A program made the position numbers and the translations under genes. From assembly GCA_964016885.1 (NCBI GenBank), contig OZ024742.1, positions 206,150,001 through 206,214,000 of the forward strand: DNA of 64,000 nt. The letters are read 5' to 3'. The notes under the pieces are model-generated. The model saw nothing but the letters and a program-made list of their open reading frames with translations, did not search any database and had not been told where the DNA came from. How positions within the stretch are numbered: position 1 is the first letter of the stretch; each line of letters opens with the position of its first letter. Below are positions 1 through 64,000 of this stretch, in pieces. Source of the DNA: Eledone cirrhosa (lineage: Eukaryota).

Positions 1-422
1 TTCTTTTGCTCCGCTGCCGCCATCTGTATATGCACGCCTTCTCTTCTTTGTTGGGTCGGCTCGCTGGACATCAGCATACTTCTGGGGCAGCTTGCATCGG
101 TTCTGGTTTTGGCTGAGTAGGTTGAAGTAGCTCACTTGGGGGCCTGGGGTGAGCAAACCTACAGCCTGTCCCTGTTTCCCCATGCCAGCTGGTCCTGTTC
201 CTGAAGAATTTGCATGTTACCTGGGTTTTCTTTCTTCAGTATCTCGGCGCCTTCTGTTCTTCCCTTGGACAGTTGTCCACTAGTCCCTTTCTGCTTGGGT
301 GTTTTCCTTCGGCTGGTGATTTCTTGTTTCACCTTTACTGCCTACCTTCTTTGACTGTGGAAGTGGGTATCTCATTGGTGGTTGTTTTCAGATCCTTCTG
401 TGTCTCCGTAGAACCTTTGTGG

Positions 423-710
423 TCAGTGTTTATACTTTCTTCCTTTTCTTTTTCTGTCTTCTTCCTCCCCGAGGAAGGCCATGTGTGGCACTATGAGGGC
501 ACAGGCCCTCTCAGTTTCTCTCCTTTTCCTTTCTATTTGCGACAAAGTCCTCAGAAAGCCATACCTCTTCAAGGTCTCCACAATTATTTTGGTTGGCGGC
601 GCCCTATCAGCCAGGCTCCATCCTTTGATCATCATCTCCAGTTCTATCTTTTTCCATTTTCGTTGGCTTCTATTTGAATTTCCTCCTATATTTCCGTGGA
701 TGAGGACATG
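423..710 (-). pseudogene. Short open frame resembling a Myb/SANT-like (trihelix-type) DNA-binding domain, probably a decayed transposon ORF fragment
   Basis: Stop-free 710->423 frame reads RKWKKIELEMMIKGW...KIIVETLKRYGFLRTLSQIERKRRE, similar to the W-x3-E...L-x3-G-F/Y-x-R-T-x2-Q-x3-K pattern. Judged by eye only; downstream frames are broken. Confidence 0.3.
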
Positions 711-982
711 TCATATCATGGAGGTGGCCTTAAAGTAAGTGAGTGGTGGGTTGTGTCAGGTTTTCTTAGAAGTAAGGACAGAATCTTCCTGTATTGGTAT
801 AGACCTGTGACTCATGAGGGAGTCATATGGGTGCCATATTGACAAGGAGCGTTTTTTAGGTCATTTTTGAAAACCTGGCAAAGACCTTTTCCTCTCTAGG
901 CCTGAGTACAGCAGATTGCTTCCACAGAAGATAGTAAGTAAGAAAAAGGAAGTGTGAAAGAGATATAGAAGAAGAATCGTCT

Positions 983-1058
983 CCAGTACTTGTCTGGAAC
1001 TTTTTTATCAACCTCAAATGGATGAAAAGCAAGTTGATCTGAATGGGATTTGAACTGA
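983..1058 (-). mobile_element. Degenerate Deu/Nin-type SINE fragment
   Basis: ttttatcaacctcaaatggatgaaaagcaagttgatc...gggatttgaact matches the SINE consensus seen at 14279-14457. Confidence 0.6.
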
Positions 1059-1116
1059 GAGAGAGAAGAGCGAGAATGAACATCGCAAAATCCTCTATCT
1101 AATGGTCGAAGAGAAA

Positions 1117-1176
1117 ACAATCGACAATTTCCAATTGTTAATTGTTTCGGAGTGTCTTGCTCCTTGTCAAGATTGT
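1117..1176 (-). ncRNA. Type I hammerhead ribozyme, U3-A8 core variant, GUC site
   Basis: Minus strand: ACAATC-TTGACAA-GGAG(caagaca)CTCC-GAAA-CAATT(aacaattgga)AATTG-TC-GATTGT. All three helices pair perfectly. Confidence 0.85.
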
Positions 1177-1313
1177 GTATTCTCTCATGTCTGCTATCTG
1201 CTCGAACTCCTGAGAATACATAGTATTCTCGAATATATACATCGGCTGATTAGCCTCATTTGCATACACGAATACACTTAGGCATCCACCATGTTAAGAG
1301 CGAAACCAAATTT

Positions 1314-1318
<5 letters not shown>

Positions 1319-1375
<57 letters not shown>
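1319..1375. repeat. (TA)n microsatellite
   Basis: Direct observation. Similar tracts at 2611-2700, 5765-5810, 6304-6358 (then (GT)n), 37295-37400, 43064-43126 and 59256-59340. Confidence 0.95.
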
Positions 1376-1378
<3 letters not shown>

Positions 1379-1830
1379 TACTCAATGATATTAAATAAAT
1401 GGAAACTATATTTATAAAACCATATTTATTTTATTATATATATTTCTAGGGTACCAAGACAACATTGGTACGCTTTCATCAGATAAAATACAAAGTTTGT
1501 TTTATAAATAGAGACATACCCATGAAAATCATACCTTATCGGTTGGAAATTCACTGGATAGTCAGTGAATTTCCAACCGATAAGGTATGATTTTCATGGG
1601 TATGTCTCTATTTATAAAACAAACTTTGTATTTTATCTGATGAAAGCGTACCAATGTTGTCTTGGTACCCTAGAAATATATATAATAAAATAAATATGGT
1701 TTTATAAATATAGTTTTCATTTATTTAATATCATTGAATATTTACTCCAGTAAACTGTTGAGTGCTCTAAATCAGTTATAAACATTTATATTTGTCGGAC
1801 TTCCAACAAATTAAATATCCCTTCTACTTA
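1379..1830. mobile_element. Fold-back Penelope-like terminal insertion: 178-bp arms (1379-1556 / 1563-1740), 6-nt loop, unique tail to ~1830, flanked by (TA)n
   Basis: Near-perfect palindrome (2 mismatches seen), with a hammerhead motif in each arm. Confidence 0.75.
1629..1692 (+). ncRNA. Minimal type I hammerhead motif (mirror copy 1427-1490 on minus)
   Basis: TATTTTAT-CTGATGA-aagcGTACCAA(tgttgtc)TTGGTACccta-GAAA-TATATA-TA-ATAAAATA. Helix III is palindromic and minimal; the base of helix II is imperfect. Confidence 0.7.
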
Positions 1831-1939
1831 TATATATACATATATATATATATAAGATTAAACAAGACAAACAGAGAGATGCAAAAACGCAGTCTTATTA
1901 GGTTCATGCTTGAAAAAGGAAACAAGAAGTAAATGAATG

Positions 1940-1975
1940 TCTCAATATATCGGACATAAGTCCTTCTTCAGGAAA
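1940..1975 (-). ncRNA. Degenerate minimal hammerhead motif (GAAA->GATA)
   Basis: Minus: TTTC-CTGAAGA-A-GGAC(ttat)GTCC-GATA-TATT-GAGA, next to (TA)n. Confidence 0.5.
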
Positions 1976-2144
1976 TAGCAAAGTTCAGAGAGAGAAGGTT
2001 GAGGAAAAATATATTGACAAAATTATATTGACAGGGCTAGTATTTATTAAAAGGAACGATCGACTTTCGTCAAATCGGACCGAGGTAACAATGTTTCCGT
2101 TGGTCTTTCCAATTGCTAATACTATCTATCGGTCGCAACTCCAG

Positions 2145-2265
2145 GTAGAAGGAGCAACGTGAAATAAAGTGTCTTGCTCAAGGACATAACGCATCGCCTG
2201 GTCTAGGAATCGAACTCACAACCTTACGATTGCGAATCCAATTCTCTAACCACTCAGCCACACGT
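2145..2265 (-). mobile_element. tRNA-derived CORE-type SINE, 5' part
   Basis: Minus has a tRNA-like head (gtggctgagtggttagag...gagttcgattcc) followed by ccttgagcaagacactttatttcac; same as 41320-41446 and 49890-50021. Confidence 0.75.
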
Positions 2266-2610
2266 ATTTATTAGTAGTAACAAAAACAGTGTGATTTAAA
2301 ATAGAGATGTATATATGACCATATTACAATATGTCTATGTATGATAAACATACATAGTCTCACTGTAAGTATTTTTTATGCATCAGCTGAAATTCTTGGT
2401 ATTTAAGCTAGACTATGCAATTTTAAAAATTAAAAACCATATAATTAAAGTAGGCTACATACAGGTATGTATGTTCCCTTGTTCAAGCTCTCTCTTTCGA
2501 AAATGATAGATGTATATTAATATATGATTAGTTATTAACATTCATGCAAGAAATGCCACATATGTGTGTGTATGTATAATATACATGTATACACGCACAC
2601 ATACAAACAC

Positions 2611-2691
<81 letters not shown>

Positions 2692-2712
2692 TATATATAG
2701 AGAGAGAGAGAG

Positions 2713-5169
2713 TCCATGGAGGCTACGGGTTTGGCGCAAGAAACGAAGGCTTCAGGCTTCTAGAATTCTAACACAAACTTCAAAAAACCCAACAACCATC
2801 TGATTACCTATAGATCAGGGGAGCATTCTAGCCAGATAGATTTTATCTTCATCAGAGGACGTGATAGATGGACGGTTGTAAACACAAAAGCCTTCCTTGG
2901 TGAGGAATGTACCTCCCAACATAATTTAGTTGTCAGCGACCTCATTGTCAGAACTAGACAATCTTGGAAACAGAAGGCAACCTGGAGAAGAAAGATCTGG
3001 AAGCTGAAATATCCTTCAGCCAGTAATAGATTTAAGGATATCTTACTCGATGCCTATGACAGTAAAGAGGAACAGTTAGAGACATTCAATTTAGAAGAGC
3101 ACTGGGAGTTACTAAAAAATAACTTACTAAAGGTGACGAATGAGATTTCTGGTTGGAGCAAGACCACAGGGAGGAGGAGAGTGACTTGGTGGTAGAACAA
3201 TAAGGTAGATAAGGCAGTTAAGACCAAGAGACAGGCAAGGAAAGAATGGAAGAATGGGGAAGCAGGGTACATTACATAGAGACTAGGAGGGAAGATAGGC
3301 GACAAGTATACTTAGCTAGAAGGGAAGCGGAGGATAGAAAATTCAAGCATGTTTTGCAGCATGAGGACCAGAAACAGGAGGAGTTCAGGATTACGAGGCA
3401 GTGTGTCAGAGAAAATTGTGAGGTAATTGGAGAGAAGTGTGTCCGGAATGATAAAGGTGAGCTTGTCCTCACAAGTGCCGAGAAGAAAGCTGCGTGGAAG
3501 AGCCATTATGAAAGATTATTAAATGAGGAGAATGCATGGAAGAAAGAGACTCTACCCCAAGTGGACCCTATAGAGGGACCAGCAAAATAAGTCAGCAGCA
3601 GCGTAGTAAGTAAGGCAATTAAAGATATGAAGACTGGGAAGGCAAGCAGTCCATCAGGTATAGCTGCCGAGATGCTGAAAGCATCTGGGTTGGTAGGTCA
3701 CACCATCACCACACGTTTTGTTAACCAGATAATACAAGAGGGTGTCATACCAAAGGATTGGCGCAGCAGCATCATTGTCAGATGCTACAAGGGTAAAAGA
3801 GATGCGCTAGATAGAGGAAACTATAGAGGTATAAAACTGATGGACCAGGTCATGAAAGTAACAGAAAGAGTTATAGTACAGTTGATTAGGGACCGGGTAA
3901 AACTAGATGAGATGCAGTTTGGGTTTGAGGAAAAAGCGCCACTGATGCTCGCTTCCTTCTGAGGCAGTTATAGGAAAAGTACCTAGCTAAAACTAAGCCG
4001 CTCTACCTAGCATTTGTTGATCTAGAAAAAGCCTTCGACAGAGTTCCCCGTGCTATAAACTAGGAGCAGATGAATGGCTTGTTAAAGCCATACAAGCCAT
4101 GTATAGGGGAACAGTCAGCAAAATTAGGGTTAACAATGACCATAGCGAGGAATTTAGCATACAAGTCGGTGTCCACCAGGGCGCTAAAACTTCTGTATGC
4201 AGATGATCTTACACTTATAGCTGAATATATGGTGGAACTAAAGAAGAAATTCCAAACATGGAAGCAAAGACTAGAAAGAAGGGGTCTCAAAGTCAACCTG
4301 ACAAAGACTAACGTCCTCGTAAGTAGACGAGAAAACAGAACCCAGATCCCCTCAGGAAAATGGCCTTGCTAAGTATGTAGGAAAAGTCCAGGTAGGAATT
4401 CTAACCTCTGCCCCAAATGCAAACTATGGGTACACAGGAGATGTAATGGGATCTCAGGAAGCTTAGTTGGGAATGTTGGCTTTACATGTAGCAGTTGCAC
4501 CGGGACAGCAAGCAGCAAACAGCCACAGGAAACAAGCACTACCAAACTCTGGGAGGGCTCTGTAGAAAGAGTAGACATCTTCTGCTACTTAGGTGACCAA
4601 ATTAGCAGTGGAGGTGGGTTTTCTGAAAGTGCAGGAACCAGGGTAAGAATGGGGTGGAAGAAATTCAGGGAGCTACTACCGCTGCTAGCTGCAAAAGGCC
4701 TTTCCCTCAAAATGAAAGGCAGACTGTATGATGCATGCATACAAACAGCAATGTTACATGGTAGTGAGACCTGGCTGCTGTGTGTAGAAGACTTGCGTAG
4801 ATTACAAAGAAACGAAGCCTGCATGCTCTGATGGATGTGTAATAGTAATATACGCGAACGGCAAAGCATAAAAGAATTGAGAGAGAGAGACTGAGCATAA
4901 AAGGAATTAAATACTGTGTGCAGGAGAGGCGGTTGCGTTGGTATGGACATGTGATGCGTATGAAGGATGACAGCTGCATAAGATGGTGCAGAGCACTAAA
5001 AGTTGATGGAAGCTGTGGAGTGGGGAGACACAGTAAGACCTGGTATGAGGTGATAAAAGCGGACCTTGCCCAATTGCACCTCTCAACAGCGAGGGCACAG
5101 GACCGTTACCTCTGGCATCATGTAGTAATACAGAAGACCCGGCTTACCACGGGAACAAGCAGAAGCTGA
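2713..5169 (+). mobile_element. Decayed 5'-truncated RTE-clade LINE (AP-endonuclease C-terminus + RT + C-terminus)
   Basis: Peptides [61 protein letters not shown]; many stops and frameshifts. Confidence 0.92.
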
Positions 5170-5454
5170 TGCATATAGATGCTCCCATCCCCTCTCACTG
5201 CAAAGTGGTTGTGGAGGTGTCACAACAAAAACGCACCGAGCCCACACTGTAAAGTGGTCGTGTAGGCACCACAGTAAAAAAAGCACTCAGCACTCAACAA
5301 TCTTCCACGCTAGCATGGGTGAGATGGGTTGTCCTGTTGTGGGCGATGCCAGGTTGGCTGACCTTGTCTTACTCATATGGGAACTGATTTTGGCTTGATT
5401 TCTAACAGCAACCTCATTTACGGTGGGTACTGGGTGCTTTTTTTGCCATGGCGC

Positions 5455-5695
5455 CCCCACAACCACTTTGCGGTGGGAGGGGTGGGGTATATTGTCTATA
5501 TGCTTCAGCTTTGGCTTGTACCCATGGGAAGTCTGGTCTTCTGTATTACTGCATGAAGCCAGAGGTCAGGGGTCCTGTCCCATTGCCTTTGAGAGGTGCA
5601 ACTGGGCAAAGTCAGCACTTATCACTTCATCCCGTCTTCTTGGGTCTCCCCACTCCAAGGCTTCCATCGACTTTTAGTGCTCTGCACCTTTTTTG
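5455..5695 (-). mobile_element. Inverted second copy of the RTE 3' end and its flank (homologous to ~4985-5225)
   Basis: Reverse complement matches cagagcactaaaag..., gtaatacagaagacc, caagc..aagctgaagcatatag and caaagtggttgtgg. Confidence 0.75.
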
Positions 5696-5757
5696 CATAT
5701 GTATATATAAACACTTTTTAAAGAATTTTGGTTGTATTTTCTCCTACTGTAATTGTG

Positions 5758-5807
<50 letters not shown>

Positions 5808-5812
<5 letters not shown>

Positions 5813-5925
5813 AACCAGTAAGACCCCGGGGTCTTACTGGTTCCTATTACCCACTCTACTACCCTAAGTATTGAGTACTTTGGTGCGTTATGGTCCACCT
5901 GGTTCCTTACCACATTTCCTTCGTT
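5808..5925. mobile_element. Short fold-back insertion in (TA)n: perfect 40-bp palindrome (5808-5847) plus tail with TTGAGTAC motif
   Basis: ataggaaccagtaagacccc|ggggtcttactggttcctat; same architecture as the hammerhead fold-backs, but truncated. Confidence 0.6.
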
Positions 5926-5945
5926 ATATATATATATATATATAT

Positions 5946-6412
<467 letters not shown>

Positions 6413-6493
6413 GGTAAACAGAAATAACAACACGATTGGTACAGTATATGGAAGGAATATATTAGGTTAACACTTGAAATAGCAAGAAGAGGG

Positions 6494-6529
6494 TCTTAAC
6501 GTTTCGGACGCTAGCCCTTCATCACAAGA
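6494..6529 (-). ncRNA. Minimal hammerhead remnant (C3->G)
   Basis: Minus: TCTT-GTGATGA-A-GGGC(tagc)GTCC-GAAA-CGTT-AAGA. Confidence 0.55.
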
Positions 6530-6869
6530 AAGACTGAGAAATAAGATAGATTGAAGGGATGGATGGGTTGGAATTGGAAAAAATGTCTTTAGATAAAAAT
6601 AACAGGTCCATTCATGTTGAAATCTCTAGGTAAACTTTTAATACTGGCCTTTTGTGTATGATTTATTTTTTTTAGAAAAGTGGATGATGGAGCGTGTCTA
6701 CCTGAAATGGAAAAAAAAACATTTTGTAAAAAGAGCTATACTTGTGCACGTGTGTATGCATGTGGGTGTCTCTGTGTGTGTGTTATTATACATCCGTACG
6801 ACGCTAAGAAGAAATGTGTGTGTATATATAAGTAAAAGAGTGTGTATGTGCATGTAAGTACGAAGTTAT

Positions 6870-7073
6870 GAAGTGGTCATGTAGGTGCCACGGTAAATAG
6901 CAACCAGTACTCACTGTAAATGAAGTTGGTGTTAGAAAGGGCATCCAGCTGTAGAACTCAAGCCAAAATCAGTTCTCGTATGAGCAAGACAAGGTCAGCC
7001 GACCGGGCACAGCCCACAACTGCCCACCCATGCTAATGTGGAAGAATCGACGTAAAACGGTGATGATGATGAT
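6870..7073 (+). mobile_element. SINE 3' half with RTE-type tail ending in (GAT)n
   Basis: gaaagggcatccagctgtagaa core plus cccatgctaatgtggaag..gacgtaaaacggtgatgatg. Related copies at ~5290-5450, 42850-43060, 48355-48602, 54205-54490, 60490-60638 and 63472-63598. Confidence 0.75.
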
Positions 7074-7521
7074 ATTTACTAGAATAGGAATACAATATGG
7101 GTTAGAAATAAATAAATATACAGAGTTACATATGTGTGACTGTATAGAAACATTTACAATGTTTTATACAAATACATGTCATCATCTTTATCATTACACA
7201 TACCATAAAGAAATATGTATAATAATAATAATAATAATAATAATAGTAATAATAATAATAATAATAATAATGATTTCTTTATTAACCACAAGGGTTTACA
7301 TAAAGTAGACATTAAGGACAGTGCAGAACAATATGGGACGGTACAAATGGGCATTTCTGCGTGTAAAAAACAAAAACAGAGGATGTAACAAAAAATAACA
7401 ATGAAAAATTCCCCAATAGAGGGGAGACTTCGGAGGGACATTTGTGGAGAAAGCCCAGTAAAAGGCCACAGTGACCCTGACCACCAAGGCAAGTGCCCTC
7501 TCCCAGTTTTCCACCTTTAAT

Positions 7522-10500
7522 TTACATATACGTACTCAGAGTAGGCCCATTCACTCGGGCCATTCTTGCTTCTCTCACCCATCTTTCAACAAAATGTTGG
7601 GAAGAGAGCACTTCCCTCTCTACTCTGATTTTCCTTTTCAAATGAAATTTGAAAAAGTCAATCAGGGCATCACCGAAGAGGTAAGTGCTCGTCTTCAGCC
7701 CTTTCCAACGTGTCCACCATACTATCTCTTTCGCCATGGCCACCAGACAGATAAAAACTGCCTGCCCTTCCCGGCTAAAGGAAGAGGGCGGGGCAATCCT
7801 CACGATGGACTCAGATGATAGCCGGATCCGTCCTACACGCGACAGCAGGTGTTCGACATAAACCCACAAGTCAGCAATTTTCGGACACTGGACGAGTGCG
7901 TGCAGGACGGTTTCGTCGCCCTGCGCGCATCTCGGATATGCCCGGCTGACGGCACCTCCATGCCTGTAGAGTTTATCCCGAACTGGCAAGGCTCCTCGGT
8001 AGTACTGCCAGGCCAGAGATTTCTGGAAATTGTCCATAGGCCCCGGCCCGAAAGTTCTTCCGAAGAGATTGGCTAGTTGATTTTCGTCGACGCCTAAAGT
8101 TTCCCCAAATACGTCGTCGCACTTCCCCTCCACTAATCCTCTATAGAACGCCGAGGTGGAGTTTTCACCGATCACATTGCCAGATTGGTCGAGGGCTGTG
8201 AGCGCCTGAAGACATTCCAGTTTCCAGGCGCTATCTCTCGGTCTTCGCTTGACCCAGGACTGCAGCTCCGTAAAGGAAACGAGCTGGGGAAATACGTGTC
8301 TAGCAAACAGCGACCTCACCTGATCACCGCCGAGGAAGAGGTGGAGATGTCGTAGCCTGAGCGCGTGTCTGCGCATCATCAGCCACGGCATGCCCAGCCC
8401 TCCACGTAGCGGGTGTTGACAACAGATGGACCGCCTGACCATCGGAGCGCGTGCCTTCCACAAAAAGCGAAAGAGCAAACGCTCCAGCGCAGTCAGGCGA
8501 GGCTTAGGACAAGGTACGACGGTCAGGCGGTAGCAGATGACAGACGCGATGTACGCGTTAGCCACATCCGCTCGACCTTTCAGGGATAGCTTCCTCTCCG
8601 CCCATTTCTGGGTGAGAGAAGCCACCCTGCTCGTCACCTCGTCCCAGTTTTTGTCCGTCTGGAGGTCCGGAACGAATCAGACCACAAGCAATTTAACCGG
8701 CCCGTCCGTCCAGCGTCCGACGACGCTGTTGGACGGCATGGACCTGCCTCTCCAGGTGCCGAGCTGCAGGCCCACTGACTTTTCCTGGTTTATCATTGCT
8801 CCTGTCATCGCTTCGTATTCTCTTAGTGTAGTGCCGATCGCCTCGTTGTGTTTGGCGTTCGACACCACTACGGTGACATCGTCCGCATATGCTGACACGG
8901 ATCTTCCGCATCCTAGTTCGCGCGGGACGCCCCTCAATGTCTCCAGTTTGTGCAGTAATGGCTCGAGAGTCAATACGTACAAGAGGGACGAGAGGGGACA
9001 TCCTTGGCGGACCGAGCGCATGATGTTGAACGGTTCCGACAGGTGACCGTTCACTCTCACCACAGAGCAGATGTCGCTGTGCATGGCAGCGATCCAGCCT
9101 CTGAAGACGGGCCCAAAGCCAGCCGCCGTCAGAACTGCCGCTAGGTAACGATGGTCGACCCTATCGAAAGCTTTTGACTGATCTAAATTGATCAAGGACC
9201 CACCCGTGCCAGGTTCCCTAGCTACCCTCTCTACGATGTATCGCATGAGGTGGAGGTTGTCGTGGATGGATCTGTCGGGAATGGCGCATGTCTGCGCCTC
9301 TCCCGCCAGACCACCAACGACAAGCGCGAACCTCTTTGCTAGCAGCTTGGCCAAAATCTTGAACTCTGTGTTTAGCAGTTATGGGACAGAAATTATCTAT
9401 GTTATCCCCCTTGTTCAGATCCTTTCTCAGCAGTGCCACCGATCCTCGGCTCACAGAACTGGGAATTCTCCCGTTCTGTTGCCAGTTGCAGTAGACGTCC
9501 GCCAAGAGGCCTCCGAACAAGTCTGGCATCTGTACGTAAAGTTCATAGGGCAGACCATCCAAACCAGGCGATTTACCCCTTGTGCAGCCAGTCATTGCCT
9601 CCCTTACTTCAGCGGCTGTTATCGGCTTTTCGCAACACTCCGCCTCAGTGGCCGAGAGCCGCGGCAGTCCGTCGAGGTAGACACTAAAGTCCATCCCTCG
9701 ACCCGGCCCACCGCTGCCCCCGAACAGAAAATCTTCACACATTTGCCCGGGATCGAGTACCATGCGCCCGTCGTGGTCCACCAAAGACCGGATCGTGGCT
9801 TTGTTGCCACGACGTGCCTCCGCCACTCGGGCCCATTGAACGGCTTTCGTCCCCTCGTGTCTGAGAGCACGCACTCTAGCTCTGACAACGCAGCCTTCGT
9901 GCTTTGCATTGAAGAATTGGTCAAGGGCCAATTTCGCCGCAAGTACGTCGGTCGCGATGCCGTTGCTAAGCGCCTCGTCTAATTTTCTAACTAGTTTTCC
10001 CTCTGCTCTATTTTTATCTATTGCTAAAGCCTTACTAAACCTAATAGACTCTATTCTAATCGCTCTTTTCAGAGCAAACCACCACTTGTTGTTGACGATG
10101 GCCCCCGTCAACGCCGGTTAACTAGTTCCTTAATCCGGTCTCTGTAGGCCTTGCGCGCTGGTAAGGGCGCGTTTAGCTTTCAGTAGCCGGGTCCTCGTCT
10201 ATGAAGCCTATCTAAGTCAAGCACACATATCACGAATTTCTGGTCCGTGTAGCTGACTATCTTGAATTGTGGACAGCCTATGCTAGACCTATCTATTTCC
10301 CTACAAAATACTCTATCTAGATATGATCTGGATGACCCTATGCGATTTGTACAAGTCCACATTGGCACATTCGGGAAATCCAATCGGTACCTGTCAGACA
10401 GTTCAAAACGCCTGAGCAGGTTGGTGAGGCTCTTGCACCATCCTCCCCTATCCGCTAATCCCACACAGTCCCAGCGTGCATCTAAGATCCCGTTCCAGTC

Positions 10501-10920
10501 GCCCACTAACACTAAAGAGCGGGACGTTCCAAGAAAGGTCTCCAGACGCCGGAAGAAATCAGGCCGCCCTGCTCCTGGTGGGGCATAGACCGCCACTAGC
10601 CTTAAAGATTGCCCGTCTCCGCTGGTCACGTCCAGCACCACCAACTTACCTTCTGGGTCCAGGAAGATGGCCCGTATGGCGAGATCTAAACCTCTCCGAA
10701 AAAGCACAGCAACTCCTCTCCCCGATCCAGGACAGCTGGGAGATGCGTACACATCGTAGCCGCCGAAGATCGGTGCGAAGGCCCGTGCTTCGGAGATTCT
10801 GGTCTCGCTGATGGTCACTACATCTATGTTTAGTGACCTGAGGTCGTTGAGCAGGTTCCCCTGCTTCCATGACGACCCCAAGCCACGCGCATTTATGCTG
10901 CCTATTCCGAGTGAGGTCAT
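7522..10920 (-). pseudogene. Tx1 copy 1 ORF2 (AP endonuclease, RT, C-terminal Cys/His finger), disrupted
   Basis: GSINARGL, GDWN, DRVF, GCPLS, AYADD, PRCAQGDETVLHALVQC; stops at 10180 and 8677 plus frameshifts. Confidence 0.92.
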
Positions 10921-10954
10921 GTTGAAATGGAGTGGAAAAGATGGGAAAGACCAC

Positions 10955-12899
10955 TTACCGTACTTTTCGTAGAGGAAGGGTGGTTTTTCCATCCTTTTCA
11001 CTGCTTGTGGCCTCCTCCGGAAGGATGTCCTTATAAATCCTCCTGGAGAGTGTTTGTCGGAAGTCTCCGATGTCTTTGGGGAATGTTTGTTTTAGTGTCA
11101 TGTACGTTTTCTGTGTGATGCGAGTGATTTGTATGTGTGGATGTGGTGTGAACTTTTGGGTTGTTGTGTAGTCTTTTTCTGTGACGCTGGTGTTGTGTTG
11201 GATGTAGTGTAATAATTGGTTGTTGTTCAAATTTAATGCTGTGTAGTGTGTATCGTTTTGGTTGTTTGTTTTGTTTGCGTTTGTTGTGGGTTTGTTTCTG
11301 TTTCGCTTTTTGGTGACTTTTGTGTTGTTGGTGATGGTGGTGATGGTGTTGGTGATGGTGTTGGGGTTAATAATGGTGATGGTGTTGGTGTTTATGGTGA
11401 TGGGGTTGGTGATGCTGGTGTGGATGGTGGCATATCTGTCCTAACTTTTTTGTTTGATAGTTTATTTGTTTCCCTCTGTGTTTTGTTTTTGGAGGGGGAG
11501 GGAAGAGAATTTTTTCTTTTTGGGTTTCTTATTTTCTTTTTTCCTGATACCGTTTCCCACTCCTCGTCGTCACAATCTGTCTCCAGTTGTGATAGGCCGG
11601 GGAGTGGAAAATCCTCCACAGGCGTTGGTTTGGGTTGTGGCGTGGTGGATGATGTAGGCGCTGGTGCTAGTTCTGGCCGTTGGGTGGTGGTGGTGTTGGT
11701 TTTGCTACTATTGCTGGGGTTGTTGCTGTTACAGTTGCTTCTGTTGTTGCTGCTACAGTTGTTGCTGCCATCTCTGCTGCTGGTGGTGTTGATGGTTGAG
11801 TCACTGGGGTGGGTAGGAGAGGTGGCCTCAACCTTTTAGCCTGAGAGCAGAAAGCTCTGAGGTGGAGTCCTTCACCACAAACGACACACCTAGGCCTTCT
11901 CCCCTCGACGATTACGGTGAGGTGGCTGCCGTCAGTGAGGTCTATTACCTCTGGAATCTCAATGCTTTTTTGGTCCGCTTGGATCAGGAGCTCCATCCCA
12001 GATCCGGACCAGTTCTCCTGCTTTTCTTTCGCTATTTCGATTATCTTGGTGTTGGCTTCGATGCCGGCGAGGGCGGCAGCTATTAGCCAGGGAATTTCGA
12101 TGGCCGGTGGAACGTGGGTCACCCTGATCTTTACGAGTCTCTGGCCACATTAGCTTAGGACGAGTGTGGATACGTCACTTCTTAATGGGGCCATGGAGTG
12201 TTGTCTAGCCTCCTGTGGTGTTTCAAAGAACACGTCCACGGCTCCATATTTCTGCCCACGTCTGATGTGGGTTTTTTCCGCCCACACATGTCCCAAAGCT
12301 TTTTGGATTTGGGACTCGGATGCCCGTTCCACTCAGCGCGATTTTGTGTTAATCGTCCGATAAGATACGTGCATAGGCGCCGATGCTCCATTTTATTAGG
12401 TGGGGGGCTGACCCTGTAGCCATCTTTCTTTACCTTTCTCTTGGCTTCATTTAATTCCTCCTGAGTTACCTCGATTGTTTCGCATTTCTTGGCTGCTTTG
12501 GCAAACGACACATTTGCGGTGGTGTTGATGTTTTTGTTGTTATTCACATTGTTGTTGTTGTTGCTATTGTTATTTTCAGCTGTGGTGGTGGTGGCGTCAG
12601 TTGTGTTCGGTGTGGAAGAGTCGATTCTGGGTGAATACATTTCGATGTCACGAGATAATAATTTATTTTTTTCTTTTGTTTCTGTTGTCGCTGTGGTGAT
12701 GGTGGGGGTGGCGGCTTTAACACCTGAAGTTTTTTGGTAATGGCGGGAAATGAATGTCTGCATGAGACAAATTTAAATTATTGCTACTGCTTATATTTTT
12801 AGTGTTGGAAAACGTAGTAATATTTACAATGGTGGTGTTGGTGTGAGGTGTTAGTTTGTGAGAAAGGCTATCAGCCTGGTGTAGCTGTGAGTCGTCCAT
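10955..12899 (-). pseudogene. Tx1 copy 1 ORF1 (gag-like, CX2CX4HX4C knuckle), disrupted
   Basis: CVVCGEGLHLRAFC, SFAKAAK and EWETV motifs; homologous to copy 3 ORF1. Confidence 0.88.
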
Positions 12900-13113
12900 G
12901 ATTTTTTCAAAGAAATTTCTTGTTTAATAATTATAAAAGTTTAAATTTTGAGCTCAAGGCCCCAATCTTTTTGAGTGTCCTTTTCAGAAAGCAAATTTTG
13001 TGACCTTATAAAAACTTAACAACAAACATTTTCCATAAATGGCAATTTGAAACAACTGAAAACAACAAACCTTGGCGGAGCTCACGATAATACGATTTCC
13101 TACGTAGGTCACC

Positions 13114-13174
<61 letters not shown>

Positions 13175-13178
<4 letters not shown>

Positions 13179-14265
13179 GAAATGGATAGGAAGACTAGGA
13201 AGCTATTGACTATCTACAACATGTTCTACAAGAGGAGTGATGTCGATAGACTCTACTTAAGGAGATCTGAAGGTGGAAGAGGTCTTATCAGCATAGAGGA
13301 CTGTGTTCAGATGGAGAAAAACAACCTACACAAATACGGGACTGATAGTAAGGAGCCAATGCTCAGAATTGTACTGAAGACCAGGGGATGTCCAAGGAGG
13401 AAATAACAACAAGGAGTAAGAGCAGCCTTCATGAAAAATCCCTTCATAGTACCTTCTTTGAGAAAACTGAATTCAGAGATCGACAGACATGGAACTGGTT
13501 GAAAAGAGGAGACCTTAAAAAGGCTACAGAAGGAATGTTAATGGCTGCGCAAGAGCAGGCCCTCAAAACGAAGTGGTTGAAACACCATATTTACAAGGAG
13601 GAGGCTACCCACTGTGCAGGATCTGTGGAGAGAGAGAGAGGAGTCTGTGGCTCACATTGTATCCGAGTGTAAACACATAGCCCAGACTCTCTATAAGGGC
13701 TGGAGACATGATGTGATGGGCAGGGTGATCCACTGGCACCTATGCAAAGTAAACAATTTACCACATTCTGAGAGGTGGTATGAGCATAAGCCAGAGTCGG
13801 TGATAGAAAACGATCAGGTGAAGGTGCTGTGGGATTTTAGGATACAGGTGGACAAGAAACTGGAACACAATAGACCTGACCTGGTGGTTTTGGACAAGGA
13901 AAAAAAATCGTGCCTGATTGTGGATGTGGCCTGCCCATTCGACACGAGAGTGCAAGAGAAGGAGAGGGAAAAAATTAACCGATACCAGGACTTAAAGTGG
14001 GAGGTAAAAAGGATTTGGAACTGCCATGAAGTCAAAGTGGTCCCGATTGTCATAGGCGCACTAGGTACTATCTCAAAAAGTTTCCAGGGGTGATTAAAGA
14101 AAATTGGCCCCGCCACGCTGTTTGGAACGCTTCAAAAGGCATGCTTGCTGGGAACAGCAAGAACCCTCCGATACGTCCTGAATATCTGATGCTGCAGGTA
14201 GTGGCTTGATATTCATTTCAACAAACTTTCCAGTTAACTAACATCAATGACTGAGACTCAAAGAA
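13175..14265 (+). mobile_element. R4/Dong-type LINE 3' fragment, family A (CCHC + restriction-like endonuclease), frameshifted
   Basis: LYLRRSEGGRGL, AHIVSEC, HNRPDLVV..DVACPFD..EKINRYQDL, PIVIGALG; (AAT)n tail. Confidence 0.9.
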
Positions 14266-14278
14266 CAATAATAATAAT

Positions 14279-14457
14279 TGTTTCTACTTTAGGCACAAGG
14301 CCAGCAATTACCCAGTGCATTACTGGTACTTTATTTTATCGACCCCGTAAGGATGAAAGGCAAAGTAAACCTCGTCGGGATTTGAACTCAGACCGTAAAG
14401 GGACGTAACTATGCTGGAAAGCATGGCGTCCGACCCTCTACCGATACTGCCAAGCCA
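14279..14457 (-). mobile_element. tRNA-derived Deu/Nin-type SINE with 20-bp TSD (caaagaacaataataataat)
   Basis: Minus: gagttcaaatccc B-box, gcctttcatccttacggggtcgataaaataaagtaccag core, ggccttgtgcctaaagtagaaaca(att)n tail. TSD at 14259-14278 / 14458-14477. Confidence 0.88.
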
Positions 14458-14483
14458 CAAAGAACAATAATAATAATAATAAT

Positions 14484-14665
14484 TGTTTCTACTTTTGGCA
14501 TAAGGCCAGCAATTACCCAGTGTATTACTGGTACTTCATTTTATCGACCCTGTAAGGATGAAAGGCAAAGTTAACCTCAGCGAGATTTGAACTCAGATCG
14601 TAAAGGGACGTAACTACGCTGGAAAGCATGTCTGACCCTCCACAAATACTTCCAATTCACCGCCC
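14484..14665 (-). mobile_element. Deu/Nin-type SINE, full length
   Basis: Same consensus, inserted in (AAT)n. Confidence 0.88.
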
Positions 14666-14673
14666 TATAATAC

Positions 14674-14710
<37 letters not shown>

Positions 14711-17700
14711 TCTTTCTTTCTTTATTAACCACGAGGGTTGACATAAAGTATTATATTAAGGACAGCATAGGATGGTAGAGGGTGGTACAAATGGGCATTT
14801 CTGCATGTAAAGAAAAAAAAGTACTAACAAAGGAAATAACAAAATAACAAAAAAAAATTAAACAAGGGAAAATACCCCAATAGAGGGTAGACTTCCAAGG
14901 GTCCCTCCCAAAGAAAGCTTATTAAAAAAGCCACAGTAACCCTGACCACCTGGGCGAGTGCCCTCTCCCAGTTTTCCATCTTCAGTTTACAAGCGCATAC
15001 TCAGAGCAGGCCTCTCTCACCCATCTTTCAACAAATTTCTGGGAAGGGAGCACTTCTCTCTCCACCCTGATTTTCCTTTTTAAATGAAATTTGAAAAAGT
15101 TAATCAGGGCATCGCCCTTTCAAACGTGTCCACCACACAACTTTTTCACTATGGCCACCAGGCCTGCCCTTCCTAACTAAAGGAAGGTGGCGGGGCAATC
15201 CTCGTGATGGACTCAGCTGATAGCGGGATCTATCCAACATGTGACAGCAGGTGTTCGACAAAAATCCACTAGTCAGCAATGCTCAGACACTGGACAAGTG
15301 CGTGCAGGACAGTTTCGTCACCCTGTGCGCATATCGGACAGGCCTGGCTGATGGCATTTCACACCTGTAGAATTTATCCCGAACTAGCAGAGCTCTCCGA
15401 TAGCACTGCCAGGCCAGGCCAGGGATTTCTGGAAATTGTCCATGGTCCCCGGCCCGAAAGTTCTACCGATGAGATTGGCTAGTTGATTTTCGTTGATTCT
15501 CAGAGTCTCACCAAGGACGTTGTCGCTCTTTCCTTCCACTAAGCTTCTATAGAACACCTAGGTGGAGTTTCCACCAATCGCATCACCCAATTGGTCAAGG
15601 GCTGTGATTGCCTGATGACATTTCAATCTGCAAGCGTTCCCTTCCAGTCTTCACTTGACCCAGGACTGCTGCTTCGTCAAGGAGACGAGCTGGGAAATAA
15701 TGGATCTAACAAAAGGGCGACCACACCTGTTCCCATTGAGGAAGAGGTGGAGATATTCCGTAGCCTGAGCGCATGTCTGCACATCATCAGCCACGGCATG
15801 CCCAGCTCTCCACGTAGTGGGCAATGACAGCAAATGGACCGCCTGACAATTGGAGCACATCCCTTTCACAAAAAGCGAAAGAGCAAACGCTTCAGCGCAG
15901 TCAGGTGAGGCTTAGGACAAGGCACGACGGTCAGACGGTAGTAGATGATGGATGCAATGTACGCGTTTGCTACCTCCACTCGACCTTTCAGGGATAGCTT
16001 CCTCTCAGCCCATTTATGGGTGAGAGAAGCCACCTTGCTCAGTACCTCATCCCAGTTTTTGTCCCTCTGGAGGTTTGGACCAAACCAGACCCCTAAAAAA
16101 TTAACTGGTCCGTCCGTCCAGCGCCTGATAATGCTGTTGGATGGCATGGACCTGCCTCTCCAGGTGCTGAGCTGAAGGCTCACCGACTTTTCCTGGTTAA
16201 TCATTGCTCCTGTCACCACCTCATATTCTCTTAGTGTAGCGCCGATCGCCTCGATATGTTTGGCATTTGACACCACTACAGTGACGTCGTTGGCATATGC
16301 TGCCATGGTTCTCCCGCATCTCAGTTCACACGGGATACCTCCCAATGTCTCCAGTTTTTGCAGTAATGGCTCGAGAGTCAATACGTACAATAGGGACGAG
16401 AGGGGACATCCTTGGCAGACCGAGCGCATGATATTGAATGGTTCCGAAAGGTGACCGTTCACTCTCACCACAGAGCAGATGTCGCTGTGCATGGCAGCGA
16501 TCCAGCTTCTGAAGATTGGCCCAAAGCCGGCCACCCTCAGTACCACCACCAGATAAGGATGGTTGACCCTATCGAAAGTTTTTGACTGATCTAAATTGAT
16601 CAAGGCCCCAGCCAGGTTTGTTAGCTACCCTCTCCACGATGTATCGCATGAGATAGAGGTTGTCGTGGATGGACCTGTCTGGCGCATGTTTACAACTTTC
16701 CCACCAGTCCACCTATGACAAGCGCCAACCTCTTTGTTAGCACCTTGGCAAAATTCTTGATATCTGTGTTTAGCAGAGTTATGGGCCTGAAATTATCTAT
16801 GTTGCCCTTTGTGTTCAGGTCCTTTCTCAGTCGAGCTGGGAATTCTCCCATTCTGCTGCCAGTTGCAGTAGACGTCTGCCAAGAGGTCACCGAACAAGTC
16901 TGGCATGTGTACGTAAAGCTTGTAGGGCAGAGCATCCAAACTAGGCGATTTACCCATTGTGCAGTCAGTTATTGGCTCCCATACTTCAGCAGCTGTTATC
17001 GGCTTTTTGCAACACTCCACCTCAGTCAAGGTAGGCCCTAAAGTCCATCCTGCGATCCGACCCATCGCTGCCCTCGAACAGCTGAGCGAAGTGCCACTGA
17101 AAAGCTGCTCACATTTGCCTGGGTTTGAGTAACATGCACCTGCCGTGGTCCTCCAAAGACCGGATTGTGGCGTTGCTGCCTCGATGTGCCTCCACCACTC
17201 GGACCCACTGAACGGCTTTCGTCCCCTCATGTCTGAGAGCACGTGCCCTAGTTCCGACAATGCAGCCTTCGTGCTTTGCATTGAAGAAATGGTCAAGGGC
17301 CAATCTCGCTGCAAGCATGTTGGTCGTGATGCCTTTACTAAGCACCTCGTCAATTTTTCTAACTAGTTCTCCCTCTGCTCTATTCTTCTATTCTAATCAC
17401 CCTTCTGGGGGCGAACCACCATTTGTTGTTGACGACTGCCCCTGTCAATGCCTGCTTAACTAGTTTGGTCTCTGTAGTCTTTGCACATTGACAGCGACCT
17501 GTTTAGCTTCCAGTAGCCAGGTCCCTGTCTATAAAGCCTATCTAAATCGACCACACAGTTCATGAATTTGCAGTCCGTGTAGTCAACTATCTTGAAGTGT
17601 AGACAACCTATGCTAGAACTATCTACTTCCTTACAAAATACTCTATCTAGATACGATCTGGATGACCATGTCCTGATGCAGTTTGTCCATGTCCATATTG

Positions 17701-20540
17701 GTACATTCATGAAATCCAGCCGGTACCTGTCAGACAGTTGGAAACGTCTGAGCAGGTTTGTGAGGCTTTTACACCCTACTCCCCTATCTGCTAATCCCAC
17801 ACAAACCCAGCAAGCATCCAAGATCCTGTTCCAATCGCCCACTAACATTAAAGAGTGGGACATTCCTAGGAAGGTTTCCAGTCGCCTGAAGAAATCAGAC
17901 TGTCCTGCCCCTGCTGGAGCATAAACAGCCACTAGCCTAAAAGCATAGCCTTAACTGCTGGTCCCGTCCAGCACCACCAACTTACCTTCTGGGTCCAAGA
18001 AGATGGTCAGTATCACAAGATCCTGGCCTCTCCAAAACAACACAGTGACTCCCCCCCCGTTCCTGGCTGGCTTGGAGATGCGTACACATCATAACTGCTA
18101 AAGATGGGTGCAAAGGCATGTGCTTCGGAAATTCTGGTCTCTCTGATGGCCACCACATCTATGTTCATTGACCTGAGGTCGTTGAGCAGGCGACACTGCT
18201 TCCATGGTGATCCCCAGGCATTTATGCTGCCTATTCTGAGTAAGGTCATGTTGCAAAAGAGTGGCAAAAGATGGGAAAGACCACTTACCTCTGTTCTTGT
18301 GGAGGAAGGATGGTTTTTCCGTCCTTCTGATTGTTTGTGGCACTCTCCGGAAGGATGTCTTTATATATACTCCTGGAGAGTGTTTGCCAGAAATTTGCGA
18401 TGTTCTTGGGGACTTATAATTATAGGGTTTTGTATGTTTCTGTGTGATATGTGTGATTTATATGTGTGTGGGTGGTGTGAATTTTTGGGGTGTTGTGTAG
18501 TTTTTCTCTGAGATGCTGGTGTTGTGTTGGATGAAGTGTAATCATTGTTTATTGTTCATTTTTAATTCTGTGTAGTGTGTTTCGGTTTGGTCGTTATGCT
18601 GTGTTTGCATTTGTTGTAGTTCTGTTTGTGGGTTTGTTTCTGTTTCGCTTGTTGGTGTTTTTTGTGGTATTAGTGATGGTGGTGTTGGGGTTGATGATGG
18701 TGTTGGTGTTTGCGGTGTTGAGGCTGGTGATGCTGATGTGGGTGGTGGTGGTGGTGCCATAGCTGTCTTAACTTTCTTGGCTTTTTGTTTGGTTCGCTCT
18801 CTATTTTTTTGGAGGCTGAAGGGATGGGTTCTTTCTTTTCTGGTTTCTTTTTTTTTCTAGATACAGTTTCCCACCCCTCCTCCTTATCACAATCTGTCTC
18901 CAATTGTGAGATGTTGGGAGGTGGAATGTCCTGCACAGGTGTTGGTGTTGGTTGTGGTGTGTGGATGGTAGTGGGGCTATTGCTTCTTCTGGCGTGGTGG
19001 GCAATGGTGGTGGTGGTCTTGTTACTGTTACTGCTACAGTTGCTGCTGCCGTTGCTGCAGCTGTTTTTTCTGGTAGAGCCAGTTGGGTAGGCAGGAGAGG
19101 TGGACTTAAGTTTTTAGCCATACTCTGAGGGCTGAAGGCCTTTCGGTAGGCTCCATCGCCACAAACGACACACCTTGGCCTTCTACCTTTAACAATTATG
19201 GTGAGGTGGCTGCTGTCATCGAGGTCTATCACCTATGGAATCTCCTGGATGTTTTTCTGGTCTGCTTGTATCAGGAGCTCCATTCCAGGTCCGGACCAGT
19301 TCTCTTGTTTTATTCTCATTACCTTAATGACTTTTGTGTCGTTTTTGATGTCGGCAAGGACGGCAGCCATCATCCAGGGAATTTCTATGGTGGCGGAATC
19401 TGGGTTACCTTCGCTCTCACGAGCCTTTGTCCGCAGTAATTTAGAGCTAGTGGCAACTCGTCACTATTTAGTGGCGCCATGGAGTGCTCTCTGGCTTACT
19501 GTGGGGTTGCAAAGAACGCATCCATGGTCCCATATCTTTGTCCACGTACGATGTAAGTTTTCTGAGCCCACACATCTCCCAAAGCCTTTTGGATCTGGGA
19601 CTCGGATGCCCACTCCACTCAGCGTGTCTTTGTGCTAATTGTACGGCATGATACCGTACATAGCCGCTGATAATGCATGGTGTTTGATGGAGGAGTGAGG
19701 CTGACCGTGTAACCATTTTTCTTCACCATTCACCTGGCCTCATACAGTTGTTCCTGGCTTATCTCAATCGTTTTGTTCTTGTTCGCCGCTTTCGCAAAAT
19801 ACATTTCGTTTTGCGCTGGTGTTTGTGTTGTTATTCTTATTATTGCTGTTGTTGCTGTTGTTATTATTGTTATTTTTGTTATTATTATTTTTTGTTTCAG
19901 TTGTTGCTGTGGTGGTGGTGATGGTAGTGGTGTCAGTGGTGTTTGACGTGACTGTCGACATTGTGGTTATGGGGACAGCGGTGTTCCCATTGGTGAATGT
20001 TGTTAATAAATTGGGAGAATCCAGTTTGCACGACTAGTTTTTTTTTGTTTCAGTTGTTGCTGTGGTGGCGGTGATGATGGTGGAATCAGTGGTGTTGGAT
20101 GTACTCCTCGATATTGTCGCGGTGGGGATGGCGGCTTTTACACTGGTAGACATTAGCAAAGGTGAAAATTCCACATCTGCTGCACAGGGCAAAATTTGGC
20201 GACTGCTATTGCTGCTGCAGCTGTTATCGAAACCATTATCCGTCTTGGCAATTGTAGCAAAGTTCACAACGGTGGTGTTGTAAGTAGTGTTTATGTTAGA
20301 TCCGCTGCCACGTGAATGCTGGCTTAATTTTGGGAGGCCATATTTTTTTACAAAAAAAAATTGTTTGTTTTGACAAAATAAACTTCAAATTTGGGTTCAA
20401 GGTCCCAATATTATTGAGTGTCCTTTTCAGAAAGCAATATGCATGAACTTACCAACAGTTAACAACAAATATTTTCCATAACTAGCAATTCAAAACAACA
20501 ACAAATCTTTTGGAGCTCACGATAACAAATAAGTCAGCAG
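14711..20540 (-). mobile_element. Full-length Tx1-clade LINE, copy 2 (older, most decayed; ORF2 ~14987-18249, ORF1 ~18285-20341)
   Basis: Colinear with copies 1 and 3 throughout; many indels and stops; YADD->YAND. Confidence 0.9.
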
Positions 20541-20567
20541 TAATAATAATAGTAATAATTATTATAA

Positions 20568-22193
20568 TTATTGTTGTTTGTCCTTGCCCTGATACCCCTG
20601 TCCGTCATATTGCGAAAAGTGAGAGCAGGATACAAGTTGGGAAGAGGAGAGCTTACCATCAACTACCTCCTCTTCATAGACGATCTTAAACTCTTTGGGA
20701 AGAGTGAGAAGGAGTTGGATGTACTTGTTGACACTGTCCGTATTTTTAGCAATGATATATGTATGGAATTTGGTGTTAATAAGTGTGGAGTCCTAGTGAT
20801 GAAGAGGGGGTAAATTGAGCAGAAGCGACGAAATCCAGGTACCAACAGGTGAGATGATAAAGGAAATTGACACTGAAGAGGGATACAAATAGTTAGGTGT
20901 TCTGGAGGCAGCTGACATCAAGAACAAAAAAATGAAGGAATTGATCAGATCTGAATACATAAGGAGAGTAAGGAAATACTACAATCACATCTAAATAGTA
21001 GGAATGTCATAAGTGCAGTAAATTCCCGAGTTGTGTCTATTATTAGGTACAGTGCGGGAATTCTGAAATGAAATATTGCTGAACAAAGAGAAATCGATAG
21101 GAAGACTAGGAAGCTATTGACTATCTACAGCAGGTTCCACAAGAGGAGTGATATTGATAGACTCTACTTAAAGAGATCTGAAGGTGGAAGAGGTTTTATC
21201 AGCATAGAGGACTGTGTTCAGATGGAGAAAAACAACCTGCACAAATATGTGGCTGAAAGTAGGGAGCCAATGCTCAAAATTCTACTGAAGGAGAAGACAG
21301 TAGACCAGGGCACGTCAAAGGAGGAAATAAGAACAAGGAGGAAGAGCAGCCTTCATGAAAAATCCCTTCATAGCACCTTCTTTAAGAAAACGGAATTTAG
21401 AGATCAACAGACATGGAACTGGTTAAAAATGAGGAGACCTTGAAAAAGTTACAGAAGGAATACTAATGGCTGCGCAAGAGCAAGCCCTCAGAACGAAATG
21501 GGTGAAGCACCATATTGACAAGGAGGAGGTTAGCTCACTGTGTAGGATCTGTGGAGAGAGAGAGAGGAGACTGTGGCTCACATTGTATCCGAGTGTAAAC
21601 ACCTAGCCCAGACTCACTATAAAGGCTGGAGACATGATGTGATGGGCAGGGTGATCCACTGGAATCTATGCAAAGTAAATAATTTACCACATTCGGAGAA
21701 GTTGTATGAGCATAAGCCAGAGTCGGTGATAGAAAACGATCAGGTGAAGGTGCTGTGGGATTTTAGGATACAGGTGGACAAGAAATTAGAACACAATAGG
21801 CCTGACCTGATGGTTTGGGGACAAGGAAAAAGATTGTGCCTGGTTGTAGATGTAGCCTGCACATTTGACACGAGAGTGCAAGAAAAGGGGAGGGAGAAAA
21901 TTAACTGATACCAGAATTTAAAGTGGGAGTTAAAAAGGATTTGGAACTGCCATGAAATCAAGGTCGTCCCGTTTGTCATAGGCACACTAGGTACTATCTC
22001 AAAGAGTTTCCAAGGATGGTTAAAGAAGATAAGTCCAGCCCCACATTTTGGAACACTTCAAAAGGCATGCTTGCTGGGAACAGCAAGAACCCTCCGATAT
22101 GTCCTGAATGTCTGAGGCTGCAGGTAGTGGCTTGATATTCATTTGAACAAACTTTCCAGTTAAATAACATCAATGACTGAGACTCAAAGGTCG
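20568..22193 (+). mobile_element. R4/Dong-type LINE 3' fragment, family A (end of RT + CCHC + RLE), decayed
   Basis: LLFVLALIPLS, INYLLFIDDLKLF, FGVNKC, RSEGGRG, HNRPDL. Confidence 0.9.
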
Positions 22194-22226
<33 letters not shown>

Positions 22227-22468
22227 TTTTCTTTATTAACCACAAGGGTTCACATAAAGTAGACATTAAGGACAGTACAGGACAATGCAGGACGGTACAA
22301 ATGGGCATTTCTGCGTGTAAAAAAACAGAGGTTGAAATAAAATAACAAAGAAAAATTCCCCAATAGGGGGGAGACTTCCAAGGGACATTTGTGGAGAAAG
22401 CCCATTAAAAGACCACAGTGGCCCTGACCACCAGGGCAAGTGCCCTCTCCCAATTTTCCACCTTTAAT

Positions 22469-25400
22469 TTACAGACACATACTCAGAGAAGGCCCATTCA
22501 TTCGGGCCATACTTGCTTCTCTCACCCATCTTTCAACAAAATGCTGGGAAGAGAGCACTTCCCTCTCTACCCTGATTTTCCTTTTCAAATGAAATTTGAA
22601 AAAGTTAATCAGGGCATCACCGAAGAGGTAAGTGCTCGTCTTCAGCCCTTTCCAACGTGTCCACCATACTATCTCTTTCGCCATGGCCACCAGACAGATA
22701 AAAACTGCCTGCCCTTCCAGGCTAAAGGAAGGGGGCGGGGAAATCCTCACAATGGACTCAGCTGATAGCTGGATAGGTCCTACACGTGACAGCAGGTGTT
22801 CGACATAAACCCACAAGTCAGCAATGCTCGGACACTGGACGAGTGCGTGCAGGACGGTTTCGTCGCCCTGCGCGCATCTCGGACATGCCCGGCTGACGGC
22901 ACCTCCATGCCTGTAGAGTTTATCCCGAACTGGCAAAGCTCCTCGGTAGCACTGCCAAGCCAGGGATTTCTGGAAGTTGTCCATAGGCCCCGGCCCGAAA
23001 GTCCTTCCGAAGAGATTGGCTAGTTGATTTTCGTCGACGCCTAGAGTTTCTCCAAGTACGTCGTCGCTTTTCCCTCCACTAATCCCCTATAGAACGCCAA
23101 GGTGGAGTTTCCACCGATCACATTGCCCGATTGGTCGAGGGCTGTGAGCGCCTGAAGACATTCCAGTCTCCAAGCGCTCCCTCTCGGTCTTCGCTTGACC
23201 CAGGACTGCAGCTCCGTCAAGGAGACGAGCTGGGGAAAAACGTGTCTTGCAAACGGCGACCACACCTGATCACCGTCGAGGAAGAGGTGGAGATGTCGTA
23301 GCCTGAGCGCGTGTCTGCGCATCATCAGCCACGGCATGCCCAGCCCTCCACGTAGCGGGTGTTGACAGCAGATGGACCGCCTGACCATCGGAGCGCGTCC
23401 CTTCCACAAGAAGCGAAAGAGCAAACGCTCCAGCGCAGTCAGGCGGGGCTTAGGACAAGGTACGACGGTCAGGCGGTAGTAGATGACGGATGCGATGTAC
23501 GCATTCGCCACCTCCGCTCGACCTTTCAGGGATAGCTTCCTCTCGGCCCATTTCTGGGTGAGAGAAGCCACCCTGCTCGTCACCTCGTCCCAGTTTTTGT
23601 CCGTCTGGAGGTCTGGACCGAACCAGACCCCTAGCAATTTAACCGGTCCGTCCGTCCAGCGCCCGACGACGCTGTTGGACGGCATGGACCTGCCTCTCCA
23701 GGTGCCGAGCTGCAGGCCCACTGTTTTTCCTGGTTGATCATTGCTCCTGTCACCGCTTCGTATTCTCTTAGTGTAGTGCCGATCGCCTCGATGTGTTTGG
23801 CGTTCGACACCACTACGGTGACATCGTCGGCATATGCTGACACGGATCTTCCGCATCCTAGTTCGCGCGGGACCCCCCTCAACGTCTCCAGTTTGTGCAG
23901 TAATGGCTCGAGAGTCAATACGTACAATAGGGACGAGAGGGGACATCCTTGGCGGACCGAGCGCATGATGTTGAACGGTTCCGAAAGGTGACCGTTCACT
24001 CTCACTACAGAGCAGATGTCGCTGGGCATGGCAGCGATCCAGCCTCTGAAGACGGGCCCAAAGCCAGCCGCCCTCAGGACTGCCGTTAGGTAACGATGGT
24101 CGACCCTATCGAAGGCTTTCGACTGATCTAAATTGATCAAAGACCCACCCGTGCCAGGTTCCCTAGCTACCCTCTCTACGATGTATCGCATGAGGTGGAG
24201 GTTGTCGTGGATGGATCTGTCGGGAATGGCGCATGTCTGTGCCTCTCCCACCAGACCACCAACGACAAGCGCCAACCTCTTTGCTAGCACCTTGGCCAAA
24301 ATCTTGAACTCTGTGTTTAGCAGAGTTATGGGCCTAAAATTATCTATGTTATCCCCCTTGTTCGGATCCTTTCTCAGCAGCGCCACCGCTCCTCGGCTCA
24401 CAGAGCTGGGAATTCTCCCGTTCTGTTGCCAGTTGCAGTAGACGTCCGCCAAGAGGCCTCCGAACAAGTTTGGCATTTGTACGTAAAGTTCATAGGGCAG
24501 ACCATCCAAACCAGGCGATTTACCCCTTGTGCAACTAGTCATTGCATCCCGTACTTCAGCGGTTGTTATCGGCTTTTCGCAACACTCCGCCTCAGTGGCC
24601 GAAAGCCGCGGCAGTCCGTCGAGGTAGACACTAAAGTCCATCCCTCGATCCGGCCCGCCACTGCCCCCGAACAGTTGAGCGAAGTGTCGCTGAAAAGCTT
24701 CACACATTTGCCCGGGATCGAGTAGCATGCGCCCGTCGTGGTCCACCAAAGACCGGATCGTGGCTTTGTTGCCACGACGCGCCTCCGCCACTCGGGCCCA
24801 TTGAACGGCTTTCGTCCCCTCGTGTCTGAGAGCACGCACCCTAGCTCTGACAACGCAGCCTTCGTGCTTTGCATTGAAGAATTGGTCAAGGGCCAATTTC
24901 GCCGCAAGTACGTCGGTCGCGATGCCTTTGCTAAGCGCCTCATCTAATTTTCTAACTAATTCTCCCTCTGCTCTATTTTTCTCTATTGCTAAAGCCTTAC
25001 TAAACCTAATCGATTCTATTCTAATCGCTCTTTTCAGAGCAAACCACCACTTGTTGTTGACGATGGCCCCCGTCAACGCCCGCTTAACTAGTTCGCTAAT
25101 CCGGTCTCTGTAGGCCTTGCGCGCTGGTAAGGACGCGTTTAGCTTCCAGTAGCCGGGTCCTCGTCTATGAAGCCTATCTAAGTCAAGCACACAGATCACG
25201 AATTTGTGGTCCGTGTAGCTGACTATCTCGAATTGTGGACAGCCTATGCTAGACCTATCTATTTCCCTACAAAATACTCTATCTAGATATGATCTGGATG
25301 ACCCTATGCGATTTGTCCAAGTCCACATTGGTACATTCGGGAAATCCATTCGGTACCTGTCAGACAGTTCAAAACGTCTGAGCAGGTTGGTGAGACTCTT

Positions 25401-25886
25401 GCACCCTCCTTCCCTATCCACTAATCCCACACAATCCCAGCGTGCATCTAAGATCCCGTTCCAGTCGCCCACTAACACTAAAGAGCGGGACGTTCCAAGA
25501 AAGGTCTCCAGACGCCGGAAGAAATCAGGCCACCCTGCTCCTGTCGGGGCATAGACGGCCACTAACCTGAAAGCTTGCCCGTCTCCGCTGGTCACGTCCA
25601 GCACCACCAACTTACCTTCTGGGTCCAGGAAGATGGCCCGTTTGGCAAGATCCAAACCTCTCCGAAAAAGCACAGCAACTCCTCCCCCCGATCCCGGACG
25701 GCTGGGAGATGCGTACACATCGTAGCCGCCGAAGATCGGTGCGAAAGCCTGTGCTTCGGAGATTCTGGTCTCGCTGATGGCCACTACATCTATGTTTAGT
25801 GACCTGAGGTCGTTGAGCAGGTTCCCCTGCTTCCATGACGACCCCAAGCCACGCGCATTTATGCTGCCTATTCCGAGTGAGGTCAT
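22469..25886 (-). pseudogene. Tx1 copy 3 ORF2, two frameshifts (~23725, ~23070)
   Basis: APE (ETR, GDWN, TDH), RT (GCPLS, YADD) and CPRCAQGDETVLHALVQC, spread over three frames. Confidence 0.93.
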
Positions 25887-25920
25887 CTTGAAATGGAGTG
25901 GAAAAGATGGGAAAGACCAC

Positions 25921-27881
25921 TTACCTTACTTCTCGTAGGGGAAGGACGGTTTTTCCATCCTTTTCACTGCTTGTGGCCTCCTCAGGAAGGATGTCCTTAT
26001 AAATCCTCCTGGAGAGTGCTTGTCGGAAGTCTCCGATGTCTTTGGGGAATTTTTGTTTTAGTGTCATGTACGTTTTCTGTGTGATGCGAGTGATTTGTAT
26101 GTGTGGAGGTGGTGTGAATTTTGGGGTTGTTGTGTAGTCTTTTTCTGTGATGCTGGTGTTGTGTTGGATGTAGTGCAATAATTGCTTGTTGTTCAAATTT
26201 AATGCTGTGTAGTGTGTATCGTTTTGGTTGTTTTGTTTTGTTTGTGTTCGTTGTGGGTTTGTGTCTGTTTCGCATTTTGGTGACTTTTGTGGTGTAGGTG
26301 ATGGTGGTGGTGTTTGGGTTGATGGGGTTGGTGATGCTGGTGTGGATGGTGGCATATCTGTCCTAACTTTTTTGTTTCTTAGTTTATTTGTTTCCCTCTG
26401 TATTTTGTTTTTGGAGGGGGAAGGAAGAGAATTTTTTCTTTTTTGGTTTCTTTTTTTTTTCCGGATATCGTTTCCCACTCCTCGTCGTCACAATCTGTCT
26501 CCAGTTGTGATAGGCCGGGGAGTGGAAAATCCTCCACAGCCGTTAGTTTTGGTTGTGGTGTGGTGGATGGTGTAGGCGCTGGTGCTAGTTCTGAAGCGTT
26601 GGGTGGTGGTGGTGTTGGTTTTGCTGGTGGTGGTAGTGGTGTTGGTTTTGCTACTGTTGCTGGGGTTGTTGCTGTTATAGTTGCTTCTGTTGTTGCTGCT
26701 ACAGTTGTTGCTGCCATCTCTGCTACTGGTGGTGTTGATGGTTGTGTCACTGGGGTGGGTAGGAGAGGTGGCCTCAACCTTTTAGCCTGAGGGCAGAAAG
26801 CCCTTAGGTGGGTTCCTTCACCACAAACGACACACCTAGGTCTTCTGCCCTCGACAATTACCGTGAGGTGGCTGCCGTCAGTGAGGTCTATTACCTCTGG
26901 GATCTCCTCAATGCTTTTTTGGTCCGTTTGGATCAGGAGCTCCATCCCAGATCCGGACCAGTTTTCCTGCTTTTCTTTTGCTACTGCTATTATTTTCGTG
27001 TTGGCTTCGATGCCGGCGAGGACAGCCGCTATTAGCCAGGGAATTTCGATGGCCGGTGGAACGTGGGTCACCCTGATCTTTACGAGTCTCTGGCCACAAT
27101 AGCTTGGGACGAGTGTGAGGTCGTCACTTTTTAATGGGGCCATGGAGTGTTCTCTAGCCTCCTGTGGTGTTTCAAAGAACACATCCACGGTTCCATACTT
27201 TTTCCCACGTCTGATGTGGGTTTTTCTTGCCCACACATGTCCCAAAGCTTTTTGGATTTGGGACTCGGATGCCCGTTCCACTCGGCGCGATTTTACATTT
27301 ATTGTTCTATACGACACGGTGCACAGGCGCCGATGCTCCATTTTATTATGGGGGGGGGCTGACCCTGTACCCATCTTTCTTTACCATTTGTTTGGCATTT
27401 TCTAAATCTTCTTGAGTTACCGTGAACGCTTCGAATTGTTTTGCTACGATGGCGAAACTGAGGGTCGGTTTTATAATGTCATTGTTGTTGTTGTTGCTAT
27501 CGTTATTTGTGTTAATCTTAATTTTTGTTTCAGTTGTGGTGGTGGTGACGTCATTCGTCTTTGGTGCGGAAGAGTCCATTTTGCTTGATTTTATTTCGAC
27601 ATCACGAGTTAATTTATTTTTTTCTTCTTTTGTTTCCGTTGTCGCGGTGGTGGTGGGGGTGGTGGTTGTCGCGTTGGTGGTGGTGATGGAGGCTTTAACA
27701 CCTGCAGTCATTGGTAATGGCGGGAAATGAATGTCTGCCTGAGACAAATTTAAAATATTGCTACTGCTTATATTTTTTTTGTGTTGGCAAACGTAGTAAC
27801 ATTTACAATGGTGGTGTCGGTGTGAGGTGTTAATTTGTGAGGAAGGTTTTCAGCTGCTTGTTGCAGAGGTGAATTAGCCAT
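25921..27881 (-). pseudogene. Tx1 copy 3 ORF1, frameshifted at homopolymer runs
   Basis: MANSPLQQAAENL... CVVCGEGTHLRAFC ...LPLREVR*; shifts near 27775 (T run), 27355 (G run) and 26455 (T run). Confidence 0.88.
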
Positions 27882-28088
27882 TTTTTTTGAAAGAAATTTT
27901 TGATAATAATAAAAGTTTAAATTTTGGGCACAAGGCCCCAATCTTTTTGGGTGTCCTTTTCGGAAAACAATGTATGTGCGCTTATAAACAGTTAACAATA
28001 AAATTTTCCATAAATGACAATTTTTAACAAACGGAAATAACAAACCTTTGCGGAGCTCACGATGATACGATTTACTACGTAGGTCGCC

Positions 28089-28149
<61 letters not shown>

Positions 28150-28152
<3 letters not shown>

Positions 28153-29169
28153 GATAGGAAGACTAGGAAGCTATTGACTATCTACAACATGTTCCACAAG
28201 AGGAGTGATGTCGATAGACTCTACCTAAGGAGATCTGAGGGTGGAAGAGGTCTTATCAGCATAGAGGACTGTGTTCAGATGGAGAAAAACAACCTATACA
28301 AATACGTGACCTATAGTAAGGAGCCAATGCTCAGAACTATTCTGAAGGAGGGGACAGTAGGCCAGGGGATGTCCAAGGAGGAAATAACATCAAGGAGGAA
28401 GAGCAGCCTTAAGGGAAAATCCCTTCATAGTACCTTCTTTGAGAAAACTGAATTTAGAGATCCACAGACATGGAACTGGTTGAGAAGAGGAGACCTCAAA
28501 AAGGCTACAAAAGGAATGCTAATGGCTGCGCAGGAGCAGGCCCTCAAAACGAAGTGGTTGAAGCACCATATCTACAAGGAGGAGGCTAGCCCACTGTGCA
28601 GGATCTGTGGAGAGAGAGAGGAGACTGTGGCTCACATTGTGTCCGAGTGTAAACACCTAGCCCAGACCCACTATAAGGGCTGGAGACACGATGTGATGGG
28701 CAGGGTGATCCACTGGCACCTGTGCAAAGTAAACAATTTACCACACTCTGAGAAATGGTATGAGCATAGGCCAGAGGCGGTGATGGACAACAATCGGGTG
28801 AAGGTGCTGTGGGATTTTAGGATACAGACGGACAAAAAACTGGAACACAATAGACCTGACCTGGTGGTTGTGGACAAAGAAAAAAGATCGTGTCTGATTG
28901 TGGATGTGGCCTTCCCTTTCGACACGAGAGTGCAAGAGAAGGAGAGGGAGAAAATTAACCGATACCAGGACCTAAAGTGGGAGGTGAAAAGGATTTGGAA
29001 CTGCCATGAAGTCAAAGTGATCCCGATTGTCATGGGCGCACTGGGGACTATCTCCAAAAGTTTCCAGGGATGGTTAAAGAAAATCGGCCCCGTCACGCTT
29101 TTTGGAACGCTTCAAAAGGCATGCTTGCTTGGAACAGCAAGAACCCTCCAATACGTCCTGAATATCTGA
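28150..29169 (+). CDS. Intact 339-aa C-terminal ORF of an R4/Dong-type LINE (CCHC finger + PD-(D/E)xK restriction-like endonuclease); element extends to ~29243
   Basis: CRICGEREETVAHIVSEC, RHD, HNRPDLVVVD..IVDVAFPFD..EKINRYQDL. No RT. Expression unknown. Confidence 0.6.
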
Positions 29170-29273
29170 GGCTGCAGGTAGTGGCTTGATATTCATTCCA
29201 ACGGACTTTCCAGTTAACCAACATCAATGACTGAGATTCAAGGAATAACAACAATAATAATAATAATAATAAT

Positions 29274-29538
29274 TGTTTCTACTTTAGGCACAAGGCAAGC
29301 AATTAGCCAGTGCATTACTGGTACTTTATTTTATCGACCCCGTAAGGATGAAAGGCAAAGTCAACCTCGGCGGGATTTGAACTCAGATCGTAAAGGGACG
29401 TAACTATGCTGGAAAGCATGGCGTCCGACCTTCTACCGATACTGCCAATCCACCGCCAATAATAATAATAATAATGTTTCTACTTTAGGCACAAGGCCAG
29501 CAATTACCCAGTGCATTACTGGTACTTTATTTTATCGA
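29274..29538 (-). mobile_element. Two Deu/Nin-type SINEs (29274-29457 full length; 29475-29538 5'-truncated)
   Basis: Match the SINE consensus; separated by (AAT)n. Confidence 0.88.
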
Positions 29539-29557
29539 ATAATAATAATAATAATAA

Positions 29558-29882
29558 TTTAAAAAATGTGGAAATTGAGAACTGAAACAATACCAGTGGT
29601 TGTAGGCACTCTAGGAATGATACCTAAGGGGTCTAATGATTACGTATCGCAAATCCCAGGAAACCCGCGTATAGGAGAAATACAAAAGATAGTACTAATG
29701 GGAACTGCCCATATACTAAGGAAGATTCTGTCAATATAAATACATCACAAGTCTAAACACCTAAAGATGCATGTGTGTGTATGTATGTTCTTTCTTAAAC
29801 ATGGCGGACCTTGTTGTCTCTTGAGGTCACTGGTTGTGACTTGGTGATAACTTGTATGAACATAAAGCAAGATAAATGCAAC

Positions 29883-29883
<1 letters not shown>
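29558..29883 (+). mobile_element. R4/Dong-type LINE extreme 3' end, family B
   Basis: KMWKLRTETIPVVVGTLGMIP...IQKIVLMGTAHILRKILSI*, with a distinct 3' UTR, between (AAT)n tracts. Confidence 0.82.
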
Positions 29884-29940
<57 letters not shown>

Positions 29941-30210
29941 GTAATAATAATAATAATAATGATTTCTTTATTAACTACAAGGGTTTACATAAAGTAGACA
30001 TTAAGGACAGTGCAGGACAATGCAGGACGGTACAAATGGGCATTTCTGCGTGTAAAAAACAAAAACAGAGGATGTAACAAAAAATAACAATGAAAAATTC
30101 CCCAATAGGGGGGAGACTTCGGAGGGACATTTGTGGAGAAAGCCCAGTAAAAGGCCACAATGACCCTGACCACCAAGGCAAGTGCCCTCTCCCAGTTTTC
30201 CACCTTTAAT

Positions 30211-33200
30211 TTACAGATATATACTCAGAGAAGGCCCATTCACTCGGGCCATTCTTGCTTCTCTCACCCATCTTTCAACAAAATGCTGGGAAGAGAGCAC
30301 TTCCCCCTCTACTCTGATTTTCCTTTTCAAATGAAATTTGAAAAAGTCAATCAGAGCATCACCGAAGAGGTAAGAGCTCGTCTTCAGCCCTTTCAAACGT
30401 GTCCACCATACTATCTCTTTCGCCATGGCCACCAGACAGATAAAAACTGCCTGCCCTTCCTGGCTAAAGGAGGAGGGCGGGGCAATCCTCACGATGGACT
30501 CAGATGATAGCCGGATCCGTCCTAAACGCGACAGCAGGTGTTCGACATAAACCCACAAGTCAGCAATTTTCGGACACTGGACGAGTGCGTGCAGGACGGT
30601 TTCGTCGCCCTGCGCGCATCTCGGACATGCCCGGCTGACGGCACCTCCATGCCTGTAGAGTTTATCCCGAACTGGCAAGGCTCCTCGGTAGCACTGCCAG
30701 GCCAGAGATTTCTGGAAGTTGTCCATAGGCCCCGACCCGAAAGTTCTTCCGAAGAGATTGGCTAGTTGATTTTCGTCGACGCCTAGAGTTTCCCCAAGTA
30801 CGTCGTCGCTCTTCCCCTCCACTAATCCTCTATAGAACGCCGAGGTGGAGTTTCCACCGATCACATTGCCCGATTGGTCGAGGGCTGTGAGCGCCTGAAG
30901 ACATTCCAGTCTCCAAGCGCTCCCTCTCGGTCTTCGCTTGACCCAGGACTGCAGCTCCGTCAAGGAAACGAGCTGGGGAAATACGTGTCTAGAAAACGGC
31001 GACCACACCTGATCACCGTCGAGGAAGAGGTGGAGATGTCGTAGCCTGAGCGCGTGCCTGCGCATCATCAGCCACGGCATGCCCAGCCCTCCACGTAGCG
31101 GGTGTTGACAACAGATGGACCGCCTGACCATCGGAGCACGTCCCTTCCACAAAAAGCGAAAGAGCAAACGCTCCAGCGCAGTCAGGCGAGGCTTAGGACA
31201 AGGTACGACGGTCAGGCGGTAGCAGATGACAGACGCGATGTACGCGTTAGCCACCTCCGCTCGACCTTTCAGGGATAGCTTCCTCTCCGCCCATTTCTGG
31301 GTGAGAGAAGCCACCCTGCTCGTCACCTCGTCCCAGTTTTTGTCCGTCTGGAGGTCTGGACCGAATCAGACCACAAGCAATTTAACCGGCCCGTCCGTCC
31401 AGCGTCCGACGACGCTGTTGGACGGCATGGACCTGCCTCTCCAGGTGCCGAGCTGCAGGCCCACTGACTTTTCCTGGTTGATCATTGCTCCTGTCATCGC
31501 TTCGTATTCTTTTAGTGCAGTGCCGATCGCCTCTATGTGTTTGGCGTTCGACACCACTACGGTGACATCGTCCGCATATGCTGACACGGATCTTCCGCAT
31601 CCTAGTTCGCGCGGGACGCCCCTCAACGTCTCCAGTTTGTGCAGTAATGGCTCGAGAGTCAATACGTACAAGAGGGACGAGAGGGGACATCCTTGGCGGA
31701 CCGAGCGCATGATGTTGAACGGTTCCGACAGGTGACCGTTCACTCTCACCACAGAGCAGATGTCGCTGTGCATGGCAGCGATCCAGCCTCTGAAGACGGG
31801 CCCAAAGCCAGCCGCCCTCAGGACTGCAGCTAGGTAACGATGGTCGACCCTATCGAAAGCTTTCGACTGATCTAAATTGATCAAGGACCCACCCGTGCCA
31901 GGTTCCCTAGCTACCCTCTCTACGATGTATCGCATGAGGTGGAGGTTGTCGTGGATGGATCTGTCGGGAATGGCGCATGTCTTCGCCTCTCCCACCAGAC
32001 CACCAACGACAAGCGCCAACCTCTTTGCTAGCACCTTGGCCAAAATCTTGAACTCTGTGTTTAGCAGAGTTATGGGCCTAAAATTATCTATGTTATCCCC
32101 CTTGTTCAGATCCTTTCTCAGCAGTGCCACCGATCCTCGGCTCACAGAACTGGGAATTCTCCCGTTCTGTTGCCAGTTGCAGTAGACGTCCGCCAAGAGG
32201 CCTCCGAACAAGTCTGGCATCTGTACGTAAAGTTCATAGGGCAGACCATCCAAACCAGGCGATTTACCCCTTGTGCAGCCAGTCATTGCCTCCCTTACTT
32301 CAGCGGCTGTTATCGGCTTTTCGCAACACTTCGCCTCAGTGGCCGAAAGCCGCGGCAGTCCGTCGAGGTAGACACTAAAGTCCATCCTTCGACCCGGCCC
32401 ACCGCTGCCCACAAACAGCTGAGCGAAGTGTCGCTGAAAAGCTTCACACATTTGCCCGGGATCGAGTACCATGCGCCTGTCGTGGTCCACCAAAGACCGG
32501 ATCGTGGCTTTGTTGCCACGACGCGCCTCCGCCACTCGGGCCCATTGAACGGCTTTCGTCCCCTCGTGTCTGAGAGCACGCACCCTTGCTCTGACAACAC
32601 AGCCTTCGTGCTTTGCATTGAAGAATTGGTCAAGGGCCAATTCCGCCGCAAGCACGTCGGTCGCAATGCCTTTGCTAAGCGCCTCGTCTAATTTTCTAAC
32701 TAGTTCTCCCTCTGCTCTATTTTTCTCTATTGCTAAAGCCTTACTAAACCTAATCGATTCTATTCTAATCGCTCTTTTCAGAGCAAACCACCACTTGTTG
32801 TTGACGATGGCCCCCGTCAACGCCCGCTTAACTAGTTCGCTAATCCGGTCTCTGTAGGCCTTGCGCGCTGGTAAGGACGCGTTTAGCTTCCAGTAGCCGG
32901 GTCCTCGTCTATGAAGCCTATCTAAGTCAAGCACACAGATCACGAATTTGTGGTCCGTGTAGCTGACTATCTTTAATTGTGGACAGCCTATGCTAGACCT
33001 AGCTATTTCCCTACAAAATACTCTATCTAGATATGATCTGGATGACCATATGCGATTTGTCCAAGTCCACATTGGCACATTCGGGAAATCCAATCGGTAC
33101 CTGTCAGACAGTTCAAAACGCATGAGCAGGTTGGTGAGGCTCTTGCACCCTCCACCCCTATCCGCTAATCCCACACAGTCCCAGCGTGCATCTAAGATCC

Positions 33201-33628
33201 CGTTCCAGTCGCCCACTATCACTAAAGAGCGAGACGTTCCAAGAAAGGTCTCCAGACGCCGGAAGAAATCAGGCCGCCCTGCACCTGTCGGGGCATAGAC
33301 GGCCACTAGCCTGAAAGCTGCCCGTCTCCGCTGGTCACAGCCAGCACCACCAACTTACCCTCTGGGTCCAGGAAGATGGCCTGTATGGCGAGATCCAAAC
33401 CTCTCCGAAAAAGCACAGCAACTCCTCCCCCGATCCAGGACGGCTGGGAGATGCGTACACATCGTAGCCGCCGAAGATCGGTGCGAAGGCCCGTGCTTCG
33501 GAGATTCTGGTCTCGCTGATGGCCACTACATCTATGTTTAGTGACCTGAGGTCGTTGAGCAGGTGACCCTGCCTCCATGACGACCCCAAGCCACACGCAT
33601 TTATGCTGCCTATTCTGAGTGAGGTCAT
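30211..33628 (-). pseudogene. Tx1 copy 4 ORF2, stop at 31366 and frameshifts in the endonuclease domain
   Basis: 646-aa and 371-aa segments with APE, RT and finger motifs. Confidence 0.92.
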
Positions 33629-33663
33629 GTTTAAAATAGAGTGGAAAAGATGGGAAAGACCAC

Positions 33664-35764
33664 TTACCGTACTTTTCGTAGAGGAGGGATGGTTTTTCCA
33701 TCCCTTTTCACTTGATCGTCTGGTGAAGGGACCGTTGAATCGTCCCTTCGGCTGGTCGTCGGCTCTTCTATGAGTATGTCCGAATATACTCTTCGGTTGA
33801 TAGTTCCTCCTAGGTCTCTGAAATCACCAACTGCGTTGGGGAATTTCGTTTTAATGTTTGTGTATTGTTTCTGTGCTATTTTTAGCAGTCTTATGTTAGT
33901 TGGCGTTTTGATTGGTGCTGGTATTATGTAGTCGTGTTGTGAAATGTCTGTGTGTTCAATTATGTAAGTCATTAGTTTCTTGTTGTGTGTATTTATTGCC
34001 GTGCATTTGTTTTTCTGGGGTGGGGTGTTGTTCTGCTATTTTCTTGTCGTTGTTGCTGGGTGTGTGTGTTTTGTTGTTGTGTTTGCGATGTTGGTGCTTG
34101 TGGTGGTGGTGTTGAAGGTGTTATTGTCGGTGGGGTTGTCGCCGGTGGTGATGGTGGTGCTAGTGTGGGTGGTGATGGTGTTGGTGGTGTTGCTGCTCTG
34201 AGTCTCTTTGCAGTAGACTTTACCCTTTTTTCATTTCTTTCCTCCCTTTTCAAAGGCGACGATGCGCTGCTTCTGCGTTTGTGCCTTCTTACGACCTTTT
34301 GCCATCCCTCTCCCACCTCACACTCCATGTCTGATTCTGTGAGGTCGGGGAGGGGTACCAGCTCCACTCTTTCACTTGTTGTTGTTGGTGATGTTTGCAC
34401 TGGAGGCTCTGTTGCAGCTGCATTTGGTATTGCTGTTGTTGTTGTTAATATTTCCACTGCTGCTGCTGTTTTTGATTTCCGTGGCGTGGGTATGGGTGCC
34501 ACAGACCTATCGTTCCTGGTTGCCACTTGTCCTGTTGCTGGTAGCCGTGGAGCCGGTTTCGGAAGGAGGGGGGTTTTCTCCTTTCTCAGGGTCTTCTCGT
34601 TGCAGAAGGCCCTGAGGTGAGTCTTCGATCCACAGCGAAAGCATTTCGGGCGTTTGCCCTCAACACTTATGGGCAGTTGAGTGCCGTTATCGAAGTCTAT
34701 CACATCCGGGATAGCTTCGATGCACTCCTGGTTGGTTTGGATTAACATCTCAATGGAGGTGCCGACCCAATCTTCTCTTACTTTTTTCTGTACTTGCAGT
34801 ACAGTTGTTTTGTCCTCGATTCCGACGAGGACAGACGCGGCCAGCCAAGATGGGGCCATCCCGGGGGGGGGGGGGGCGTTGGTCAGTTTGACCCTCACAA
34901 TTTTTTGCCCGCAGTAGGAGGGCACCAACACCATTTCCTCGCTCCTTAGGGTCACTACGGATTGAGCCTTTGCCTCCTGGGGTGTGGCAAAAAGTACGTC
35001 TACGGTGGCATATTTCTTGCCTCGAGTGATGTGCGTTTTCCGCTGCCACAAGACCCCAAGGCTTTTTGTATTTGAGCCTCTGTTGCTCTTTCAACCCTAC
35101 GGGATTTTGTACTCACTGTACGGTACGTGACCATACAGTGCTGTTGGGTTTCGAAAAATTTTTCCGCTGCCTTGCAGATTGCTCGGTGTCCAGTTTTTGT
35201 CACCATCATCTTCGCTTCCTCTAATTCCTCATTTGTTATGAGGATTGTTTCCAGGTTCTTCGCGATACCTGCAAACGAGATTGGTTTTTCTTTGCTGCTG
35301 TTGTTGTTGTTGTTGTCGTCAGAGCTGCTGTTACTTTTGTTGTTGCTGCAGGTACTACGACTACCGCCGCCGCCGCTGTTGCTGTGGTTGTTGTTGTTGT
35401 TGCTGCTGCTAATGCTGTTGTTGTTTATGCTGCTGCTGATGCTGTTGCGGCTGCTACTGTTGTTTTCATTGTCACTGTCGCTGTTGTTATTACGGCTGCT
35501 ACTGCTATTATTCCTGACGTCAGACGAATGAAATGGGTTTTCGTATTTCCCGCACACCTGTTTCGTCGTTGTCGTGGAGAAATCTTGCACGCTTTGCACG
35601 AGACTTTTCTTTTCTGTCGTTGCTTGCGAAAGAGAAGGGAGGGAGAGAGACACATTTAAAGAAGGGAGGGAGAGAGACAATCTTCTCTCTGCTGTAGTGA
35701 CGATTGAGGAAGAAGATGACGGAATGAGTGGGAGTGACCTATGAAAATTCTTTTTCGTAGCCAT
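33664..35764 (-). pseudogene. Tx1 copy 4 ORF1, second ORF1 lineage
   Basis: ISFAGIAK, RRVERATEAQIQKALG, CFRCGSKTHLRAFC and GWQKV; one frameshift (~35055) and one stop (33993). Confidence 0.87.
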
Positions 35765-36359
35765 GTTGTTTTTTTTTGTTTAAAATAAATATTGGGCACA
35801 AAACCCCAATAAGCAGTGATTTAACCCCGAAGGGCCAAATAACGGGCAGAAAGACCCCTCTCACGAGGAGGAGGGTGTTTTTGTCTACAAGTTGGTTAAA
35901 GTTTTAAACAATTTACAATTGTTATAGCGTTCAAAATTTACAATAGCTTACAGAGCCGAGCCTCCGTCAACCATAGCATTCAATAATAATAATAATAATG
36001 ATATGTATTGCTCTTTCTATGAAAGAAAAACATATTTTCATTAAATTATATTGAAAGTGGGGTAAAACATTTAGCTAAATTTCTTTCCACACTCCCCCAC
36101 ATTTCTTTCATTACTGCATGAAGTGCGGCGTGGGTAGGAGTTCCTGTATAAGAAGTGAATTTCTTTGAAACAGAAGGCTGTGTAATATATCATGCAATCA
36201 GCTATATCAGTATTGTGATTTCCAGCAGGTAGGCACTCTATCTATACAGAAGCTTTCATTGTTGCAGCAGTGCTCAATCTACAAGGTAAAATGCTTCAGT
36301 GTAATTTCTACTAAATAGAAACTAGATCATTCTCTTTTTCTCATACTTCCATGTTTGTT

Positions 36360-36515
36360 GCATAACCTGCTAAAAATAATCCCTCAAATCACACTCTATC
36401 ATCTTAAATAAACAAAGGACATACTAGCTAATGTAGTCCTATGTACCTCTTAAAAAGATGGGATGGTTATAGTTGGAATGATTTTTGATTAGAGGTTTGC
36501 TGAATCAGGGTTAAC
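36360..36515 (+). repeat. Old unclassified dispersed repeat (also ~39500-39670, ~53440-53600)
   Basis: Shared gacc.gcta.aaa.a.cagccaaatc...caaatcaca...atggt.atag.tggaatg..tttgatca..ggt.tgct.gatcaggg pattern. Confidence 0.5.
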
Positions 36516-36584
36516 ATTATTATTAATATTAATTGTTGTAATGCTTCCATTTTGTTTCATTTAAAAAAATTATTATTATTATTA

Positions 36585-36805
36585 CGGTGGATTGGCAGTA
36601 TCGGTAGAGAGTCGGACGCCATGCTTTCCAGCATAGTTACGTCCCTTTACGATGTGAGTTCAAATCCAGCCGAGGTTAACTTTGCCTTTCATCCTTATGG
36701 GGTCGATAAAATAAAGTACCAGTCACGCACTGGATTCGATTTAATCGACTTTCCCCTCTCCCCCAAATTACTGGCCTTGTGGCTATATAAGAAACCATTA
36801 TTATA
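36585..36805 (+). mobile_element. Deu/Nin-type SINE (a degenerate second copy follows at ~36850-36990)
   Basis: Consensus core and ggccttgtgg tail, with (att)n on both sides. Confidence 0.82.
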
Positions 36806-37291
36806 ATTTTAATTATCTAAAGAAACCATTATTAAACTGATTATTCAAAACCTGCTGAGGTATTTCATCCTTCTTCTGGGGTTGATAAAATAGAGTACTA
36901 GTTAAATATTGGGGTTGATATAATCAACTGCCCTCCACCCCCGCCAAAAAAAAACAAATTGCTGGCCATGTGCCAATGTTAGAATGAATTATTGTATTGA
37001 TTATTATTAATATTTCTCTCCATGTTACTATTATTTTTGCTACCTACTCTGTCTTGTTGAAATAAATTGATATAGTTATGATAGTTATTGTTGTTAGACT
37101 TTGCTGTTGTATACTACTGTATATTTTCTTCCTTTAGCTTTGTCCTATTTTTGTTTTATAACTTGTATTATATAACAGAAATGTTTTTTCTTCTCCCTGA
37201 AACAAAACATCAACTTATTTTACGATAATATTGAATGTTTTAAAAATAAAAATTCAGGTGTGTGTGTATAATACACTTATACACACACATA

Positions 37292-37387
<96 letters not shown>

Positions 37388-37427
37388 ATCATATATATAT
37401 ATCATCATCATCAAGTCCCACCCTTGC

Positions 37428-37508
37428 ATCATCATCATCATCATCATCATTTTACGTCCACTTTTTCCTAAAAGCGGACGTAAAATGATAATGATGATGA
37501 TGATGATA
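37428..37508. repeat. Head-to-head inverted pair of RTE/SINE 3' tails
   Basis: (cat)n-tttacgtccactttt-tcct-aaaagcggacgtaaaa-(tga)n. Confidence 0.7.
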
Positions 37509-37650
37509 TATATATATATATATGTGTATTTAATGGTACTATGGTGCTTCCAGAGGCGGTGTGCCAGTTGAGCACTCTATGTTCTTACAGAGCAGAGTGT
37601 GATATAATATAAAACGAAAAATCAGTGATGCATCTAGACTCAGTTTATTG

Positions 37651-37740
37651 TGTGTTACAATTGTTTCGCTGGTAGATAGCTTGAAACACGATCATTGTAT
37701 AGATCTGTCTGATTCTATAACTGCGGGTTCTTCGGACACA
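37651..37740 (-). ncRNA. Hammerhead remnant with long helix II insert (U4->C), in a Penelope-like tail ending at (TA)n ~37522
   Basis: Minus: TGTGT-CCGAAGA-(~61 nt)-GAAA-CAATTG-TA-ACACA; downstream AGAGTGCTC motif. Confidence 0.55.
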
Positions 37741-38854
37741 TGCAATGCTTTTGGAGCAAATTTTCTCAGTTATATTATATATAATATGTAATATGTAATT
37801 ACATATTATATGTAATTACCGTAAATGTAGAGAAAGGTGTAGCTTTATTCTAATTACCATCATTGTTGTTTAGTATAGTTTCTTATTGTATACAACTACA
37901 TCACCTGTCATAGGGTGGAAGAATTCTAACACTTGTATGCTTAGTTGAATTGGAGGTCAGAGAAAAAGAGGGACATAAATATCGAATCAGTATGCTCTGT
38001 CTAATAAACACTTCTAATTTAAAAAAATATGCTGTTAATAGTGTAATTTCTGTCATTGTCACTGCCACTAATATCATCACTAATAGTCATTTCGTAGGAC
38101 TACGGCAAAGAAAGCTTTGTTGTTATTTTTTGCAACTGTAGTAGCAGCAGGAGCAGTCCTTCTTTCCTCCCTGGCAGTAACTATTGCCATAAGCTGTAGC
38201 AAAAGCATAAGTAGCTATGGCAGTGTTTGCAGTAGTGACAATATCATCAACATCACTACCAATATCACTACCACACACCTATCCTTCTACATCATCAACT
38301 CATCATGATTATTATCAAAGTCATTATCAATACTATCTCTAAAAACAGTAGTAGCATCTATAGCTGTTGCTATAGAAATACATATGTTAATCCCCTCCAA
38401 AGTATTATTAATTCATAATTTCGTTTTTATTTGTCTTCTTAACAGAAAAAAAAAAGAAAAAATTAAATGAACTCCTTCAGTATTAATCAACAAGTTTAAC
38501 AAATCAACAATAACTTATTTAATCGTCAGTTGATAAAATGAATCAGTAATGAAATTAAAGGATATTGGGGTATATCCTGTATCCCTGCTGCTCAATTTCC
38601 AACATTTCTATTTAGTTCTGAACAAATTAAGACATCATTATAAATCTTTTGTCAATACCCCATTAAGTAAACTACTAATTGATAATTAATGTCCAAAATA
38701 ATTTCACTTGTTTTCGATAGACCTCTTGTTATCATCTCATATATAATATAGATTATAGATATAAACCTAGTGTATGACTAGTTACCAAACCTGTTACTGT
38801 TTTCTTTTCTTGGTTTATCTTTTTATTATTTTCTTCTTCCTACAATTGAAGATG

Positions 38855-39070
38855 TTGCCAGGAAGCTGGTCACCTTCTGATCAGGTGATTTCAGGGATAT
38901 AGTAGAACACAGTGGATTATTTGCCAGGAAGTTGGTTCCCTTGTGATCCAGGTGAATTTATGGGGATTTTAGAAATAATATAGTGCATTGTTGCCAGGAA
39001 GTTGGTCACCTTGTGATCCAGGTGACTTTAGGGTGATTTTAGAATGAACACAGTGGATTGTGTTCCCCAG
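38855..39070. repeat. Three-copy ~66-72-bp minisatellite
   Basis: ttgccaggaag(c/t)tggt(c/t) recurs at 38855, 38921 and 38991. Confidence 0.85.
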
Positions 39071-40504
39071 ATACAAATGAAGATTTGAATCAAAGACCAT
39101 GTTGACTCCTGTAAATTATAACAATGCTCTTGTTGTTTACTTTGGTGAGCTTGACCCTTTCATTACTGTCATTCTAATAATATACTCTGTATTCTAATTA
39201 ATTAAGGAAGAATTTTGAGAAATTTCTTAAAGTTATTGTTTCATTATTAAGATGGCATTTGTAACATAACAAAATATTAGTCCATAAAATCATGTTGGAA
39301 AATTTATTTCTTAGTAAAAGTTTTGGATTGGTTGATATCAAAAGAGTTAACCTATTTAGAGTACCTGTTAAGAAGTAGGTTGATGGCACCAGCAAAAAGT
39401 TTTGATTAGTACCACAATGCAATGTTAGTGACTAGATATAAACTGTTGATGATCAACTACTAATCTAATTCTCCTAGCAAAAAGGGAGCTATCATGCAGT
39501 TGTTTGACTAGCTAAAGCAAGCAGCCAAATCTTCAACAAATCTCACTACGCATTAAATAGTGTGGTCCAAAGAACATATCTGAAGAAAAAGTAAAAGACA
39601 ATAGCCACAGCTTGGGTGCTTTTTATCATGTTTCCTCAATCAGGGTAAATTCTGGGTGAACCAACAACAGGCTGACTACATTAACTAATGTGTCCTATTT
39701 TATGACCATCGAGTGGTGGTTATTAACTTTTGGGGCTCCATGTCCCAGCATGACAACTCAAAACATTTGATGCCACCACACTGTGTCAGTATAAAAAAGG
39801 TTTGGTGTTAAAAAGAAATGTAGAACATCCCACACTTATTCAAATCGTTTCTGGCGGTCTTGCACAGCATATTCAGAATCAGTGATATTTTTATCAAGTT
39901 GACTGATCATACAGAGGCTCTCTTATTGTTGTTTGAGTAGATGAAAGGACATATATGTATCTGTATGGTCAACGTATGACAGTTAATGTCAAAATTAACT
40001 ATTTAGAAAAATATATTTTTTGGTGCCTTGGTATTTTAAACAATCTATTGATTGAATGACATTTTAGTCACAACCATCTTGTTTTTAATAGCAAATAATA
40101 TCTAGATTTTGTTACCTAGTATATTCACCCCTTTTAAAGATCATAGAGTAAAACTTGAAGATTTGGCTGCTACTTTTATCATGTCAAGTAACTTCATAAA
40201 AGCTTTCTCATTCGCTAAACTGAATACTACAACGATGATCTATTCTTGAAACCACACCTTTTGACCTATATTTATATTACATGGCATCTCAAAGAATATA
40301 TATAGCTTCATATGTAGATGACACCACTCATAGTTTTCTACTATTCCCCAGGCAACATGAAAACTGCACAGGTATTAAAAATTTATATCTAGAAACAATA
40401 GACTTCTAGTGGCAAATCATTCTCCCTCACAAGCAATGTTCATTAAAAATATAAAAACAGCAAAAGAAACTCCAGCATATCCAGCCAACCATTACCTCCC
40501 CCCC

Positions 40505-41030
40505 TCATCATCATCATCATCATCATCATTTAACATCCATTTTCCTGGCTAACAAAGGTTGGATGTATCATCACAGACCTCCAGTTGGGCCAGAGGCTGT
40601 ATCCTGCTTACATACCTTCCCAGTACTTCCACCATAGCTACAAATAGTTGATCCTTGCTGTACTCCAACCTTTACTTCAAACACTTCACTGTTCCCACCC
40701 TTCTTCCTTGTGACTACATGCTTTCTCATACATTTAAATGGCTACTCTAATTAACCATTCCTCCACTCCTAATTCTCTCAATGCCTATGTCATTACTTCA
40801 CATAGAATCCTATCAAAAGCTTTCTCCATATCCACAAACCCCCAAAACGAATTCTTTCTTTTGTCTTTGTTCTTCTGCTTCACAATAAAAATGGCATCAG
40901 TCTTTCCTTTTCCCATCACGAATCCAAACACTATCAAATCTTAATTTTTTCCTTATCCTTTACTCTAACACACTTTCCAATATCTTCATTCCATGTTCCA
41001 ATCAAATTGTATTTCTGTAAATATCAAATT
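40505..41030 (-). mobile_element. Decayed RTE-clade LINE fragment
   Basis: Minus: QFGFVMGKGKTDAIFIVKQ..FVDMEKAFDR; (GAT)n tail at 40505-40530. Confidence 0.75.
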
Positions 41031-41112
41031 TGAGGTGAAGAAGAAGTTATTCTTAGGCTGGAGTGGCCTGAATGTTTGCAACAGAGTAGATCCCACTAAA
41101 GGCATCCAAGAG

Positions 41113-41446
41113 TCATCATCATCATCATCATTTTACGTCCGCATTTCCCTGCTTGCAAGGGTGTGATGGGAACTGATTCTGGCTTGATTTCTACAGCTGG
41201 ATGCCCTTCCTAACACCAACCTCATTTACAGTGAGTGCTGAGTGCTTTTTTGCCGTGGCACCTCCATGACCACTTTGCAGTGGAATGATAGAGACCCCAG
41301 TCCCTATCATCTCATTCTACAGCTGAGTAAACTGGAGCAATGTGAAATAAAGTGTCTTGCTCAAGGAAACAACACATCACCCGGTCTGAGAATTGAAATC
41401 ACAACCTTTCGATTGCAAGGCCAATGCTCTAACCACTAAGCCATGC
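41113..41446 (-). mobile_element. Full-length tRNA/CORE-type SINE with RTE-type (GAT)n tail
   Basis: tRNA head + ccttgagcaagacactttatttc + ggaagggcatccagctgtag + gcggacgtaaaatgatg; near-identical to 49685-50021. Confidence 0.85.
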
Positions 41447-41619
41447 ATAACTATTAACACATACACAGTGAATTTCATCAAAATAGGAGAACTAGATATA
41501 TGTTAGTTTTATTTTTGCTTCTCTAACTACATTTAATTGAATTAGTAGATATTCCTTTCATGGTTGACTGACAATACCTCTTCATTTACAAATATTGACT
41601 TGTGTTAATTCAAAATAAT

Positions 41620-41807
41620 TGTTCCTACTTTTGGCACAAGGCCAGCTATTACTCCAGTGTATTACTGGTACTTTATTTTATCGACCCCGTAAGGATGAAA
41701 GGCAAAGTTAACCTCGGCGAGATTTGAACTCAGAATGGGAAGAGCCGTAACTCTATGCATCAAAGCATGGCATCCGACCTTCTACCGATACTGCCAATCC
41801 ACTGCCC
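41620..41807 (-). mobile_element. Deu/Nin-type SINE with 19-bp TSD tgtgttaattcaaaataat
   Basis: TSD at 41601-41619 / 41808-41826. Confidence 0.9.
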
Positions 41808-42419
41808 TGTGTTAATTCAAAATAATGAGGTTACAAGAGTATATGTGCATACTATGTATGTTTCACAGATGAGACAAAGTAGTGATATGCTGTATAGTAG
41901 TAACATGTATGTCTGAGTTGTTAAGAAAATTGCTTTGTAATCATGTGTTTGCATTCGGTCACACCTTGCAACATTTTGAGCAAGAGTCTGTTACCATAGT
42001 TTCATGTTGACTCAAACATTTTGCTGTTGAATTGGCTGTATCTATATTTGTGTAGCAAATTTAATTTCTTGCCTAGTTTAACACCACCATCTGACTTTTG
42101 CATAGCTTTTGCAAAATTTACTCTGTTTCAAACATTTGGAATAGGTCTGAAGGTAACTCATGAGGTATGGTTTGTTTTCTTCTACCAATTTTAGGGGTCC
42201 TGTAATAGTGTTACTCTTCTGACTAAGCTATAAAAATATCTTAAAACATTGAAAATGATATACTTCACTTACATATTATTAAAGCCATTTTGGTTCCCTT
42301 ATAATGCCTTTAAACAATTTGGGAAAGTCACAATTCTTTTATTTGTAGTTCATCTTTAAGATAAAAAAACAAAAGAAAACAATTTCAACTTTGTTTTTCT
42401 CTTTCATATTGCTCATAAT

Positions 42420-42595
42420 TGTTTCTACTTTAGGCACAAGGCCAGCAATTACCCAGTACATTACTGGTACTTTATTTTATCGACCCCGTAAGGATGAAAG
42501 GCAAAGTTAACCTCGGCGGGATTTGAACTCAGACTGTAAAGGGACGTAACTATGCTAGAAAGCATGGCGTCCAACCCTCTACCAATACTGCCAAT
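42420..42595 (-). mobile_element. Deu/Nin-type SINE
   Basis: Consensus match. Confidence 0.88.
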
Positions 42596-42818
42596 AATAT
42601 ATTTTCAGACTGAAGCCATTGTAAAAAGCCAAGAAGATAATCCTACACAGTAGGTATTTATCTGCTTATACTAGTGTGAAAAGAAGGTTTCTTTTAATTG
42701 AGTAGTGGAAAATATTTTTATTTCCCAAAACTTAGACTGTAATGTTGCCCTGCATGTTCTACTTAAACAAATAGTTTACACACACACACACAAACAAATA
42801 TATCTATATGCAAGCATG

Positions 42819-42849
<31 letters not shown>

Positions 42850-43061
42850 CATCATCATCATCATCATCATCATCGTCGATTAATGTCTATCTTCCACACT
42901 AGCATGGGGTTAGACGGGTCCTATAGTAGAGTTTCTGGCTGGTTTTCTATGGCTGGATGCCCTTCTTAACGAAAACCACACTGACAGTGTGTGCTGGGCG
43001 CTTTTTGCTGTGTCTTTTACACGTCCACTTTACAGCGTGGGCCGTGTCTTTTACACATCCA

Positions 43062-43127
<66 letters not shown>

Positions 43128-43129
<2 letters not shown>

Positions 43130-43665
43130 TCTAGAATAAGGACAGGATGAAGAAGTTTAGGGAGCTAATTCCTCTGTTGACAACAAAGGGTTTCTCCCTA
43201 GGAATGAAAGGTCGGTTATATGATACCTGTCTGAGATGCACAATGCTGCATGGTAGTGAGACATGGTGAGCAGCTGCGGAGGATATGTGATGGCTGGAGA
43301 GAAATGAAGCAAGCATGCACTGATGGATGTACAATGTCAATGTGCGTACATGACCAAGCATAGACAAGTTGAGAGTGAAACTGTGTATAAGATAAGAGGG
43401 ATAACTGTAGTGTGCAAGAGAGAAGATTGCATTGGTATGGCCATGTGGTGTGCATGGAAGATGACTGCTGGGTGACGAAGTGCAAAGAAATCCCAATGGA
43501 AAGAAGACACAGTAGAGAAAGACCATGAAAAACATGGCCGGAGGTGATGAGAGCAGACCTCAGATTGCTGAAGGTCACAGAGAAGATGACGAAGGACCGT
43601 GACAAATGGAGAGATGCTGTGCATAAAAGGACCCATCTCACCATTGCAAGCAAGGTGATGATGAT
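43128..43665 (+). mobile_element. RTE LINE 3' fragment (further 3'-end scrap at ~44036-44200)
   Basis: KKFRELIPLLTTKGFSLGMKGRLYD..MLHGSETW, RRLHWYGHV; ends in gatgatg. Confidence 0.85.
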
Positions 43666-43729
43666 AAATAATTACAACAATGGCATGAACAAGTTCTCAA
43701 GTTTCATTTGGTTCTAAAACACTACTTAA

Positions 43730-43950
43730 CACTTTAGCATTTATACCGGCCATATCCGGCCAGGATGGGCTCACCTCTTTCTGTTCAAACCAGCCATAAC
43801 TGGCTGCTCATACTTATGTTAAGATATTGTCCTCAAAATAAATAATATCAAAATCTTATAGATTTGATATTTTGTGAGATAATTATGTGAGATAAAGCCT
43901 TTACTGCGAAAATACAATAGAATATATAAAGTAATGCAAATGCTAAAGGG
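43730..43950. mobile_element. piggyBac-type MITE
   Basis: TTAA (43726-29) + CACTTTAGCATTT ... AAATGCTAAAGGG + TTAA (43951-54); 12/13 TIR match with TTAA TSD. Confidence 0.75.
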
Positions 43951-45034
43951 TTAAACACCCCAACACCTTCCAACTCACTCCCAATCAATTATCTTGCTCT
44001 TACCATTCAGTATTTTCTGTATATATATATATATACGGAGTAGGTAGACCCAGAAAAACCTGGGACGATCTGATAAATTCCGACCTTACACACTTGCACT
44101 TCTCTAAGACAATGTCACTGGACCGAGATCTTTGGCGCTACGCAGTAATACAGAAGACCCGCCTTGCCTATGTACAAAGCGAAACCTACAGTCAGTAGGC
44201 ACCTCTTAACCAAATATACATCCCAATCCACTACCCCTACCCTATCCTCCCACTCCCACCAACACCAGCCCCTCTCTATAAAGTTGGTACCACAACATCC
44301 TGTCCAAATAAATGAGATAAATGAGATCGACAACCTGAGATCAGTTTGACAATCACCACCGACAAATGTGAGGAAGTTCTCCAGGAAAGTTAACCAGGAA
44401 TCTTTAAAAAATCTCCCCACCGAAGTTAACAAAGAACTTACTAGATCTACAAAACCAAATTGTAAAATTATAATATTATAAAATTAAATTGAATTGTTTA
44501 GAACTACAAGTGAAGTCATTCTTTTCCTTTCTTTAAATATACCTAACTGTACCAAGGATCTCACACAGCTGACGGACCCAGCATAGGTATCATATATGTA
44601 TATATATATATATGCAAGCATGTAAATGCTTTTTCTTTCTGAAAAATAGTTAGATAATTGCTCTCAAGAGGCAACTGTACTCCATTTTATTTTAGAGCCA
44701 TACACTCCACTTATAATGTTATCCTTTGACTCTATTAGTACATTTATTTGCTTCACTAGCTCTAAAGATCTGCTCTAGTTAACACCCATAAAACATTTCA
44801 GAATTGATCTAATTACTGATAAATTGCAATTAATTAGTGCAGGCAGTCTAACTCAAATTCTTTCTTTTCTTCATGTTTCTTAATGTCAATAATTATACAT
44901 AATGGTTTTTGTTCAGTAAAATAATAAAAGTTGCAAAACAAAAAGTAAAGCAAGTTTATAGTTTTTGATATTTCACTTCTTGAAAATCTTTGAGATTTGA
45001 CATAGGAAATCTATCTTGTTTATCAACCCAACTA

Positions 45035-47512
45035 CCAACATTAATGGATAAGTGGGGCAGTACCAGGACAAATTCTGTGGAATTCATGGTGGCTATGGTT
45101 ATGGCTCAAGAAATGAAGACGGATTGAGGCTCCTGGAATTCTGTGACGTGAATAAATTAACCTATTGTAACACAAATTTCAGGAAACTAACCAGCCACCT
45201 GATTTCATGTGAATCAGGTGAACATACAAGCCAAATTGATTACTTACTCATAAGACAATGGGATAAACACTAAGGACTTCCTGGGGAAGAATGCACCACA
45301 CAACACAAGTTAGTTACAACAACAAAATAAACACAAGACAAAAAAAGATATACATGAAAATATAGAGATGGAGGGTTTAGAAGCTAAAAGATCTTTCAGT
45401 TAAATATAGGCTTAGAAAGGCCCTACAGGATGAACTAGATGAGAAGGTAATGAGCTAGGTACATATAACATAGAGGACAACTGGAAATTCCTACGTGACA
45501 AACCTTTTGCAACCTACTGAGGAGAGTTGTAGCTAGAGTAAAGTGCCAGCCAGACAGAGGGTGACCTGGTGGTGAAACAGCACAGTAGATAGAGCCATTA
45601 AAGCCAAGAAACAGGCATGGAAAGTCTGGAAAAATGGGGGTAGCTAAAAGAGAAGCTAGACAACAGGTATACACAGCCCAGAGAGAGGCTAAAAAAAGAA
45701 AGTTTGCCAATGTCTTGAGATGTGAGGACCAGAGATGTGAAGTGTTTTGCTTTTCAAGGCAGCATTTTAGTGTAAATTGCGATGTTGTTGGAGAAAAATG
45801 TCTTAAAAATGATGCTGATACAATTATACCACTGATGCCCAAAAGAAAGAGGCCTGGAAATGTTACAAAGAGCGATTGATGAAAGTAGAGAATGACTGGG
45901 ATGAAGAAAAACTACTCCTAATTTACCCAAAGGAAGGACCAGCTTTTGAAGTTGTCAGTTATAGGGTCAAAGAAGCAATGAAAGAGATGAAGAATGGTAA
46001 AGCTGTGGGACGATCAGAGATAGTTGCTGAGATGCTAAAACCAACAGGTGAAGCAAGAGTCAGACTAGTAACCCGCATAGTCAATCAGGGAATACAGGAG
46101 GTAGTCATACCCAATGACTGGCAGTACAATCATAAATTGTTACAAGGGCAAAAGTGATGCTCTAGAAAGGAGCAGCTACAGAGGAATAAAACTAATGGAC
46201 CAAGTTATGAAAGTGACAGAAAGAGTTATAACACAACTAATTAGGGAAAGAGTCAAATTAGATGAGATGCAGTTTGGTTTTATGCCTGGGAAAAGTACTA
46301 CAGATACCCTCTTTTTAGTGAGGCAACCACAAGAGAAGTTCCTAGCCAAAAATAAGTCACTATATTTAGCTTTTGTTGATCTAGAAAAGGCTTTTGACAG
46401 AGTACCCCAATCTGGTGGTCCTTAAAGAAATTAGGTGTAGAAGAATGGCTTGTGAGAGCAGTGCAAGCCATGTACAGAGAAGCTGTCAGTAAAATGACAG
46501 TAGGAAGTGAGTTTAGTGAGGAATACAAGATACAGGTAGGAGTTCATCAAGGTTCGGTTCTTAGTACACTGCTGGGAACATCTCTATGCAGTTGATTTGG
46601 TCCTTATAGCTGAATCTATAAAAGAACTAGAAAATAAGTTTTAACTATGGAAACAGTATTTAGAATCAAAAGGTCCGAGAGTAAACTTAGCCAAAACTAA
46701 AGTGCTAGTGAGTAGGAAAAAACTGAAGACCTTTCAGGGAAGTGGTCCTACTCAATATGTAGAAAAAGAGTAGGCATAAACTCTAATCAGTGTACACATT
46801 GTAAATCTTGGGTACACAAGAGATGTAGAGGTATAATGGGTAGACTAACAGGAAAGGACGGCTTAGTATGTAGATGCACAAGAGTAATCAAAGGGAAGAG
46901 CAGCAGTTATCTAAACCCCTTCAAGTCACAAATTGGTTGTTGGTATCTTCTATTATCAAGGTGACATAAATAGCAGTGGAGGAGGGTAGTCTGAGAGCAT
47001 AATAGCTAGAATAAGGATAGGATGGAAGAAGTTTAGAGAGCTACATCCAATGTTGACAACAAAAGGCTCTTCCCTATATACAAAAGGACAACTGTATGAT
47101 GCCTGTGTGTGAATTGCAATGCTGCATGGTAGTGAAACAGGGATAGCAATTGCAAAAGACATGTAGACTGGAGAGAAATGAAGCAGCTTTGCTTCACTGG
47201 ATATGTAACGTAAATGTGAGAGAAAGGATGAACTGAAGGAAAAGCTGGGTATACAAGGAATTTGAGGTGGTGTGCAGGAGAGAAGACTGCTTTGGTATGA
47301 ACATAGGATGTGCATGAATGATGATTGATGGGTGAAGATGTGCCAAGAAATGCCTGTGCATGGAAGCTGCAGTAGAAGTAGACTGAGAAAGTCCTGGGCA
47401 GGTGTGATGAAAACTGACTTCAAATCGCTGAAACTCACAGAAAAGCACCCATCCAACTAATGCAAGTGTGGAAAAAATAGACGTAAAAACGATGATGGGG
47501 ATAATGATGATA
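45035..47512 (+). mobile_element. Decayed 5'-truncated RTE-clade LINE
   Basis: HGGYGYGSRNEDGLRLLEFC, SQIDYLL, YRGIKLMDQVMK, QFGFMPGKSTTD, AFVDLEKAFDRVP; tail gacgtaaaaacgatgatg. Confidence 0.92.
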
Positions 47513-49684
47513 ATAGCAAGGAAAGCAGACATTCATTCATGATTACATACACACACATATATTCTACTTTCATGATTGAATGTAGATTTTATTTTTTCAA
47601 ATATATTCCTTTGTTGTAATTTTATATGGTATTTCTTTTTTATTTGCATAATATTCTACATAGATGGCAACCACAGAACAAATCCCCTATATGTTCTTCT
47701 ATAAAATATTACTGATATTATCATCCTATCAAGAACAATAGTATATAACTCAACACTTTGGATTCAATTATACTATATTTCTGTCAACATCAGTTAATTT
47801 CTTCCAGGCTCTTCTTTTTCAAAATATCTTCTCATTTCCTCTATTAGAGGCAGTTGTTAGAATATCAGATAGAATGCCATATGGTATCTTTTCAGGCTCT
47901 TTGCCATCAGAGTTCATATCTTTGCCTTCCATCCTTTTGGGGTCAATAAAATATCAATCTAGCACAAGGGTTGGTTCTGCTCTCTCTTTCTGGAGCAAGA
48001 AATCTGCTGTGGTCAGATTTGGGCTCATGGCACATTTATGTCATGATAGTGCTTCTACAATTCCCTCAGAAGTTGAGGGTTTAAACCAAGACCTTTTAGT
48101 ATTTTTAGCAGACTTACTATATTCAATTCAAATGTGGAGATGACTAAATGAAAAGGGTAGCAGAGAACCAGTTGTAAATAGGAAAGAGTAGCTTATTGTT
48201 CCAGGTAGTAGCAGCACCCTTGTTGATTTGACAAGTCATTCAGTAATTTTTCATATCAAGTTCAATTCCTTCCATGGGAAAATCTATCTGTAGAGATTAT
48301 CATTTAATCTAGGGAAAGATTTGTCTTGCATCAGTTTAATGCTATGAAAGCAGTCATGTCAGCGACATGACAAAAAGTGCCCGGTCCACACTGTAAAGTG
48401 GTTGTGTAGGTGACTCAACAAAAAGCACCCAGCACACACTGTAAATGTGGTTAGCGTTTGGAAGGGTATCCAGCTGTAGAAACCAAGCCAAAATCAATTC
48501 CATGTCCCCCAACCTGGTCATTCATGTTGGGACAGCCTGTCCTACCCATGCTAGTGTGGATGATGGATGTTAAACGATGATGATGATGATGATGATGATG
48601 ATTCAGATAAATATCAAGCCATGTGGATGATTGTGATTCGGAATAAGATTAGTTTTTGTATATTCAAGTCAACTGAAAGAATTTTCCATCAGAAAAATGC
48701 AGTAACTTTTCTTCTTTTTATTTTTGCTGTTGGAACATGAAATCCAACAGTGAGAGGTGTCAATAATCTTAACAAACCATTCTTATTGACATAACTTTGT
48801 AGAGAACTGCCATATTAATACTTATTATCACCAGTCTTCTTACTGCTTTGGACCTGCCAGCCTGGCATTTTGTTACAGTTATTTACACAGATCTCTTCAT
48901 GAATCAGTGATTGTCTTACATTGTTGCTTTTGTCTGAAGTCTTCTGTAAGACATTGTCATAAGGTTAATTGATAAATATATTTCTTTTAGTGATTATTAT
49001 TCAGATGCCCAGAGTTGGAGACTGCACATTTGCCAGAAGGTCAGGGTCTCAAAAGAAATAGAATAATGGTGAATTATACTGTTTAATTTAGAAGTATTAA
49101 GATGATTAGTATGACAATACAGCTCACTAAGTTATAGAACTTCACAGTATATTAGCAAAGACAATTACCAATGACTATATCTAATTCCTGGAAATAGATA
49201 CTATGAAGAGGTATAGTTTACTATTGTAAACATCAGCATAGTATGATTTATAAGTATTTGATGTGATGATCAAATGGATTACTTTAGCTAATTTTCAAAT
49301 TCAAGTTCAAATTCTTTTATAAGTTTGACTTAGCATTTTGTCCATTCTGATATCTTCCTTCTGTCTTTTAGTTAAAAACCAGTTCGGGTTGATGCTAGAA
49401 TGTCTATCTGGCCATAGAGTACAGATTCAAAAAGTCTTATCCAACTCAAGCCAGTATTGAAAAGCAGACATAAAAATGATGATGAAAACGATATTTGGTC
49501 GGGAAATATACTGATTAAAACAGCAGAGATAAACACACAACAAACGATGACATTATTTTGGTAATTTCTTACCAAGTAATAATAATATTAGTTAAAAAAT
49601 TTAGTTTTGTAATCTAACTTGTTAATAATTCAAGTTAAGCCTTATTACAAGATGAACAAAAATTGGGTGTCTTTAATTTCTATT

Positions 49685-50021
49685 CATCATCATCATTTTA
49701 CGTCTACTTTTCCCTGCTTGCAAGGGTGGGACAGGAACTGATTCTAGCTTGATTTCTACAACTGGATGCCCTTCCTAACACCAACCTCATTTACAGTGAG
49801 TGATGGGTGCTTTTTTGCTGTGGCACCTCCACGACCACTTTGCAGTGGAATGATAGGGACCCCCAGGGTCCCTATCATCTCATTTCTATAGCTGAGTAAA
49901 CTGGAGCAATGTGAAATAAAGTGTCTTGCTCAAGGAAACAACACATCACCTGGTCTGAGAATTGAACTCACAACCTTTCGATTGCAAGGCCAATGCTCTA
50001 ACCACTAAGCCATGTGCCTCC
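49685..50021 (-). mobile_element. Full-length tRNA/CORE-type SINE with RTE-type tail
   Basis: Near-identical to 41113-41446; attcatca on both flanks. Confidence 0.85.
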
Positions 50022-50506
50022 ATTCATCAAATTATATATTAATTACATATAGAATTCAGTATTTTTTTTTTAATTGGGAATAAATTATATTTTAGGGAAA
50101 TATAGAGTTGATAGAAATGAACTACAATATATTTCAAGTAATTGTTTTACTTTGAGGATTATATATTAGTTAGAGGCTTAATACTTACTACATTAAATAT
50201 GTTAACACGAATTCAACCATTATTTTTGATGTGAAAGGCATCTTTGAGTAATTAGCGTCAGTGCTTTGTTTTCTTTTTAAAATATGCTAATATTTCCCCA
50301 CTACTCATGTACACATTGCTGGACAGATTCAGATGTAGATCCTGCGCAAGATGGCTGGATAACATCGATAAGCCCGACTGGTCTCACTTGGGGATCCAGC
50401 CAGATCAATTGGAGTTGGTTATTTGTGATATGATTCACTGGAAGCAGTACTTGAGGACTCTGTCCGCATCAACCTCCCAGGATTGGACAAAAGGTGGAGG
50501 GGGAGA

Positions 50507-50526
50507 AGTAGTAGTAGTAGTAGTAA

Positions 50527-50574
<48 letters not shown>

Positions 50575-50612
50575 GAGGAGGAGGAGGAGGAGGAGGAGGA
50601 GGAGGATAAGGA

Positions 50613-50660
<48 letters not shown>
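50507..50660. repeat. Compound microsatellite (GTA)n(GGA)n(TAA)n
   Basis: Direct observation. Confidence 0.95.
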
Positions 50661-50664
<4 letters not shown>

Positions 50665-50830
50665 AAGGAAGATTCTGTCAATATAAGTACATCACAAGTC
50701 TAAACACTAAAGATGCATGTGTGAGTATGTATGTTCTTCCTTGAACATGGCGGACCTTGTTGTCTCTTGAGGTCACTGGTTGTGACTTTGTGATAACTCG
50801 TATGAACATAAAGCAAGATAAATGCAACTG
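50660..50830 (+). mobile_element. R4/Dong family B 3' end in (AAT)n
   Basis: Near-identical to 29713-29883. Confidence 0.85.
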
Positions 50831-51351
50831 TAATAATAATAATAATAATAATAAGAAGAAGAATCATTTACATAGTAAAGTATGATAACATTGTAAGAGG
50901 ATAGGATAAAATTCTTTGCAGTATTTGATCTGGTTCTCTTGAACTCTGAGTTCAGCTTTACCTTTCATTCTTTTGGGGTTGAAAAAATAAAATAGCAATC
51001 CAGGGTGATGGATTGGGGGAACTAATAATAGTGTCAGGTGAGATGCTTTGTGCTATTTGTTCCAGTTCTTTATGTTCTGAGTTCAGATCCAACTGTAGTC
51101 TAATTGGTTGGTAGACAATCTGTCATATAGTTTAACACTACCAGCTGACCCATGAGTACCTTTAAAAGAGTTCACTCTGTTGCAAGTATTTAGGCCAGGT
51201 CTATGCTTAGAGAATACCTTCCTCACTTCCCATCAGTAGTTTCAGAGGCTCTGAATATGGCCATGGCCAATGTCCTTTCCTCCCTGACTAAAACTTAAAA
51301 GAGAAAATATCTAGATTTGTTTCCTGTACTTACAGAAACAATCAAAATAAT

Positions 51352-51527
51352 TGTTTCTACTTTTGGCACAAGACCAGCAATTACCCAGTGCATTACTGGT
51401 ACTTTATTTTATCGACCCCGTAAGGATGAAAGGCAAAGTTAACCTCGGCAGGATTTGAACTCAGAATGGCAAGGGCGTAACTCTATGCATCAAAGCATGG
51501 CGTCCGACCCTCTACCGATACTGCCAA
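51352..51527 (-). mobile_element. Deu/Nin-type SINE with ~12-bp TSD aat(c/t)aaaataat
   Basis: TSD at 51340-51351 / 51528-51539. Confidence 0.88.
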
Positions 51528-52814
51528 AATTAAAATAATAATAGACATTAAGCTAATGCTGTCTTTTTTTAAACTTACTCTATAAGTACTTTTAATTAGT
51601 AAATTGATATCATAAGTACTTCTAATTAGGTTTTAATGTGTACTACATTAAATATATTAACATGAACTTAACTATTAAAATAGTAGCTTGGTTTAAATGC
51701 TGCTAATTGCTTGATGATTTCAACAACTGGTATTTTTACATACAGACTTTCATATTTACAAGATAAATTAAATTTATATCATTTAATGGCAATAAATAGA
51801 ATTTAGAAAAAAATGTCAATCATCAATTTTATTTAAGAATATATAATTGGCAAGATATCTTGTTACTGACAGGTGTTATTTCTATCTATGAAATTATATT
51901 CTTTATTTTATTCTTGGTATTGAATGGTTTAAGAACTATAATTGTAGAACTCTGTTAACTAAATAAAATGATTGTAATATGTTCAGAGCTATTTTATAAT
52001 TTAATAACTATATCTACTTGTACTGTGCAGATATGTAAGCCTAATTGGTGAAGAATGTAACTGATTGAAATATAAGGTAACTTATCTGTTTGCTGTATAT
52101 AACAATTTTATTTTAAAAAAAAAGCAATACTTAGTTTCTCATAATTAATTCCATTGTGTGGTTCATCAGGTAAGTGTAATCTACCACTATTTGAGATTAT
52201 CCTGTGTTATAAGTGATATATGGTAGATGGAAATAGTGTAGATAGATAGATAGATAGAGAGAGTGCAAAATAATATTTGTTCTCTGGTATAGCTACAACA
52301 TGTTGCTAAGAAACAAGCTGGATACCTTCCAAGATGGTTAAAGCACACATGATGAATATCAAATCCATCAACTTATTCCCATTAAACAATTGTTGTTGGG
52401 GGAATTTATGCATCATTAGACTTGCTGAGTTTGTGAAATGGAGGATCCATAACACCAACATGAAACAAATTAATGTAGCATTTTGGTATGCTTCAACAGT
52501 AATGAGAACAACACACATACTTACTGTGACTTTCTTCCAAAAATCCAAGGATGGCATATCATTACACACATATCACCATTGTCAAAGAAAGCTGCAGTAC
52601 TGTCGATGTCACATCCATAACACAGAAGAATAACGATGTATAATCTGAAACTGTTTTCCACATGCAGCAGACAAAGGTTTGATAAACCACCATGCTAAAC
52701 TCAGTATTCATATAGTCTATCTGTCACCAATGTTCAGCTTGACACTTCATTTTTATGGCTGTACTTTGGTTATTATTGTGTAATAATAATTTTTATAAAT
52801 TATCATATATTGGT

Positions 52815-53245
52815 ACCACAAAACACCCAGCCCACACTGTAAGATGGTCATGTACCCGTCACAACAAAAAGCACCCAGTCTACACTGTAAAGTGGTTGTA
52901 TAGGAGTCACGACATAAAGCACCCAGCCCACACTGTAAAGTGGTCATGTAGGAGACACAGCAAAACGCACCCAGCCTACACTCTAAAGTGATCGTGTAGG
53001 AGACACAGCAAAAGCACCCATCCCACACTGTAAGTTGGTCATGTAGGAGACACGGAAAAAAGCACCCAGCACACACTGTAAATGTGGTTGGTGTTAGGAA
53101 GGGCATCCAGCTGTAGAAAACCAGCTGGAAACAGTCCTATACAAGTGAGACACCTGACCCAACTTGCCTCAAATGAGACAAACTCATCTAACCCATGCTA
53201 GCGTGGAAGATAGATGTTAAATGATGATCATGATCATGATGATCA
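52815..53245 (+). mobile_element. RTE-tailed SINE with internal ~47-49-bp tandem expansion (about six copies)
   Basis: gcacccagcccacactgtaaagtggtcatgtagg repeated, followed by core and tail. Confidence 0.8.
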
Positions 53246-53292
53246 TTATCATAATGTCAGTGACATATTATGGGAAGTAAAGTAGAGTAAGG

Positions 53293-53357
53293 TAAAAGTG
53301 AACATTATTTTATAAAAGTGAACATTATTTTATAAAAGTGAACATTATTTTATAAAA
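53293..53357. repeat. 20-bp tandem repeat x3
   Basis: taaaagtgaacattatttta. Confidence 0.9.
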
Positions 53358-53860
53358 TAAGTGGTATATATTTAAGTGATAATTATATACATTGAAAATG
53401 CTATAACATGCAAAGAAACAAAAAGAAATCTGTATATGGTCATCTGACCTGCGAAAAACAGCAACCAAATCTTCAAATCAAACCCTACAATCTAAAAGAA
53501 AAGATAGAATATACTCCTTAATATTAAAAAAAGATGGTATAGTCATTTTGAATATCCTTTGATCATAAGTGTACTTGATTATGGCTGACCTGGGGCTAAA
53601 CTGTTCAATGTTTGTCCATATTGGTATGAATTGGATGGGTTTCATCATAATACAAATCCCAATGTAATATCTATATAAAAGTTTGATAACTGCTTAATAT
53701 CAACAATCCTGAAACACTAGTGTTTGGGTACTCACATGGATACTGAGGTAGCTGTGACATGATGTCAGCTTAAAAGACCCTTAGTAAAACTTATATATGT
53801 TTATTATACATAAATGTGTTGTATATATGTTTTCATTTATACCTCTATTATTAACTTACA

Positions 53861-54045
53861 GGGTGGTGGATTGGCAGTATTGGTAGAGGGTCGGACGCCA
53901 TGCTTTCCAGCATAGTTACGTCCCTTTAGGATCTGAGTTCAAATCCCGCCGAGGTTGACTTTGCCTTTCATCCTTACGGGGTCGATAAAATAAAGTACCA
54001 GTAATGCACTGGGTAATTGCTGGCCTTGTGCCTAAAGTAGAAACA
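53861..54045 (+). mobile_element. Deu/Nin-type SINE, full length, with 14-bp TSD attattaa(c/t)ttaca
   Basis: TSD at 53847-53860 / 54046-54059. Confidence 0.9.
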
Positions 54046-54699
54046 ATTATTAATTTACAATATATACCAATATCATATCAGATCAAATAATCTGTGACAG
54101 ATGAATGTATAAACCAGTGTTACCCATTTCTCAATCAGGTTTTCAGTGACTAAATTGGCAACACAACTCTTCCTGGTGGATAGACATCTGAAAGACAAAA
54201 AATCTTCTATGCAAGCATGGGTTAGACGGGTTTGTCCCAATTAGAAGCAAGTTCGGTTGGGTGACAATGTTTCACTCATATAGGAGAGTTTCTGGCTGGT
54301 TTTCTATGGCTGGATGCTCTTCTTAAGGCCAACCTTACAGACAGTGTGTGCTGGGTGCTTTTTGCTGTGTCTTTTACATGTCCACTTTATAGTGTGGCCT
54401 GGGTGTTTTGGGGCTAGGTTTCTACGGCTGGATGCCCTTCCTAACGCCAACCACATTAACAGTATATCCTGGGTACTTTTGGTTGTGACACCTACTACAT
54501 ATATATATATATATGTTGCTCCACTCCACTCAGTTGGCAAAAATGAGTTGTACCTGTAATTTAAAGCGCCAGATTTGTCACATATTTGTGTCATGCTGAA
54601 TCCCCCGAGAACTATGTTAAGAGTACACATGTCTTGGAATGCTCAGCCACTTACATGTTAATTTCATGAGCAGCGTGTTCTGTTTTTGAATGGAAGTCC

Positions 54700-57600
54700 T
54701 ACACACACTACACACACACATACACAAACATGCACACACATATACCAACATGGACATACACTAAACATACACATGCACACACCCATTGCACACAAACACA
54801 CAACACACATACAACTCACATACATACACACTACACACATAAATGTACAGAACACACTACACACACATACATACATTAGCACAAGACACACTACACACAC
54901 ACGCATAGACAACTTACATGAGACTCACACTACACATACACAACACACACAACACACACACTACCTACACAACACACACTACCTACACAACACACACACT
55001 ACTTACGCAACACACACTACATACACAACACACACACTACCTACAGCAAACACACACTACCTACACAACACACACACTAACTACACAGGACACACACTAC
55101 CTACACAACATACACTACCCACACAACACACACTACATACACAACACACACACACTACCTACACAGGACACACACTATCTACACAGGACACACACACTAC
55201 CTACACAACACACACTACCTACACAAGACACACACTACATACACAAGACACACACACTACCTACGCAACACACAGTACCTACAGAACACACACACTACCA
55301 AAACAACACACACACTACCTACAAAATACACACACTACCTACACAACACACACTACCTACACAACACACACACACACTACGTACACAAGACACACACTAA
55401 ATACACAGGACACACACTACCTACACAACACACACTACCTCCACAGGACACACATTACCTACACAATACACATACTACCTACACAAAACACACACACTAC
55501 CTACACAACACACACACTACCTACACAAGACACACCCTACCTACACAACACACACTATCTACATAACACACACGACCTACACAACACACACACTACTTAC
55601 ACAACACACACACTACCTACACAACACACACTACCTACACAAGACACACAATGCCTCCCCAACACACACACTACACAACACAACACACACACTACCTCCA
55701 CAACACACACTACCTACACAAACACACTACTTAACAACACACACACTACCTACAGAGGACACACCCTACCTACACAACACACACACTACCTACAGAACAC
55801 ACACTACCTACACAAGACACACACTACCTATACATCACACACACTATCTACACAAGACACACACTACCTACACAACATGCACGCTACTTACACAACACAC
55901 ACACTACGTACATAACACCCACACTACCTACACAAAACACACACTACCTACACAAGACACACACTACATACACAACACACACACTACCTACACAACACAC
56001 ACTACCTACACAAGACACATGCTACCTACACAAGACACTCACTACCCACACAAGACACACACTACCTACACAACACACACACTACCTACACAACACGCAC
56101 ACTAACTATACAACACACACACTAACTATACATCACACACACTATCTACACAAGATACACACTACCTACACAACACACACACTACCTACAGAGGACACAC
56201 CCTACCTACACAACACACACACTACCTACAGAACACACACTACCTACACAAGACACACACTACCTATACATCACACACACTATCTACACAAGACACACAC
56301 TACCTACACAACATGCACGCTACTTACACAACACACACACTACGTACATAACACCCACACTACCTACACAAAACACACACTACCTACACAAGACACACAC
56401 TACATACACAACACACACACTACCTACACAACACACACTACCTACACAAGACACACGCTACCTACACAAGACACTCACTACCCACACAAGACACACACTA
56501 CCTACACAACACACACACTGCCTACACAACACACACTCTACCTACACAACATGCACACTAGCTACACAACGCACACTACCTACACAACACACACACTACC
56601 TACACAACACACACACTGCCTACACAAAACATAGTACGTACACAACACACACACTACCTACACAGGACACACACTACCTACACAACACACACACTACCTA
56701 CACAAGACACACACTACCTACACAACACACACTACCTACACAACACCTACTACCTACACAACACACGCACTACCTTCACAACACACAGTACCTACTCAAC
56801 ACACATACTACCAACACAAGTCACACACTATCTACACAAAACATACACTGCCTACACAACACACACACTACCTACACAACACACACACTATCTACACATC
56901 ACATAGTACCTACACAACACACAAACTACCTACACAAAACACACACTACCTACACAACACACATTCCTACACAAAACACACACTACCTACACAATACGCA
57001 CACTACCTACACAAAACATAGTACGTACACAACACACACACTACCTACACAAAACACACACTAACTACACAACACACTCTACATACACAAGACACACTAC
57101 CTACACAACACACACTACCTACAAAATACACACTACCTACACAACGCACACACTGCCTACAAAACACACACACTACCTACACAACACACACACTACGTAC
57201 ACAACACACACACTACCTACACAACATACACTACCTACACAACACACACACTACCTAGACAAGACACACACTACCTACACAGGACATACACTACCTACAC
57301 AACACACAGTACCTACACAACACCTACTACCTACACAACACACACAATACCTACCCAACACACACACTACCTACACAACACACAGTACCTACACAACACA
57401 CACAATACCTACCCAACACACACACTAACCACACAGGACACACACTACCTACACAACACACACTACCTCCACAGGAAACACACTACCTACACAATACACA
57501 CACTACCTACACAAAACATACACACTACCTACACAGGACACACACTACCTACACAAGACACACACACTACCTACACAACACACACACACTACCTACACAA

Positions 57601-58562
57601 CACACACTCTACCAACACAACAGACACTACCTACACAACACAAACTCCCTATGCAAGACACACAGTACCTACACAACACAAACACTACCTACACAACACA
57701 CACAACCTACACAACACACAATACCTACACAAGACACACACTACCTACACAACACACACTACCTACACAACACACACACACTACCTACACAACACACACA
57801 CACTACCTACACAACACACACACTACCTACACAACACAGACACTACCTACACAACATACACACTACCTACACAACAAACATACTACCTACACAACACAAT
57901 ACTTACACAAGACACACACACTACCTACACAACACACACACACTACCTACACAACACACACACTACCTACACAAGACACACACTACCTACACAACACACA
58001 CTATCTACACAACACACAGCCTACCTACACAACACGCACACTACCTACACAACACACACACTACCTACACAACACACACTATCTACACAACACACACACT
58101 ACCTACACAACACACACTATCTACACAACACACACGACCTACACAACACACACACTACCTACACAACACACACACTATCTACACAACACACACACTACCT
58201 ACACAACACACACACTACATTCACAACACACACACTACCTACACAACACACACACTACCTACACAACACACACTACCTACACATCACACACACTATCTAC
58301 ACAACACACACTATCTACACAACACACACACTACTTACACAACACACACTATCTACACAACACACACACTACTTACACAACACACACTACCTACACAACA
58401 CATACTACCTACACAACACACACACTACCTACACATCACACACACTACCTACACAACACACACTATCTACACACCACACACACTACCTACACAACACACA
58501 CACTACCTACACAACACACACACTACCTACACAACACACACACTACCTACCCACACAACACA
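54700..58562. repeat. CA-rich minisatellite, unit CTACCTACACAA(CA)3-5 (~18-22 bp)
   Basis: Direct observation; ~3.9 kb, G-poor on the plus strand. Confidence 0.95.
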
Positions 58563-58608
58563 TGTAGCATTTTCGGTCCTAACCATTGACTTCATTTCAG
58601 TATTATTA

Positions 58609-58960
58609 TTGGCAGTATCGGTAGAGGGTCGGGCGCCATGCTTAGATGCATAGAGTTTCGGCCCTTGCCATTCTGAGTCACTTTGCCTTTCATCCTTACG
58701 GGGTCGATAAAATAAAGTATCAGTAATACACTGGGTAATTGCTGGCCTTGTGCCAAATGTAGAAACAATTATTGGCAGTATCTGTAGAGGGCCGGACGTC
58801 ATGCTCTGCAGCAAAGAGTTACGGCCCTTTATGGTCTGAGTTCAAATCCCGCCAAGGTTAACTTTGCCTTTCATCCTTACGGGGTCGATAAAATAAAGTA
58901 CCAGTAATGTACTGGGTATTTGCTGGCCTTGTGTCAAAAGTAGAAAAAATTATTATTATT
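58609..58960 (+). mobile_element. Two tandem Deu/Nin-type SINEs
   Basis: Consensus matches, with tattatt at the junctions. Confidence 0.85.
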
Positions 58961-59251
58961 ATCATTTATATATATATGTGTGTGTGTGTGTGTATGTGTA
59001 GCAATATCCGTATGTGTGAAAAGAAAACAGGAAACTATGCCCATTCGAGAAAAAGCAGAAATATTATATTATTTTTTTATGTTCATACACTGCACAAAGG
59101 CTCTACTCAAGGTGTCAAGACTCAAATTTGATCATACCTCCAGAAAACCAGAGGCATCAAAATAGTGACCTTTCTACAGTCGCTTTTATTTCTATGTATT
59201 AGTGCCTGAAAAACTTCACCAGATTTTTGATGAACCAACTTTCTTCAACTG

Positions 59252-59340
<89 letters not shown>

Positions 59341-59346
<6 letters not shown>

Positions 59347-60034
59347 TTGGTGCTCTGAAATAGCGATACATACATGAATGTATGTATAGTATATTTGGCA
59401 ATACACCGTATGTTTAATTAAAAACATTTTGAAGACCATACGCTATCGGTTTAAAGTAGTGACTATGTCACTTACTTCATTTTGGCGAAAGAAGGGAGTG
59501 AAGCAAACAGTCTGTTTCACGCTGTTTGGCGATCATCAGAGCCATGTACTCCCTCTCCCGCCGAAAATTATAGAAGCTGGATTCTTATAGAATTCCAGTA
59601 ATAATCAGGAGCCGAAAAGAAGTAAGTGATATAGTCACTACTTTAATACCGATAGCGTATGTTCTTCAAAAGGTTTTTAATTACACATACGGTATATTGC
59701 CAAATATACTATACATACATTCATGTATACATCGCTATTTCAGAGCACCAATCCTAATACCTAATTTTTGCTGGACCGGCAATCGCTCTGTATAATCAGC
59801 TCCTGATTATTAACGGAATTCTATAAGAATCAAGCTTGGAGAATTTTCGGCGGAAGAGGGTGTGTGTGGCTCTGATGATCGCCAAACAGCGTGAACCAGA
59901 CTGTTAGCTTCTCTCCCTTCTTTCGCCGAAAAGAAGTAAATGACATAGTCTACTTTAAACCGATAGTGTATGGTCTTAAAAAATGTTTTAAATTAAACAT
60001 ACGGTATATTGCCAAATATACTATACATACATTC

Positions 60035-60036
<2 letters not shown>
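59341..60036. mobile_element. Candidate non-LTR retrozyme locus A: ~314-bp hammerhead unit; partial minus copy, inversion at ~59612, then ~1.35 plus copies; in (TA)n
   Basis: gccgaaaagaagtaa recurs at 59611 and 59925; hammerheads at 59503-59542 (-) and 59869-59908 (+). Confidence 0.8.
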
Positions 60037-60068
<32 letters not shown>

Positions 60069-60110
60069 TAAGTCATGTCCCTAGAATTATTAGATAAAAT
60101 ATATATATAT

Positions 60111-60461
60111 ACAGAAATATCCACGGTTAGTTGTGGGGTCTAGTCCGCATGAAGAACTCAATGTAATCCATATGTTGAAAATGTTGTAGGTTAAAATAAA
60201 TCCCGGAAAACAATAAAATATCAAAAGAAAAACAGAGTCATGATATAAGTTAAAACAATGAAATAAAAAATCAAGTCATTAGAAATATAATTCCCTGCTT
60301 TACGATCGTTTCTAGGTGATAATAGTACATCGTACGCATATTTCGTTATCGATCTATGTATGGTTAGTTACAAAATATCAGATAAGGAATATATTTACCT
60401 ACATGTATATCATCAGCCGTTCTAATGACTTGATTTTTTATTTCATTGTTTTAACTTATAT
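60111..60461 (-). mobile_element. Penelope-like terminal fragment with 42-bp inverted end (60243-60284 / 60420-60461) and long-helix-II hammerhead remnant (60301-60416)
   Basis: Minus: CTGATGA...TAGGT(...)ACCTA-GAAA-CGATCG-TA; TTGAGTTCT motif downstream; TA flanks. Confidence 0.55.
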
Positions 60462-61980
60462 ATATATATATAAGTTAAAAAAATGAAATAATATATATAT
60501 ATATAAACTAAGGTCAGAATCAGTTCTGTATGAGCAAGACATGATCACCTGACCTAGCATTGCCCACAACAGGACAACTCGTCTAACCCAGTCTGGTGTG
60601 GAAGAATGGAAGTAAAACGGTGATGATGATGATGATGATATATATATATTCAATTTTCTCAATTTCAATCTAGCTAGCACTATTCAGAGTATTATATACT
60701 TTCTACTAGTAAAATATAGGCAAAGTTTGGACTGAAGGTAAAATGAATTTTTGCTTTCAGTTAATAAGTAATGAAGTAGATTTGCAAGACTAGTTAACCA
60801 ATAGCAACAGAAAACATTACATATCTTAAATCTAAAATGTATTTCATGAGTCATGTGTGTGAATAGTTAAAATGGAAGGTAATGTATGGAATATATATTT
60901 TTTCTTCTCTTATTTAGATGAATATCATCAGAGGAATACATTAAAGTGCACAATAGGGATTTTACTTGTCTTGAAAAGGGACAACAGAAACTTACTTGTT
61001 GTAACCTGCTGTTTGTTGCTGCCTGCTGTTAAAAGACTTTATGAATTCTTAAAAAATGAAGTTGCACCTGCATAAATAGAGTTTTTTTTCACATGTAATG
61101 TATTGGAGTTATGTTAAAGGAATGTGTAAACAAGAGCATGATTTTGTCACATGGAATATTAATGAAAACAGCAAGAAAAAATATGCTGAAACTTGAAACA
61201 AAACTAGTATCATCAAAGTTGTATGTTGTTTACCTGTTTTTACTGACAAAACAGGATCTGGGGTTAGAGAGGGTAGAGGAGGAAAAAGAATGATTTAGAA
61301 AAGGAAAGTAAAGGATAAAGGTTAGTGAGAAATAGAATGATAGAGTGAGAAAATGTAAGAAGGTCAAAACTAAGTAAGATGAATGTTGAATATAGACATG
61401 ATGTTGAAGGTGGAGAAAAATAAAATACAACAGCTGCTATCATGAATATGCAATTGGCAAAGAATGATCTTATTTCTGTATAAAAGAACAATGGTTTGGT
61501 CAACTTTGAAGTAAGTTGTAGCAATGAATAGACTGTGATATTTCGTGTTTTACTAGAATATTCAAATACAAAATTAGCGACATTTCAAGTGGACTTAAAA
61601 ATGTTAAAATTAAAGAATGCAGCATGCTTTCTCAACGAGGTTTCATTTTCTGTTTTGCTCAGCTTTCGTGAATGTTTTAGAAATTATTCATTTTTCTTTT
61701 AATATTTTCTTTAAATGTGACATTAAGCTAAGAGGCCCTAACTAAAAATGAAAGCTGATACCAAACATGTAAAGCTTCCTTTTCCTGTCCTTTTAAGTTC
61801 TAATTAGACTCTTTGGTAAAACACTTTTGGAAATCTGTTTATTGAACAGTTCAAATTTCTGTTTGTCATTTGATACAGCTTTTTACCATAATGGTCAAAT
61901 AAAAAGACTGAGGTCTTATTTTATTTTGTTATATACCTTTTAATTATATCTATCAACTATATATATATATATATATATAT

Positions 61981-62987
61981 GAATATATGTATAGTATATT
62001 TGGCAATATACTGTATACTTAATTAAAAAACATTTTGAAGACCTTACGCTATTATTTTAAAGTAGTGACTATGTCACTTACTTCTTTTTTCAACAAACAA
62101 AGGGAGATAAGCTGACAGATCTGTTTCACACTGTTGCTGATCATCAGAGCTTAGCACTCACCAACTTTTGTTGAAAATTATAGAGGCTGGATTCTTATAG
62201 AATTCCAGTAATAATCAGGAACTGATTATACAGACCGATTGCCGGTCCAGCAAAAATTGAAAATTAGGATTGGTGCTCTGAAATAGCGATGTATACATGA
62301 ATATATGCATAGTATATTTGGCAATATACTGTATGCTTAATTAAAAACATTTTGAAGACCTTGCGCTATTATTTTAAAGTAGTGACTATGTCACTTACTT
62401 CTTTTTTCAACAAACGAAGGGAGATAAGCAGACAGATCTGTTTCACACTGTTGGTGATCATCAGAACTTAGCACACGCTGACCTTTGTTGAAAATTATAG
62501 AGGCTGGATTCTTATAGAATTCCAGTAATAATCAGGAACTGATTATACAGAGCGATTGCCGGTCCAACGCAAGGTCTTCAAAATGTTTTTAATTAAGCAT
62601 ACAGTATATTGCCAAATATACTATACATATATTCATGTATACATCGCTATTTCAGAGCACCAATCTTAATTTTCAATTTTTGCTGGACCAGCAATCGGTC
62701 TGTATAATCAGTTCCTGATTATTACTGGAATTCTATCTGAATCCAGCCTCTATAATTTTCAACAAAGGTCGGCGAGTGCTAAGCTCTGATGATCAGCAAC
62801 AGTGTGAAACAGATCTGTCAGCTTATCTCCCTTTGTTTGTTGAAAAAAGAAGTAAGTGACAGAGTCACTACTTTAAAATAATAGCGCAAGGTCTTCAACA
62901 TTTTTTTAATTAAGCATACAGTATATTGCCAAATATACTATACATATATTCATGTATACATCGCTATTTCAGAGCACCAATCCTAAT
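61981..62987. mobile_element. Candidate non-LTR retrozyme locus B: 317-318-bp unit; ~1.85 minus copies, inversion at ~62567, ~1.3 plus copies; in (TA)n
   Basis: Unit starts at 61981/62299 (minus block) and 62568/62885 (plus block); hammerheads at 62108-62153 (-), 62425-62470 (-) and 62780-62825 (+). Confidence 0.85.
62756..62846 (+). ncRNA. Type I hammerhead ribozyme with extended helix I, GUC site (cleavage predicted 3' of 62819)
   Basis: TTTTCAACAAA..TAAGCT-CTGATGA-tCA(gcaacag)TGt-GAAA-CAG(at)CTG-TC-AGCTTA..TTTGTTGAAAA. Confidence 0.85.
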
Positions 62988-63020
62988 ATATATATATATG
63001 TGTGTGATTCATAAGATGTC

Positions 63021-63400
63021 TTCTACAGGACTAGAACTGTTTCATTTGTAGGAAATCATCAGGACATACCTGATGATTTCATATGAATGAGACAGTTCTG
63101 GTCCTGTAGAATCCATTTCTATATTAAATAATTGTTTCTACTTTAGGCACAAGGCCAGCAATTACCCAGTACATTACTGGTACTTTATTTTATCGACCCC
63201 GTAAGGATGAAAGGCAAAGTTAACCTCGGCGGGATTTGAACTCAAACCGTAAAGGGACATAACTATGCTAGAAAGCATGGCGTCTAACCCTCTACCGATA
63301 CTGCCAATTCACCGCCCTCTATATTAAATAATGATGTCTATACTCTACTAATGCATTGAGTACCTTTTTAACTGTGGTTGCCCTTGATTTAACTTGGGAT
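63021..63400. mobile_element. Fold-back Penelope-like end (palindrome 63021-63111 with CTGATGA...GAAACAG remnants; tail with TTGAGTAC), interrupted by a SINE
   Basis: 43-bp arms around acata; tail resumes after the SINE TSD. Confidence 0.6.
63133..63317 (-). mobile_element. Deu/Nin-type SINE with 15-bp TSD tctatattaaataat
   Basis: TSD at 63118-63132 / 63318-63332. Confidence 0.9.
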
Positions 63401-63678
63401 CTATACACATACACACATATATATCTATTTATATGTATATATATAAACACATTTGTGTGATGTTATCAGGCATCATCATCATCATCATCATCATCATTAT
63501 CGATTAAGGTCTATCTTCCATGCTAACATGGGTTAGACGGGTTTGTCCTTTTTATAGGCAAGTTAGGTCGGGTGACCATGTCTTGCTCATATAGGAGTGT
63601 TATTGCCTGGCATGAGAATGTATACTCAATATTGAAGTAGAGTTAAATGATATTCTTTATTATGGCTAAGTGACGAGT

Positions 63679-63727
63679 CTTGTTACTCTGGAGTTTCCCC
63701 TGTGTACTCACAGGATCATCAGACAAG
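63679..63727 (-). ncRNA. Type I hammerhead ribozyme, GUA site, within palindrome 63671-63778 (damaged mirror copy 63729-63770)
   Basis: Minus: CTTGT-CTGATGA-TCCTGTG(agta)CACAGGG-GAAA-CTC(ca)GAG-TA-ACAAG. Confidence 0.85.
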
Positions 63728-64000
63728 TCTTGTCAGATGACCCTATGAAGTGAAACTCTAGAGTAACAAGACTCATCATGTTCATTGTCATTTTAACGTC
63801 TGCTTTCCCTGTTAGCAAGGGCTGGATGGGTAGACATAGACCAAGTCAATACTGAAATGGAGCCACTGTTCGCCCAGGCAGGGAACTCTGTCTCACTTAT
63901 GTATGGTCAACACTCCACCTAGTGCACAGGAGAGGTTGTCATGTCTTTGAAACAATTGAGGATTCTCCCAACATTTTGTTTTATAAGATTTCTATGGCTG

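Follow-up and report, generated by a model that had tools for sequence, protein, structure and literature searches.

How does a 29-kb stretch of an octopus genome come to consist of retroelements laid end to end, with the same trinucleotide at every seam? Our window is a 64,000-nucleotide stretch of Eledone cirrhosa contig OZ024742.1, in which window alignment resolved positions 7221-35999 into 12 abutting elements with 13 junctions. The first-pass annotation had claimed that nearly all junctions from 7.2 to 36.0 kb are (AAT)n; we found this at 13 of 13, one of them decayed. Each family in the stack keeps a single orientation, with LINEs and SINEs on the minus strand and Dong/R4 pieces on the plus strand. 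The four minus-strand LINEs described as full-length do possess both termini, but every ORF2 is broken, so they are not functional. The strand and count of the four SINEs also hold, although one (29476-29537) is a 62-bp 3′ piece, and the four plus-strand R4/Dong fragments were confirmed, all of them 3′ fragments, from two families. No element lies inside another's body in the window, as had been stated, but this is not a rule, since SINEs occur inside LINE bodies elsewhere. The features are as follows.

7213-7220, no strand: left copy of the 8-nt direct repeat ATATGTAT (8-nt match)
7221-7271, plus: (AAT)8 AGT (AAT)8, 3′ flank of LINE T1 (from the sequence)
7272-13113, minus: T1, Tx1-like LINE with both ends and broken ORFs; 97% identical to the nearest compared dispersed copy over the 3′ kb
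13114-13173, plus: (AAT)20, between the T1 5′ end and the DA truncation point
13174-14266, plus: DA, 5′-truncated 3′ fragment of Dong/R4 family 1
14267-14278, plus: (AAT)4
14279-14457, minus: S1, SINE; its duplication takes in the last 8 nt of DA (14259-14266, again at 14458-14465), so S1 inserted later than DA
14466-14483, plus: (AAT)6
14484-14665, minus: S2, older SINE, 90% identical to the nearest copy compared
14675-14710, plus: (AAT)12
14711-20538, minus: T2, most diverged Tx1-like LINE; the best other genomic 5′ ends are 81-91% identical
20539-20572, plus: decayed (AAT)n interrupted by AGT and TAT, with 3 units still perfect, likely the oldest junction of the stack
20573-22195, plus: DB, older Dong family 1 fragment, 91% identical to the nearest copy compared
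22196-22225, plus: (AAT)10, tail-to-tail junction of DB and T3
22226-28088, minus: T3, young Tx1-like LINE, 98.8% identical to dispersed copies at its 3′ end; its first 189 nt are 100% identical among the 40 genome matches listed (T3 included)
28089-28151, plus: (AAT)21
28152-29252, plus: DC, young Dong family 1 fragment carrying CCHC and restriction-like endonuclease motifs; 98.9% identical to dispersed copies
29253-29273, plus: (AAT)7
29274-29457, minus: S3, complete young SINE with an A/B-box-like head (read from sequence) and a 3′ hairpin in common with the LINE
29458-29475, plus: (AAT)6
29476-29537, minus: S4, 62-bp 3′ piece of the SINE, (AAT)n on either side
29538-29558, plus: (AAT)7
29559-29885, plus: DD, 3′ fragment of a second R4/Dong-like family, C-terminus like that of family 1
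29886-29960, plus: (AAT)18 AGT (AAT)6
29961-35981, minus: T4, Tx1-like LINE; ORF2 93-98.5% like T1/T3, 5′ UTR/ORF1 different (37-61%)
35982-35999, plus: (AAT)6, 5′ flank of T4
36001-36008, no strand: right copy of the 8-nt direct repeat

A chance origin of these junctions is excluded, because (ATT)3 starts at only 31 of 70,362 strand-positions (0.04%) in the window outside the stack. An interrupting AGT also recurs in the stack: it sits in two of the 13 runs and again at the decayed junction, whereas elsewhere only 2 of 288 runs contain it. The 8-nt direct repeat brackets the whole stack, and a match of at least 8 nt was given by 1 of 1122 mismatched flank pairs. Together, the recurring AGT and the bracket suggest that the stack likely occupies one original microsatellite or ATT-rich site; the 8-nt repeat is possibly the duplication left by a founding insertion. 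Flank-matching sequencing runs comprised three from one sample and three RAD libraries; over 35940-36480 four of these, in which the junction itself was masked in mapping, showed no alternative join, and neither an empty allele nor an orthologous site was seen.

A single 7.4-kb window alignment at 91% covers LINE, Dong and SINE together, and DA and DC are truncated within about 10 nt of each other. Both would be expected if tandem or segmental duplication, or mis-assembly, of one LINE-Dong-SINE unit had produced T1-DA-S1 and T3-DC-S3. We rejected this duplication, the chance of which we regard as negligible, since every piece matches dispersed copies better than it matches its counterpart in the window (DC 98.9 versus 92.0, DA 95.6 versus 92.0, T3 98.8 versus 93.4 and S3 98.9 versus 96.1%). 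The identity of T1 and T3 is uneven along their length, from 75% to 96%, and the DA/DC cut falls in a truncation cluster, with 5 of 60 other Dong copies cut within 55 bp. Mis-assembly of one copy is excluded by the 3-25% difference between copies. T4 is no local chimera, but a genome-wide subfamily.

The association with the repeat extends through the whole genome. Exact LINE 5′ ends, searched as 24-mers, are preceded by (ATT)3 in 2090 of 2240 cases (93%), all in one register; where (ATT)3 is missing, in three of the first 100 ends listed, a run stands in that same register but is broken by a point interruption. Among unselected copies, the 5′ flank holds 3-24 perfect units in 30 of 30 (median about 13). 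Of 30 LINE 3′ ends, 28 have at least three ATT units and all at least two, and poly(A) is absent from every one. T4-type 5′ ends adjoin (ATT)n in 14 of 15 cases and older T2-type ends in 13 of 24 by the strict test, most of the remainder being decayed. Exact 3′ ends number 7278. Flanks and strands of genomic copies thus go the way the first-pass annotation expected, with 5′ (ATT)n the rule and orientation non-random.

Full-length ends probably overstate the preference for the target, because their fixed register, absent in truncated copies, points to a repeat carried on the RNA. At truncated LINE junctions, three phases fit 13, 13 and 12 of 17. Of the 5′-truncated copies, 23 of 44 LINEs adjoin a run, against 49 of 60 Dongs; some, though not all, of the other 21 LINEs reflect later deletions or inversions. 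Two truncated LINEs (L170, 16 nt; L029, about 12 nt) have ordinary duplications at sites with two ATT units. Unique-sequence duplications outside runs were found in 2 of 34 flank pairs (the window stack and L170); in this sample, then, sites free of repeat are not the usual place of founding. LINE targeting is graded, and strict (TTA)n cutting by the endonuclease is unlikely. The earlier proposal of a (TTA)n-specific Tx1 sharing Dong's target from the opposite strand stands in so far as both elements are tied to the repeat, with sense-strand (ATT)n at both LINE ends; its specificity, judged by the truncated copies, is weaker than proposed.

At 329 runs from other loci, LINEs were sense in 210 of 212 cases, Dongs antisense in 169 of 173, and SINEs on the same strand as the LINE in 69 of 70. 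Contacts facing a 5′ end weigh more, because tails cannot account for them, and here 114 of 116 LINEs and 71 of 72 Dongs have the expected polarity. LINE 3′ ends also cluster, with 36 of 99 neighbours less than 15 kb apart against 2.9 expected, and neighbours within 15 kb agree in strand in 34 of 36 cases versus 28 of 57 beyond 30 kb. Stacks measuring 21 kb and 26 kb or more were found elsewhere, and the window stack is one among many rather than a special locus.

Could the (ATT)n be simply the element's own tail and 5′ leader, with stacks reflecting tolerance of insertions in repetitive DNA? The register at full-length 5′ ends is fixed, the 8-nt repeat lies outside both terminal runs of the stack, and terminal short tandem repeats are known from other LINEs, TAA in the I element among them (PMC3747384). 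This pure tail and leader model is nevertheless largely refuted by the leaderless truncation points, which meet right-strand runs at the frequencies given above against the 0.04% background. The strand agreement of close neighbours also opposes it, as does the fact that junctions are struck repeatedly while element bodies are spared. We consider an absence of targeting very improbable.

The four window LINEs contain remnants of APE, RT and zf-RVT. An open copy elsewhere in the genome (L069) encodes an ORF2 of 1152 aa with the Pfam domains Exo_endo_phos, RVT_1 and zf-RVT, corresponding to an N-terminal APE, an RT and a C-terminal zinc-binding region; the best solved-structure matches of the endonuclease are L1 endonucleases (E about 1e-5). 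Upstream of ORF2 lies an ORF1 of 536 aa, whose translation shows a C-x2-C-x4-H-x4-C motif and on which no Pfam ORF1 family passes. With this APE/RT/zinc ORF2 and a separate CCHC ORF1, the element is a non-LTR retrotransposon of the L1 group. In the RT tree it falls in a well-supported group with one argonaut (73%) and one cuttlefish protein, and the neighbouring RTs, from fish, turtle, hagfish and sea cucumber, are of unnamed clade. Its clade is likely Tx1, hence "Tx1-like"; neither the Tx1 label nor a named Tx1 reference turned up among its homologue lists, cluster members or the Atlas. An extended hairpin loop of eleven residues is known in the endonuclease of one Tx1 member, Tx1L (PMC1950540). 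In a weak alignment, the loop of our LINE is L1-length, gapless against human L1 and with two gaps against the Tx1L graft. Tx1 target preference has been defined by more than 20% of flanks being of one type (PMC4494074), and here the values are 93% for full-length 5′ ends and 52% for truncated junctions. Of two metagenome scans for relatives in other organisms, one had no result and the other gave only relatives at 25-42%, with no consistent flanking repeat.

The plus-strand pieces belong to the Dong/R4 clade, for the element has a single ORF, lacks an APE and inserts in (TAA)n. Three window pieces have one common 3′ end and that at 29559-29885 has another; a shorter piece of this second family stands by itself at 50662-50831, with an (AAT)n run on either side. 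An open copy (L161) has a single ORF of 1141 aa with RVT_1, a weak zf-RVT and no Exo_endo_phos. CCHC and restriction-like endonuclease motifs were recognized in its translation by their pattern, with no endonuclease profile hit. In a smaller count, (AAT)n stood at 22 of 22 Dong truncation points. Reports place Dong at TAA microsatellites of silkworm, mosquito and a snail (PMC3812793), and the Dong part of the stack is ordinary, already known Dong behaviour.

The SINE uses a shorter target. Target-site duplications of 11-21 nt were found in 19 of 29 copies. They begin at a brief motif, Y/ATTAT: among the 19, the bases A, T, T, A and T occur in 18, 17, 19, 18 and 16, and the base in front is C or T in 17. 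Only 68 of 28,753 SINE-head matches follow (ATT)3, and landing sites are mostly short ATTAT, some inside LINE bodies. At L359 the SINE arrived second, its duplication containing the first bases of the LINE. SINE duplications at 20 loci gave no clean pre-insertion site, and because at least this one SINE postdates its LINE, short runs behind SINE tails were dropped as evidence for a leader. The SINE head has A/B-box-like motifs, read from the sequence against the consensus, and a search of Rfam that admitted E values up to 1 had no hit.

SINE and LINE have a 3′ hairpin in common, with the loop CUUGU closed by AACC/GGUU, GGCC/GGCC or UGGC/GCCA, and their likeness is restricted to about 35 nt. 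In 14 related rows hand-picked from 102 distinct ends, with the loop in the search pattern and a stem of 4 bp, 88.5% of cells are paired and three of the four pairs have changed on both sides. None of 500 shuffles was as high on pairing or covariation, and slid controls gave 17-56%; two of five whole-structure measures did not beat the shuffles (244/500 and 323/500). These comparisons of sequence suggest that the LINE likely mobilises the SINE through this hairpin. The carrier could be another, older subfamily of the LINE lineage rather than T1, T3 or T4.

These features also bear on a stricter reading, in which the APE requires long (ATT/AAT)n, the 5′ runs are purely pre-existing and the SINE is carried by a looser LINE. 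It fits the full-length 5′ ends, near 100% of which adjoin a run once interrupted runs are counted, their median run length, the scarcity of unique-sequence duplications and the rarity of SINE heads after (ATT)3. It is at odds with the truncated LINEs, only about half of which adjoin a run, with the two-unit sites of L170 and L029, with the hairpin and nick motif common to SINE and LINE, and with a register present in full-length copies and absent in truncated ones. We regard it as unlikely.

Instead, the stack probably records twelve separate retrotranspositions of differing age, likely at one ATT-rich site, through a hairpin and nick mechanism. The LINE APE would nick the AAT strand at a short site, Y/ATTAT on the top strand, and the freed ...ATAAT-3′ end may pair with (AUU)n downstream of the 3′ hairpin and AAUAAA on the RNA, priming reverse transcription within the repeat. 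Such priming would explain why LINE copies end in (ATT)n without poly(A), always on the ATT strand, and long runs would be preferred because they offer more nick sites and longer pairing. Full-length transcripts likely begin a few bases inside the upstream repeat, so that the cDNA end would anneal to the target and be joined in a single register. For the SINE, copying in trans by way of the common hairpin is likely, and with almost no tail it could land at any short site. Dong, with its unrelated restriction-like endonuclease, would enter identical runs but read along the AAT strand. Each insert would be flanked by repeat left and right, owing to tails and to duplications of about 18 nt, so that occupied sites remain targets and stacks grow; from tails and duplications, the "self-renewing" target of the first-pass annotation can reasonably be inferred. 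A broader version is more doubtful, and we advance it tentatively: LINE RNA with AUU at both ends would found (ATT)n at short ATTAT-like sites, which the LINE, the SINE and two Dongs would colonise from opposite strands, giving a self-built, self-renewing niche and multi-kb stacks genome-wide. The LINE would then be the missing engine of a major octopus SINE, and the 8-nt repeat a founding scar at a microsatellite-free site.

The closest precedent is SART/TRAS in telomeric (TTAGG)n (PMC7265360). There, too, two families enter a common tandem repeat with opposite orientation, as few as two to three units are enough, and RNA-target pairing aids priming. Both of those are R1-clade APE elements at chromosome ends, whereas here an APE and an RLE element meet in dispersed trinucleotide runs, likely supplied by the elements' own tails. 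Keno and Utopia also combine a Tx1 (APE) and an RLE element on one target, the U2 snRNA genes (PMC4640811), but at the identical site of a gene rather than on opposite strands of a microsatellite. Unlike in the Dong reports, an APE LINE and a SINE here occupy Dong's runs from the other strand, and two Dong families are present. The locus thus presents two unrelated endonucleases on one dispersed target from opposite directions.

Stringent SINE/LINE pairs with a common 3′ stem-loop, including a monocot L1 lineage (PMC3747384), and SINEU with Tx1-Mar (PMC4494074) are precedents for the SINE. The present pair has compensatory hairpin changes, a common target motif, about 35 nt of likeness, at least thousands of SINE copies and an animal L1-group partner. 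The literature passages covered describe no partner LINE for octopus SINEs, and our results name a testable partner and a putative recognition hairpin for an abundant one. A 2026 octopus repeat annotation gives LINEs as 12.9% and SINEs as 11.6%, with L1-Tx1 and Dong-R4 recently active; in the parts covered, it maps LINE/SINE hotspots without explaining them and does not mention targets (PMC13282606). The mechanism above is a candidate explanation for such hotspots. (AAT)n markers in such genomes would often be retroelement junctions, and the biochemistry is open to direct test, since there are near-identical copies whose long frames are open.

Among Tx1 families, Kibi inserts in (TC)n, Koshi in (TTC)n and crocodilian elements in (TTCC)n/(TTTC)n (PMC4494074). 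Like the window LINE, these L1-group elements have two ORFs and an APE and are flanked by microsatellite at either end. Our LINE differs in its A+T-only unit in place of pyrimidine tracts, its cephalopod host and its thousands of copies. A literature search, with Repbase and Dfam outside its scope, found no (TAA/ATT)n-associated Tx1, and with this LINE the range of repeat units used as microsatellite targets by LINEs would grow by one. Its junctions are (ATT)n and not (TC)n or (TTC)n; some flanking runs grade outward into (TTC)n, with ATT still directly adjoining the element.

The stack was mapped within the window (C3:206150001-206214000) by a scan for (AAT)3+ and (ATT)3+, self-BLAST, Pfam and direct reading of the sequence. 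It occupies 7221-35999 and comprises 12 elements and 13 junctions: Tx1-like LINEs (T1-T4), SINEs (S1-S4), three fragments of Dong/R4 family 1 (DA-DC) and one of a second R4/Dong-like family (DD), in this plus-strand order:

T1, minus, LINE
DA, plus, Dong
S1, minus, SINE
S2, minus, SINE
T2, minus, LINE
DB, plus, Dong
T3, minus, LINE
DC, plus, Dong
S3, minus, SINE
S4, minus, SINE
DD, plus, second Dong-like family
T4, minus, LINE

At least three AAT units are present at 13/13 junctions, that between T2 and DB being decayed, and each family keeps to one strand, which bears out the polarised stack described in the first-pass annotation. Both termini are retained but the reading frames broken in all four LINEs. 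T4 matches T1 and T3 at 93-98.5% per 400 columns across ORF2, with a different 5′ third (37-61%). LINE subfamilies have exchanged 5′ UTR/ORF1 while keeping ORF2 (29961-35981 versus 22226-28088); there are at least three 5′ types, and another follows runs in three further loci (L159, L224, L227). Elsewhere in the window (50614-50852), the second Dong family is represented by an isolated piece of 170 bp between (AAT)16 and (AAT)7, with (AGT)n and (AGG)n adjoining, a single-element version of the stack with unchanged polarity.

An ORF2 of 1152 aa from another genomic copy (L069) carries APE, RT and zf-RVT domains, and ORF1 has a CCHC knuckle. Its closest named proteins belong to an argonaut (73%) and a cuttlefish, together with a gene model from an octopus, and the host is accordingly taken to be a cephalopod. 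The best solved-structure matches of the endonuclease are L1 endonucleases, and its hairpin loop, whose role is treated in PMC1950540, is of L1 length in a weak alignment. These features place the LINE in the L1 group; it is likely of the Tx1 clade. The plus-strand Dong family, about 4.5 kb at full length, encodes a single 1141-aa ORF without APE. Two old LINE remnants with RT (3177-4970 and 45557-47324, 65% alike) have no (AAT)n flanks; a PHD finger lies at 4373-4831.

Across the 3.0-Gb assembly, a 24-mer from the T3-type 5′ end occurs exactly 2240 times, with (ATT)3 directly upstream in 2090, against a background of 0.04% per strand-position in the window outside the stack; most LINE copies elsewhere are flanked by (ATT)n on the 5′ side, as had been proposed. 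Among the first 100 listed, three lack it, and in each of these a point-changed run stands in unchanged register. A run lies upstream of all of the best 30 matches, T3 itself counted, and 30 unselected copies have 3-24 perfect units at the 5′ end. Among copies reached from 3′-end baits, a perfect run adjoins 14/15 T4-type 5′ ends; older T2-type ends pass the strict test in 13/24, and most others have shorter or decayed ATT. The 3′ 28-mer occurs 7278 times; at 3′ ends, 28/30 have at least three units, 30/30 have at least two, and poly(A) is absent in all 30 examined. These observations show that the association of the LINE with (ATT)n is genome-wide, real and well supported. One short 3′ piece (L229), beginning with a single ATT, is flanked on both sides by (ACT)n, reflecting either a relaxed target or later repeat conversion.

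Orientation proved equally fixed beyond the window. In a census of 232 loci and 329 distinct runs, with four window-overlapping loci dropped, contacts with runs were sense relative to (ATT)n for the LINE (210/212) and SINE (69/70) and antisense for Dong (169/173); 5′-facing contacts alone gave 114/116 for the LINE and 71/72 for Dong. Among the first 100 LINE 3′ ends on sequence C1, 36/99 neighbours lie within 15 kb, against 2.9 expected at random, and strands agree in 34/36 of these versus 28/57 beyond 30 kb. Polarity was identical in all four clusters inspected:

near C1:11.28 Mb, stack of 21 kb
near C1:36.94 Mb, stack of at least 26 kb
the other two, a pair of 12 kb and a mini-stack of 1.2 kb

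In both large stacks, some stretches match no entry of the element library. The window stack is a large example of a general pattern and not unique.

Targeting by the LINE is graded, not all-or-none. Truncated copies adjoin a run in 23/44 cases (14 rows dropped as internal deletions), and two lie at two-unit sites with duplications of 16 nt and about 12 nt. Truncated Dong copies adjoin (AAT)n in 22/22 of a first set, DC included, and in 49/60 of a wider census (one row dropped). SINE copies have duplications of 11-21 nt in 19/29, starting at Y/ATTAT, and at most four units follow the SINE; (ATT)3 precedes the SINE head in 68 of 28,753 matches, a total swollen by satellite DNA derived from the head. 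A satellite of 45-bp periodicity that contains the SINE head extends over at least 40 kb (C1:10316723-10356513), with a smaller array near C1:1982013. SINEs are also inserted within LINE bodies at five loci (L077, L152, L160, L364, L373), two of them (L152, L160) at almost the same LINE position, about 1900-1934. Junctions of full-length LINEs keep one register; those of truncated LINEs fall in any (three phases fit 13, 13 and 12 of 17), and truncated Dong junctions are likewise free (25, 21 and 24 of 36). Such gradation suggests that LINE insertion would combine a short nick motif with RNA-target pairing. There is about an even chance that full-length LINE RNA carries a short AUU leader; R2-like 5′ joining via co-transcribed target is supported by PMC4494074.

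The last 35 nt of the LINE subfamilies and the SINE form a hairpin with the loop CUUGU and stems differing by compensatory changes. This hairpin has a short stem, and its loop was itself part of the search pattern; among 102 distinct ends, the inner three pairs are intact in 93, 100 and 93. In 14 chosen rows, 88.5% of cells are paired, and 0/500 shuffles each matched the pairing, the cells changed on both sides or the covariation; two pair-count measures on these rows did not exceed the shuffles. Since hairpin, nick motif and strand are common to both, the Tx1-like lineage is likely the partner of the SINE.

Duplication of a T1-DA-S1 / T3-DC-S3 unit was considered because a 91% self-BLAST match spans the whole of it. 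It was rejected, as for each piece the dispersed copies are more similar than the twin in the window; uneven identity along the unit also counts against it. So do the similar Dong cut points of DA and DC, which fall in a cluster of 5′ truncations roughly 1.1 kb before the 3′ end, within about 55 bp of those of 5/60 other copies. With baits biased to young copies, identity to the nearest copy is 78-91% for the mid-stack T2, DB and S2 and 98-99% for T3, DC, S3 and T4; the T2 5′ end reaches at best 91% by direct search. S1 inserted after DA, since its duplication takes in the last 8 nt of DA.

An AGT interruption recurs at three stack junctions versus 2/288 runs elsewhere, as expected if duplications copied it, and an 8-nt repeat lies directly outside both terminal runs (a match of this length arose in 1/1122 mismatched pairs, which amounts to about 3% over 34 trials). 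Both observations favour growth of the stack from one site, the 8-nt repeat being a single case. Reads aligned to 35940-36480, with the junction itself masked, showed no empty allele. If the 8-nt repeat is a duplication, the site would have held no microsatellite before a tail-only insertion founded the stack.

Every ingredient of this system has precedent. The literature covered treats Dong at TAA, Kibi and Koshi (PMC3812793), Tx1 targets (PMC4494074), Keno/Utopia (PMC4640811), SART/TRAS (PMC7265360), stem-loops and repeat tails (PMC3747384) and octopus repeats (PMC13282606). In the text covered of these papers and of PMC8967140, PMC10294476, PMC4758252, PMC4824008 and PMC5203782, we found no (ATT)n-targeting Tx1, nor such stacks. 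Three features appear to be undescribed so far: ATT as the repeat unit, an APE and an RLE element sharing dispersed runs from opposite strands, and the link to the SINE.

The window holds other repeats. Copies of a second SINE-like family, which end in (ATG/CAT)n, lie at 6871-7073, 41119-41445, 48353-48602, 49684-50014 and 52816-53252; this family has also given rise to a tandem array of 48-bp units at 52820-53088. A 3.9-kb CA-rich minisatellite (54700-58562; 20-bp unit, about 186 copies) has extreme strand skew, and at 59328-62999 a unit of about 300 bp forms nested inverted and direct repeats of MITE-like character.

Follow-up and report, generated by a model that had tools for sequence, protein, structure and literature searches.

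Two head-to-head retrozyme insertions in (TA)n of Eledone cirrhosa and their likely priming by a Penelope-like enzyme

Architecture of the two loci

The window, a stretch of 64,000 nt from contig OZ024742.1 of Eledone cirrhosa, contains two retrozyme loci, each made up of two head-to-head arms, lying inside (TA)n, of a hammerhead unit ~317 nt long (Table 1). A minus arm and a plus arm are joined in each locus at differing points, as an earlier note on this DNA had described, and the mapping agrees with that description to within 1 nt. The outer ends of both loci fall, again as the note had it, at the same two unit positions, here called sites A and B. The B ends (CTAA/T) lie at 59341 and 62986/7 and the A ends (ATTCA/T) at 60035/6 and 61980/79, all running into (TA)n. 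The T at the border is compatible with both the unit and the TA run, and the ends are therefore fixed to +/-1. The plus arm of locus 1 extends from unit position 272 to position 65 of the following repeat. Junction microhomology of 2-3 nt had been claimed for both loci. It is present as GC in locus 1, whereas in locus 2 the arms predict AGC and the sequence reads AAC, to be explained either by an overlap of 3 nt in which one base changed afterwards or by the insertion of 1 nt.

Table 1. Coordinates of the features of the two loci (positions within the window)
Feature	Position	Strand	Remarks
(TA)n target run, left of locus 1	59256..59340		
Locus 1 minus arm, 272 nt, subfamily 1	59341..59612	-	unit 143 to 99; 3' end is site B, with tail
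Locus 1 34-nt tail between sites A and B	59341..59374	-	cf. PMC11167929
Locus 1 type I hammerhead motif	59500..59545	-	predicted cut adjoins 59506 (GUU); stem I mismatched in part
Locus 1 inversion junction	59611..59612		GC, 2-nt microhomology, compatible with both arms
Locus 1 plus arm, 425 nt, 1.4 units of 311 nt	59611..60035	+	3' end is site A, no tail
Locus 1 hammerhead motif, core altered (GAAC for GAAA)	59866..59911	+	predicted cut after 59905
(TA)n run, right of locus 1	60038..60066		
(TA)n run, left of locus 2	61958..61979		
Locus 2 minus arm, ~586 nt, 1.85 units of 317 nt, subfamily 2	61980..62566	-	3' end is site A; two hammerheads
Locus 2 hammerhead motif	62108..62153	-	GUC cut adjoins 62114; stem III with palindromic AGATCT
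Locus 2 minus arm, second hammerhead motif	62425..62470	-	cut adjoins 62431; two changes in stem I
Locus 2 inversion junction	62566..62568		AGC predicted by both arms; AAC observed
Locus 2 plus arm, ~419 nt	62568..62986	+	3' end is site B
Locus 2 hammerhead motif	62780..62825	+	GUC cut after 62819
Predicted multi-stem junction, two hairpins	62880..62969	+	site A in loop of second hairpin; z -1.6 and -2.1
Locus 2 34-nt tail between sites A and B	62953..62986	+	
(TA)n run, right of locus 2	62987..62999		

The two loci are 80-84% identical and belong to different subfamilies, their flanks are without similarity in four of four comparisons, and closer relatives (94% and 96%) exist elsewhere. An origin of one locus from the other by local duplication is thereby ruled out, and the loci are two independent insertions of an abundant ribozyme-bearing repeat.

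The repeat unit and its hammerhead

The unit is 311 or 317 nt long, with a GC content of 0.35-0.39, and its longest ATG frame has 41 codons; neither an LTR nor a primer-binding site or polypurine tract is apparent in the 317-nt unit. A frame check and tblastn within the window found both loci devoid of the RT and GIY-YIG reading frame of an autonomous, EN+ Penelope-like element (PLE); nine PLE proteins gave no tblastn match in the window, and no Rfam family reached its gathering score there. The hammerhead was called from its core and a covarying stem II. Cores were found 125 times in 237 arms (125 matches among the 208 copies spanning the motif); positions 2-4 of stem II pair in 90-93% and show C-G/U-A and A-U/G-C swaps, and stem III is near-palindromic. 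Pair 10.1-11.1, usually G-C in hammerheads, reads U-U in 57 cores and A-U in another 54 of the 125. Two or more consecutive hammerhead units are present in the minus arm of locus 2, and 29 of 202 arms span at least two cut sites. The alignment fold of 69 natural copies retained just two hairpins, without compensatory change, so that the fold proposed for the start sites is a predicted one. Judged by these features, the repeat is a protein-free hammerhead repeat, a non-LTR retrozyme, with predicted self-cleavage and a predicted circular RNA.

Metazoan non-LTR retrozymes, as described in the available text of PMC7229834 and in bioRxiv 10.64898/2026.07.22.740005, are likewise GC-poor (35-39% here), non-coding units of ~300 bp with a type I hammerhead, and likewise occur in thousands per genome, dispersed or in short tandems. 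In these sources their mobilisation by PLEs via circular RNA has been proposed; in the second, the use of PLE enzymes rested on co-occurrence and sequence kinship. The present arms differ in being mostly shorter than two units and inverted, and their circle and cleavage are predicted only. Insertion ends, inverted arms and tail are unmapped in the available main text of both papers, and the terms 'inverted' and 'microsatellite' do not occur in that of PMC7229834.

Outer ends and their pairing

The ends were mapped in a main set of 89 pattern-anchored insertions, all from contig 1. The pattern matches listed numbered 100, of which four were not taken in; L034, L044, L056 and L002 were left out as second instances of a place already included and L010 as a duplicate of L006. 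The anchor motif forces a length of at least 240 nt on one arm of each anchored locus. In windows centred where the earlier note had placed the ends, their widths chosen after inspection of the data (A, unit 45-75; B, unit 92-111), 116 of 130 outer ends were found, against 16% expected if ends were uniform; the narrow windows (60-68 and 97-103) held 89 of 130, against 5%. The A ends peak at unit 64 (41/103) and the B ends at unit 98 (42/79), the former being blurred over unit 45-75 by TA-like sequence upstream. The two sites, separated by 34 nt, are located 3' of the predicted cut (unit 249/250) at distances of 133 and 167 nt, and none of 202 arms ends in the cut-site zone (unit 244-254), which bears out the claim that the ends lie far from the ribozyme cut. 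The expectation of two sharp end peaks with scattered inversion points thus holds among the 89 insertions. The alternatives then considered, uniform ends or a single local duplication, are contradicted by the end windows, the subfamilies and the flanks. A TA repeat of at least 8 nt directly follows the A or B end in 124 of 182 cases, and 89 of the 132 outer ends of 66 inverted loci run into (TA)n, which would hide any target-site duplication.

The anchored insertions comprise 46 simple head-to-head pairs, 38 single arms and 5 complex loci, with no tail-to-tail case; complex insertions (5/89 and 7/55) were excluded from pair counts. One end of each kind is the rule: of the 36 pairs that could be classified among the 46, 28 are AB, 7 AA and 1 BB, with 17.5 AB expected (p=0.0004). 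The excess persists in the narrow windows (17/19, p=0.0007), in the association of the anchored arm with the end type of its partner (Fisher p=0.005), and in a second, BLAST-picked set, where 14 of 17 classifiable among 20 are AB. Same-end insertions do occur, 9 AA and 2 BB among 66. Single arms carry A and B ends in roughly equal numbers (16/18 and 18/9; 2/16 in the PLE family described below).

Inner ends and inversion junctions

No 5' stop was apparent at the cut or elsewhere. The predicted cut site is crossed by 175 of 202 arms, 5' ends at unit 247-253 number 5 of 202 (4.5 expected), and of the 29 unanchored arms extending as far as the cut none stops there. The densest 8-nt window holds 15 of 198 5' ends (simulated mean 11.8, p=0.04) and lies in an A/T-rich stretch. 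No array longer than 1.1 kb was present among the best 40 of 5243 candidates, and no shared 5' flanks were found among the single arms.

In 68 loci the inversion points are scattered. Microhomology of at least 2 nt occurs at 28 of 68 junctions, against 25% in simulation (p=0.003), and a gap at 26 of 68, against 39%. Joining by microhomology, as earlier suggested, is thus an only modestly enriched feature of a minority of junctions. Eight pairs of junctions fall within 5 nt of each other (~5.5 expected); L108 and L109 have one common junction, yet are independent, since their sequence and flanks differ. In 55 of the 68 loci, 80 nt or more of the unit is covered by both arms.

Kinship of the arms

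Both arms are of one subfamily in all 56 loci that could be typed, of 68, which could reflect subfamilies active at different times. In 55 loci the two arms diverge from each other by a median of 6.1% and from other loci by 14.8%. Rare alleles are shared at 1.18% of sites between arms and at 0.18% between loci within a subfamily; sharing above 1% is found in 16 of 49 loci, against 2.5% of 1500 random pairs, the other 33 loci having no such excess, and it could stem from later gene conversion. Locus 1 of the window has no shared and 20 unshared rare alleles.

Within 23 loci, units of the same phase differ by 6.7%, units of different phase by 7.3% and units within an arm by 6.5% (p=0.47; 8/7/7 in locus 2 of the window). 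At sites covered by three copies, all three share a rare allele in 8 cases, 6 of them contributed by one locus, and two of the three do so in 26. Two rare transversions in locus 2 (unit 128 and 226) occur in the outer units of both arms and are absent from the inner unit, a pattern not predicted by a monomer circle. A two-unit periodicity that some sites of L098 and L137 had shown broke down (differences: middle 46, first 65, last 57). Neighbouring units are near-identical in L241 (0.9%) and L013 (1.0%). Some long arms (L240, L241, L242, L013) look like later tandem duplications, and an arm longer than one unit is therefore no proof of rolling by itself.

Comparison with Penelope-like elements and L1

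Measured from its own hammerhead, an autonomous PLE family of the same genome (L174/L177; RT and GIY-YIG; 5645 exact motif matches) ends near +125 and near +170-192. Its pairing is AB 14, BB 5 and AA 0 (19 classifiable among 24 pairs, p=0.02) in a sample of which 18 of 42 loci were picked because they formed pairs, six duplicate loci and L219 (no alignment) being left out. The family resembles the retrozyme in its paired ends and differs from it in a sharp 5' stop, 36 of 65 5' ends lying inside one 8-nt window. Among 40 GIY-YIG loci of 10,597 candidates, none is an autonomous PLE with a terminal repeat resembling the retrozyme unit; these 40 represent at least four protein families, and three of the loci have separate retrozyme copies nearby.

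According to the available text of PMC3846280 and PMC8557442, EN+ PLEs carry a head-to-head inverted, 5'-truncated copy and an optional tail of 30-40 bp, one-sided, in a microsatellite target; the retrozyme is the same in these respects, its tail being 34 nt long. The PLE tail is bounded by two in-vitro RT start sites (PMC11167929); both are internal, one in a stem-loop, with a hammerhead upstream, and the retrozyme layout, with its predicted stem-loop, is alike. Unlike EN+ PLEs, the retrozyme has no RT/GIY-YIG gene, repeats on itself, has no 5' stop at the start site, and showed no homology to PLE terminal repeats in the 40 loci. The one-sided tail is given in words, and counts of A/B pairing or arm kinship are absent, in PMC3846280 and PMC8557442, as far as their available text goes, and in PMC11167929. 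How the inverted copies and the one-sided tails of PLEs arise is described as unresolved both in PMC11167929 and in the available part of PMC8557442. In the texts available, to which the papers' supplements may add, a literature search turned up neither a mapping of retrozyme ends nor any mention of A/B pairing in retrozymes.

Twin or dual priming of L1 (PMC2837659, available part) likewise involves cDNA primed from both DNA ends and junctions with little or no microhomology. Its second site is internal and variable, its arms do not overlap and there is an internal deletion, whereas both retrozyme sites are fixed and the arms overlap. L1-type twin priming was rejected for the retrozyme on the two fixed outer ends and the overlap.

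Origin of the insertions

The ends bound a 34-nt PLE-type tail, usually one of each kind per insertion, which points to PLE RT/GIY-YIG machinery. The earlier note had proposed priming from both sides of a break in (TA)n at two preferred AU-rich sites. Two-sided priming and the (TA)n target are supported, as are two sites, which prove to be the paired bounds of that tail. It is rather probable that each of the two insertions arose when a borrowed PLE enzyme primed both cut (TA)n ends on one RNA, probably a circle. By analogy with PMC11167929 and with the autonomous family of this genome, the enzyme would cut both (TA)n strands and reverse transcription would start at A, in a hairpin loop, and at B, 34 nt further 3', one per DNA end. 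Both cDNAs would derive from one RNA or one source lineage, each extending a variable distance 5'-ward past the ribozyme site to a random stop, and their 3' ends would be united by end-joining, with short microhomology used in a minority. The least certain step concerns the template, which may be a cut-to-cut monomer closed as a circle, with no 5' end to run off; a circular template is favoured by the lack of any kind of 5' stop and is compatible with the data. More tentatively, and with somewhat less than even confidence, a PLE dimer on one small ribozyme circle may prime both break ends at the set sites 34 nt apart; both enzymes would roll, the rear one displacing the front cDNA, before head-to-head joining. 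Tail and inverted copy would then be one event, and A/B pairing its record.

The same two-sided PLE priming on an uncut linear multimer or read-through transcript, with long arms partly due to later tandem duplication, is unlikely but the best of the alternatives. Cleavage by PLE hammerheads is poor, and it was mainly uncut RNA that served as template in vitro (PMC11167929, PMC4209133), as for the anole PLE (PMC11167929), so that passage through the cut also fits uncut linear RNA; the atypical, often decayed hammerheads, the phase-specific alleles of locus 2 and the later duplications listed above agree with this. Arguing against it are the lack of a 5' stop at start or cut site, of a long source array among the candidates inspected, of flanks carried over among single arms, and of an overall phase effect or two-unit periodicity, as well as the covarying stem II.

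Dual priming by two RNA-protein particles, each priming one DNA end on its own RNA, is decidedly improbable. It would yield head-to-head arms that overlap in unit position, the concept has been described for L1 (PMC2837659, available part), and the PLE protein is a predicted dimer that extends both strands, with the same start site on each (PMC11167929). Independent draws, however, give no A/B excess unless the two active sites differ, and they do not suit the absence of mixed-subfamily loci (0/56) or the 6.7-fold greater sharing of rare alleles.

Snap-back, in which one cDNA folds on itself by microhomology and copies itself back before the endonuclease trims or resolves it at the second site, has very little probability left. 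It accounts for same-source arms and A/B asymmetry, PLE self-priming with endonuclease resolution has been proposed previously, and one arm is contained in the other in 13 of 14 AB loci of the BLAST-picked set. The nested arms that it needs are nevertheless missing from 20 of 28 AB loci of the pattern-anchored set and from both window loci (425/272 and 586/419 nt), for which it is contradicted unless a longer intermediate is assumed. In 5 of 68 loci, against 8.8 expected, 20 nt or less separates the 5' ends of the two arms, so that the junction shows no hairpin.

Local duplication, DNA-level rearrangement or an assembly artefact is scarcely credible: the loci are just 2 kb apart and inverted repeats within (TA)n are difficult to assemble, but besides the evidence for independent insertion the arms of one locus differ by 3-10% and the head-to-head layout recurs at 46 of 89 loci with differing junctions.

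The retrozyme as a test system

Since each ingredient is already known, the value of the system is that of a test system and not of a new kind of element. The retrozyme is short and present in more than 1,700 dispersed copies, which makes its insertion marks countable, namely an A end paired with a B end, arms that share a lineage, and the lack of a 5' stop; its ends offer a quantitative handle on PLE priming. For the bench, starts are predicted at unit 65 and 99, one per strand, and a circle ligated at 249/250.

Three contig sets of one sample, checked for empty sites and polymorphism, contained no piece that covers the whole locus. TA loose ends are present at both sites in contigs of one outside run set (62263: 53, 53, 48; 62641: 21 in X1, 13 in X3), possibly from the assembly's own sample.

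The two insertions in the window

Two insertions of one repeat family, both within (TA)n runs, lie in this region of the window, and each consists of a minus and a plus arm. The arms of each locus face away from one another, which makes each outer end a 3' end of the ribozyme strand. One end of type A (ATTCA|T, unit 65) and one of type B (CTAA|T, unit 99), 34 nt apart in the unit, are present at each locus. GC at the junction of locus 1 fits both arms; at that of locus 2 both arms predict AGC, and AAC is present. The coordinates of the earlier note were correct to 1 nt. It had also named a local duplication as an origin that would overturn its reading. This is ruled out, since the loci are only 80-84% alike and come from different subfamilies, have no flank in common, and are each closer to copies elsewhere in the genome (94% and 96%).

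Arms of the two window insertions (window 62571-62887 is numbered as unit 1-317)
Arm	Window position	Strand	Unit positions
Locus 1, minus arm	59341-59612	-	143 to 99
Locus 1, plus arm	59611-60035	+	272 to 65 of next repeat
Locus 2, minus arm	61980-62566	-	114 to 65 two repeats on
Locus 2, plus arm	62568-62986	+	315 to 99

The repeat unit and its hammerhead

The unit is 317 nt long, or 311 nt in locus 1 (258 identities, 52 mismatches and 8 gaps between the two), with a GC content of 35-39% and no ATG-started reading frame of more than 41 codons. An Rfam search gave no match for the repeat. The core of a type I hammerhead is nevertheless clearly recognisable. Its stem II covaries over the 125 cores identified among 237 arms: pair 2 is C-G in 77 and U-A in 33, pair 3 A-U in 66 and G-C in 46, and pair 4 C-G in 110, while pair 1, usually G-C, is U-U in 57 or A-U in 54. 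Stem III is a short near-palindrome, a form described in PMC4209133 as requiring a dimer for cleavage. The predicted cut falls between unit 249 and 250. The earlier note had placed the outer ends far from it, and indeed A is 133 nt and B 167 nt downstream; none of 202 arms ends nearby. The family is filed as a non-LTR retrozyme, no feature having been found that conflicts with that class.

Single-strand folds of both subfamilies put site A in a hairpin loop within a multi-stem junction (z -1.6 and -2.1). An alignment fold retains two hairpins, in which no compensatory changes were found, so that this placement of A remains a prediction.

End sites across the genome

A 30-nt motif (unit 144-173), far from both A and B, has 1,753 exact matches in the 3.0-Gb genome, and its reversed control has none. 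The first 100 listed matches on contig 1 yielded 89 insertions (the anchored set): 46 simple head-to-head pairs, 38 single arms and 5 complex loci, with no tail-to-tail arrangement among them. Of 130 outer ends, 116 are at unit 45-75 or 92-111 (16% expected) and 89 at unit 60-68 or 97-103 (5% expected); the inversion points are spread over the whole unit. These are the two sharp peaks and scattered inversions that the earlier note had named as support for its model. A second set of 55 insertions, chosen by similarity to the window units and favouring long arms, is concordant, and contigs of three outside runs, all of one sample that is perhaps that of the assembly itself, have TA loose ends at both sites.

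The two sites are paired. With one end elsewhere in 10 of the 46 head-to-head loci, 36 are classifiable: 28 AB, 7 AA and 1 BB (AB expected 17.5, p=0.0004; Fisher test p=0.005). The second set has 14, 2 and 1, respectively.

The two-ended inverted layout is the footprint of Penelope-like elements (PLEs), which the earlier note missed. According to PMC8557442 and PMC3846280, PLE insertions favour microsatellites and include a 5'-truncated copy in inverted orientation as well as a tail of 30-40 bp, which is often confined to one end; sites A and B of the retrozyme are 34 nt apart. In the anole, the PLE protein cleaves AT-rich DNA on both strands, extends each of them, and begins at two internal RNA sites, one in a stem-loop, which bound the tail (PMC11167929). 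The window retrozyme works like a PLE passenger and is no autonomous element of this kind. An origin of animal retrozymes from PLEs is argued in a 2026 preprint (bioRxiv 10.64898/2026.07.22.740005) on the grounds that the two co-occur and show pLTR kinship in vertebrates; it calls the mobilisation mechanism open. Literature searches found no A/B pairing or arm-kinship counts for retrozymes. The finding is real, clean and testable, and is made up of already known parts.

Penelope-like elements of the same genome

PLEs with RT and GIY-YIG domains are present in the genome. Ahead of the nuclease they have a Cys-x-Cys-x-x-Cys motif, which suggests the Neptune or Nematis type as described in PMC8557442. 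One such family (loci L174 and L177; 5,645 motif matches) has a hammerhead with a U-U first pair, like that of the retrozyme, (TA)n flanks, and ends at about +125 and +170-192 relative to its cut, paired as 14 AB, 5 BB and 0 AA (p=0.02). It is a parallel to the retrozyme, not a proven partner; the retrozyme unit was the terminal repeat of a PLE in none of 40 GIY-YIG loci examined, of 10,597 candidates. L177 is an autonomous-type element in a 3-kb head-to-head palindrome, one arm having the near end and the other the far end.

The 5' ends of this family are clustered: 36 of 65 lie in an 8-nt stretch 68-75 nt upstream of the cut. A TATA-like motif, identified by eye, precedes this stretch by about 30 nt, an arrangement that run-off from linear RNA would give. 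Many of its copies among loci L191-L238 form short near-palindromes: the two arms have a common start, 72 nt before the hammerhead cut, and differ in their ends, one at the near site and one at the far site. The common start is likely the transcription start, and the near-palindromes possibly derive from a short self-standing transcript of the 3' terminal repeat.

Circular or linear template

Unlike these PLEs, the retrozyme has no such 5' stop: 5 of 202 ends fall at unit 247-253 (4.5 expected), none of 29 unanchored arms reaching the cut stops there, and no other site has a stop of comparable strength. This speaks for a circular template, as do the equal distances between the copies inside a locus, the lack of arrays above 1.1 kb among the best 40 of 5243 candidates, and the lack of a common upstream flank among single arms. 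Retrozymes of coral, mussel and axolotl have been shown to form circular RNAs (PMC7229834). The rival is an uncut linear RNA, which also passes the cut site and was the main template of the anole PLE in vitro (PMC11167929). Also against the circle, a rare allele at a site covered by three copies is in all three only 8 times and in two of them 26 times, two rare alleles in window locus 2 are phase-specific, and later tandem duplication accounts for several of the longest arms. On balance, the circle is a little better than an even choice.

Origin and joining of the arms

In all 56 typable loci, among them 34 of 34 in the anchored set (22 and 12 loci per subfamily), the two arms are of the same subfamily. 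They diverge by 6.1%, against 14.8% to other loci, and share rare alleles 6.7 times as often as do loci of one subfamily. Copying of both from one template would account for this, but subfamilies active at different times may explain the common subfamily, gene conversion between arms would mimic the allele sharing, and there is no excess of shared rare alleles in 33 of 49 loci, one of them window locus 1. Reading one RNA twice would need an RT that spares its template; PLE RTs are not known to carry RNase H. Under snap-back copying, one arm would have to be contained in the other, which is so in 13 of 14 AB loci of the second set, chosen for long arms, but not in 20 of 28 AB loci of the anchored set, nor in either window locus. 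In L1-type twin priming, as outlined in PMC2837659, the arms do not overlap and the second site varies, whereas retrozyme arms overlap and both end sites are fixed.

The earlier note had the two cDNAs joined by microhomology. Junction overlaps of at least 2 nt are indeed enriched (28 of 68, against 25% in 397 simulated junctions, p=0.003); gaps are present at 26 of 68 junctions, no more than simulated. Microhomology helps joining and is no general rule. L108 and L109, 17 kb apart on contig C1 of this genome, are independent insertions whose arms meet at the same junction (unit 20/52), with the A and B ends the other way round; L093 and L130 share a TTAAAA junction. Such repeated junctions are possible microhomology hot spots. 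The complex insertions L024, L035, L046, L127 and L028 jump several times along the same strand, and some of these jumps restart near unit 64-82, as template switching during synthesis would give.

Other repeats in the window

Adjoining locus 2, at 63016-63115, is a head-to-head pair of a different hammerhead-like motif, whose family also occurs near PLE loci L171, L176, L178 and L182. A third hammerhead-like family forms a compact head-to-head pair at 63680-63769, and a fourth, with a TA-palindromic stem III, a head-to-head pair at 1431-1688; a motif similar to the latter is found in L183. A dispersed repeat, possibly a SINE, has three copies, two direct and one inverted, at 58605-58963 and 63127-63264. 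A 3.6-kb minisatellite with about 186 copies of a 20-nt unit occupies 54927-58561.
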